Assembly: GCA_964523905.1 (NCBI GenBank)
Contig: CAZFYQ010000006.1
Location: forward strand, 4,287-46,564
DNA length: 42,278 nt
Origin: an uncultured Gammaproteobacteria bacterium
Lineage (GTDB): Bacteria > Patescibacteriota > Microgenomatia > Daviesbacterales > UBA10151
Direction of reading: 5' to 3'
Shown here: piece by piece, positions 1 through 42,278 of the stretch
Layout of the letters: each line of letters opens with the position of its first letter
Position numbering within the stretch: position 1 is the first letter of the stretch
The notes under the pieces: generated by a model
What the model was told of the DNA's origin: nothing
The model's input: the letters and a program-made list of their open reading frames with translations, nothing else
The model's database searches: none
Program-made: the position numbers and the translations under genes

Positions 1-1173
1 AAATTTCCAGTAGGCTACTGGGCTGGGAGCTTTTTCTTCAGAGGCAAAAGCGGTAGAAGGAACAATGGTACCAACAGCAGTGGTGGCAATAGTACAAGTC
101 TGTCCTCCACAGGAAGTATTAGCGTAATCAGCCGTAATTTGAGCCTGAGTCCTGGCTATATTATAAATCTTAACATCATCAATTTGACCAGGGAAAAATT
201 CGCCACTGTTTATGTCTGAACCTACAAACATACTAGTAGCACTAGTAGTGTTAGTGGAAGTAATATTCTTTGTAGCTTTTAAGACTCCATTTACATAAAG
301 TGACTCTATGCCGCCTGTATAAGTGCCGACTACATGGTACCAGGTACTGGTAGAGAAAGTGCTGGTATCATTGAGATCGTTAGATGCTCCCCATGTTGAA
401 ACAAAAAACTTTGGACCTGTTGCCACTCCTAGTAAAAAGGCGTTATTAGTAGAGCCGGCTCCTTGTTGAGCGATTAATCTATTAAAAGAAGAGATGGTGG
501 AGGCATTAACCCAAGCCTCTATAGTTCTATCAGTATTACCACTTGGTAAACCAGTGGCGCTACCATTAGAAGCTGTATCACTTGTACCATTAAATGTTCG
601 ACCGTTGGCATATTGAGCAGAAGCAATCGTAGTGCCGGTTGCGGTAAGGTTGTTTCCCTTTATTGAGCTATCTGTTGCTGTAGAACCGGAAGTATCATTC
701 ATGGTCCAGTAGCCAACCAAGCCAACTACATTATCAAATTTAGTAGAACTAGAGGCGGCTGGAGCAGAGGGGTTGCCGTAGTACATGTACATGGTATAGG
801 TGGTGGTGTTTTTAGGGACTAAATCTGCCATGACCCAGATTTTTGTGGTAGTGGTGTTGCAGCCGCTATCTATATAGTAGGGTAGTTGCTTACCACTGAC
901 ACTAGTAAATCTTAAATCCTGACAATTACTTTGCAGTTTGGAGGAAATTAAGCTGGAAGTATTAACAGTTAATAAAGTTTCTAAATTAGTAATATCACTG
1001 GTTGAGGATGTCACTGTAACAGTGATGGCTTGGCGGTAAGCAAAGTTTTCATCAAACCAGGCAGCTGAAGCGGATTTTGGATGAAGGATTACTATAGAAG
1101 TTAAAATAGTAACTGCAATTAGGATAAAAGCAAGGGATTTTTTGGTGAATTTAATGAATCCTTGCTGAGTCAT
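1..1173 (-). CDS. DUF2341 + LamG (laminin G/concanavalin A-like) surface protein, 3' truncated at window edge
   Basis: Manual translation from ATG at 1173: signal-like N-terminus (MTQQGFIKFTKKSLAFILIAV...ASAAWFD), DUF2341-like CQDLRFT...KIWV...MYYGNPSA, LamG-like GLVGYW...TIEAWV...WYHVVGTY...LYVNG...GQIDDVKIYN. AGGAG upstream and ATGA overlap with the preceding gene. Absent from the ORF track because it runs off the window. Confidence 0.85.
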   Translation of the reverse strand, partial: MTQQGFIKFTKKSLAFILIAVTILTSIVILHPKSASAAWFDENFAYRQAITVTVTSSTSDITNLETLLTVNTSSLISSKLQSNCQDLRFTSVSGKQLPYYIDSGCNTTTTKIWVMADLVPKNTTTYTMYMYYGNPSAPAASSSTKFDNVVGLVGYWTMNDTSGSTATDSSIKGNNLTATGTTIASAQYANGRTFNGTSDTASNGSATGLPSGNTDRTIEAWVNASTISSFNRLIAQQGAGSTNNAFLLGVATGPKFFVSTWGASNDLNDTSTFSTSTWYHVVGTYTGGIESLYVNGVLKATKNITSTNTTSATSMFVGSDINSGEFFPGQIDDVKIYNIARTQAQITADYANTSCGGQTCTIATTAVGTIVPSTAFASEEKAPSPVAYWKF

Positions 1174-1730
1174 CGTGATCTCCTTTTATTGACTTTTTTA
1201 GATTTCTGTGGTAATATACTTTTATGATCGGTTGATCGCTGATCGCCAGGTAACCATTCCTGAGTTAAGCGGCTCCGATCTTTTTTTGTGCCTATTATTA
1301 CCTCCATTACATCTTTTGAATTTACAACTAGATCAGGTTCCTTCTTACCTACTGCTACTAAGTAAGCTAGATTATGAGCAGCTGATAATTTTCCAACATG
1401 ACCAAATTCCAAAACAGGAATATTTTGTACACCCAATTGCTCTAAATAAAGAGTAACTTTTTCTTCAATCAGTATTTCATGACCAATATATTCTTTATCG
1501 ATAATGATCTTATTTTTTGGTTGCAGTTTTTGTATTAAAAGAGCCAGCAAAGCCGCAAAAGTTAAGTAGGGGAAAAGAAGATGCATATCCATAGTATTAA
1601 AGATTTTCTGGATTATTCTTTTTTCTGCTTTTTTTAAGAAAATAGTGATCTCCGTTCCATTTATACAGGCTATTACAGTATCTCTCTCTGTTTGTTCAAT
1701 TTTTCCAGATTGATCAATTTCATATTTCAT
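1170..1730 (-). CDS. RNase H-like fold protein, DUF3800-like
   Basis: N-terminal YEIDQSG resembles the DUF3800 IDESG strand; second acidic motif IIIDKEY; late helix AAHNLAY. The last ~40 aa read through the antisense of a hairpin and promoter. Confidence 0.55.
   Translation of the reverse strand: MKYEIDQSGKIEQTERDTVIACINGTEITIFLKKAEKRIIQKIFNTMDMHLLFPYLTFAALLALLIQKLQPKNKIIIDKEYIGHEILIEEKVTLYLEQLGVQNIPVLEFGHVGKLSAAHNLAYLVAVGKKEPDLVVNSKDVMEVIIGTKKDRSRLTQEWLPGDQRSTDHKSILPQKSKKVNKRRSR
1189..1217 (+). promoter_or_regulatory. sigma70-type promoter antisense to the DUF3800-like gene
   Basis: TTGACT (1189-1194), 17-nt spacer, TGg-TAATAT extended -10 (1209-1217). Confidence 0.65.
1224..1287 (+). ncRNA. 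putative ~65-nt structured small RNA, antisense to the DUF3800-like 3' end
   Basis: Directly follows the promoter. Nested helices GATCGG/CCGATC (1226-1231/1275-1280), TCGCT/AGCGG and CAGG/CCTG; ends in T7 (1281-1287). Confidence 0.6.
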
Positions 1731-4700
1731 ATATCACCAGGTTTACTGTCCACAATCCAGAAATCAAATTTCAAATCATGATCTAAACTATTTAGAATCT
1801 TTACTGTAAATGTGTGACTGATTGCATTCTTGGTTACTCCCAGTACGGCTGGCTCCTGGGGAGTCAAGAAAATATGTGAATTTGAGTTAATCTCAGCACT
1901 GGTAATAGTTACTTGTTGAGTATTCTTGAGTAGAATGCTTGAACCTAATGTGTTTTCTGAAACTGTCAGCTTCTGCACAGCTAAGTTGCCATATTTATCA
2001 ATAGTTACCAGGCCGTTAAAGATATCCACTTTTTCTGCTATCGGACTGTTTTGCAAATAGAGGGTAGGAATGGAAGTTAGGGAAGTGCCGCTAAGTGAGG
2101 TGGTTCCATCAATTGTTAAGTCTCCGGCCACATTGGTCTTCGCCAACGTGGTTAACCCTAAGACCTTAAAGTGATCTTGGATTTGGGCTCCATAGGCGGT
2201 TAACATTCCGGAAACTGTGGCATCTGATGTCACATTTAGATTAACTAGGGTGGCAGATCCGGTGGCCAGCAGGGTATCAGGAGGAGTTAAGTTTAGGCTA
2301 CAGGCAGTAGGCGTCAGGCTACAGTCAGAAGTAGTTGCAGAATCTGTGGCGTTCTGTTGCCTGTTACCTGTTGCCTGTCCACTTGCTGAGGCTTCCAGTT
2401 TAGCTACTCTTTTTGCTAAATCATCCAGCTTGCTCGAGGAAGAAGATTCCTTAGCAGATAAGGCCTGGATACTTAAAAGAGCAATACCAGCCGGGTCAAT
2501 GGTAGAAATATGCTGGGCATCATTACCCACATTAAATAAGCTGTAAAAATCTTCTGCAAGCGGACCAATGTGTTTAATGCCGGGGTCTTCATTAATATAA
2601 TTCCATTCCAAAATCGGAAGACTGTTCACTTTAGCTAAAATATCTGAGGCATTTAAAGCGCTAAAGTTTTCTTTAAATGCAATAGAAGATCCATTAGTCC
2701 ACACACCTCCCACTGACAAGAAAGCTCCGTTTCCGTTAGTACCGGCAGTACCTACAGTTAAAGGTTGACCAACAGCAGAGGTGCCAATTCCCACATTACC
2801 ATTGGCAGTCACAAGAAGTGCTGGATTGTTACCATTGCCGGCTGTAGAACCTACTTGCAGGAGACCGGCAGGGGAGGAAAAACCAATTCCCACATTACCC
2901 TGGACAATTAAACCATTAGTCGGGGCTACTTTATTAAAATTAGAACCAATGGCCACACCGCCATTAACAAATAAATTGGAGTTAGCAGTGGTAGCGCCAA
3001 TTCCCACATTGCCCTGCACAGCCAGTCCATTGGTGGGAGTGACAATAGAGGCTGCCCCGTATGAAACTCCAATTCCCACATTTCCACCAACAGCCAGCAT
3101 TGAAGAAGGAGCGAAACTGCCAATCCCTAAGTTACCGTTGGTATCCAACATTAGTCTTTGAGTGCCACCCTGGGTAAACATGATTGATCCACCGCTACCA
3201 GTATCCAGATCAATTATTCCGGAATTGTAGGTTTGTAAAGTAAGGTTAGAGGAATTGTTAATATCTCCGGCCACCAGATATAAAGGCGCTAAAGATTTAA
3301 TATATGAGGCAGTGGGATTGGTAAAGTTTATATCATAAGCAATGGAAACATCCCCCGGAGCTGTAAATGAAGCCGGCAGGGAAGTGGTTAGCGCAGTTTG
3401 TGAAATAGAAAAGATACTGGAGGAATTATTTAAAATATCAAATAAATTACCTGTGGTAGTGCCATTAGCTCCAATATTTAAGGCAAATAAATCCCCGGTG
3501 GCTGTGGTGGCAATAGACGGTGACCAGTCAATGTTTAGGATTGATCCAATTCCTGCAGTACCTGTTAAGTTACTGGAGGTAAGAGAAATATCTGCCATTC
3601 TACCGGAAGTTAAGGTTTGAGAGGCCATGTAAAGCCCGGTACCAGTAGTTAGTTTTTGGTTTTCTATTACTACTGAGGAAGAAGTAGTTGAACCTGTGGT
3701 ATTTTGTGAAACTACATGTAGCGGACCATTAGGGGAAGTAGTACCAATTCCAATATTACCAGTGGAGGTAATTACCGAAGCACTTGAACCATCATTTACT
3801 TGGAATCTTTGGGATGGTGCAGTAGTTCCAATGCCGAGATTTCCAGTTTGAGTGAAGGCCGTAGTAACAGTGCTAGAGCTATTGTATAGGAACAGCGGAT
3901 CATTAGTTCCTGTTGTGCCTGATCTGTATGATAGGTCCCATTTGTAATTAGTAACATTTGAGGAATCAAAGAATTGTAAATCTACACCCTGGTTAGCTGT
4001 ATTTGCTTGTAAAGCTAAAGCTCGATTACTGCTTCTGACTACTAATTGACCATTTGGACTGGTATTACCAATGCCCACATTACCATTAGCATCGATTACC
4101 ATAGCTGTGGTATTAGAGCCTCCATTGGAAGTAGCTTGATTAAAGTTATATCCTCCCTTGGTACCGGTATTCGCACCCGCAGAGAAAAATCTAGCTATTC
4201 CTGCACTGTCATCGATCTGTATGGAGCTTGCAGAATAATTACCCGCAATTGAACCTGTTATTTTTAATCCACCTGTTCCAGATCCACCTAAAAGTTCTAA
4301 CTGTGCTCCTGGTGCAGTAGTTCCAATCCCAACATTGCCATAAGTAGCAATGGTATCGGTGATAGTGGTGGGGAAGAGAAGACCGGGGGTTCTGGACCAG
4401 TAACCAACAGATCCGGAGGCTGGGCCGGTTAAAGTTCCATCCACTGTTAAATTCCCGGTAATTCTGGCATTTCCCCAGACATCTAATTTATTTGATGAGG
4501 TAGTAGCTCCAATACCAACATTCCCATCCACAAACAGTCCATTAGTTGGAGCTGCTGTTCCTTGGAAAAGAGAACCAATATGGACATTATTTGATACAGA
4601 AAGCTGTGAGTTAGCAGTGGTTAGACCAATTCCCACATTACCGGTAGTCGTAATCCTTAATCTTTCAGCTGGAGTAAAAGTATTACCGTTAGTGAGTCCG

Positions 4701-6592
4701 GTATTAGTGTAGAATTCAATGTTACCATTGTCAGTAACATAAATCATGCTGGCAAATCCACTACCTGCTCCAACATTAGTTCTAGATGTCCAATTACCAT
4801 TAACTAGCTCTGCAGCTCCAGAGATTGCAGCTGATTGGGGGTTACCTGAATATAGATATAATCCACCGGTTGTGGTGTTGTTGCTGGTGACTCGTACAGA
4901 GGAGTTATTACCACTTGTTTGAATATCAAGTGATTGGCTTGGGGCGCTGTTTCCAATACCTAGTCTTTTATTAGTGGAGTCAAAGAAGAAGTTGGCTGCG
5001 GAATTGGTTAAGGAGTTGGTGCCATTCCAGTAGGCTACTCCGCCATTTACGCCGCTTCCGGTTAGAGAAGAGCTACCAGAACAAGTTACTACTTGATTTG
5101 AGGAGTTGATACAAAGTGCAGTGCCGGCAAAAGAGGATAATCCGCTTAAAGTAGTAGACCCACTGACGCCCAAAGTATTTAGGTTGGTATTACCGGAAAC
5201 ATTTACAGAAGAAGCAAAGTTAGCCCCGGATGTAACATTTAATGATCCGCCAATGCCAGCATTACCTGATAAAAACAGATTAGCCCAGCGAGATGAACTT
5301 GAACCTAAAGAAAAAGAGGCGTCTTGTGATGGTATCAAATCCCCGGCAATACTAATGCCTTCACCGGAAGTTAAAGATCCTCCTGAGGTAATGGACCCGG
5401 ACACACTTAAGTTTCCACCAATACTGGAATCACCACCAGTGGTAATACCTCCGGCAAATGAGGCATTGCCATCAGAATCAATCGAAGCATTTTGTAAATA
5501 CAAGGATTGAAAAGCTAAATTAATAGTGCCCAGTGTACCTGTTTTATTAGTTGAGGGCACCATTTCACCTCCGGCGGTGATTAAAATTGATCCGTCACCA
5601 ATGGCATCAATGTAATTTCCGGTTGGCCGAACCTGAGCCATGCCGTTAGTGCCAACTTCTGTTACTGATACATCATCGATGTAGGCCACACCAGAGGTTA
5701 GATTGGGAATTTCAATTAGAGGAAACCAGTCTTTACCCTGATCCGGTCCGGGAGAGGGTAGATCAAAGGTTTCAAACTGCCAGCCGGCTGATTGATCAGA
5801 TAAATTAGATTCATCAATTAAACGATTTTGGGTATTAACTCGGACTTTATTTTTAGTATCCCACCAGGAAACAGCCACATCAAAAGCAGTATTTTTATAT
5901 GTTTTGATATAGAATGATAGTTTATAACCTCTGGCAGCTCCTGATACTGTATCAACATTTAATACTCCTAAATCACTGCTGCCTGGCAAAAACTTTAAAG
6001 AGTTTTGTCCGGAATGTGAGGTATCTTGAGAAACAAAAGTATTATCAGAAGTAGACTGACCAGTGTAATACCAGTGTGGTGGTTGGTGATCATTGTTGGC
6101 TTCAAATGAGGAATTGGGCACTAAGTTTAATGATGGCACAATTTGATCATAGGCTGACGGGTAATAAGTCAGCCCGGGACTTTGCTGGGCCTGGGGTGGA
6201 TTGATCTGGCTCTTTGGCTGTGGCACCGGCATGCTAAAACTTATCATTGGCTGCTTCATTTGCAGAGTATGTAAAAATAAACCAATGGCAGCTCCGAGCG
6301 TGGCACAACCAATTAGTGCTCCTAAAAATGGCACTTTCCAATCAAATTTACTAGGGAGTGGTGTAAAAATCAGTGGGGAAGGTGTAGGTAATTTTGCTTC
6401 TCTTTTATAAGCATTGGTTTGAGTGGCTAAGAATTCATTGAGTTGGGATAGGGTGTAGGATCTTTGGTTTCCTTTAGTGCGGTGAGGAATTAATTTACCG
6501 GATTTTTCCCAGTTTCTTAAGGTCCAGGAAGTTACTGATAAATACTTAGCAGCTTCTGAAACAGAGTATTTGTATTGAGTATTGCTGGGCAC
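1727..6592 (-). CDS. giant surface fibre protein: MerR-type HTH, TM helix, carbohydrate-binding-like domain, GNVGIG repeats, peptidase S74 chaperone domain
   Basis: YSVSEAAKYLSVTSWTLRNWEKSGKL HTH; hydrophobic helix near aa 88-107; NLVPNSSFE...YIDDVSV CBM4/9-like segment; many GNVGIG repeats; SSIAFKENF...WNY...HIGPLAED S74-like motif followed by coiled coil. GTG start with AAGGA upstream. Confidence 0.8.
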   Translation of the reverse strand: MPSNTQYKYSVSEAAKYLSVTSWTLRNWEKSGKLIPHRTKGNQRSYTLSQLNEFLATQTNAYKREAKLPTPSPLIFTPLPSKFDWKVPFLGALIGCATLGAAIGLFLHTLQMKQPMISFSMPVPQPKSQINPPQAQQSPGLTYYPSAYDQIVPSLNLVPNSSFEANNDHQPPHWYYTGQSTSDNTFVSQDTSHSGQNSLKFLPGSSDLGVLNVDTVSGAARGYKLSFYIKTYKNTAFDVAVSWWDTKNKVRVNTQNRLIDESNLSDQSAGWQFETFDLPSPGPDQGKDWFPLIEIPNLTSGVAYIDDVSVTEVGTNGMAQVRPTGNYIDAIGDGSILITAGGEMVPSTNKTGTLGTINLAFQSLYLQNASIDSDGNASFAGGITTGGDSSIGGNLSVSGSITSGGSLTSGEGISIAGDLIPSQDASFSLGSSSSRWANLFLSGNAGIGGSLNVTSGANFASSVNVSGNTNLNTLGVSGSTTLSGLSSFAGTALCINSSNQVVTCSGSSSLTGSGVNGGVAYWNGTNSLTNSAANFFFDSTNKRLGIGNSAPSQSLDIQTSGNNSSVRVTSNNTTTGGLYLYSGNPQSAAISGAAELVNGNWTSRTNVGAGSGFASMIYVTDNGNIEFYTNTGLTNGNTFTPAERLRITTTGNVGIGLTTANSQLSVSNNVHIGSLFQGTAAPTNGLFVDGNVGIGATTSSNKLDVWGNARITGNLTVDGTLTGPASGSVGYWSRTPGLLFPTTITDTIATYGNVGIGTTAPGAQLELLGGSGTGGLKITGSIAGNYSASSIQIDDSAGIARFFSAGANTGTKGGYNFNQATSNGGSNTTAMVIDANGNVGIGNTSPNGQLVVRSSNRALALQANTANQGVDLQFFDSSNVTNYKWDLSYRSGTTGTNDPLFLYNSSSTVTTAFTQTGNLGIGTTAPSQRFQVNDGSSASVITSTGNIGIGTTSPNGPLHVVSQNTTGSTTSSSVVIENQKLTTGTGLYMASQTLTSGRMADISLTSSNLTGTAGIGSILNIDWSPSIATTATGDLFALNIGANGTTTGNLFDILNNSSSIFSISQTALTTSLPASFTAPGDVSIAYDINFTNPTASYIKSLAPLYLVAGDINNSSNLTLQTYNSGIIDLDTGSGGSIMFTQGGTQRLMLDTNGNLGIGSFAPSSMLAVGGNVGIGVSYGAASIVTPTNGLAVQGNVGIGATTANSNLFVNGGVAIGSNFNKVAPTNGLIVQGNVGIGFSSPAGLLQVGSTAGNGNNPALLVTANGNVGIGTSAVGQPLTVGTAGTNGNGAFLSVGGVWTNGSSIAFKENFSALNASDILAKVNSLPILEWNYINEDPGIKHIGPLAEDFYSLFNVGNDAQHISTIDPAGIALLSIQALSAKESSSSSKLDDLAKRVAKLEASASGQATGNRQQNATDSATTSDCSLTPTACSLNLTPPDTLLATGSATLVNLNVTSDATVSGMLTAYGAQIQDHFKVLGLTTLAKTNVAGDLTIDGTTSLSGTSLTSIPTLYLQNSPIAEKVDIFNGLVTIDKYGNLAVQKLTVSENTLGSSILLKNTQQVTITSAEINSNSHIFLTPQEPAVLGVTKNAISHTFTVKILNSLDHDLKFDFWIVDSKPGDI
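2295..2378. repeat. in-frame heptamer-periodic inverted repeat
   Basis: AGGCTAC AGGCAGT AGGCGTC AGGCTAC, spacer, then CTGTTGC CTGTTAC CTGTTGC CTGT. Confidence 0.65.
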
Positions 6593-6767
6593 GATATCCT
6601 TTTAGCTTCAAAAGTTAGTAAAAAATCATAGCTTTTAAGGCTAATTTAATAATGGCAATTTGGAGTCAATTTGTCAAGTAGTTTATGATTATATCAGCAG
6701 GTCCGCACTCCTAAAGTCGTGCAGGCTCCTCTGGTATTATTTTCGACAAACAATATACAATATAGAT

Positions 6768-7877
6768 ATGAAGTCGAAAATATTTGGATTTGATGGATCC
6801 CGGGCTTTTGTGAAAGACAGAACAGGTACTGAAAATTATTCTTACCAACTTTTAAAAGCGCTGGCAAAAGTGGATCACAAAAATCAGTATATTGTTTACT
6901 TAAGACCAAATGTCACCCTGAACATAGTGAAGGGTATAAAATTATATCCTTCGGCTTCGCCTCAGGATGACAATTTACGATGGCCCAAGAATTTTGAGTT
7001 TAAGACGATTAATTACCCCAGACTTTGGACACAAGTAGGCTTGGCCAGGCAAACTTTTAAAGATAAACTAGACGTTTTATTTGTTCCGGCCCACACTATT
7101 CCAATTATTAAAAAACCGGGATTAAAAACCGTGATTACTGTCCATGACTTAGGCTCAGAATACTTGCCAGGCATGCATCAGCTTAAGCAACGGTTATATT
7201 TAGGCTTTATGCAAAGGCAACAGCTTAAAAACGCCTTTAAAATCATTGCTGTATCCAATGCTACTAAAGATGATTTGGTACATAAAATAGGAATTAACAG
7301 CGATAAAGTAGCAGTGGTATATGAGGGATATAACAGCGAAGAGTTCAGAGTGCAGAGTTCAGAGTTAAAAAAGAAGCCAGATAGTTACTATCTTTTCGTC
7401 GGCACAGTTCAACCAAGAAAGAATTTAGAAAGAATCATTGAGGCTGTTAAAATATTAAACAAGAAACTACTAATTGCAGGTTCAAAAGGCTGGTTGTCAG
7501 ATTCAATTTATGCAAAAGCTAGTCAAAATATCAAATTCCTGGGTAGAGTAGATGACAAAGATTTGCCTGGTTTATATAAAGGAGCAATAGCATTAGTATA
7601 CCCGTCACTGTTTGAAGGATTTGGGCTGCCAATTTTGGAAGCGCAAGCCTGTGGGTGTCCAGTAATTACTTCCAATATTTCCTCAATGCCGGAAGTAGCT
7701 GGTAAAGGAGCGATTTTGGTTGATCCATATAATGTAAATGATATAGTTAAAGCTATGGAACAAATTAATAACCAAGATACAAGAAACAAGTTAATTAAAG
7801 CAGGATTGGAAAATGTTAAAAGGTTTAGTTGGGAGAAGTGTGCAAAGGAAACTTTAAAGGTATTAGAAAACATATGA
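6768..7877 (+). CDS. glycosyltransferase family 4 (GT-B)
   Basis: RTGTENY, VITVHDL, FVGTVQPRKN, YPSLFEGFGLPILEAQACGCPVITS. Start moved to MKSKIFG at 6768. Confidence 0.92.
   Translation: MKSKIFGFDGSRAFVKDRTGTENYSYQLLKALAKVDHKNQYIVYLRPNVTLNIVKGIKLYPSASPQDDNLRWPKNFEFKTINYPRLWTQVGLARQTFKDKLDVLFVPAHTIPIIKKPGLKTVITVHDLGSEYLPGMHQLKQRLYLGFMQRQQLKNAFKIIAVSNATKDDLVHKIGINSDKVAVVYEGYNSEEFRVQSSELKKKPDSYYLFVGTVQPRKNLERIIEAVKILNKKLLIAGSKGWLSDSIYAKASQNIKFLGRVDDKDLPGLYKGAIALVYPSLFEGFGLPILEAQACGCPVITSNISSMPEVAGKGAILVDPYNVNDIVKAMEQINNQDTRNKLIKAGLENVKRFSWEKCAKETLKVLENI
6911..6972. repeat. REP-like palindromic element, in frame in the GT4 gene
   Basis: TGTCACCCTGA...GTGAAGGGTATAA...TTATATCCTTCG...CTCAGGATGACA; similar to 16175-16232. 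Confidence 0.75.
7340..7367. repeat. in-frame heptamer tandem repeat
   Basis: AGAGTTC AGAGTGC AGAGTTC AGAGTTA (encodes EFRVQSSEL). Confidence 0.65.
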
Positions 7878-8533
7878 AAAAATATGTATTGGGAGTAAAA
7901 ATTGATGATGTCACAATAGATCAGGTATTAGAAACAGTGCAGGGGTGGTTGTCTAAAACAGGGAAAAACTATATTGTGACCCCTAATCCGGAAATTGTGA
8001 TGATGGCCCAAAAAGATCCGGATTTAAAAAAAATCCTTAATCAGGCAGACCTTGCAATACCAGATGGGTATGGTTTGCAAATTGGTACTGATATAGTTTG
8101 TAATACTCCGGGAATAGACGTGATGGAGGTGTTAATAAAACTAGCCAACGATTATGGCTATACAGTAGGCCTTTTAGGGGGCCGAGATTCGGTAGCAGCA
8201 AAAGCCGCTGAGCGCTTACAAAAAAAGTATCCAAAACTTAAAGTAACTTTGGCCAGCTCTGAATTGAATAGAATTCCCTCCACAGATATCTTATTTGTAG
8301 CATACGGGGCGCCCAAGCAGGAGAAATGGGTTGACAAAAATCTGTCTAAAATTCCAGTGAAAGTGGCTATGGTAGTTGGGGGATCGTTTGACTATTTGTC
8401 TGGTCAAGTTAATCGCGCCCCTTCCTGGATGCGTCAGTTAAGACTGGAATGGTTATACCGTTTAATCCAACAACCCTGGAGAATCAAAAGGCAATTGGTA
8501 CTATTAAAGTATTTATACTCTGTGATATTCTAA
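7874..8533 (+). CDS. WecB/TagA/CpsF family glycosyltransferase
   Basis: IVTPNPE, AIPDG, GAPKQEKW, VGGSFD, RAP...LEWLYRLIQQPWR. ATGA overlap with the upstream gene. Confidence 0.92.
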   Translation: MKKYVLGVKIDDVTIDQVLETVQGWLSKTGKNYIVTPNPEIVMMAQKDPDLKKILNQADLAIPDGYGLQIGTDIVCNTPGIDVMEVLIKLANDYGYTVGLLGGRDSVAAKAAERLQKKYPKLKVTLASSELNRIPSTDILFVAYGAPKQEKWVDKNLSKIPVKVAMVVGGSFDYLSGQVNRAPSWMRQLRLEWLYRLIQQPWRIKRQLVLLKYLYSVIF

Positions 8534-8537
8534 ATTT

Positions 8538-9044
8538 ATGATCGTTGCTAAAACTGATAAAGATTTAAAGCCGGTATTAATGGATGAAGCAGAGAGTTCC
8601 ATTAAAACTCCTTATTATTTAATTGAAGAAGGGGATCAAGTAATGTTTGTGGTTAGTCCTGGTAAAAATGAGCCGGAGTTTAACAAAACTGAAGGATATA
8701 TTAGCACTTTTGCTGGAATGCAAACCTGTCAGTGTCTCTATGGTCAGGGGATTATGGTGATGCAAAGAAATGATGAAACAGGCGATGCTAAGGAATTTAA
8801 AGTAGTGACCTTAAGTCCTGGTCGGATTGTGGGAGTACCAGCTGGCTGGGGTATGGGGCTGATAAATACCGGGAGCGGTTTCCTGGTTGTTTTAAGAAAT
8901 GGTTTGCCTGGAGAGAAGTATGAAAACTCTAAACCTTTACTTGATAAACAGGGTTTTGCCTATTATGTGATTGAGAAAAAAGGTGAGATTAGTTTTAAGC
9001 ACAACCCCAATTATTTAATTCATCCCCAAATTACTACCGAGTAG
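8538..9044 (+). CDS. cupin-type glucose-6-phosphate isomerase-like protein
   Basis: PGK...EFNKTEG, YGQGIMVMQ, VPAGWG...INTG, GFAYYV...NPNY pattern. The usual metal-binding His residues appear substituted. Confidence 0.65.
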   Translation: MIVAKTDKDLKPVLMDEAESSIKTPYYLIEEGDQVMFVVSPGKNEPEFNKTEGYISTFAGMQTCQCLYGQGIMVMQRNDETGDAKEFKVVTLSPGRIVGVPAGWGMGLINTGSGFLVVLRNGLPGEKYENSKPLLDKQGFAYYVIEKKGEISFKHNPNYLIHPQITTE

Positions 9045-9109
9045 CCCTTTTTGGCTCTACATCAACTTTTTCATAATACTCTGGCAATATAGTTAGTTCG
9101 GTGCTAATT

Positions 9110-9346
9110 TTAGTAAGAACTGGAGGTTGCAGGCTCAGATGAAGCAGGTTTCTGGGTGATACCAAGTAACCATAAGACGGCTTCTTTTTTGTAACGGCGA
9201 TCACCCCTAGAGTTAATTCTAATAGCTGGAAGCTTGCCTCTTTTGCCCCATCTTTTAATAGTCAGAGGAGAAACTCTCAATACTTCAGCAACTTCTTTAA
9301 CAGTTAAAAGATCGGGTAAATTTTCGAGTGATAGTTTGTCAGTCAT
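9110..9346 (-). CDS. stand-alone MerR/excisionase-like (BldC-like) HTH protein
   Basis: LLTVKEVAEVLRVSPLTIKRWGKRGKLPAIRINSRGDRRY. Confidence 0.88.
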   Translation of the reverse strand: MTDKLSLENLPDLLTVKEVAEVLRVSPLTIKRWGKRGKLPAIRINSRGDRRYKKEAVLWLLGITQKPASSEPATSSSY

Positions 9347-9408
9347 AAGAAATAATAACTACTCAATGTATATCATAGTAAGCAAAAGAGTGTCAATAGA
9401 CCAGATTC

Positions 9409-9438
9409 AAAAAAGTCCCGATTGCTCGGGACTTTTTT
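9409..9438. terminator. intrinsic terminator after rplL (bidirectional form)
   Basis: A6-GTCCCGA ttgc TCGGGAC-T6. Confidence 0.85.
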
Positions 9439-9462
9439 AATTCAAAGGAATTGACTCTTTGA

Positions 9463-10029
9463 TTACTGTAACTCAACTGTCCCGCCAGCGGCGGTCAGTT
9501 TAGTCTTTGCTTCTTCAGCTGTTGCTTTGTTAACACCTTCCAAAACTGGTTTCGGTGCTGCTTCGACCAAATCCTTAGCTTCTTTAAGTCCAAGAGTAGG
9601 TACGATTTCACGAACTGCTTTAATTACTGAAATCTTATTCGCTCCACCAGCGGTTAAGATCACATTAAAGGTAGTTTTTTCCTCAGCTGGTTCTCCAGCG
9701 GCTGCTCCAGCACCGGCTGCAGCTATTGCAACTGGGGCTGATGCAGAAACTCCAAAGCGGTCTTCCAAAGCATGAACTAAATCTGCCAGTTCCAAAACAG
9801 AGAGGGTTTCAATCTGTTCAATAATCTTTTCTAAATTACCTGAAACTGGTTTGGCTGCTTTTTTCGGTTCCTCTTTGACTTCCTCTTTAACTTCTTCCTT
9901 AACTTCTTCTACTTTTTCAGTAGCTTCGACTGCAGCTTCTGTAGCTTCCTCAGCTTTTTCAACAGCTTCGGTTGCAGCCTCTTCAGCTTGCTCAACTTTT
10001 TCTTCAACATTTGCATTATCATCTGCCAT
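9463..10029 (-). CDS. rplL: 50S ribosomal protein L7/L12 with acidic N-terminal extension
   Basis: [10 protein letters not shown]...[39 protein letters not shown]; GGAGG upstream. Confidence 0.97.
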
Positions 10030-10035
10030 AAATTA

Positions 10036-10578
10036 TTAAACACCTCCCTTCGATTTTTGTTCTGAAAGACGTGTTATTTCACTTAGTGCATAGACTAAGT
10101 TACGTAAATTTGCTTGTAATACGCCGACAATTCCTTGGAGAGGTGCAACTAAAACTCCCACGGTTTTAGCTCGCAACTCATCTTTAGAAGGCAAAGAGGA
10201 TAGTTGGATAATTTTATCAAAACTTAAGTATTCTTCACCTAAAAATCCAGCCTTTACTTTACCTTTTCCTGCCTCTTTTAAAGATTTAACCAGGGTTTTT
10301 ATTGGAGAAATCTCATCATCAAAGGAAAATAAAGTAGCAGTAGGGCCATTTAAGCTGGAAGCTGGAAGTTCGACGTTAGAAGCTGGAAGGGCACGGGATA
10401 ACAGAGTATTTTTAGTAATGGTAAATTCCGCTTGCTGGTCACGTAGTTTATTACGCAAGTCACTAAGCTGGCTCATGGTTAGACCCTGATAATCGGCAAA
10501 GACCACTGATTTGGCTTTAGCAAATTTTTCAGTTAGTTTAACAACTGTCTCTTCTTTTTGTATTCTTGTTTTCGGCAT
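10036..10578 (-). CDS. rplJ: 50S ribosomal protein L10
   Basis: DYQGLT...LR...KNTL...GPT...LPSKDEL. Start taken at MPKTRIQK. Confidence 0.95.
   Translation of the reverse strand: MPKTRIQKEETVVKLTEKFAKAKSVVFADYQGLTMSQLSDLRNKLRDQQAEFTITKNTLLSRALPASNVELPASSLNGPTATLFSFDDEISPIKTLVKSLKEAGKGKVKAGFLGEEYLSFDKIIQLSSLPSKDELRAKTVGVLVAPLQGIVGVLQANLRNLVYALSEITRLSEQKSKGGV
10352..10386. repeat. in-frame heptamer tandem repeat in rplJ
   Basis: AAGCTGG AAGCTGG AAGTTCG ACGTTAG AAGCTGG (encodes PASNVELPASSL). Confidence 0.55.
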
Positions 10579-10659
10579 TTTGCGCTTCAAGTAGGATTTA
10601 GTTGGGCACCCACTTTCTTAAGCTGAAGTTATTCTAAGCTAAGTGATCTAATTTGTCAA
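10579..10659 (-). promoter_or_regulatory. rplJL promoter and compact L10-leader-like RNA
   Basis: TTGACA-17-TAGAAT on the minus strand (10659-10631), then AAGAAAGUGGGUG...CUAAAU-CCUACUUGAAG, resembling the L10 leader core. Confidence 0.6.
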
Positions 10660-10660
10660 T

Positions 10661-12295
10661 CTATTTGAAGGCTTTAATATATTGATCAAAACCAGTTAAA
10701 ATTCTTTCCGGGGTTAAATCCTTTATACCCAATTCTTTGGCTGTTTGACGAATTGCCTGAGCAGTAATTTCCCTTTGCTTACCCAATACTAAGCCATTAG
10801 ATATTAAAGTTTTTCCAGTGATCTCATCAGCCATGTTATCCTGGCAAGTTTGTTTATAGAAGTTAAGAAAAGCCCATCTGCCGTCTCCTTCTTCGATAAA
10901 ATATTTGGTAAAATAGCCACCAAAACGATAGGCATATTCTATCTCCTCTTTTACATCTGTCAACACATGCCCTGCTGCTGAGAGCATTGCTGTATGCGAG
11001 CCTCCCACCTGGATTCCTTTTTCCTCGAGAGTGATTACATCGTCCCGACCATAGTAATATTTAACATTGTTACTTTCGTCATCCGGGGCAACCTCATTAC
11101 CAAAGTAAATAGCAGCCCCTTCGGAAGCCATTGGTGAGTGACTGCGACCCCATTTATGACCTAAATAGGCATGAGTATATTCATGGGCAGCTGTGCCCAT
11201 TTTGCGATCGGTTATATCCAGAATAATTGTACTTCCCATACCATCTGCTGCTGCACGAGGACAATATTTAGAACCAGGTACGAGTAGAACTTCTACTTTA
11301 CCTGGCATTTTGCCCAGGCCAATTCTTCTTTCTACCTCTTGCTCTGTTTTTATCAGTTGATCCAATTTATTTTCATAACCAACAGGGTAAAGAAACACTA
11401 AATTCCCAACTTCTTTTCTTTGCCAACTAAATTTAGTTTCCAGTTCTTTACGATGACGAAGCGATTTATTGCCACTTGGTGTTATAGAATTTTCCCAACG
11501 GGTTAATAACCTGGAAAGCTGTGTTGGTAAATCTTCTGATGCTTCTGCTGCTGGCTCCGGCTGAGGTTGTTCTGGTTTTTCAGCTACTTCCAGTTGGGTA
11601 CCATTACTGGAGTCTAGATCTTTGACAATATATACTCCTCCGTAGCTACCACCAATTTGCGTAAGCTCAATATGATGTCTTGAAATACTAGTATCGTGAA
11701 TACTTAAAGCATTATCGGGCGTTCTACCAATTGTGATTTTTTTAATGTCTTGACCGGGAAGTTCATCAATTAACATCACTTTACCATCAACCATTAAAAC
11801 AGCTTGATCGTTATTTCTAGTTAAAACCACAGTGGAACGACCAATTTTTATTGTGACTGGATCCTCTAAAATAAAGGGCTTAGAAGACTGACCGGGTAAC
11901 AAAATTTCTTTACCGTCAATGCCTTTTATAGTTTCTACAGCAGTACCATTAGTAGAAGTATCTTTAACAGTGGTGTTTAAAAAAACTGGTGTTAAGGTTG
12001 CATGTTGACGCGAAACTTTATGATCTGGAAGATGAATATCTGATCCTAAATCTCTGCCTATTTGAATCTGTGGTTGATTAAATCTATGGGCATTTATATC
12101 GGCGTCACTAATTATTAAACCAGAAGTAAATACTCCGGCTTGTCCAGGCTTAGCATCAGAATAAATAGTGGGTATGACAATAAACCTATTTTCCCCAATA
12201 GACAGTTGAATTGGGCCTGCAAATTTAGCTGATTCATTGTGCAGTTTTCTTTCTGCTGGATTTATTGCTTGAGGTTCCAGAACTGCGGCTTCCAT
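10661..12295 (-). CDS. tandem FHA domains fused to a gluzincin-like metallopeptidase domain
   Basis: IGR...VSRQHA...D..TNGT and IGR...ISRHH...DLDSSNGT; C-terminal AHEYTH with downstream SEGAA. Confidence 0.75.
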   Translation of the reverse strand: MEAAVLEPQAINPAERKLHNESAKFAGPIQLSIGENRFIVIPTIYSDAKPGQAGVFTSGLIISDADINAHRFNQPQIQIGRDLGSDIHLPDHKVSRQHATLTPVFLNTTVKDTSTNGTAVETIKGIDGKEILLPGQSSKPFILEDPVTIKIGRSTVVLTRNNDQAVLMVDGKVMLIDELPGQDIKKITIGRTPDNALSIHDTSISRHHIELTQIGGSYGGVYIVKDLDSSNGTQLEVAEKPEQPQPEPAAEASEDLPTQLSRLLTRWENSITPSGNKSLRHRKELETKFSWQRKEVGNLVFLYPVGYENKLDQLIKTEQEVERRIGLGKMPGKVEVLLVPGSKYCPRAAADGMGSTIILDITDRKMGTAAHEYTHAYLGHKWGRSHSPMASEGAAIYFGNEVAPDDESNNVKYYYGRDDVITLEEKGIQVGGSHTAMLSAAGHVLTDVKEEIEYAYRFGGYFTKYFIEEGDGRWAFLNFYKQTCQDNMADEITGKTLISNGLVLGKQREITAQAIRQTAKELGIKDLTPERILTGFDQYIKAFK

Positions 12296-12313
12296 ATAAT
12301 TACTATACTATAT

Positions 12314-13198
12314 CTACTTAGGAATCCACATCCAGTAACCATTGCTTTGGGTGGCAGGTCCTCCCATTGGTGGGGGGTTGGATTCTATTGAGGCTGAGGC
12401 AGTGGAGCTGGCAGGTGTCGGAATTGGTGAACTCCAAGCTCCGGTTGTTCCTGTGGTATCGATATTTTTAGAAACTATGCCTAAATCATAAACATTTATC
12501 AGCCCGTCTTTGTTAAAGTCAGCATTGTCATCCCAATTACTTGATGACGGGGTAGCGCCAAAGGCTTTTAAGACAATGGAATAATCCGATGAATTAACCA
12601 CATTATCCTCATTTAAATCGCCAGAGGTTAAATTAATGACCGTTCCTTCATTTAAACTGGTGATATTTGGAGCAACCACAAAGGAAACTGCAGCAGCCAG
12701 TTGAGCAGGTCCTTTTAGTATGGCAGTATATTTATTGCCGACAGTTAAACCGGCTAAAGATAAATTGCTATATATTCCATTGGCCGGTAGATCAATGCTA
12801 AAACTTAACACAAATTTGGGATTTGCTGTTAAATCGCCCTCAATAATTCCAATAAATAATTTACTGGCCTCGTTACCTGCCGGCCGGCCTTCTAAACTAG
12901 CTTTAAACGACATTGTGGGGCCAAAGGAATTAGCCGTGGTGGGCAGTGATTCATCAAGGGTGGGAACCGGGGTGACAGAAATAGCGGTGCTTTCTTTTAG
13001 AGATTGCTCTAGTAGCTGGGTTTTGGCTGAGGCTGTGGCAGTTTTAGAAGGAGATAAAGTAGGGGTAGGCTGGTCAATGCCTGCTGCCTTGCTGGTGACA
13101 TTTTGTTCTTTGGAAGCTAAAAAGGCCCCTACTGGAATTGACAGGACTAAGAAGACATAAACTCCGATAATGATGCGCTGTTTCAGGGAGGTAAACAT
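12314..13198 (-). CDS. membrane-anchored protein with a dockerin-like domain
   Basis: N-terminal TM helix, Thr/Pro linker, GDLNEDNVVNSSD...ADFNKDGLINVYD Ca-loop pair. Confidence 0.8.
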   Translation of the reverse strand: MFTSLKQRIIIGVYVFLVLSIPVGAFLASKEQNVTSKAAGIDQPTPTLSPSKTATASAKTQLLEQSLKESTAISVTPVPTLDESLPTTANSFGPTMSFKASLEGRPAGNEASKLFIGIIEGDLTANPKFVLSFSIDLPANGIYSNLSLAGLTVGNKYTAILKGPAQLAAAVSFVVAPNITSLNEGTVINLTSGDLNEDNVVNSSDYSIVLKAFGATPSSSNWDDNADFNKDGLINVYDLGIVSKNIDTTGTTGAWSSPIPTPASSTASASIESNPPPMGGPATQSNGYWMWIPK

Positions 13199-13203
13199 AG
13201 ATT

Positions 13204-13269
13204 AGGGTACAGGGTATAGGGTACAGGGTATAGTTAAACCTAAACGCTGTACGCTATTTTCTATACGCT
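13204..13269. repeat. heptamer-periodic hairpin element, copy 1
   Basis: (AGGGTAY)x4 AGTTA AACCT AAACGCT GTACGCT ATTTTCT ATACGCT. Confidence 0.85.
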
Positions 13270-13308
13270 CTATAGTGTATATTTAAGGAGCAAGATTGGC
13301 AACTATTA

Positions 13309-14295
13309 ATGATAAAAATCTTACTAAATAGTATTCTAGGCATAGTTTTAATACTGGTTTGGTCACATTTTGTAAATATTGGACAAATTTTCCAAACTCT
13401 GCAAAAAGTTAATCCATTTATTTTACTGATCATTTTTTTCTTCATGTTGCTGGCCTTAAGTTTGCGGGCTCTGAGATTTAAGATTTTTTTGGCAGAAGTT
13501 AAACAAATTCCCTTAATGGATTTAATTTTCTTAAATGGGGTGGCCATGATGCTTAATTTTTTCATTCCAATTCGGGCAGGGGAGATTGCCAAAGGAGTTT
13601 ATTTAAACAATCGTTATCAAATCAATTTAGGCAAAGCCATTGTGTGGACTTTTATTGACCGGTTGGTGGATTTTCTGGGAGTGCTCCTTTTGGGTGCAGT
13701 TTTATTTTTTGTTGTGCCAACCTCACTTAACATCACTTTCATCTACATTATTATAGTGATGCTACTTATTAGCCTGGGAATTACCTACTTGGCAGTATTT
13801 CAACTAAGACTTGCGCGAAAATTGTTTGATTTTCTGAGGGGTCTGTTGATAATAAAGCCTATTAAGATATACTTTGATAAGTTTACGTCATTCATTTTAG
13901 AATCGTTTGCTATTTTGGACCGTCACCCCAAAGATCTACTGTTAATGACCATTATTACCATAGGAGCATATGGAGCAGATGCGGCGATTTGGTATTTTAC
14001 TTTTCTTTCACTGGGATCTCATCAGCAATATCTCAAAATGTATTTGGGTCAGTTACTGTCTGCCTTAACTTATCTGATCCCGGCAGCCCCGGGTTATGTT
14101 GGTTCTGCAGAAGCATCAGGAGCAGTAATTCTAACTGGTGTATTTGGTATTAATGTCAATTTGGCATCTGCGATGATTGTGCTATTCCATATTTCTTCAG
14201 CAATATGGGTTCTAATCTTTGGATTAATCTCTTTGCAGTTTTTAAAACTTAATTTAGGAGAGGTATTTAAAAAAGCGTTCGGAAAGGGTAATTAG
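13309..14295 (+). CDS. lysylphosphatidylglycerol synthase TM / flippase-like membrane protein (UPF0104)
   Basis: LRALRF, NFFIPIRAGE, DRLVD, IPAAPGYVGSAE; multiple TM helices. Confidence 0.85.
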   Translation: MIKILLNSILGIVLILVWSHFVNIGQIFQTLQKVNPFILLIIFFFMLLALSLRALRFKIFLAEVKQIPLMDLIFLNGVAMMLNFFIPIRAGEIAKGVYLNNRYQINLGKAIVWTFIDRLVDFLGVLLLGAVLFFVVPTSLNITFIYIIIVMLLISLGITYLAVFQLRLARKLFDFLRGLLIIKPIKIYFDKFTSFILESFAILDRHPKDLLLMTIITIGAYGADAAIWYFTFLSLGSHQQYLKMYLGQLLSALTYLIPAAPGYVGSAEASGAVILTGVFGINVNLASAMIVLFHISSAIWVLIFGLISLQFLKLNLGEVFKKAFGKGN

Positions 14296-14301
14296 GGAGA
14301 T

Positions 14302-14865
14302 ATGGATAATCAGAATAATCAGGGAAAGAAAAAAGCTGGATATGAGTATTTGCTCGCTTATAAATTAACAGTGCCAATTTATGATTATACAATTGAGTTT
14401 TGCAAAAGGTGGATTGATTATAAATCTAGGACAAAAGACCAGATGGAGCAAGCAGCCAGGTCTGGTATGCAGAATATTTTGGAGGGTAACAAACAGCAAG
14501 GATTGAGTGGATATATTAAGTTGTCTGGAGTTTCAAGAGGCTCGCTGGAAGAGCTTTTAAAAGATTATTTAGCCTTTGCCAGGCAGAATAAACTTCAGAT
14601 TTGGGAAAAAGAAAGGGTAATCAGGGAGATTAGAGAGATAGAGGAAATCTGGAAAATTTTAAGACAGCCTTATCTTCCTGATAACCCCAATTTCCCCAAT
14701 CTCCCGACAGATCAACAACAAACTGTAAATTTGATGATAACCCTGATTAATCAGGCTAATTACTTGATTGATAAGTTGATTGTCTCTCTTAAAGAAAAGC
14801 ATAAAAAAGAAGGTGGCTTGTCGGAGAAATTATATAGGGAAAGAAAAAACTTTCGAGGTTATTAA
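14302..14865 (+). CDS. four helix bundle protein (23S IVP/Avd-like) with suffix domain
   Basis: GYEYLLAY, SRTKDQMEQAARSGMQNILEG, SRGSLEELLKDY, NQANYLID...KEGGLSEKLY. Confidence 0.88.
   Translation: MDNQNNQGKKKAGYEYLLAYKLTVPIYDYTIEFCKRWIDYKSRTKDQMEQAARSGMQNILEGNKQQGLSGYIKLSGVSRGSLEELLKDYLAFARQNKLQIWEKERVIREIREIEEIWKILRQPYLPDNPNFPNLPTDQQQTVNLMITLINQANYLIDKLIVSLKEKHKKEGGLSEKLYRERKNFRGY
14614..14705. repeat. nonamer-periodic imperfect inverted repeat inside the four-helix-bundle gene
   Basis: AGGGTAATC AGGGAGATT AGAGAGATA GAGGAAATC TGGAAAATT, then CCTTATCTT CCTGATAAC CCCAATTTC CCCAATCTC; related nonamers at 14282-14328. Confidence 0.7.
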
Positions 14866-15725
14866 ATACTGGCTAAGTCCAGCTTAACTCCGGGGCCCAT
14901 GGTGGGAGATAAAGTTACTTTTTTATAGCGTGATTTACCTAAAGTAGTTAATAGAACTTTGATATTGGCAGCTAATTCTTCATTGGGCTGATTTAATTTA
15001 CCAACTGCCAAATGAATCACAGCAGCTTTGGATTCTGTTTTATACTCAGTTTTACCAGCTGCAAAACCTGATACAGCTTTTTCTAAGTCTGTAGCAATAG
15101 TACCGTTTTTAGGATTTGGCATTAAACCGCGCGGACCCAGGATTTTAGCAGCTTTAGCCAATTTTGGCATCCAAGTTGGATGGGTAATAACTAAATCAAA
15201 ATCTAATTTGCCTTTGCTAATTTCATCAATTGTAGCCTCAGTACCAGTGGTGGCGCCCTCAGCCTCACCGCCAAAAACTACAATTCGCAGTTTTTTACCG
15301 GAGGCAAATGGTAAGGAAACCAGGCCGCGCATACCAGTAGAAATGGTATTAATATGAGTTTCTAAGGTGCCGGTAAATTTAGTCATAGACAGCTTTTTTA
15401 CTAAATCTAAGGCTTCATTTAAAGGATAAGCCTTAGTGCGATCTAAGTCCTCACTAATTTCTTGGTATTTTTTGGATCGTGGTTTGGCTTTACCAGGTTT
15501 TTGTGATTTCTTTTTAGGTTCCTCAGCTTTTTCGGCACTTTCCTGAGTAGATTGCTTCGCTTCACTCGCAATGACGGGAGTGGGTTCAGTCATGCCCAGT
15601 TCTTCTTTAAGCTGAGCGACTAAGGAATCCTCGCCTTTTTGAAGAGGTTTTTTCACCATTGGAGCTTTCTTAATTTTCTCCTCAGTTGCTGAATCATCAA
15701 TTGTGGCAATTTTTGTTTTTCCCAT
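14862..15725 (-). CDS. rplA: 50S ribosomal protein L1 with N-terminal extension
   Basis: MRGLVSLP, ILGPRGLMPNPKNGT, SPTMGPG. Confidence 0.96.
   Translation of the reverse strand: MGKTKIATIDDSATEEKIKKAPMVKKPLQKGEDSLVAQLKEELGMTEPTPVIASEAKQSTQESAEKAEEPKKKSQKPGKAKPRSKKYQEISEDLDRTKAYPLNEALDLVKKLSMTKFTGTLETHINTISTGMRGLVSLPFASGKKLRIVVFGGEAEGATTGTEATIDEISKGKLDFDLVITHPTWMPKLAKAAKILGPRGLMPNPKNGTIATDLEKAVSGFAAGKTEYKTESKAAVIHLAVGKLNQPNEELAANIKVLLTTLGKSRYKKVTLSPTMGPGVKLDLASI
15548..15576. repeat. half REP-like element in frame in the rplA extension
   Basis: Minus strand GTCATTGCGAGTGAAGCGAAGCAATCT (encodes VIASEAKQS). Confidence 0.65.
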
Positions 15726-15737
15726 TTTGTTTCTTGG

Positions 15738-16163
15738 TTATTGTATCTTCACGCCCATAGAGCGTGCTGTGCCTTCAACAATTTTCATTGCTGCTTCCAC
15801 ATTTTTAGTATTTAAATCCGGTAATTTAGCTTCAGCAATTGACCTGACCTGTGCACCAGTTAATGTACCAACTGGTTCTTTTAGGGCACTTCCAGAGCCT
15901 TTTTCTAAACTGAGGGCTTTTTTAATCATTTCGGCTACCGGCGGTTCTTTGGTAATAAAAGAAAAAGTGCGGTCCTCATATACAGTAATCACCACTGGTA
16001 ATACATTGCCTTTTTTAGGCTCAGTTCTTTCATTAAAGGCTTTAACAAATTCCATGATTGGCAGTCCATGTTGTCCCAGGGCTGGACCAACCGGAGGAGC
16101 AGCAGTAGCTTGGCCTGCTGGAATGTTAAGTTTTATAAAGGTTTTTATTTTCTTTACTGCCAT
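15738..16163 (-). CDS. rplK: 50S ribosomal protein L11
   Basis: [19 protein letters not shown]...GTARSMG. Confidence 0.98.
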
Positions 16164-16174
16164 ATTTGTCTTTC

Positions 16175-16232
16175 TGTCATTCTGAACGAAGTGAAGAATA
16201 TAATTATACCCTTCGCTACGCTCAGGGTGACA
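16175..16232. repeat. REP-like palindromic element between nusG and rplK
   Basis: TGTCATTCTGAACGAAGTGAAGAATATAATTATACCCTTCGCTACGCTCAGGGTGACA, nested inverted repeats. Confidence 0.8.
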
Positions 16233-16233
16233 A

Positions 16234-17034
16234 TTAAATCTTCTGTACTTGTAAAAAGTCCAGCTCTACAGGTGTCTCCCTTCCGAAAATAGAAACCAGC
16301 ACTTTAACCTTGCCGCGTTCTTTATCAACATTGTCAATTTTACCAATAAAGTCGGAAAATGGACCGTCCACAATTTTGACAGTGTCGTTAACTTCAAAGA
16401 CCTGTTTGTAAACCGGAGCTTCAGTTTGAGCAAAGCTAACAATGGTGGCTACTTCTGCCTCAGAAATAGGGGTGGGTTTGTTACCAATCCCCACAAAGCC
16501 AGTTACTCCTTGAGTGGTTCGAACAGCCAGCCAGGAAACATCATCTAAAATTAGTTTAACTAAAATATATCCGGGGAAGATTTTTTCTTTAACAGTCACT
16601 TTTTTACCGGATTTGATCTCGATTTTATCTTGAGTGGGGACTAAGACTTCTAAAATTTTAGCTTGCAAATGTTCGGATTCCACTCTTTGTTTTAAGGTCA
16701 CAGCCACTTTGTTTTCATGTCCGGAATAAGTATGAACTACATACCAACGAGCATTGGGATTGTCATTTTTTGGAGCAGGAACTGGAGTAACAGGTTGCTC
16801 AGCAGCTTCTGCTTGTTCATTGGGAACGATTTCCTCAGCCGGAGTTTCACCAACAATAGTTTCATTACCAGAATCGTTTGATGTAGTTTCTGGATCATCT
16901 AGGATTTCTGTAGTCTCATCACTAGTTGTTGGAGGAGTAGTCAGTTCAGCTGGTTCATCTGATGTAGGTTCTGTAACAGGTTCAGTTGTTTCTACCACTT
17001 CTTCTATATTTTTTGTTTGATCGTTAATGTCCAT
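16234..17034 (-). CDS. nusG: transcription factor NusG with ~90-aa acidic N-terminal extension
   Basis: [25 protein letters not shown]...[13 protein letters not shown]. Confidence 0.97.
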
Positions 17035-17218
17035 AATGTTGTAATAAAAAAGCTGATAACAGAGTTAGTAAATAATCCAACCCTCCTAAAAAAAGCCCTA
17101 CTGCTACAGCCACAATAATTACCAAAACAGTATATCTGATGGTCTGTTCACGGCTGGGCCAGGCTACCTTAAACAGCTCCTCATAAACTTCTTTAAAAAA
17201 ACTTAATACATTGGGCAT
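17024..17218 (-). CDS. secE: preprotein translocase subunit SecE
   Basis: ELFKVAWPSR plus one TM helix; directly upstream of nusG. Confidence 0.93.
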   Translation of the reverse strand: MPNVLSFFKEVYEELFKVAWPSREQTIRYTVLVIIVAVAVGLFLGGLDYLLTLLSAFLLQHYGH

Positions 17219-17222
17219 AGCT

Positions 17223-17248
17223 AAAAAAAATCCTCCATAATTTGGAGG
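17223..17248 (-). terminator. terminator-like hairpin in the secE leader
   Basis: CCTCCA aatta TGGAGG A T8, ending 4 nt before the secE ATG. Confidence 0.55.
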
Positions 17249-17286
17249 TCTTGTGTCAAGTGTAGCAAATTTAAGTGTATAATGCA

Positions 17287-17655
17287 ATGGTGAAAAAGCA
17301 CCTGGCGATTTTTAAAGGAAGCGGAGGAGAGTTAATACTAAATGGAATAAAAACTATCGAAGCCCGTTTTTCCAAAAGTAAAATAGCTCCATTTGGGGTA
17401 GTTTCCCCAGGAGATTTAGTTTATATAAAGCCTGCGGGTAAAGATATAATTGGCCAGTTTAGGGTACAAAAAGTATTCTCGTTTGAAGGACTGGAGATGG
17501 GAGATATTAGCCAAATTAATGATATTTATGGTGTTGAAATAGCTAAAAATGCGAAGGTGGCCACTTTAATTTTCATTGAAAAAACAGTGCGCTTTTTAAC
17601 CTCACCTTTAAAAGTATCTAAAAAAGATTTGCGCGGTTGGGCAGTGCTGGATTAG
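17287..17655 (+). CDS. ASCH/PUA-like domain protein
   Basis: ILNGIKTIEARFS...PGDLVYIK...DLRGW. Confidence 0.75.
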   Translation: MVKKHLAIFKGSGGELILNGIKTIEARFSKSKIAPFGVVSPGDLVYIKPAGKDIIGQFRVQKVFSFEGLEMGDISQINDIYGVEIAKNAKVATLIFIEKTVRFLTSPLKVSKKDLRGWAVLD

Positions 17656-20120
17656 TTAGCTGCTTGGTCTTTGGCTGAAGTGATCGCACTGGATGTGGCG
17701 TAGCTTGAGAAAGCATCAAAAAGAGTAATTTTATCTGCATCTTTATGAACCTGAACAAGATTTTTAGTGTTTTGTCCGGAAATGGCCAAATCACGTCTGC
17801 CATCAACTATTGTATCAATCACACCTTCAGGCCTTACAAAAGCCAAATTAGGTTGATTTGCCAAGATCATAGTCATGATCTTGTTCCAAATTGGAGCAGC
17901 TCCGGTAATACCGGATGTTAGTCGGGGATCCATTGGAGAATTATTATTATTGCCTACCCAGACACCAACAACGTAGTTGGGTGTGTAACCAAAGGTCCAG
18001 TTATCACGTTTATTGTCAGTGGTGCCGGTCTTAACAGCCACAGTGTGATTGGGAACAACTAAGGCAGAACTTGGTCCAAAAGCCGGAGTACGAGCCTGGT
18101 TATCAGTTAAAATGTTGGTAACTAAGTAGGCCACAGCTGCAGGTAAAGCCTGGATAGCCTGATTTTGATAATCTTCCAAATCATTGCCATCAGAATCAGT
18201 TACTTTAAGTATGGGAGTAATTGCCTGCTTATTACCCATCTGAGACAGCGTGTTATAAACCGACATCATATCAATCATGGTTACGTCTCCACCTCCCAAA
18301 GTTAAAGATAAACCATAGTTTTGTGGCTGATCCCAAGTAGTAATGCCCATATCCTGAGCAGTTTGGATCATATTACCAATACCAACAGTGGAAAGTAATT
18401 TCACAGCGGGTATATTATAGGAAGAGCCTAAAGCAGTGCGAAGAGATACCGGGCCATGAAAGCGGCCATCATAATTGACAGGTGAGTAAGAATTAACCCC
18501 ATCTTTAAAAGTAACCGGTGCATCCAAAATAGTATTACCAGGGGTAAAACCCTGCTTAAAAGCAGTGGCATAGGTAACGACTTTGATAGAAGAACCAGGC
18601 TGACGAAGGGCAGTGGTGACATTAAAAGAACCAAAATTAGGCTCATGATAATCTTTGGATCCCACCATGGCCAGGATTTGGCCGGTTTTGGCATCCGTTA
18701 CCATGGCTGCACCGTTACTAACATTCAATGAACTTAAATTAACCAGTTCATCAGCTACGGCTTTTTCAGCAATTTCCTGAACTCCCAAATCTAGGGTGGT
18801 AGTTACTTTTAAGCCTCCTTGAGACACTGCTCTTTCACCGTATTGTTGTGACAGCAAATCTTTAACATACATTACAAAGTGGGGAGCCTTAATATCAGTT
18901 GACTGCGGTTTTAGGTGTAAATCCGTAGCCAGTGCTTGGGTTTCATCTGAGGCATTAATAAATTTATCTTCCACCATTCGACGAAGCACCTCTTTTTCCC
19001 GGTCCTTGCCAAGCTGAGGATTAGCGCTATATGGACTAAATTGAGTAGGAGAAGCTGGTAACCCGGCTAAATATGCAGCCTGAGCCAGGCTTAAGTTTTT
19101 GGCACTAATGCCAAAATAGGTTTCGGCTGCAGCCTCAATTCCCCAGGCTGGCCCACCATAAGGGGTTTCGTTTAAATACATTTGTAGAATTTGATCTTTG
19201 CTGTAAATTCGTTCTGCCCACAAGGCTAAGACAATCTCTTTTACTTTACGAATATAGGTTTTTTCCGGAGTAAGTAATGTGTTCTTTATTAGCTGTTGAG
19301 TAATAGTGGACGCTCCTTCCAACTGATTATTCCTAGGATGATTTACGGTGTTGGCGATAAAAGCTCTAACAATGGCCACAAAATCTACTCCGGGATGAGA
19401 ATAAAAGTTTTTATCCTCTGCTGCCAGGGTGGCCTTAGTAAGATATGAAGGAAGTTCATTCAATCGGACTAGAGTACGGTTCCTTCCCTCATACAAACGA
19501 TAAAGTAGCTTGCCGTTTCGATCATAAAACTCGGTTGTTAAAGGAGTATTGCTGGACACTAACTTATTAGGATTAGGTAGTTGGGAGGCAGTTGTAAAAA
19601 TTACATAGGTATATTGATAAAGCAAAATTAGCACTATGGCTGTCAGGATGGCAAATCTGGCTTTTGGGGGGACAGCCCTTCTTACCTTTAGCCTTAAACC
19701 CGAAATAAAGCGGGGTAAAAACCAGGATTTGCGTGGCCGGCCAACGCGACGATGGCGCAGACGGGGAAGATGGGGCATTGAAAAATGAAATGAGGGAAAA
19801 GAGAAACTGGGCCAAGAAAATTTCGGTAGCGATGGCAGTTTAAGTTCAAAAGTTGGCAGACTGGGTTTCTGTGGTTTGGGTAATTTAATTGAGGGAGCTT
19901 TAGGTAAACTTACTGAATATCTAGGAACTGAGTGATAAAGTTTTTTGACACTATTAACTATTAACTTTAGTAAGAGAACCGGAATCTCTCCGACTTTAAT
20001 TAAGCCATACTGCAGCAATAGAAAAGCGATCTTAGGTAAAGACGGCTTAGTAGCAGGTAATTTCTTTTTTCCTCTTGGCATATGTTTTAGCTTCTGAGGG
20101 AGCAGCGACTTTGAGGCCAT
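17652..20120 (-). CDS. class A penicillin-binding protein (transglycosylase/transpeptidase)
   Basis: EDKNFYSHPG, GASTITQQL, RKVKE, RQPGSSIK, SYN, KTGT. Start uncertain. Confidence 0.95.
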   Translation of the reverse strand: MASKSLLPQKLKHMPRGKKKLPATKPSLPKIAFLLLQYGLIKVGEIPVLLLKLIVNSVKKLYHSVPRYSVSLPKAPSIKLPKPQKPSLPTFELKLPSLPKFSWPSFSFPSFHFSMPHLPRLRHRRVGRPRKSWFLPRFISGLRLKVRRAVPPKARFAILTAIVLILLYQYTYVIFTTASQLPNPNKLVSSNTPLTTEFYDRNGKLLYRLYEGRNRTLVRLNELPSYLTKATLAAEDKNFYSHPGVDFVAIVRAFIANTVNHPRNNQLEGASTITQQLIKNTLLTPEKTYIRKVKEIVLALWAERIYSKDQILQMYLNETPYGGPAWGIEAAAETYFGISAKNLSLAQAAYLAGLPASPTQFSPYSANPQLGKDREKEVLRRMVEDKFINASDETQALATDLHLKPQSTDIKAPHFVMYVKDLLSQQYGERAVSQGGLKVTTTLDLGVQEIAEKAVADELVNLSSLNVSNGAAMVTDAKTGQILAMVGSKDYHEPNFGSFNVTTALRQPGSSIKVVTYATAFKQGFTPGNTILDAPVTFKDGVNSYSPVNYDGRFHGPVSLRTALGSSYNIPAVKLLSTVGIGNMIQTAQDMGITTWDQPQNYGLSLTLGGGDVTMIDMMSVYNTLSQMGNKQAITPILKVTDSDGNDLEDYQNQAIQALPAAVAYLVTNILTDNQARTPAFGPSSALVVPNHTVAVKTGTTDNKRDNWTFGYTPNYVVGVWVGNNNNSPMDPRLTSGITGAAPIWNKIMTMILANQPNLAFVRPEGVIDTIVDGRRDLAISGQNTKNLVQVHKDADKITLFDAFSSYATSSAITSAKDQAAN

Positions 20121-20191
20121 TCTAAAATATTTTTACTTTGTCCACAAGAGGGAATTTGATTCTAGGATGATTACCTGTTAGAATCCTCGGC

Positions 20192-22321
20192 ATGGTAGAT
20201 CGTATAATTGATGGAAAGGTATCTTTAGGTGAATTGAATGGAACTGTTCTAAGAGCAGGTTATACAGGTGCCGTAGTAATGGATTACGCGCTTCCCAATG
20301 TTCCTTTGATTGAAACCGCACATGCTCCAACTATCCGAAAATTATTAGATACAGATTCTCTTACTCTCAGTAAATCAGCTGTGAGAATGTTATCAAGGCC
20401 ACTTTTATTGCCTGCGCACTCACCGGCTTTGTTGGAGAGTTGGCAGGTATTAGCAGAAGGATTAAAACCTGAGGATGAGGTTGTGATCACACAAAGGCAA
20501 CTAAAAGCTTATCTGATCGGTGATGCATTATTACAGCATACCGCCTTACCATATGGAGAGCGTTTGCGAGCAGTAGGAGTAGCTCTTGACGCCCAAGTCA
20601 TGGTTGAAGGGAAGTTAGTAGAAGTGGAAACTTACCTAATTGACGAATATGGTGACCCTGTTAAAGTACACAAAGATAAGAAAGTTCCTCAACTATTTTT
20701 AAAAGGAGCACTAAATGCCACCAGAAAAAGGATTGAGCAAGCTGTCTCCCACCAGCCAAAAAATTTAGAAGAGGCTCAGCAGGGACTTGCTGCCACAGAT
20801 TTATTAATAGATTTTTATGGTAGTGAATACCATACTTTCTGGGTTGCAGTTCAGACCGAGAAAACAAAATGGTTTGAAGATGTAACTTTGCAGGGGCAGA
20901 TTAATTATTTAAACGATAACCAGTTTACCCAAAAATTACTAATGGAAGAGCAGCTTGCAATGAAACCAAGTAGTGAAACTCGTTTATGGGTGTCAGTTTT
21001 TTGTCGCAGCTTACTGTCTGAAACATTCAAGAAAGGAAATGGTCCTGGGGAATTGGCGGATTTTTTCTTAACCCACCCGAAACTACAAACTGCCTTTTGG
21101 CACACAGTTCATGACTTACATTCTCCACCAGATTCTGATGTTACAACAAGAGTTTTTAGTCAATTGCCTGAAAAATATCGAGTTCAAGCCGAAGCTTTAA
21201 ATCTACGTGCAACTTATGTAGCTATTCCTGATCGGATAATAAATTGGTTCTATAGTCAAGCAGATAGCTCTGATCTTGAAGCATTTATTACTAGCTTCGA
21301 GGAATCAGGGGTAGATAAAAATGTGGCCTCAAATACCTTTGGATGGTTAGTTGAATTAGCGGCTGCTTTTAAACAGAGTAATGCTGAGCATTCTAATGTC
21401 CCCGTACTTATTCGTTCATTAGGAGCAGCTAATAGAGCAATGCGAATTGATCAGGGTTTATATGTTGATATTTTAGCTGATCAAGCACCAGGGTTTCTTT
21501 TTAGAGATCAAAAGGCTGGTTTAAAAGTTAAACAACCCAAAAACGGTCAGTCAAAAGATCAAATGGTAGCTGCATTAGCAGCTCGGGGAGAAATGGCTTA
21601 TCTATCAACTGCCGAATGGAAAGCCAAGCAAATACCTGATGTGATAGAGGATAAGCCAGTACAAGTAGACATACATGCTACTCAAGTAATATCATTACCG
21701 GTTTTTGGAGAAACTGCCATGGTTAATCCGCTGGATCGATCTAAGGTATTAGGTCATTTAAATGAAAGGCTAAATCAGTCAAAGTACAAAATGGATCAGG
21801 ATAGGGCTTTGGAAATCTGGGTAGAACAGGATAGCGAGCGAAAAGAAACAGGCGGAAAGCCGCTCGTCGTTTTAACAGATTTAATTCCCGGATACCATCC
21901 CTTGTCGATACTGAAAGAAGTTGGAGTTGTAGGAATTACACAAACAGCTGATCTGATGACTGTAGTTGTTGATAGCAGTAGAATGGGGCTTGCATCTGAG
22001 GCAGATAAAATAGGACTAAGCGGTCCAATAAGAAATAATGAAGCTAATATCGCTTTTTCCGGCGAGGCTTTTCAAAATAGTACCTTACATCTTTTATTAA
22101 ATGCAGCCAGGCAGTTTGGATTAATGAAGATTACAGATCAGGTTTTGGACAAACCAGAGCTTTCTGAGGTTAGATCTACTGTAAAATCGCATAATGTTGT
22201 GGCCAAAAGAGACGGATTGCCCCAAGTAGAATTTATCGAAGATCCCTCTAAAAGAAAAGAGGATAGTAGTTTAACAGTGACCTTAGTAGGTAAAAAACCA
22301 GTCTTCCTGGTGCTTGCTTAA
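20192..22321 (+). CDS. hypothetical protein (709 aa)
   Basis: Long ORF preceded by TTGATT-17-TAGAAT; no motif recognised. Confidence 0.75.
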   Translation: MVDRIIDGKVSLGELNGTVLRAGYTGAVVMDYALPNVPLIETAHAPTIRKLLDTDSLTLSKSAVRMLSRPLLLPAHSPALLESWQVLAEGLKPEDEVVITQRQLKAYLIGDALLQHTALPYGERLRAVGVALDAQVMVEGKLVEVETYLIDEYGDPVKVHKDKKVPQLFLKGALNATRKRIEQAVSHQPKNLEEAQQGLAATDLLIDFYGSEYHTFWVAVQTEKTKWFEDVTLQGQINYLNDNQFTQKLLMEEQLAMKPSSETRLWVSVFCRSLLSETFKKGNGPGELADFFLTHPKLQTAFWHTVHDLHSPPDSDVTTRVFSQLPEKYRVQAEALNLRATYVAIPDRIINWFYSQADSSDLEAFITSFEESGVDKNVASNTFGWLVELAAAFKQSNAEHSNVPVLIRSLGAANRAMRIDQGLYVDILADQAPGFLFRDQKAGLKVKQPKNGQSKDQMVAALAARGEMAYLSTAEWKAKQIPDVIEDKPVQVDIHATQVISLPVFGETAMVNPLDRSKVLGHLNERLNQSKYKMDQDRALEIWVEQDSERKETGGKPLVVLTDLIPGYHPLSILKEVGVVGITQTADLMTVVVDSSRMGLASEADKIGLSGPIRNNEANIAFSGEAFQNSTLHLLLNAARQFGLMKITDQVLDKPELSEVRSTVKSHNVVAKRDGLPQVEFIEDPSKRKEDSSLTVTLVGKKPVFLVLA

Positions 22322-22362
22322 ATTTTTGCATTACTAAGCCCCATAGTGTATAATATACATAT

Positions 22363-23091
22363 ATGAGTGCTGCAGAACAACCATCAAATTTAGTTGATTT
22401 TGAAAAATATCAAGCAGATAAGTCCTTAAGGGATTTTATGAAGTTGCCTTTGGCGGGTAAAATTAGATCAGCTTGGTCTGGGTTGCTCTATCTTACAGCC
22501 TTAGACCGTGATACTAAGACCGAACTTGCTGTTGGAGCTGCGGTGTTAACTGTAGTAGCAGGAGCCTACGGTCTAGAGCAATACGCTACTTCAGTGAGAG
22601 CTGAGGTTTCAAGTGCAGACGGTCATTCAGTAGTAGTCAAACCTACTGATCGTCCGGTAACTGTTTTTAATTCAGAAAAGAGAAATCCAGATAGTATTGC
22701 CAGTATTTTAGAGTCTGATCGTCCATTAAGCTTATGGAGAGCTAATATGGAATCTGGGGGTAAGCACGTTAGTTTTAATGAAGCTTTAGCTCCTCGGGCA
22801 GGAATTGTGATTTCAGAGGAACCTGTTTCTTTAATGAGATTTCCGGATTTAAATTCTGATCCGGTGCAAGGAATGGAAGCTTTAGCTACAGGTTCTGTAA
22901 CCGGTTTATATGATAAAATTGTTACTGTGCGTAATGTTGAAGGTGAAGTAACCGGTATTTATGCCTTAATGCCAGCTATGCAGGTAGTTATTGACGGTGA
23001 AACTACAATTCTGTTTTGGGGTGCTTTGCCTTTACAAGCTGATGGCCAATCATTTATCAAAGAACTTGATCCGAGTGCTAAAGTAAGTTAA
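22363..23091 (+). CDS. hypothetical single-TM protein
   Basis: 242-aa ORF preceded by TTGCAT-17-TATAAT; hydrophobic LAVGAAVLTVVAGAYGL. Confidence 0.7.
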   Translation: MSAAEQPSNLVDFEKYQADKSLRDFMKLPLAGKIRSAWSGLLYLTALDRDTKTELAVGAAVLTVVAGAYGLEQYATSVRAEVSSADGHSVVVKPTDRPVTVFNSEKRNPDSIASILESDRPLSLWRANMESGGKHVSFNEALAPRAGIVISEEPVSLMRFPDLNSDPVQGMEALATGSVTGLYDKIVTVRNVEGEVTGIYALMPAMQVVIDGETTILFWGALPLQADGQSFIKELDPSAKVS

Positions 23092-24006
23092 TTATTTAGC
23101 AACAGCCAGCAAATAAAGCCCCCAGACAATTAAGGTGATCCCGAAAAATTGGGTTATTAAAAAAACCGTGCCGGATTTATTTTTAAATACCTCCGGATAT
23201 CTTCTTCCTAAAATCAAGCTAAAAATCAGCAAAAAGACATATTTTAATCCTTGAAGGGAATTTACAATGGCTGGGTTAGCCAAAGAAATAGCATAGGTTA
23301 ATAAAAGCTCAGATAACACAGCAGAAGTTTGACCAAAGGCAAAGACCACACCGGTTAATAAATTGCGATGTGACTGTGATACTGATTGATTTGAGCGGTC
23401 TTTTTGGATAAAGCCCAAAATTTTTCTTCTGGTGGTGGGAATAATTAGTAAAACAACAGCGATTGGAATTAAAGAAGGTTTTGACCAAACCAGTACGGTT
23501 AGGAAACTTTGCATGGCAAACCCTAAGCTAAGTAGGTAATAGGACAAGGCAAAAAACAAAGCAGCGCCGATCTCCATTAGTAGTTCCCTTTTTTCAAATC
23601 GGCCTTTTAAATCTTCTAAAGTAAGAATTAGAAGCCCTAAAATTAACACAGTAATCGCCTCAATTTGGATTATTGATAAACTTTGTCCTGCAAAAATCAG
23701 TAAAAAAATCGGAGTTAAAGCACCAATTATGGGGATCACCCGTTGCACCTGACCCATTTTTAAAAGAGCAAACATTAAATAGGCTGCCACAATCCAGCTA
23801 AAGCTAGATAGAGACCCTAATATTAGTACAGGCATGGTTGGTCCAGGAATAAAAGGAGTGACCAAAAGTACCAGAATACTGATTAAACTAAAGTAGAAGA
23901 TATAAATTAAAGGATCAGGAATGCTTTTGCTAAGTAAAAACTTATCAACTGTAACGCTGATCGAATTTAGCAGTTGTGCAATGACGGCAAAAGGAAGATA
24001 GGACAT
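23092..24006 (-). CDS. EamA/DMT family transporter
   Basis: About 10 TM helices in two repeats; VDKFLL motif. Confidence 0.75.
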   Translation of the reverse strand: MSYLPFAVIAQLLNSISVTVDKFLLSKSIPDPLIYIFYFSLISILVLLVTPFIPGPTMPVLILGSLSSFSWIVAAYLMFALLKMGQVQRVIPIIGALTPIFLLIFAGQSLSIIQIEAITVLILGLLILTLEDLKGRFEKRELLMEIGAALFFALSYYLLSLGFAMQSFLTVLVWSKPSLIPIAVVLLIIPTTRRKILGFIQKDRSNQSVSQSHRNLLTGVVFAFGQTSAVLSELLLTYAISLANPAIVNSLQGLKYVFLLIFSLILGRRYPEVFKNKSGTVFLITQFFGITLIVWGLYLLAVAK

Positions 24007-25319
24007 TACTTTTCGTCTTTCAGTATTTCTTTATAGCGTTTTTCTAACACCTCATCAGCAGTGACTGTGTGTCCAATAAAACGAAGTAGGGAATGAGGAA
24101 TTCCGTTATGCTGAATAATATCGGTAAACACTAAAGCTGAGGGTCGAAGGTGTCTAGCAAAAGTTAAATAATCTACTTCAATTAGGCCAAATCTAGGATC
24201 AAAGCCACGGTGCCATTCAAAATTATCTAAAAGTGACCAGTAGAAAAATCCCCGGACATTAACCCCACTTTTAATGGCCCGGGAGACTTCCTGTAAGTAG
24301 GCAATTAAAAAGCGGTTGCGCCTATCATCATTGGTAGTGGCGATCCCACATTCGGTAATATAAATCGGAATATCCCCTGATAAATCAGTTAACACATCAA
24401 AAATGCCTTCCGGGTAAATTTCCCAGCCTAAATCTGAGACATCATGGGTTTGCGGCATGGCACTAATGGCTTCTGGAATTAGGCCGTTGTGGCGAAAACG
24501 GTTGTGGAAGTAGTAATTAATACCCAAAAAATCATGGCAGCCTTTGGTAAAAAAATAAAACAGATGATTGGTAAATAAATCATTTAAAATCACTGCCAGT
24601 TGTTCAATCAGGGAATGTTTGTGATAAGGTTCATAGGAGATGACGTTTTGAGCAATCCCCACTGGTTTGCCAGCCGGAAAGCTGTGATGCAAAAACTGAT
24701 AAACTTTTTTGTGTGCCTGTGTTAGATTCCAAAAGGTTTTAATCTGACCCCAAATACTTTTTTTGGCATTTGGCCACTCCCTGGCAATGTAAGTTTCATA
24801 AATATAGACACCTGGTTCATTAATGGTTACCCAAAGATCAACCTGATCGGAAATTAAGGGCACAATTTTTTTAACAAACCGCTCAAAATAATCAATGGTT
24901 TTTCCATTTTCCCAGCCACCTTGCTGTGCGACCCAAAGAGGTAGGGTAAAATGCCATAGCGTTAACATTACAGTGATACCAAGGGATTTTAAATACTTAA
25001 GCTCTTTAACATAATGATCAATCTCTTTGGGATCAAACTGGCCCTCTTTTGGTTCAATTCTGGACCATTCAATAGAGAGCCGGTGAGCATTATGATTTAG
25101 CTGTTTAATCAAGTCAAAATCTTTTTCATACAGCTCATATTGATTGCAGGCCTTACCTGATTGGTAGCGTGGTGGCAGATTTTGTTCCCAGGACCACCAA
25201 TCCGCGTGAATATTATTACCCTCTACTTGATAACTGGAAGTAGCAGTACCCCACAAAAATCCTTCCGGAAACATTAGTCGTTCATGATCATGTTTGGGTT
25301 TGGGTGCCTTAGTATCCAT
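24006..25319 (-). CDS. glycoside hydrolase family 1 (beta-glucosidase-like)
   Basis: FPEGFLWGTATSSYQVEG, RLSIEWSRIEP, TINEP, YITECG, WSLLDNFEW. Confidence 0.95.
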   Translation of the reverse strand: MDTKAPKPKHDHERLMFPEGFLWGTATSSYQVEGNNIHADWWSWEQNLPPRYQSGKACNQYELYEKDFDLIKQLNHNAHRLSIEWSRIEPKEGQFDPKEIDHYVKELKYLKSLGITVMLTLWHFTLPLWVAQQGGWENGKTIDYFERFVKKIVPLISDQVDLWVTINEPGVYIYETYIAREWPNAKKSIWGQIKTFWNLTQAHKKVYQFLHHSFPAGKPVGIAQNVISYEPYHKHSLIEQLAVILNDLFTNHLFYFFTKGCHDFLGINYYFHNRFRHNGLIPEAISAMPQTHDVSDLGWEIYPEGIFDVLTDLSGDIPIYITECGIATTNDDRRNRFLIAYLQEVSRAIKSGVNVRGFFYWSLLDNFEWHRGFDPRFGLIEVDYLTFARHLRPSALVFTDIIQHNGIPHSLLRFIGHTVTADEVLEKRYKEILKDEK

Positions 25320-25349
25320 GGTGTATTATAATTGTATAATAATAATAGC

Positions 25350-26081
25350 ATGATTCGAATTCTTCCCATTATTTTAATCATTGTAGTGATCCTGGGAGGC
25401 TTGGGCTATTGGCGCTATACTGCCATGCAAAGTAGCCTGGCTTCTCCTCAAACTACTACCCCGGTTAAAGATAGCGGCCCAATTGAAGTCCCCAAAACTG
25501 CACCGGCTGCCACCTTGGATGATCGGGTCAAAGCCTTGGAGGATTTAACGGGAAAAATTGTTGATCAAATTAATCAGCTAAAAGCTGTTAATAATAATGT
25601 CGGCTCGGCAGGGAACGTAGGAACACGTTTGGATGCACTGGAGGCGGCAGTGACAGCCCTAAAAGTACAAGTAGCTAGCGCCAATCCGTCTTCAATATCT
25701 AGCTCAACTGGAAACAGTGGTAAATCTACCGTCTATATTCCTTTAGGATCCGGGGCACAGGAAAGTGATGTTAATTGGGTAACCATGTCGACTTTTCAAG
25801 TGGCCTTAAGTTCTGGCCAGTATCCGGGTTATTCTAATATGCAGCTAGAGGTCACCATGCGTTTAAATCAGCCGGGTGGAACTTTGTCAGCTCGTTTGTT
25901 TAATGTTACGGATAATACTGCGGCCTCATCAGTGGTCACTACTACTTCTACTTCTGATTCAGTGGTGGCATCCGTTGGTTTTACTATTCCCTCAGCTAAT
26001 AAGACCTATGTTTTACAGGCCAATACCTCAGATGGCACGATTGGCTTTTTAGATTATGCTAGAATTAGGGTCAATTTCTAA
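25350..26081 (+). CDS. membrane-anchored coiled-coil hypothetical protein
   Basis: N-terminal TM helix, heptad region, beta-rich C-terminal domain. Confidence 0.7.
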   Translation: MIRILPIILIIVVILGGLGYWRYTAMQSSLASPQTTTPVKDSGPIEVPKTAPAATLDDRVKALEDLTGKIVDQINQLKAVNNNVGSAGNVGTRLDALEAAVTALKVQVASANPSSISSSTGNSGKSTVYIPLGSGAQESDVNWVTMSTFQVALSSGQYPGYSNMQLEVTMRLNQPGGTLSARLFNVTDNTAASSVVTTTSTSDSVVASVGFTIPSANKTYVLQANTSDGTIGFLDYARIRVNF

Positions 26082-26654
26082 ATGGATACTTTAAAGATTT
26101 ATATTATAGAAGGTACTAAAAGACAGGATCGCAAGTCGATCTGGGTAGCCAATTTGGTCGAGCAGGTTGGTAAAACCATTGAGGGGATTGAAATTACTTT
26201 ACTTGATCCGAATGATTTTAATATGCCCGCAGATGGTAATGATGATGTTAACAAAGATCCTAAATATACCAAGATTACAGAAGTTGCTGATGCCTTTTTC
26301 ATTGTGACTCCGGAATATAATCACAGTTTTCCTGGGACCTTAAAGCGCTTTTTAGATTCGGAATTAAAAAATTACATCCATAAACCAGTGGCTTTTGCAG
26401 GAGTATCAGATGGACAATGGGGTGGGGTGCGGGCCATTGAGGCTTTGGTTTTGACAGTAAGAGAACTGGGTTTAGTAGTCACATTTGCTGATGTACAGTT
26501 TCCCAAAGTGCTGGAGCTGTTTGATGAAAATGGCAAGTTACTGGATGAAAAATACTTAAAAAGAATAGAGAGGTCATACACAGAGCTGATCTGGATGGCC
26601 AAAACCCTAAAATATGGTAGAGAAAACATCCCCAGCAAATACCACCAGAAATAG
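26082..26654 (+). CDS. NADPH-dependent FMN reductase
   Basis: GTKR...S, VTPEYNHSFPGTLK, GGVRA. Confidence 0.9.
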   Translation: MDTLKIYIIEGTKRQDRKSIWVANLVEQVGKTIEGIEITLLDPNDFNMPADGNDDVNKDPKYTKITEVADAFFIVTPEYNHSFPGTLKRFLDSELKNYIHKPVAFAGVSDGQWGGVRAIEALVLTVRELGLVVTFADVQFPKVLELFDENGKLLDEKYLKRIERSYTELIWMAKTLKYGRENIPSKYHQK

Positions 26655-27452
26655 TTACTTTAGGGTCAGGAAATTGGCTTTTTCGCAGGCTTCAAGCATC
26701 ATTCTGATATCATCATAGGACTTATCATCAGCTGCGACAAATTTTTTCACCAAGCCTTTGGCCAGTTCTTTTTTCACCTGAGGATTTCTATGCAGGTTTA
26801 TTAAAACTTGCTGAATTTGTTTGCGTAAACTCATGGGTAATCTTTTTGATACTGCCACAGGTTGGATGGTGGAAGGGCCTAAGGTATCGATGATTTTGAT
26901 TGATTTCTTAAGTTTTGGATCATCCCGCAAGGCTACTTCTAAAACCTGGGAATCAATTGCAGCTCCTTCTACCTGCTTTTTAGCCACCATTTCAATAGCA
27001 GTTTCATGGTACCCGGCTTCTATCACTTTACTAAAAAAGCCATGAGTTTGCCCCATTTTAACCAGCTCATAGCGCACCACCCCATACCCGGAATGGGACA
27101 GTGGCTCATTATATGCCCATGAATGGCCTTTGAAATCTTTGAAGGATCTTAATTTGGAATTTTTAGAAACAATCACATCAGAAAAATATATTGGCTTGTC
27201 CTGATACCTTTTACCAATTAAAACCGGTGCGGCAATTGGGGTGGCAGGGGCTTTTCCCTGACGCTCAAAGTAAATATAGGGCAAACTGCAGACAAAACAA
27301 ACATCATTTTTATCTTCCAAACAAGAATCATAAGAAGTTTCCACTACCAGCTCAGTTTCCATCCCTAACTGTTTGCCTACCTCCGCAGTAACAGCCTGGT
27401 AAACCGGCATAATATTAGGAGCCAAAAATGTCCCAAAACGCAACTTTTTCAT
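26655..27452 (-). CDS. PhnD/SsuA-like substrate-binding protein
   Basis: FVCSLPY, YFSDVIV, SHSGY, GYH...AAIDS. The first 20 aa of the track ORF overlap tRNA-Trp, so the start is moved to MKKLRFG. Confidence 0.8.
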   Translation of the reverse strand: MKKLRFGTFLAPNIMPVYQAVTAEVGKQLGMETELVVETSYDSCLEDKNDVCFVCSLPYIYFERQGKAPATPIAAPVLIGKRYQDKPIYFSDVIVSKNSKLRSFKDFKGHSWAYNEPLSHSGYGVVRYELVKMGQTHGFFSKVIEAGYHETAIEMVAKKQVEGAAIDSQVLEVALRDDPKLKKSIKIIDTLGPSTIQPVAVSKRLPMSLRKQIQQVLINLHRNPQVKKELAKGLVKKFVAADDKSYDDIRMMLEACEKANFLTLK

Positions 27453-27455
27453 CTG

Positions 27456-27526
27456 CAGGGGCGGAATGAATCGGACATTCGTCACATCTTTTGGAGAGAT
27501 GGGTCCTACCACTGAACGACGCCCCT
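27456..27526 (-). tRNA. tRNA-Trp(CCA)
   Basis: Acceptor AGGGGCG/CGCCCCT, anticodon arm CATCT-CTCCAAA-AGATG, T arm GAATG-TCCGATT-CATTC; no encoded CCA. Confidence 0.92.
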
Positions 27527-27575
27527 AGACTTAACAAGTATAGCTTAACCGGAAATTAGTTTCAAAGAAGAAGTT

Positions 27576-27740
27576 TTAAAGTTTGACTTCGTTGTGCTCA
27601 GTAGTTTTTCTACACTCTTTACAGAATTTTTTCAAAGCTAATTTGTCTTTGATATTAACCGTGTTTTTGGTTGCAGTATAATTTTTAGATTTACAAACAC
27701 TACACTGCATTATAAATAAATTTCGATTGCTTTTAGCCAT
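27576..27740 (-). CDS. rpmG: 50S ribosomal protein L33
   Basis: Manual translation MAKSNRNLFIMQCSVCKSKNYTATKNTVNIKDKLALKKFCKECRKTTEHNEVKL. Confidence 0.95.
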   Translation of the reverse strand: MAKSNRNLFIMQCSVCKSKNYTATKNTVNIKDKLALKKFCKECRKTTEHNEVKL

Positions 27741-27776
27741 GTTTGGTAGTTTAACACGAGAGGAAATTTAAAGCAA

Positions 27777-28499
27777 TCAGGTAAGCCGGGTAATTATAAA
27801 GATAAAGATCACTCCAATTACCGTCATTAATATGGTTTTAATAGATGAATGTTGGTGATGAGCCTCTGGTAAAATATCAGATGCTCCGATATATAATAAA
27901 AACCCGGCAAAAAAGCCCAGGTAAAGCACCAAAACTTGCTCTGAAACCTGAAAAAAGAGGGTAGAGATAGCACCTAAAACAGGGGCAATTGCATCTACCA
28001 AAAGTAATTTAAAAGCCTTTTGCGGGCTGTTTTTATGAACAATGGTTAAAGAAACTGTATTTAATCCATCAGAAAAATCATGGGCAATTACAGCCAAAGC
28101 CACCAAAAATCCCACAGTAGAGGAGACTTGAAAGCCTAAACCAATACCAACACCATCAATAAAAGAATGTCCGGACAAGGCTAGAGCTGATAAGACTCCC
28201 ACAGTGGGATGCTTATGCTGCCCATAGGTTTCTTCATCCTCATTATGTATTAACAAAAGCTTTTCAAAAATATGAAAGATTAAAAACCCTACCACAAGTG
28301 CCACCATTGGATAAACCGGCTGCATATTAGTTTGATTGACCAGTTCAATAATTTCCGGAAAAATATCAAAGCTCACTACAGCCAGTAATACACCAGCTGT
28401 AAAGCCTAAGATCAAATGTAATTTATCCTTAAATTTAAGCCCAACCAGACCGCCGATTAAGGTAGAGATAAAAGTGAAAATAGTTAAAATAATGGCCAT
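27777..28499 (-). CDS. ZIP family metal transporter
   Basis: FTAGVLL, HSFIDG, AHDFSDG, DILPEAH. Confidence 0.9.
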   Translation of the reverse strand: MAIILTIFTFISTLIGGLVGLKFKDKLHLILGFTAGVLLAVVSFDIFPEIIELVNQTNMQPVYPMVALVVGFLIFHIFEKLLLIHNEDEETYGQHKHPTVGVLSALALSGHSFIDGVGIGLGFQVSSTVGFLVALAVIAHDFSDGLNTVSLTIVHKNSPQKAFKLLLVDAIAPVLGAISTLFFQVSEQVLVLYLGFFAGFLLYIGASDILPEAHHQHSSIKTILMTVIGVIFIFIITRLT

Positions 28500-28576
28500 A
28501 CGTAGTTATTTTGCCAGTTTTGGACTGTGATTACAACTAATTTGATATTAATTTACGTTGGTATTATGATAAAAGT

Positions 28577-28960
28577 ATGTCACTGGAATATGGTGGGGGT
28601 AAGAAAAAGATTCTGGTGGTAGATGATGAGCAGTTGATTAGAGAATTCTATCAGGAGCTGCTAACTGGGGAAGGTTACGTGGTAATTGCTGCCAAAGATG
28701 GTAAAGAAGGGGTGGCTTTGGCTTTAGAGCAAAAGCCGGATTTGATTATTTTAGATATTTTGATGCCGGATATGGATGGATTTAGTGTTTTTAATCAGAT
28801 TAAGGCAGCTGGTCTAACATCTCCGGTCATATTTCTTACCAATGCCGGGGAGACTGAAAATATTTTACAAGCCAAAGAAGGAGCAGCTGCTTCTTTTTTA
28901 ATTAAAGCTAATATTAAACCAGAAGAATTACTGGCCGAAGTTAAAAGAGTTTTATCCTGA
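28577..28960 (+). CDS. single-domain response regulator (receiver)
   Basis: ILVVDDE, PDLIILDILMPDMDG, FLT, K. Confidence 0.93.
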   Translation: MSLEYGGGKKKILVVDDEQLIREFYQELLTGEGYVVIAAKDGKEGVALALEQKPDLIILDILMPDMDGFSVFNQIKAAGLTSPVIFLTNAGETENILQAKEGAAASFLIKANIKPEELLAEVKRVLS

Positions 28961-29031
28961 GCCGACGATGGGAATTGAACCCATGGCCTCATTCTTACCA
29001 AGAATGCGTTCTGCCACTGAACTACGTCGGC
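28960..29031 (-). tRNA. tRNA-Thr(GGT)
   Basis: Acceptor GCCGACG/CGTCGGC, anticodon arm CATTC-TTGGTAA-GAATG, T arm ATGGG-TTCAATT-CCCAT. Confidence 0.95.
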
Positions 29032-29049
29032 AATAGGGAATATTTTACA

Positions 29050-29553
29050 CTATGACTGGATTCTTGTCTTTAAGGAGGTGAAGTAGTTTTTCGGATTAAA
29101 GTTTACCAGGTATAAAGCAATTAACATATTGATTACAAAAAAGGCCACTTTGGTCAGATTGGGATGTATTAACAGAGCATAGGTTTCAAACGGCAACAGC
29201 AAAATTGTCACAATGATTAGTACATCTAGTCCCCAGTGTTTATGTTGCCAAAGCCCAATACAGCCAACCATTTTAGTAATACCTAAAAGTAGCAGAATAA
29301 ATACTACATAGCCTTGGTGGGCCAGTAAGTAGGGAATTATAAATTGTAAAACATTGGCCAGTAGGTCATGTGGGTCTTCTAAAACCTCACTATTTCGAAA
29401 ACTGGTATAAAGGGTATAAATCCTTTTGCCGTAGATAATGATTCCTAGTCCTAAAATTACCTCTACAAGTCCCAGTAGAAATTTATAGACAATAATTAAA
29501 CGAGAAATGTGATATTCGCTTTCTAGATTATTTTCAAAATCAGCAGAAGACAT
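29050..29553 (-). CDS. DUF2127-like membrane protein
   Basis: YKFLLGLVE, EDPHD, GLW...W, LPFE.Y, N...YL. Confidence 0.7.
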   Translation of the reverse strand: MSSADFENNLESEYHISRLIIVYKFLLGLVEVILGLGIIIYGKRIYTLYTSFRNSEVLEDPHDLLANVLQFIIPYLLAHQGYVVFILLLLGITKMVGCIGLWQHKHWGLDVLIIVTILLLPFETYALLIHPNLTKVAFFVINMLIALYLVNFNPKNYFTSLKTRIQS

Positions 29554-29601
29554 GAACTAATTATATATGCTATTTGCTAAAAAGAGAAATAGATTACTAT
29601 G

Positions 29602-29673
29602 AGCCTCCTGGCAGAAATCGAACTGCCGTCGACTGTTTACAAAACAGCTGCTTTACCATTAAGCTAAGGAGGC
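29602..29673 (-). tRNA. tRNA-Thr(TGT)
   Basis: Acceptor GCCTCCT/AGGAGGC, anticodon arm GCTGT-TTTGTAA-ACAGT, T arm GGCAG-TTCGATTT-CTGCC; upstream TGaTATAAT. Confidence 0.88.
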
Positions 29674-29758
29674 TAGAATTTATATTATATCAGTTTTATA
29701 GGGAAATTTACGAGTGGAGTTGAAGTGGACGCTTTGTCCACTTGGGCAACAATTTTTT

Positions 29759-29793
29759 AACTAAGAACTATGCACTACGAACTAATAACTAGA
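29759..29793. repeat. intergenic heptamer tandem repeat
   Basis: AACTAAG AACTATG CACTACG AACTAAT AACTAGA. Confidence 0.6.
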
Positions 29794-29794
29794 T

Positions 29795-30005
29795 AATATC
29801 TCCCTACTATAGTCGCTCAGCCAAATTTTCTCCTCAGAAATCTGAGGTGGGTGCTTTGTGAAATACTCCTAAGAGCAGATCAACGACAAGCTCCCTTGAA
29901 AAAACAAACAATGAAGAAAAAATTATTGGCTTTAAACGTGCAAAGCAGGGATGCCGGTAAGGGCAGTTGCATCTTTAGGCCATCTACAAAATGTCTTAAA
30001 GAATA
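29795..30005 (-). ncRNA. probable 6S RNA (ssrS-like)
   Basis: No convincing gene here. Promoter TTGACA-18-TATTGT (30040-30011); 5'/3' closing stem; AGCCAA(UA)AUUUUUUCUUCA pairs with UGAGGAGAAAAUUUGGCU using G-U pairs valid only on the minus strand; GGGAGC...GCACCCACCU motifs recalled from 6S RNAs. Confidence 0.55.
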
Positions 30006-30088
30006 ATCTAACAATATCACTAGTCGAAGTGACTTGTCAAGGGGGCAAAACTTGACAAAAAAAGATGTGTATGCTAATGTGTATGTGT

Positions 30089-30319
30089 ATGCTAAATCGA
30101 CGGGTACAGATCCTATTTGATAAAGATTCCTGGAACAAATTGGTCAAAGTTGCCAAGTCAGACAAAATCTCCGCCGGAGAATTTATTAGACAAGCTGTTA
30201 AGTTAGAACTAGAGAAAAAAGACTTAATTGATCAAAATAAAAGGATCCCTTTTAAGGGTTTATTTAACCGCGGATCAAAACCCAAGCAAGCTGCTAAGGA
30301 AACTCACAATAAATCCTAA
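30089..30319 (+). CDS. ribbon-helix-helix (CopG-like) protein
   Basis: RRVQILFD...L...AK...SAGEFIRQAV. Confidence 0.65.
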   Translation: MLNRRVQILFDKDSWNKLVKVAKSDKISAGEFIRQAVKLELEKKDLIDQNKRIPFKGLFNRGSKPKQAAKETHNKS

Positions 30320-30913
30320 AACTGTTTGCAAAAAAGAACCATTGCCAAAAGGCACCATTAGTAGAATCAGTAAAATGATAAAGCCATAAGGTTCAATTCG
30401 GGAATAGCTGCGTGCCAGGTTGTATGGTAACCAGGAAGATAGGATTCTGGATCCATCCAGTGGTGGAATAGGAAATAAGTTAAATACTCCCAGGACTAAG
30501 TTAATTAATACTGTGTAACGAAGCAATTCTCCCACAAGAACTGGAAAGGTTTGTGGAAGGCCGTCCAGGAAATGATAAATAATGGAGGCCAAAATAGCCA
30601 AGCCGAAATTAGCGGCAATGCCGGCAGCCGAAACAAACAGTTCACCTTTTCTAATATTGGAAAAGTTTAAAGGATTAACCGGTACTGGTTTGGCCCAGCC
30701 AAACAGGATTGGGGAGCCGGTAAACATAAGGAGTGCCGGCAACAAGATAGTTCCAATTGGATCAATGTGTGGCAAAGGGTTTAAAGTCAGTCTACCGGCA
30801 TTCTGGGCGGTCCTGTCCCCAAATCTCAGGGCCATTACTCCGTGCATTACTTCGTGGATAATTACCGAAAAAAGTAGGATAACTATTGATAAAGCTAGAA
30901 AAATTGGATCCAT
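30275..30913 (-). CDS. site-2 protease (M50) family protein
   Basis: HEVMH, GRLTLNP, GWAKPVPVN, NLFPIPPLDG. Confidence 0.93.
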   Translation of the reverse strand: MDPIFLALSIVILLFSVIIHEVMHGVMALRFGDRTAQNAGRLTLNPLPHIDPIGTILLPALLMFTGSPILFGWAKPVPVNPLNFSNIRKGELFVSAAGIAANFGLAILASIIYHFLDGLPQTFPVLVGELLRYTVLINLVLGVFNLFPIPPLDGSRILSSWLPYNLARSYSRIEPYGFIILLILLMVPFGNGSFLQTVLGFIVSFLSSLLGF

Positions 30914-30951
30914 GGTTGAGTTTTCAGCTAACAAATGTTATATTACCATAC

Positions 30952-31179
30952 ATGTTAGCATGCGCAAGATGTGGTAAAGGTAAAAATGTATTGAGCTTTT
31001 CCAGACACAAGAAAGGATCTTCCGGATCCGGTGGTGTCTGGGCACTCCGTGCTCCAATTCATAAAAGAACCCAAAAACCAAACTTACACGCTTTTAAAGG
31101 AGATAAATACTGTACTCAGTGTCTTCGAATTGTTAAACCAAAACATCAAGTAGCTGAAGTTCCGGTTGTCTCTACATAG
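30952..31179 (+). CDS. rpmB: 50S ribosomal protein L28
   Basis: CARCGK...KRTQKPNL...CTQCLR. Confidence 0.85.
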   Translation: MLACARCGKGKNVLSFSRHKKGSSGSGGVWALRAPIHKRTQKPNLHAFKGDKYCTQCLRIVKPKHQVAEVPVVST

Positions 31180-31181
31180 AT

Positions 31182-31844
31182 ATGACTGCGGAAAGACAGG
31201 GTGAAGACTCTCCTTTAAGGCCTTGGGAAGTTCAAGTAGGCGGTTTTCGACTAGATTTACTGAATAGACATTTAGATACCCAAAATGGAAGTTATCACTT
31301 GACTGCTGGAGAAACATTATTAGTATCAACCTTGATGCTGGCTGGCGGCGAATTGGTACCAAGAAATGCCAGCACTGCTAAAACTATTTGGGATATTAGA
31401 AATGTTTTATCCTCAGAAGATGCTAACAGGATTTGTGCTGGAAACCACGGTTACTATTTCGATATTCCAGATTCAGTAGATCAGGATATTGTATTAATAA
31501 ATGATCGAATACTTTATGGTCCTCTAAGTCTACAGCCAAACAGAAGACTTTTAAAAACCGCTGATAATGAAGCTTTCTTAGGTCCACATGAAGTGACCTC
31601 TCTTAAACTGTTAATGTTAAGAGGTGGTGATTTCGTATCCCATAGGAAATTTATCGAAAGAAGTGTTGCTAAAAACCCAGAAGCTTTAAGAACACATGTA
31701 TATCGAGTAAACGGAAGGTTAAAATTATTAGCTTCAGATCCGTCTATTTCTATTGAAGCAACAGCTGGATTTGGTTATCACTTAGAACCTAAGTTTGAAC
31801 CGGTTATTAAAAGAGGTGAAGAGGAAAATCCGGATAACCATTAA
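31182..31844 (+). CDS. protein with two OmpR/PhoB-type winged-helix domains and no receiver
   Basis: HLTAGETLL...LM...GELV...GYYF and LGPHEV..LK.LM...GDFVS...LRTHVYRV...GFGYHL. Confidence 0.6.
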   Translation: MTAERQGEDSPLRPWEVQVGGFRLDLLNRHLDTQNGSYHLTAGETLLVSTLMLAGGELVPRNASTAKTIWDIRNVLSSEDANRICAGNHGYYFDIPDSVDQDIVLINDRILYGPLSLQPNRRLLKTADNEAFLGPHEVTSLKLLMLRGGDFVSHRKFIERSVAKNPEALRTHVYRVNGRLKLLASDPSISIEATAGFGYHLEPKFEPVIKRGEEENPDNH

Positions 31845-32499
31845 AGAAGTCTTTGGCAGACAAGATTTTTTTACCTTCCATTTGCACACGGTTTTCGGGA
31901 AAGAATTTGACGATTTTGTTATTCCATTTACACCAGACTCCGGGCCAGGGGTAAAAAGCGCGGATCATTTGGTCTAGTTTTTGTGGATCCGGCGGGGTAG
32001 TGATGTCAAAATATCCATCTTCCCGGGTAAAAAGCTTGGTAAATGTGGCTTTGGCATGGTCTTGTGGAATGGGTTTAATTTTAGACTCTGTGAAATCTGT
32101 TATAAGTCCTGGTAAAACCTCTGCTGCAGTGAGGAATAATTTCTTACTCAAAGTATCAAAGTTATCACTACTGGAAAGCTCTAAAGTATCTTGGTATAAA
32201 ATCGGTCCGTGATCAACTTCTTGATCCATTTTAATAATACTATATCCACTGGTTTTATCACCATTTAACAGGGTTTGTTGGATGGGAGAAGGTCCGCGGT
32301 AGGTCGGTAACAGCGATGGATGGACATTAATGCAACCAAACTTTGGAGTTTCCAGCTCTTTTTTGGTGAGGATTTTTCCATAAGCTGCGACCACTGCTAA
32401 ATCTGCTTGGTCTAAAGAATCTACTAAAATAAAGTGTTTAGCTAAAGTCTGTTTAATTGGTTGCACAAAATCTGGAGTGCCTAAGAATGCGACCTTCAT
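31807..32499 (-). CDS. fmt: methionyl-tRNA formyltransferase (short form)
   Basis: FLGTPDF, INVHPSLLPTYRGPSPIQ, DHGPI, RAFYPWPG. Confidence 0.93.
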   Translation of the reverse strand: MKVAFLGTPDFVQPIKQTLAKHFILVDSLDQADLAVVAAYGKILTKKELETPKFGCINVHPSLLPTYRGPSPIQQTLLNGDKTSGYSIIKMDQEVDHGPILYQDTLELSSSDNFDTLSKKLFLTAAEVLPGLITDFTESKIKPIPQDHAKATFTKLFTREDGYFDITTPPDPQKLDQMIRAFYPWPGVWCKWNNKIVKFFPENRVQMEGKKILSAKDFFNGYPDFPLHLF

Positions 32500-33077
32500 A
32501 TGGTAATTTCTTCAAACATATCACTACCAGCCTTGTCTTTACCAGTAAAACGGTAAAATTGACCTTTTTGTTGCAGGACTTTTTCCGAAAAAAGCATGCC
32601 ATCCAGGTGATCAACTTCATGTTGGAATACCCAAGCTGGAAAACCAGTTAAATTTTTAGTGATTTGTTTACCATCAATATCCATATATGAAACTCTAATA
32701 CTTAAGTGCCGCTTTACTTTGCCCCAGATATTAGGAATAGACAAACAACCTTCAAAATAGGTTTTGGTTTTTTTAGAAAAGGACAGTATTTGCGGGTTAA
32801 TCACCGCTATAAATTCCTTGCCGTAATCCTTCCATCTACTAGAGCGGTCACCCGGTTCAGAAGGTGGAGTTTTACTTGAGCTATGAATTCTGGCTACAAA
32901 ATACCGTTCAGTTAAGCCTACCTGAGTAGCAGCCAGCCCTACTCCTTCAGGATCTTTAAAAGTTTTGGTAAGTTTAACCATTTCTTTTAAAGTTTGAAGT
33001 AAGGCCGGGGTAATTTTTTTAACCGGTCTAGTTTGTACTTTAAGTCTTGCATCAGGTGCTTTTACTACTTGCATCAT
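32496..33077 (-). CDS. def: peptide deformylase
   Basis: GVGLAATQVG, EGCLS, QHEVDHLDG. Confidence 0.96.
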   Translation of the reverse strand: MMQVVKAPDARLKVQTRPVKKITPALLQTLKEMVKLTKTFKDPEGVGLAATQVGLTERYFVARIHSSSKTPPSEPGDRSSRWKDYGKEFIAVINPQILSFSKKTKTYFEGCLSIPNIWGKVKRHLSIRVSYMDIDGKQITKNLTGFPAWVFQHEVDHLDGMLFSEKVLQQKGQFYRFTGKDKAGSDMFEEITI

Positions 33078-33105
33078 AAACGGATAATATCATATTGTTT
33101 AATTA

Positions 33106-34257
33106 ATGCCCAAATTAGGTCAAACAGGGTTAATTCAATATATAGTGTTGTTTGTTTTAGCTGTCGGATTAGTCGGCGGCCTCTACTTAGTCCAGCATCC
33201 CACCATTCTTCGTCCTCATGCTGAAGAATTAACTAATATTGGAGTTGGGTCTTCAAATCCACAAAGTTGTAATGCTCGTTTAGCCAGTCTTTCTGTGTCA
33301 AATCCTTGTGATGAAATAGCTAATGGATTTAGAACAATTCAGTATACTTGTAATAATAATCCAGGTACCTTTACAGATGGTAGAGGAGCTTGTATGAGTA
33401 TTCAAGATTTAATGGCATTAGCTCAGCATGTTTGTGAGGCACAGTGTTCTGTTAATGCTCCTACGCCAACTCCAAGTCAACCTACTCCAACTTCGGTTCC
33501 AGGTAGTAATGTTGTGACCTGTGAAGTACACACCTCAAGTATTTCCGGCAGCAATGCTCCTGTTACTGTAACTTTCTATTATGGTGCCAGCTGGAGTGTT
33601 CAGACGAATGATTATGTGACCGAGGTGCAGTGGGACTTTAATGGTGATGGTCAGTGGGATACATCTTATGATGTTAGTCAACAGCATCCAGCACCTCATA
33701 CTTATAATACTGCTGGAACTTATGATGTGAAGATGCACTTAAGAACTCATAATGGTTTGGAATCCGGTATTTGTACACAGGCTATCTTGGTTTTATCAAA
33801 TTCCGTTCCAACTCCCACACCCTCAACTAATAATAATTGGACTTTCTGTGCTCAGGAATTCCAAAGCTGTAACTTTAGTGGGACTGCTACTGTCCGCTAT
33901 GGTACCAGTGACAGTAACTATGTCTACAGAACTCTAAGCGGGCCGGTTGACTGTGGTAACGGTACTTTTGGGGATCCGGCTTTTGGGCAACTAAAGCATT
34001 GTGATTATCAGTTAGGAGGCGGTCAATATGCACCTACCCCGACTCCGACCCCTCCGTCAGCAGGTAATAACTGGATTTATTGTGGACAGGAATTTAGCGG
34101 AGCTTGTACTTTCCCCGGGACCAGACAGGTACGTTATGGTGCTAATGGAGTATTTACCAGTCCCAGAATATTCACTAACAGTGTTGAGTGTGGTAATGGT
34201 ACCTTTGGAGACCCGCTACCAGGTACTCTTAAGCACTGTGAGTATTTAGGCCAATAA
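33106..34257 (+). CDS. membrane-anchored Cys-rich surface protein with a PKD domain and two repeated C-terminal modules
   Basis: N-terminal TM helix, PT linkers, APVTVTF...WDFNGDG...HTY.TAGTY, 2x W..C.QE...C.F.GT..VRYG...CGNGTFGDP..G.LKHC. Confidence 0.8.
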   Translation: MPKLGQTGLIQYIVLFVLAVGLVGGLYLVQHPTILRPHAEELTNIGVGSSNPQSCNARLASLSVSNPCDEIANGFRTIQYTCNNNPGTFTDGRGACMSIQDLMALAQHVCEAQCSVNAPTPTPSQPTPTSVPGSNVVTCEVHTSSISGSNAPVTVTFYYGASWSVQTNDYVTEVQWDFNGDGQWDTSYDVSQQHPAPHTYNTAGTYDVKMHLRTHNGLESGICTQAILVLSNSVPTPTPSTNNNWTFCAQEFQSCNFSGTATVRYGTSDSNYVYRTLSGPVDCGNGTFGDPAFGQLKHCDYQLGGGQYAPTPTPTPPSAGNNWIYCGQEFSGACTFPGTRQVRYGANGVFTSPRIFTNSVECGNGTFGDPLPGTLKHCEYLGQ

Positions 34258-34258
34258 G

Positions 34259-34534
34259 CTAACGTTTAACTGGGTCAGTTTCTTTCAATTGTTTAAGTCT
34301 CCACATGAATACCCGGCCTTTGGATTTAGCAGAATAATAGCCTTTGGTGTAGTTTAAGGCTTCTTCCAGCAAATGACGAGGGGTTTGCTTGGCCAGTTTA
34401 ATATAGAGAGAATAATGTTTGGTGTCATCTAGACTTTCAGCCAAATAGACCCCATAGGTTTGGAATTCATAGGCAATATTTTTGGGACGGTCTTTGAATT
34501 TGACCTCTGCGATAGCCTTGGCAATTGATTTCAT
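34259..34534 (-). CDS. small basic hypothetical protein
   Basis: EFQTYG..LAE.L.D.KH.SLYIKLAK...FMW; ATGA-coupled to the upstream gene. Confidence 0.7.
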   Translation of the reverse strand: MKSIAKAIAEVKFKDRPKNIAYEFQTYGVYLAESLDDTKHYSLYIKLAKQTPRHLLEEALNYTKGYYSAKSKGRVFMWRLKQLKETDPVKR

Positions 34535-36573
34535 TTAGTATTAGCTGAAGCAGTGGCTTGTTTTAAAGAGGCAATGGCCTCCAGATAATTGGGTTTTAAT
34601 TCAATGGCTTTTTGAAAAGCAGCGATCGCCTCAGGCTTTTTGTTCTGTGACTGCAGGATTAGGGCTTTGTTATAGTAAAGCTTAGGATCAGTGGGAGCTA
34701 AAATGATGGCTTGGTCCAAAGCTTGTAAAGTTTTATCAATATAGCCGGGATCTTCTGTAGCTAGCTCAAAATAGGTTCTGATGGCTGTCCTGTAAAAAGA
34801 AACATTTTTGGGACTATTTTGTAAAACGATCTTGGTTTGAATAACTGCTTCATCTCTTAAAGCAGCGGATAAAGTAGCATCGGTTTCGGCCAAGGCGCTT
34901 GAGGCAGCTGCTGCAGAATAGGCCAGCTCTGAGCGGTAAAACGGCTCCCCTGGGTTTAAATCTAGGGCAGAACTAAATAAGTTGTAGGCCCGGCCGGGAT
35001 TACCGGCATCTGAGGCTTTGTTTCCGGAGGAAAAAATAGTATCTGCCAACCATAGTTTATAAACTCCAAATAACAAATAACAAATAACAAAAATAATCAG
35101 GCCCAGAGCGATTTTGGTATATAAGCTTCGACGATAGATGAAACTAGTGAATAGTGAATAGTGAATAGTGAATAGTTTTTTTGGCAGCTTCAGTGGCTTA
35201 ATGGAATCAGTGAATACAAAAACAAAAGCAGGGAAAAGATAAAAAAAGATGGCCAGAATTACCACAGAGAACAAAAAGAAGTTATAAATCAGATATAAAA
35301 CGTAAGCCCCTAGCAAAGCAGCGGTCATCAGCGTCTGCTCAGAGTTGGTGGTTTTTTTGCTAGTTACCAGAAAACGGATACACCAATAAACAAAGCAGAT
35401 AATCATTATCATATAAGTGCCAAAGCCAACAATTCCGGTCGTTGCCAGATAGTTTAAATATTCATTGTGGGCTTTGTTATATAAAAAATCCCATTCAGAG
35501 GTTAAATTATGAGCAGCCGGGCGGAATTGATAATAAGAATAGGCAAAAGTTTCTACACCTGATCCTAAGATTGGATAGTGGCGGAAAATGTCTATTGCCC
35601 CTTGCCAGACAATTAAGCGGATTTGTCCGGATTCTGTACCACCATTTTCCAACTGGGAACCTCCAGAAGCCAACTCAATAGCCGGTCTGCTTGGCGCAGC
35701 AAATTTAGATACCAGTCGAAAACTGGTTAAAGCCGAACCAAACAGGATATTGACGAGAATAAACGAAAGTAAAATACCACTAATTCTCGTCATTCTGAGC
35801 GCAGCGAAGAATCTCTCACGAATGTGAGTAGAATCTGCAATAAAATAGAAGAAAATAAATACTGCCAGGCCGCCGATTAATCCCAGTGTTGGCCCCCGGG
35901 AATAGGTAAAAGTAAAGCCTAAGTAAAGGGTAGTTAGTAGTAGGTAGTAAGTAGTTTGGGAGAGACGGCTTTTCGCAGTCATTAAAAAATACAAAGCCGG
36001 AAAAATTAGCATTCCTAGGTAGGCTGCTAACCAGTTGGGTTGGCCTAAGCTGGCAAACACCCGGGCCTGGACATCTTGAATCCAGCAGGAGTCATTAAAT
36101 TCTCCGCGTAAAATTACACAAGAAAAAGATGTGCCAAAATGTTCAAAAATAGCCCAGATGGCAATTATAAATCCGGAAATTAAACCAAATTTTAAAGTTG
36201 TTAAAACCTGTTCTTTGGTCATATTAGACACAAAAGCCCAGTAAAGTAATAAATAAGATACAAGAGACAAAAGCCCGCCATTAGATCTTGAGTAATAGCC
36301 CCAGATGGAGGTGTGATGGTCTATAGAAAAAATAGTAGACAAAATATTGGCGCCTAAAAATAGCAATAGCGGAATATCAAGCGGAGTACGATTTACGATA
36401 AACGATTTACGATAAACCATTTTAAGGATCCAGGTTCCGACTATAACGATGGTTAAACCATACGTTAAAATCATCTTATTGTATTCAAACAACTCATAAT
36501 TTAAAGAAGTCCAAAAAAGCGGGGTAATTAAAAAGAGCAGGTAAAAGCTGTAGCGGATGATTCTGTCTAACAT
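34531..36573 (-). CDS. O-antigen ligase-like polymerase with C-terminal TPRs
   Basis: SLGQPNWLA, TYSRG, IRLIVW, PILGSG, KAHNEYL, TPR tail; start at MLDRIIRY. Confidence 0.88.
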   Translation of the reverse strand: MLDRIIRYSFYLLFLITPLFWTSLNYELFEYNKMILTYGLTIVIVGTWILKMVYRKSFIVNRTPLDIPLLLFLGANILSTIFSIDHHTSIWGYYSRSNGGLLSLVSYLLLYWAFVSNMTKEQVLTTLKFGLISGFIIAIWAIFEHFGTSFSCVILRGEFNDSCWIQDVQARVFASLGQPNWLAAYLGMLIFPALYFLMTAKSRLSQTTYYLLLTTLYLGFTFTYSRGPTLGLIGGLAVFIFFYFIADSTHIRERFFAALRMTRISGILLSFILVNILFGSALTSFRLVSKFAAPSRPAIELASGGSQLENGGTESGQIRLIVWQGAIDIFRHYPILGSGVETFAYSYYQFRPAAHNLTSEWDFLYNKAHNEYLNYLATTGIVGFGTYMIMIICFVYWCIRFLVTSKKTTNSEQTLMTAALLGAYVLYLIYNFFLFSVVILAIFFYLFPAFVFVFTDSIKPLKLPKKLFTIHYSLFTSFIYRRSLYTKIALGLIIFVICYLLFGVYKLWLADTIFSSGNKASDAGNPGRAYNLFSSALDLNPGEPFYRSELAYSAAAASSALAETDATLSAALRDEAVIQTKIVLQNSPKNVSFYRTAIRTYFELATEDPGYIDKTLQALDQAIILAPTDPKLYYNKALILQSQNKKPEAIAAFQKAIELKPNYLEAIASLKQATASANTK
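35146..35173. repeat. in-frame heptamer tandem repeat (AGTGAAT)x4
   Basis: Four perfect copies; further heptamer tracts at 35067-35087, 35930-35957 and 36388-36415. Confidence 0.8.
35789..35836. repeat. partial REP-like element in frame
   Basis: GTCATTCTGAGCGCAGCGAAGAATCT plus a CTCAC-gaat-GTGAG hairpin. Confidence 0.7.
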
Positions 36574-36575
36574 AA

Positions 36576-36651
36576 AGCGTATAGCGTATAGATAATAGCG
36601 TATAGTCAAAGCAAAAAACAACTGTACGCTAAACGCTATTCACTGTACCCT
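36576..36651. repeat. heptamer-periodic hairpin element, copy 2
   Basis: AGCGTAT AGCGTAT AGATAAT AGCGTAT, loop, GTACGCT AAACGCT ATTCACT GTACCCT. Confidence 0.82.
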
Positions 36652-36677
36652 TGGTTTATGTTACACTCGCAAACACT

Positions 36678-37742
36678 ATGTTTGGAAAGCTGTGGTCTTA
36701 CTTATCTCATGATATTGGAATAGATTTAGGAACTGTAAATACGCTGGTGTTGGTTAAAGGAAAAGGAATTGTCATTAGAGAGCCCACAGTGGTGGCACTT
36801 CATAAAAAAACCCGTCAGATTTTAGCAATTGGATCTGAGGCTAAAAGAATGTTAGGTAGGACCCCGGCTGCAATTGAGGCTGTTAGGCCACTTAGGAATG
36901 GGGTTATATCAGACTTTGATACCACAGAGGCTATGCTTCGCTATTTTATCCATAAAGTTCATGAATCTCCGGGAAAAAGCATGTGGTCTTTGCCTAGAAT
37001 CCCTAAACCTCGGGTAGTGGTGGGAATTCCCTCTGGTGTTACTGAGGTAGAAAGAAGGGCAGTGCAGGATGCTTGTTTATCAGCCGGGGCCAGACAGGCC
37101 TATTTAATAGAAGAACCAATGGCAGCGGCAATTGGTTCCAAACTGCCAATTGAAGATCCGGAAGGTGTAATGGTAGTGGATATTGGTGGAGGAACCACGG
37201 AAATTGCCGTGATATCTTTGGGTGGGATGGTTGTTAACCGCTCACTCCGAGTCGCCGGAGATGAGTTGGATGAGGCCATTATTTCTTACATGCGAACCCG
37301 CTACGGGATGTTGATTGGGGAAAGAACTGCTGAAGACATTAAAATAGAAATCGGTTCGGCCTTTCCCATTGATAAGCTAGACAATGCAGCTACTGTGGTT
37401 CGCGGCCGGGATCTAGCTTCAGGACTACCCAAATCTATTAAAGTTTCTGCCTCAGAAGTTCGTGAGGCTTTAACTCCAGTGGTATCTCAAATTATTGGTG
37501 CCATTGGTGAGGTACTGGAAGAAACTCCACCAGAACTGTTAACTGATATTGTAGAAAGAGGCATATTTTTAACCGGAGGTGGGGCTTTAATTAGGGGTTT
37601 GGATAAAAAAATTGCTGAAGAAAGTAAATTGCCGGTTTGGGTATCAGATGATCCATTGACTACTGTGGTTAGGGGCTGTGGTGAAGTATTGGAAAATCTT
37701 GACTTGTTATCCAAAGTGCGAGTAACCGGTGGTCTTCGCTAA
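36678..37742 (+). CDS. mreB: rod shape-determining protein MreB
   Basis: IGIDLGT, RPLRNGVISDF, EEPMAAAIG, DIGGGTTE, LTGGGA. Confidence 0.98.
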   Translation: MFGKLWSYLSHDIGIDLGTVNTLVLVKGKGIVIREPTVVALHKKTRQILAIGSEAKRMLGRTPAAIEAVRPLRNGVISDFDTTEAMLRYFIHKVHESPGKSMWSLPRIPKPRVVVGIPSGVTEVERRAVQDACLSAGARQAYLIEEPMAAAIGSKLPIEDPEGVMVVDIGGGTTEIAVISLGGMVVNRSLRVAGDELDEAIISYMRTRYGMLIGERTAEDIKIEIGSAFPIDKLDNAATVVRGRDLASGLPKSIKVSASEVREALTPVVSQIIGAIGEVLEETPPELLTDIVERGIFLTGGGALIRGLDKKIAEESKLPVWVSDDPLTTVVRGCGEVLENLDLLSKVRVTGGLR

Positions 37743-37744
37743 AG

Positions 37745-38371
37745 ATGATAAAAGCAATTCTGTTTGATATTGATGGAACCATTTTAGATTCCTACGAATT
37801 TATCTATGCTGCATTTCAGTATACTTTAGAAAAACACCAAAAAGTGGTTGCAGAGGATTTAATAATTCAAGCTTCAGGAAAACCTCTGGTGGAGTTTTAT
37901 CAATTTATTTTGCCGGAAGATGATGCAGAGTTACTGGCTCAAACCCATCGCGAGTGGCAGGAAGATAAGCATCATTTAGCCAAACCATTTTACAGTGTAA
38001 TTGAAACTTTTAAACAGTTAAAAAAGAAAAAAATAAAACTGGCAGGAGTTAGTAGTAGGACCAGTACTAGTTTAATAAAATCTTTAAAAACCCATGATGT
38101 TTACAAGTATTTTGATCTGGTTTTGGGATTTGATGATGTGGAAAATCCCAAACCTCATCCAGAACAACTTTTAAAAGCCATGAAAGTTTTAAAAGTTAAA
38201 AAAACTGAAACTTTAATGGTAGGTGATACGGAAAAAGATATTCAGGCAGGACAAGCTGCCGGAATAAAAACAGCAGGAGTGGCTTATGGTTGGATGGGTG
38301 AAAATATTAAAGACCTTAATCCAGATTATGTAATTACTGATTTAGAAGAGTTATTGAAAGTGGTAAAATAG
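37745..38371 (+). CDS. HAD family phosphatase (PpaX/Gph-like)
   Basis: FDIDGT, KPHPE, MVGD...D. Confidence 0.9.
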   Translation: MIKAILFDIDGTILDSYEFIYAAFQYTLEKHQKVVAEDLIIQASGKPLVEFYQFILPEDDAELLAQTHREWQEDKHHLAKPFYSVIETFKQLKKKKIKLAGVSSRTSTSLIKSLKTHDVYKYFDLVLGFDDVENPKPHPEQLLKAMKVLKVKKTETLMVGDTEKDIQAGQAAGIKTAGVAYGWMGENIKDLNPDYVITDLEELLKVVK

Positions 38372-38375
38372 CCTT

Positions 38376-39461
38376 ATGCAAATACCGTTCTACGATCCGC
38401 AGAAAAGTTATGAGGATAATTATAATCAGGGGCCGTTTGGGGCATTTGCGGATGGTCAGGATCTAAGAACCGAGCAGGAACCAAAGTATGAATTTTTAGG
38501 TTTCAAAATTAATTCTCCTTTTGGAATTGCTGCGGGTCCTTTGGTAAATTCTAAATTCTGCAAAGCCGCTTTTGAAAAGGGTTTTGATGTAATTGTTTAT
38601 AAAACCCGCAGATCCGTGGCTTTTCCCTCAAATCCCTGGCCCAATGTTTTATCAGTAGAAGTTGACGGGGATTTAACCTTAGAAAAAGCCAAACAGCCTT
38701 TAACCGGCACCACTAATTTTGACAAAGACCCCAAAGATTTAAGTATTACTAATTCTTTTGGTAATCCTTCTCCGGAGCCGCCCTCGGTTTGGGTAGAGGA
38801 TATGAAAAAAGCTGTTTTAGATGCCGGTCCTGGTCAGCTGCTGATTGGCTCTGTGGTTGGGACTATTCAAGAAGGTTTTTCTCAGAATGAATATTATGAT
38901 GATTTTGCTAAGGCTGCTGAGATGGCTGCCTCAACCGGAGTAAAAATAATAGAAGTTAACTTGTCTTGCCCGAATGTGGCCTCAGAAGGAGTGGTTTGTT
39001 ACAACAAAGAGGCTGTTTTAAAAATCTGTCAAAAAGTCAAACAAAAAATCGGCCAAATCCCAATGTTAATTAAACTGGGCTATTTTTCTCTGGAACAACA
39101 ACCACTTTTGGAAGAAATCATCAAAAATGTATTGCCTTTAATTGCCGGAGTAGCAGTGATTAACACCATCCCCGCACCAGTGGTTGACGAAGAAGGCGGA
39201 CAAGCTTTGCCAGGCGCAGGCCGTTTAAATGCCGGTATTTGCGGAGCAGCTATAAAATGGGCCGGATTAGACATGGTTAAAAGATTAGCTGCTTTAAGAG
39301 ATCAGTGGAATGAGCAGTTTGCCATTATCGGAGTTGGTGGAGTAATGACTGCTGAGGATTTTCAGCAATACCAAGATGCTGGCGCAGATATCGTCCAATC
39401 AGCCACAGGTGCAATGTGGAATCCCTATTTGGCTAAGGAAGTTAAGGCTGCCAATCAGTAG
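38376..39461 (+). CDS. pyrD: dihydroorotate dehydrogenase-like flavoprotein
   Basis: PFGIAAG, KT, EVNLSCPN, INT, IIGVGG; adjacent to pyrEF. Confidence 0.75.
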   Translation: MQIPFYDPQKSYEDNYNQGPFGAFADGQDLRTEQEPKYEFLGFKINSPFGIAAGPLVNSKFCKAAFEKGFDVIVYKTRRSVAFPSNPWPNVLSVEVDGDLTLEKAKQPLTGTTNFDKDPKDLSITNSFGNPSPEPPSVWVEDMKKAVLDAGPGQLLIGSVVGTIQEGFSQNEYYDDFAKAAEMAASTGVKIIEVNLSCPNVASEGVVCYNKEAVLKICQKVKQKIGQIPMLIKLGYFSLEQQPLLEEIIKNVLPLIAGVAVINTIPAPVVDEEGGQALPGAGRLNAGICGAAIKWAGLDMVKRLAALRDQWNEQFAIIGVGGVMTAEDFQQYQDAGADIVQSATGAMWNPYLAKEVKAANQ

Positions 39462-40071
39462 GGTCTGATACCCAATCTAAAATTGTCTGTAAGTCTTCTT
39501 CATTAATATACTTCATTTCCTGAGCTTGTTTTACCACTTCCTGGAAATTAGTCAAAGAAACCATTTCTAGGTGATTACTCAAAAAATTATCTTCAGCTTG
39601 CTTAAATCCATAAGTGATTATTGCAAAAACAGTGGTAATTTCTCCGCCAGCTTGCCTGATCGCATTAACACTATTAATTGCGCTTTCCCCGGTAGAAATT
39701 AAATCTTCAATGACAATCACTTTTTGTCCTTTTTTGATAATTCCCTCCATCAAGTTTTCCTTGCCATGGTCTTTGGCTTTGCCTCTGACATAAACCATTG
39801 GTAGATTTAATTTATCAGCAATCCAGGCTGCATGAGGAATGCCTGCTGTGGCAGTGCCTGCTACCACATCAAATGAAACTCCAGATTGTTTGATAGCATC
39901 AATATAGAAATCTCTGATTAAACTTCTCTGATCTGGATAAGCCATCAGCACCCGGCAATCCGTATAAACCGGAGATAAAATTCCGGAGGCATATTTAAAT
40001 GGTTTTTTAGGGCTTAAAGTTACGGCATTTAATTCTAGTAATAATTTAGCTACGGTTTCTGATGTATTCAT
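39442..40071 (-). CDS. pyrE: orotate phosphoribosyltransferase
   Basis: ASGILSPVYTDCR, YVRGKAKDHG, VIEDLISTGES. Confidence 0.95.
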   Translation of the reverse strand: MNTSETVAKLLLELNAVTLSPKKPFKYASGILSPVYTDCRVLMAYPDQRSLIRDFYIDAIKQSGVSFDVVAGTATAGIPHAAWIADKLNLPMVYVRGKAKDHGKENLMEGIIKKGQKVIVIEDLISTGESAINSVNAIRQAGGEITTVFAIITYGFKQAEDNFLSNHLEMVSLTNFQEVVKQAQEMKYINEEDLQTILDWVSDPTDWQP

Positions 40072-40826
40072 GATTTTAAAGCCTCCTGTATTTGACTTTG
40101 TAAATCCTGAGTAGCTTTGCGAGGATCCGGTGCAAAGATAATGCTGCGGGAAGCAGAAATAATCAGTCCCTGCTTTTTGCTGTTTAAAGCATTTTTAACA
40201 ATGCCTTCTAAATTTCCACCCTGAGTGCCAATTCCGGGAACTAAAATCGGTATATCACCAATGATTTCCCTGACTTTGGTTAAATCCTGCGGATAAGTGC
40301 CACCAACAACTACGGCTATATTACCATTAGTATTCCAACCCGTCATATGCTCTGCAACAACCTGATAAAGTGGAATTCCATCAATTCCCAAATCCTGAAA
40401 TTCTCCGGCCCCGGGATTGGAAGTTTTTACCAATACAATAATTCCTTTATCAGCCCGGTTTAAAAACGGTTTTAAACTCTCTTCTCCCAAATACGGATTA
40501 ACTGTGACTGCATCAACTCCTAAAGTGTCAAAAATGGCTTTGACATAGGCTTCATTGGTGTTGCCAATATCGCCTCTTTTGGCATCTAAAATGATCGGCA
40601 AATCCGGGTGATTTTCTTTGATGTATTTAATAATTTGGGCTAATTTTTCAAGACCTAAGGGACCCTCAGCTTCATAAAAAGCCGCATTGGGTTTATAAGC
40701 GCAGACCAAATCAAAAGTAGCATCAACAATGGATCTATTCTCATCAAAATCAAACTGGTCCAAACCAACACAAATAAATTTCCCCTCGTTCCATTTAACT
40801 GTTAATTTATCTAGGAAAGAATTCAT
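40068..40826 (-). CDS. pyrF: orotidine-5'-phosphate decarboxylase
   Basis: CVGLD, YKPN, ILDAKRGDIGNT, KTSNPG, LVPGIGTQGG, SRSI. Confidence 0.96.
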   Translation of the reverse strand: MNSFLDKLTVKWNEGKFICVGLDQFDFDENRSIVDATFDLVCAYKPNAAFYEAEGPLGLEKLAQIIKYIKENHPDLPIILDAKRGDIGNTNEAYVKAIFDTLGVDAVTVNPYLGEESLKPFLNRADKGIIVLVKTSNPGAGEFQDLGIDGIPLYQVVAEHMTGWNTNGNIAVVVGGTYPQDLTKVREIIGDIPILVPGIGTQGGNLEGIVKNALNSKKQGLIISASRSIIFAPDPRKATQDLQSQIQEALKS

Positions 40827-40897
40827 CGCTCAATTGAATATACATTTTAACAATCAGGTTTGCAACTGTAACTTTTTTAAGTTATATTGGGGGCTCC

Positions 40898-41686
40898 ATG
40901 ACTAAGGTAATTCCTAACCTCAAAATCCTTTCCTTTTTAATTTTTCTAAGTTTATTTATAACGGCTTTGGATAATTTTAAGCTACTGGTTATTCCAGAAA
41001 AATTTATCTCTTACATAACTAATCCAATTTCTTTTGGGCTTTATCAAACTAAAGTTAATGTCTCACGTCAATTTGGTTTTATCTATTCACTGCGGCAAGC
41101 AGCTCAGGAAAACAGCGCTTTAAAAGAGCAAATCGGTAAGTTGCTTTCCGAAAATGCCAGGCTTCGCAAAAATCTGTCAGAAACCCAGGCTTTAGTGTCT
41201 CAAGGTACTCATTTAGATCCGGCTACTTATAGTTTAATTCCAGCCCGGCCAATTGGAGTGGATCGCTATTTAAAAATAGATAAAGGTTCAACTGACGGAA
41301 TTAAAATGGGTGAGGCAGTAATTTATAATGACAACTTTGTGGGTAAAATTGTGGCTGTTTCTGCCAAAGCCTCATCAGTGCAACTTTTAACCGATCCGGA
41401 TTCTAAAGTGTCGGCTTTTTCCCAAGGCTTGGAAGGTAAAAGCAAAGGAGTGCTGCTTGGTCAATTTGGCTCTGAGATTTTAATGGATAAAATTTTGCAT
41501 GAGGAAAAAATTAGTGTGGGTGATTTGGTTTATTCAGAAGGTATTGAAAGCTTTCTCCCACGGGGTTTAATTTTAGGTAAAGTCACGAAGGTTTTGGAGA
41601 GACAAAATGAAGTCTTTAAGCAAGCCAAAGTTAAGCCAGTGTTTGATATTGCAGATTTGGAGCTAGTGTTTGTAATACAAGAGTAA
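40898..41686 (+). CDS. mreC: rod shape-determining protein MreC
   Basis: TM helix, coiled coil ENARLR, IDKGSTDGIK.G, VGK, LLTD, PRGLILG. Confidence 0.93.
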   Translation: MTKVIPNLKILSFLIFLSLFITALDNFKLLVIPEKFISYITNPISFGLYQTKVNVSRQFGFIYSLRQAAQENSALKEQIGKLLSENARLRKNLSETQALVSQGTHLDPATYSLIPARPIGVDRYLKIDKGSTDGIKMGEAVIYNDNFVGKIVAVSAKASSVQLLTDPDSKVSAFSQGLEGKSKGVLLGQFGSEILMDKILHEEKISVGDLVYSEGIESFLPRGLILGKVTKVLERQNEVFKQAKVKPVFDIADLELVFVIQE

Positions 41687-41688
41687 CT

Positions 41689-42135
41689 ATGAAAACTATT
41701 ATATTTATACTAATAATTTTATCTTTTATTCAGACTACTATTTTACCTATCAACCTGGTACTAATTGTGTTACTGTCCCGCGCTTTAGTCAGACCGGATA
41801 AATCTAATCTTTACCTGGCTTTTGGATTTGGACTATTTCTGTCATTGATTTCTTTGGAGCCTTTGGGGTTTAAAAGTCTCACTTTTCTAATTTTAGTGCA
41901 GCTTACCGAAAATTTGTCCCGCTCCCGTTTTTCAGCAAATCAATTTTTGATTATTCCGATTGTCATAGTTTTTTCAACATTGGATTTAGCAGCCACTGCC
42001 ATATTTTCTCAGCAGTCAATTATTATCTGGCCTCAAGTGGTAATTGAAGGGGTACTGTCTTTGCCGATATTTTTTATCGTTAGGATTTGGGAAGAACGAT
42101 TTATTATTAAAAAAGGAATTAAATTAAGGGTATAG
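41689..42135 (+). CDS. mreD: MreD-like membrane protein
   Basis: Hydrophobic 148-aa ORF directly after mreC. Confidence 0.7.
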   Translation: MKTIIFILIILSFIQTTILPINLVLIVLLSRALVRPDKSNLYLAFGFGLFLSLISLEPLGFKSLTFLILVQLTENLSRSRFSANQFLIIPIVIVFSTLDLAATAIFSQQSIIIWPQVVIEGVLSLPIFFIVRIWEERFIIKKGIKLRV

Positions 42136-42200
42136 GGTTCAGGGTATAGGGTATAGTTAATCACAAATAACTAAACGCTGTACGCTATTTTCTATACGCT
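42127..42200. repeat. heptamer-periodic hairpin element, copy 3
   Basis: AGGGTAT AGGGTTC AGGGTAT AGGGTAT AGTTA...TAACT AAACGCT GTACGCT ATTTTCT ATACGCT; last 30 nt identical to 13240-13269. Confidence 0.85.
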
Positions 42201-42206
42201 ATAAAT

Positions 42207-42278
42207 ATGAAGCAACGTAAGAGTTTGGGCCCGGGTTTTAAAGATGAACTGCTGAAAGTTTCTGCCCAAATCGGTCAT
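42207..42278 (+). CDS. 5' fragment of the next gene, possibly PBP2 by synteny
   Basis: ATG and open frame MKQRKSLGPGFKDELLKVSAQIGH to the window end; product inferred only from position after mreCD. Confidence 0.4.
   Translation, partial: MKQRKSLGPGFKDELLKVSAQIGH

Follow-up and report, generated by a model that had tools for sequence, protein, structure and literature searches.

The three inverted arrays of 7-nt units found in the window (the whole stretch of 42,278 nt that was analysed) are gene-less versions of a module of inverted heptamer arrays that surrounds IVP genes, a widespread class of small genes, which encode four-helix-bundle proteins (PF05635, TIGR02436). We tentatively read them as members of an IVP-type family that are copied between sites and read unit by unit, with an oligomer of the IVP protein as the candidate reader. 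The original prediction thus stands with regard to the elements and their IVP link, but not with regard to the partner protein it named, a rule that only envelope genes are affected, or a selected duplex. The genome analysed, probably Patescibacteria-like, is a metagenome assembly of 1.085 Mb, for which gene starts were taken from our own ORF heuristics. The IVP link may account for a type of 7-base repeat in bacteria that has been puzzling for a long time.

Architecture and distribution of the elements

Each of the three elements is about 70 nt long, with a loop that separates four AGSGTAY units from four RTACSCT units (Table 1), as had been noticed; reading of the sequence and period-7 calls by TRF agree at all three places. 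Allowing at most one mismatch, AGSGTAYAGSGTAY matches the window ten times, every time within copies 1–3, compared with a mean of 0.10 matches in the shuffled window and no shuffle out of 100 that reached ten. Copies 1 and 3, 29 kb apart, indeed have one and the same right arm (30/30 positions), while their left arms agree at 26/30 positions and the whole elements at 61/66.

Table 1. Features of the window, with the units of each array
Feature	Position	Strand	Remarks
Dockerin-domain protein gene	12314..13198	-	ATG 5 nt from copy 1
Copy 1, AGGGTAY x4 / RTACGCT-type x4	13204..13269	.	AGGGTAC AGGGTAT AGGGTAC AGGGTAT AG, 6-nt loop, CT AAACGCT GTACGCT ATTTTCT ATACGCT; sequence read, TRF, folding, pattern count
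Promoter-like TTGCCA-17-TACACT	13274..13302	-	consensus match only
Four-helix-bundle protein gene with TIGR04258 suffix domain	14302..14865	+	PF05635/TIGR02436 match
Wzy_C/TPR gene	34531..36573	-	Wzy_C domain match; ATG 2 nt from copy 2
Copy 2, AGCGTAT-flavour 4+4 inverted array	36576..36651	.	AGCGTAT AGCGTAT AGATAAT AGCGTAT AG, loop, CT GTACGCT AAACGCT ATTCACT GTACCCT; separates mreB from the divergent Wzy_C-like gene
mreB	36678..37742	+	divergent from Wzy_C-like gene
mreD	41689..42135	+	stop TAG 42133-42135 at junction of copy 3 units 1/2
Copy 3, 4+4 inverted array	42127..42200	.	AGGGTAT AGGGTTC AGGGTAT AGGGTAT AG, loop, CT AAACGCT GTACGCT ATTTTCT ATACGCT; between mreD and PBP2-like gene
PBP2-like gene, 5' end	42207..42278	+	runs past the window end

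The genome-wide search proposed with the original prediction returned 22 four-unit arms of the AGSGTAY flavour at 16 loci, namely ten full 4+4 elements and six single arms. Beyond this genome, AGSGTWY tandem pairs are present in 43 of the 61 genera of the family, against three matches in total for a reversed-pattern control. Period 7 is also the commonest tandem-repeat class of the genome (130 of 579 arrays, and 83 of 129 among arrays with at least three copies), the arrays being mostly 3.4–5 units long. More than half of them (52/83) are found within ordinary ORFs remote from any IVP gene, and the place and length of in-ORF arrays are the same in orthologues while their flavour differs between genera, a pattern for which slippage and turnover would suffice, with no reader involved. 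Together with the failure to find MutS_V in the genome and the native mreD end of one relative, which is already unit-like, these observations speak for local microsatellites that arise by replication slippage in place in the absence of mismatch repair, the inverted pairs being a coincidence of two arrays. Such an origin is nevertheless very unlikely, considering the identical 30-nt arm, the ten 4+4 inverted pairs of one flavour with a conserved AG/loop/CT junction, an RluA-like gene in which its own right arm takes the place of 33 nt of native sequence, and a flavour common to so many genera.

Another explanation is a G-quadruplex switch, in which four AGGGTAY units would supply four G3 tracts for a DNA or RNA quadruplex that modulates expression. 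Copies 1 and 3 do carry four GGG tracts with 4-nt spacers, and the mostly four-unit GGGAATC arrays of Xanthomonas have been studied as quadruplex formers (PMC4692102). However, the AGCGTAT units of copy 2 and most paralogues contain no G tract and cannot be covered by a quadruplex, and G and C at the unit centre swap freely between orthologues, so that we regard this explanation as highly improbable.

Association with IVP genes

The cognate gene-bearing module of the genome lies at C4:20195-20667, where an IVP gene (C4:20227-20601) has a left arm on one side and a full hairpin on the other, both precisely of the flavour of copies 1–3. This nesting answers in the affirmative whether other copies bracket four-helix-bundle genes and bears out the predicted gene-less, IVP-linked family. 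Across the family, the IVP genes of 29 loci have inverted arrays of period 7 at their flanks, with a period-7 autocorrelation of 0.43 compared to 0.265 in control windows, all other periods being at background. That such genes are often flanked by short tandem repeats holds in a multi-phylum sample as well: the period-7 autocorrelation is 0.40 upstream and 0.43 downstream of IVP genes (controls 0.254), a flank above the control 95th percentile occurs in 59 of 77 loci, and at least three 7-mers are common to the upstream and the reverse-complemented downstream flank in 58 of 75 loci, versus 10% of mismatched pairs. Array flavour follows the relatedness of the IVP proteins, since pairs at least 60% identical have 13.2 flank 6-mers in common compared to about 6 for less related pairs. 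In addition, inward-facing stops are enriched at the flanks (50 vs 29 of 105 loci upstream, 47 vs 30 downstream), an asymmetry that is modest and comes from loci that are not independent.

The association is not strict at the level of whole genomes. Eight of 15 family genomes free of IVP hits still contain arrays of the AGSGTAY flavour, three of them with at least five matches, and array and IVP counts are correlated only with a rho of 0.36. The four-helix-bundle gene about 1 kb from copy 1, which had been proposed as the partner, is a genuine PF05635/TIGR02436 match but belongs to a different subfamily and has no heptamer arrays around it; as no arrays bracket the gene, it was left out of the system. 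The structure entries of the two solved IVP homologues contain five chains each, compared with mostly 3.4–5 units per array. To our knowledge, IVP proteins have no known role as readers of DNA or RNA sequence, nor as recombinases. Avd of the diversity-generating retroelements is an IVP-family relative with a four-helix bundle of the same superfamily, but the match of the IVP at C4:20227 to the Avd model NF033474 is weak, far below the cut-off (25 bits compared to 80), and no reverse transcriptase was found in the genome.

Gain, loss and conservation of sites

In line with the predicted mobility, comparison of orthologous sites shows turnover: the mreD/PBP2 junction occupied by copy 3 is empty in 13/13 relatives, the copy 1 site lacks an array in 8/13, and the site at C4:21731 lacks one in 10/13. 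The near-identity of copies 1 and 3 and the emptiness of their sites in most relatives argue for copying from site to site, which is thereby partly shown. The copy upstream of mreB is old. An element of the AGSGTAY flavour is found there in 7 of 29 other genera, and the elements of two genera (G006 and G027) are identical at 70 of 73 nt while the third codon positions of their mreB genes are only 50% alike, a sign of selection on the sequence of the element.

Small, gene-less hairpins that are dispersed beside genes, with filled and empty sites and possible promoter-like boxes, are familiar as MITE, REP-BIME and Correia-type elements. The present elements are likewise gene-less dispersed hairpins with filled and empty sites, but differ in that their arms are internally repetitive, no target-site duplication was seen at them, and their sole gene-bearing relative has an IVP gene and no transposase. 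They could be selfish miniature inverted-repeat elements with neither a host function nor an IVP role, moved by recombination or by an enzyme acting in trans, for example one of four RAYT-like Y1 (IS200/IS605-type) transposases, and docked at genes only because selection in a compact genome with very short spacers left them there. Near-identical paralogues, the four PF01797 matches in the genome, the persistence of arrays in IVP-free genomes, and imperfect hairpins without target-site duplication, as in single-strand Y1 transposition, are in line with this. We nonetheless consider it unlikely, because the RAYT-like genes are flanked by inverted repeats other than heptamer arrays, the copy upstream of mreB has changed far less than synonymous sites have, the AGSGTWY unit is kept across most genera, and the tight, phylum-wide bracketing of IVP genes would be left unexplained.

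Start codons and promoters next to the elements

As claimed, all three elements end 2–6 nt from an ATG, with gaps of 5 nt (13199-13203), 2 nt (36574-36575) and 6 nt (42201-42206), and 7 of the 10 full elements of the genome end 0–8 nt before an ATG that lacks a SD sequence. This docking is real but mostly expected, since same-strand spacers in the genome have a median of only 9 nt and leaderless starts are common: of 279 clear starts, 72 have TAnnnT exactly at -12, which gives context to the idea that cleavage would expose a leaderless start, and only 38 are preceded by a SD-like 4-mer. That the docked genes are all envelope genes does not hold as a rule, for an OmpR-type regulator and dnaN are among those docked elsewhere.

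At the dockerin gene, array-free relatives have TACACT about 8 nt before the ATG, the geometry of a leaderless start. In the window, copy 1 lies between the -10-like TACACT (13274-13269, minus strand) and the ATG at 13198, and the promoter-like match would let transcription of the minus strand begin where copy 1 has its outer edge. Upstream of mreB, 'TGTTAAACTCC N3-4 ATG' is kept with small variations in the 30 genera read, and a -10-like TACACT is located at 36662-36667. The TTCACT contributed by the degenerate unit ATTCACT of copy 2 lies 17 nt upstream of that box and might serve as the -35 of mreB, although the promoter scan did not list it. Copy 3 provides the stop codon of mreD, as had been noticed, whereas the mreD genes of relatives close with K-L-(R/K)-(V/I)-stop in codons of their own, for example AGAGTATAA, the unit-like end mentioned above. 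It also places TACGCT at -12 to -7 of the ATG of the PBP2-like gene, which was followed across a scaffold gap of 100 N whose flanks are duplicated. Only copy 3 has a -10-like box at the ideal -12; in other elements it is found at -8 to -15 or is absent.

Folding and pairing of the arms

Copies 1–3 fold on both strands into long imperfect hairpins (-16 to -28 kcal/mol, z -2.8 to -5.7), and all ten full elements of the genome do so with -16 to -29 kcal/mol (z -2.8 to -7.3). The regular spacing of mismatches was confirmed in an alignment of 14 elements, in which they fall at the centre of each unit, every 7 nt: columns 3/74 are unpaired in 8/11, 10/67 in 12/14, 17/60 in 7/14 and 24/53 in 6/14 elements, and one mismatch is kept in 13/14. 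A selected periodic duplex was not borne out, as the arms pair no better than with 3' arms shuffled among copies (74.9% vs 77.3% of cells; 484 of 500 shuffles pair as well as the real elements) and no compensatory changes were found among the 14 aligned elements, several of which are near-identical and give the test low power. Because compensatory pairing was not found, the arms resemble a series of recognised units more than a stem under selection.

These results bear on an action at the RNA level, comparable to that of rRNA intervening sequences, in which the transcribed arms form a stem that is cut by RNase III or another RNase, removing the insert and leaving the downstream gene with a very short leader or none, as would suit an organism rich in leaderless starts; in a variant, the stem joins the upstream stop and the downstream start for re-initiation. 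The stable folds and tight docking without SD sequences fit this well, as do an RNase III gene in the genome and promoter-like sites just outside copy 1 and C7:2630 that would make the hairpin the whole 5'UTR. Moreover, rRNA intervening sequences with an IVP ORF and terminal inverted repeats are described as being cut mid-stem by RNase III (PMC4990558), and CPR bacteria are described as having IVP ORFs in rRNA insertions (PMC11270868). Still, such an action is doubtful: the pairing equals that of shuffled arms, mismatches are conserved at every unit, fold stability does not consistently favour the mRNA-sense strand, a cut in the stem would give a 10–20 nt leader and no leaderless end, and the same arrays are found singly and inside ORFs.

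A possible mode of action

Arrays that are copied between sites and read unit by unit would act as follows. Elements would settle in the scarce non-coding bases, that is between a stop and the next start within operons, between the -10 box or transcript start and the ATG of leaderless genes, or between convergent stops; the scarcity of such landing places and the short spacers would explain why they abut start codons. Insertion would probably be tolerated because unit junctions contain TAG and, with a unit length that 3 does not divide, several frames receive stops, while each RTACSCT unit holds a TAnnnT hexamer; an insertion could thus close the upstream ORF and give a -10-like box near the next ATG. 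The arms would represent about four copies of a 7-nt unit that are recognised singly by a sequence-specific factor, the cognate IVP oligomer being the best candidate, and not a stem maintained through base pairing. Resident copies may then join promoter regions and come under strong selection, as seems to be the case upstream of mreB.

Relation to known heptameric repeats

The closest known systems are the four-unit inverted GGGAATC pairs of Xanthomonas and the rRNA intervening sequences. The G-rich heptameric repeats of Xanthomonas (GGGAATC) and Nostoc are described as tandem 7-nt units, mostly four, with 70–75 convergent, opposite-strand array pairs per genome; 89–93% of the arrays are intergenic, and the arrays are dispersed, near gene ends, and different in sequence and length among related species (Rehm et al. 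2015, PMC4692102). The present elements resemble them in unit number, inverted pairing and dispersal near gene ends, but have another unit, belong to another phylum and a tiny genome, often lie inside ORFs and show a link to IVP genes, whereas neither 'S23' nor 'intervening' is a term used in that paper.

The intervening sequences of 23S rRNA (Coxiella, Leptospira) are reported to contain an IVP/S23p ORF, or none when short, to have stem-forming inverted repeats at their ends, and to be sporadic in distribution and regarded as selfish sequences that move horizontally (PMC4990558). An IVP-family ORF or none, inverted-repeat bounds, a sporadic distribution and RNase III in the host are common to both, whereas the present elements lie between or inside protein genes instead of in rRNA helices, and their arms are heptamer arrays with regular mismatches in place of the near-perfect 28-bp stem described there.

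The TAACTGA direct repeats of Beggiatoaceae, cyanobacteria and Bacteroidetes differ from the present inverted arrays in their single orientation to the gene, with one inverted case, and no IVP link is described for them in that source (MacGregor 2015, PMC4679880). They are similar in being intergenic heptamer arrays (2–6 units) beside start codons, the largest class ending 1 nt before the start, and in having stop codons in the unit, for which a role in translation was proposed (PMC4679880).

Structure of the elements in the window

Each of the three elements in the window (copies 1, 2 and 3) reads as four AGSGTAY units followed by AG, a loop of 6 to 16 nt, and CT followed by four RTACSCT units, and TRF reports a period-7 array of 3.9 to 4.7 copies at each of them; the sequence and the TRF result together confirm the four-unit inverted heptamer elements of the original prediction. 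The arms align in register at the 7-nt period, one degenerate unit per arm being frequent (e.g., AGATAAT, ATTTTCT or ATTCACT). With at most one mismatch, AGSGTAYAGSGTAY has 10 matches in the window, all within the three elements, while the shuffle control gives a mean of 0.10 matches and none of 100 shuffles reaches 10. Copies 1 and 3 share 61 of 66 positions overall and all 30 positions of the right arm, which bears out the common 30-nt arm that had been noticed. Folding yields long imperfect hairpins from both strands of each copy, with energies of -16 to -29 kcal/mol across the elements, and the regularly spaced mismatches described for the arms were located at the unit centres, which stay unpaired. 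The gaps to the nearest ATG measure 5, 2 and 6 nt for copies 1, 2 and 3, in agreement with the expected 2 to 6 nt. Copy 3 does supply the stop codon of mreD, a TAG at the junction of its units 1 and 2, and the ATG at 42207 is the start of the PBP2-like gene.

Rfam finds no family at the elements, its matches in the window being three tRNA genes, and a reading as terminators was ruled out because terminator-like sites are absent at all three copies. The search for sequencing runs that contain window 34500-42278 gave no RNA run and four DNA runs from one soil-metagenome study, one of them possibly the source; among these, contigs of runs X1 and X2 bridge copy 2 and a contig of X1 bridges copy 3, with no indel and no skipped form. 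The PBP2-like gene is broken just past the window by a scaffold gap of 100 N with about 50 nt duplicated on either side; a 3496-nt contig of X1 extends past the window end.

A family of elements in a small genome

The host assembly comprises 1.085 Mb in 21 contigs (35-41% G+C per contig) and is rated 100% complete; genomes of relatives in the same family range from 0.5 to 1.5 Mb. The organism is probably Patescibacteria-like, and one of its IVP genes (four-helix-bundle family PF05635/TIGR02436), at C4:20227-20601, has its best outside relatives in Microgenomates and Gottesmanbacteria assemblies (among the best 80 of 599 relatives from a scan of at least 603 stretches). A genome-wide scan for four phased units, a search that the original prediction had proposed, returned 26 arms, of which 22 have the AGSGTAY flavour and lie at 16 loci; reading these loci gives ten full 4+4 elements and six single arms. 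The ten full elements, each a convergent pair of arrays, have loops of 6 to 46 nt, and the arms at C4:19928, C4:20593 and C4:21731 are identical.

The single arm at C2:69710 was considered as a further arm docked 4 nt before an ATG and rejected, since the frame of that ATG does not match and the array belongs to the signal-peptide part of an ORF. At three of the loci read, heptamer arrays code for portions of signal peptides, and RTACCCT arrays encode a peptide of the type LYP.PYTLYPVYA both in the host and in a relative from another genus (G041). Some gene-less inverted pairs are built from other heptamers, for instance ATCTCAA x7 with TTTGAGT x4; the TRF search found few of them, degenerate arms escaping this method.

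Locations of the features discussed (numbers without a contig prefix are window positions; C1, C2, etc. are contigs of the host genome; L-numbers are individual loci)
Feature	Location	Strand	Remark
Heptamer element, copy 1	13204-13269		before the dockerin-domain gene
Heptamer element, copy 2	36576-36651		between the Wzy_C/TPR gene and mreB
Heptamer element, copy 3	42127-42200		between mreD and the PBP2-like gene
Ten full 4+4 elements	C1:131143, C4:3844, C4:19928, C4:20593, C4:21731, C4:27770, C7:2630, copies 1-3		read from scan
Six single arms	C1:116423, C2:69710, C4:11032, C4:20195, C6:53492, C8:28669		read from scan
Arrays in RluA-like and aminopeptidase-N-like genes	C1:131143-131245, C1:116423-116452, L167-L175		flavour by genus, e.g., perfect (AATTTTC)4, (AAATGTC)4
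Four RAYT-like Y1 genes (IS200/IS605-type, PF01797)	C5:6260-7087, C3:89238-89906, C3:69944-70633, C5:51194-51988
Three tRNA genes	27456-27526, 28960-29031, 29603-29673	-	Rfam
Arrays translated as signal-peptide parts	C2:69710-69744, C6:53492-53580, L036
Gene-less inverted pairs of other flavours	C5:5860-5959, C9:17336-17403
Four period-7 arrays in the Wzy_C/TPR gene	35067-35091, 35145-35176, 35930-35955, 36387-36422		two perfect (TRF)
Conserved region before the PrgI-family gene	C4:19996-20194, L191-L203		about 100 nt
Scaffold gap in the PBP2-like gene	C6:46565-46664		100 N

IVP genes lie within heptamer arrays

The host genome holds seven PF05635 genes. One of them, C4:20227-20601, whose protein passes NF008911 and TIGR02436, is nested between arms of the flavour of the window elements: a left arm ends 2 nt before its ATG, and at the 3' end the last codons and the stop enter a second left arm of identical type, after which come a loop and then a right arm, which gives the order arm, IVP gene, arm, loop, arm (C4:20195-20667). 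The arm at C4:20195 and the hairpin at C4:20593 are identical to the arms at C4:19928 and C4:21731, and the window copies are of the same flavour. The element family is thus structurally identical to the arms of an IVP cassette, and the window elements are the IVP-bracketing array structure minus the gene. The remaining host IVP genes carry short repeats of different flavours on their flanks. The proposed link to IVP genes therefore holds for C4:20227-20601 and fails for the nearby gene at 14302-14865 that had been put forward as the partner of the elements: its product combines a four-helix bundle with a C-terminal TIGR04258 suffix domain, it directly follows an LPG-synthase-TM gene, and no heptamer arrays surround it in the flanks read.

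The family survey took one genome from each of 61 genera. IVP genes are found in 46 of these genomes and tandem AGSGTWY pairs in 43, the reversed-pattern control giving 3 matches in total, and several AGSGTWY matches immediately adjoin an IVP match or bracket it (e.g., G002:C39, G058:C2, G041:C8, G027:C16 and G007:C27). The flanks of 29 family IVP loci reach a period-7 autocorrelation of 0.43 against 0.265 in control windows, other periods staying at background, and the upstream flank shares 5.9 six-mers with the reverse complement of the downstream flank, compared with 1.96 for mismatched pairs. IVP pairs of at least 60% identity have 13.2 flank six-mers in common versus about 6 for the rest, a difference whose support is overstated by the non-independence of related genomes. 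Array count and IVP count correlate weakly over the 61 genomes (rho 0.36), and arrays are present in 8 of the 15 that lack IVP genes.

A wider scan, with one genome per species and an alignment of one IVP subfamily as query, gave at least 603 pattern-matched stretches, 599 of them confirmed relatives, the best 80 of which form a sample skewed to one IVP subfamily. These 80 span Patescibacteria, Bacteroidota, Clostridia, Acidobacteriota, Planctomycetota, Gammaproteobacteria, a cyanobacterium, Kiritimatiellae and others. In the 77 usable loci among them the period-7 autocorrelation of the two flanks is 0.40 and 0.43 against 0.254 in the control, with periods 5, 6, 8, 9 and 10 at 0.26-0.31. A flank exceeds the 95th percentile of the control in 59 of these 77 loci, in line with the statement in the original prediction that short tandem repeats often flank four-helix-bundle genes. 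At least three 7-mers are common to the upstream and the reverse-complemented downstream flank in 58 of 75 loci (again among the best 80 of 599) versus 10% of mismatched pairs. The flavours are diverse, including GTGGTTA, AGGCAAC, GGACAGT, GTGACAA and AGCGTCT, as well as AGCGTAT in Capnocytophaga. IVP genes are thus generally bracketed by such arms across phyla, which makes inverted arrays of period 7 a general hallmark of the family. Stops in all three frames show a modest asymmetry over 105 IVP loci, inward exceeding outward by 50 to 29 upstream and by 47 to 30 downstream.

Gain, loss and conservation of element sites

The comparison with empty sites in relatives, also proposed beforehand, took in several sites. 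The copy-3 site between mreD and the PBP2-like gene is empty in all 13 relatives, which have an ATGA overlap or spacers of at most 15 nt instead; copy 3 begins where relatives encode the last codons of mreD, and one relative reads the unit-like AGAGTATAA there. The copy-1 site is array-free in 8 of 13 relatives and carries some array in the other five, namely a 4+4 element of another flavour in G033, four direct units in two and partial or other arrays in two. Its empty versions show TACACT about 8 nt before the minus-strand ATG, so that copy 1 separates the -10 box from the ATG in a gene that elsewhere is leaderless; the promoter-like site at 13302-13274 is consistent with such a position. 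The site at C4:21731 is empty in 10 of 13 relatives and filled in three, G006 having a 4+4 element. The IVP cassette itself has on one side a promoter-like box that is kept in most of the relatives read and on the other the ATG of a PrgI-family gene; three further genera also have IVP genes upstream of this gene. In most of the relatives read, the PrgI-family gene is preceded by about 100 nt of conserved sequence (…TTTTTCAC..GTAT…), from which the cassette separates it in the host.

At the copy-2 site, 7 of 29 other genera have an element of the same flavour between the start of the Wzy-like gene and the mreB promoter; arrays of another flavour are present in 2 and no array in 9, while the remaining 11 differ in their upstream context. 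The elements of G006, G041 and G027 at this site are identical at 67 to 70 of 73 nt, while third codon positions of mreB are 50% alike, a figure from G006 versus G027 alone, the G041 comparisons being ungapped and apparently shifted. The mreB-upstream element is therefore under strong sequence constraint, and one of its units, AGACCCT (ATTCACT in the host genome), would coincide with the position expected for the -35 of the mreB promoter. Element sites are thus gained and lost, and at least one of them is strongly conserved. A purely selfish element is one of the two main rival explanations, less likely but possible; the filled and empty sites speak for it, and the mreB-upstream copy, a gene-less copy kept far beyond synonymous sites, speaks against it. 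As to how new copies are made, the identical 30-nt arm of copies 1 and 3 supports copying from another locus, and this could be the source of the dispersed elements.

Start codons and leaderless genes

The docking of elements against start codons is real, seven of the ten full elements ending 0 to 8 nt before an ATG, and it is for the most part expected. The other three lie between convergent stops, 50 nt from a start and inside an ORF, respectively. Neighbouring genes on the same strand have a median spacing of 9 nt in the host genome, 54% of them being at most 15 nt apart (own ORF map), and the residual gaps of 0 to 8 nt beside the elements are on the scale of these typical spacers, which largely explains why the elements touch start codons.

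Leaderless starts are common in this genome, as TAnnnT starts exactly at -12 in 72 of 279 unambiguous ATG starts, where about 10 make up the background, only 38 of the 279 have an SD-like 4-mer, and the arrangement 'TGTTAAACTCC N3-4 ATG' upstream of mreB (window 36655-36680) is shared, in slightly varying form, by the 30 genera read. Every RTACSCT unit contains a TAnnnT hexamer, placed at -12 for the PBP2-like gene and elsewhere at -8 to -15 or absent, and the final T of a unit forms TAG with the following AG, the period of 7 spreading these stops over different reading frames. Such stops and hexamers may make insertion beside leaderless genes tolerable. The elements show how small insertions coexist with leaderless starts where spacer DNA is nearly absent.

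A stem or an array of sites

The original prediction supposed that the periodic duplex is the feature being read, and the pairing data do not favor this. In an alignment of 14 elements, in-register pairing holds for 74.9% of cells and drops to 22-44% with the partner slid, but shuffling the 3' arms among the 14 sequences gives 77.3% pairing, 484 of 500 shuffles being as high as the observed value. Covariation, assessed in the same few and related sequences, is below that of the shuffles, one mismatch is retained in 13 of the 14, and among orthologues the unit centre changes between G and C on one arm with the opposite arm not tracking. Pairing at the shuffled level and centres that switch independently point to conservation of the unit rather than of the pairing, in a test that is weak with few related sequences.

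The other main rival, likewise less likely but possible, is excision of the elements at the RNA level by RNase III in the manner of intervening sequences. An RNase III gene is present in the host genome; the mRNA-sense strand has no consistent folding-stability advantage, and strand folding asymmetry was for this reason rejected as a sign of RNA-level selection. We favor arms that would act as arrays of a recognized unit, for which the cognate IVP oligomer would be the best candidate reader. Two solved IVP homologues have five chains per entry.

Comparison with known repeat systems

Heptameric tandem repeats are over-represented in many bacteria, a repeat class noted for decades. IVP or four-helix-bundle genes are also widespread, being very common, and structures of their proteins have been solved; to our knowledge the family has no known role outside Avd of DGRs. 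No reverse transcriptase (PF00078) match was found in the host genome, which rules out a DGR (Avd and reverse transcriptase) reading here.

The closest published description is of the GGGAATC arrays of Xanthomonas, mostly of four units and mostly intergenic, with 70-75 convergent pairs per genome whose function is left unassigned (Rehm et al., 2015; PMC4692102). Like these Xanthomonas and Nostoc pairs, the present elements consist of 7-nt tandem units, about four per array, in close convergent pairs; the G tracts for a quadruplex of that type are found as four GGG in copies 1 and 3 and are absent from copy 2 and most paralogues (AGCGTAT). IVP genes are not mentioned in the accessible portions of the same article, and the literature search, which covered the text of papers, found none that links IVP genes to heptamer repeats; the original prediction gives a link of this kind as background, and it may be recorded in database notes. 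Inverted four-unit heptamers are already known in Xanthomonas, and what deserves further work is the connection to IVP genes. One further article describes TAACTGA direct repeats that end just before start codons (PMC4679880), another rRNA intervening sequences with an IVP ORF, terminal inverted repeats and excision by RNase III (PMC4990558), and a third IVP ORFs within rRNA insertions of CPR bacteria (PMC11270868). The window elements resemble the rRNA intervening sequences in having terminal inverted repeats able to form a stem and differ in lying between protein genes rather than in a 23S or 16S rRNA helix; their loops of 6-16 nt hold no ORF, whereas the paralogue at C4:20195-20667 holds the IVP ORF.

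Terminal inverted repeats, many similar copies and filled versus empty orthologous sites are MITE-like. In contrast to a MITE, the only gene-bearing copy encodes an IVP and no transposase with the same ends, and the flanks of the Y1_Tnp genes differ; no target-site duplication was found at the flanks of the ten full elements or in the filled-versus-empty comparison at mreD/PBP2. Unlike REP/BIME with RAYT, none of the four PF01797 genes is flanked by heptamer arrays, at least one having inverted repeats of its own. The elements fit an IVP-gene cassette, a category defined here, as the arms share their flavour with the flanks of the resident IVP gene.

New here are the IVP genes of many phyla inside period-7 inverted arrays and the gene-less arms at starts in a tiny genome, and the link opens a direct question, namely whether an IVP oligomer reads its own heptamer. 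A far broader proposition, which we consider rather doubtful, is that IVP proteins and heptamer arrays form one widespread system in which each subfamily reads its own 7-nt unit, one subunit per unit, and that the over-represented bacterial heptamers (cyanobacterial repeats, Xanthomonas GGGAATC pairs, TAACTGA arrays) are the arms, solo arms and gene-less hairpins that such cassettes leave behind or use, with a role at gene starts as scattered operators or sites of processing. If true, it would give a function to a large family of solved structure and an origin to a decades-old repeat class.

Heptamer arrays elsewhere in the host genome

Among the tandem repeats of the genome, those of period 7 form the largest class, with 130 of 579 arrays and 83 of the 129 arrays of at least three copies; 52 of these 83 lie within ORFs and 31 at gene ends or in intergenic DNA, in a genome with a non-coding share of only 7.4% (own ORF map). 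Most period-7 arrays have 3.4 to 5 copies. In five or six genera, the RluA-like and aminopeptidase-N-like genes carry runs of about four heptamers at matching codon positions, each genus with its own flavour; in the RluA-like gene the flavours vary without change in length, and the right arm in the host displaces 33 nt of native coding sequence.

The arrays in the Wzy_C/TPR gene are possible phase-variation sites because a change by one unit shifts the frame; the four contig sets show no difference in unit number, and no MutS_V domain was found in the host genome, rated 100% complete. AACAGGC, found in 18 arrays, is the most frequent heptamer flavour, and it also flanks the IVP gene at C6:56608.
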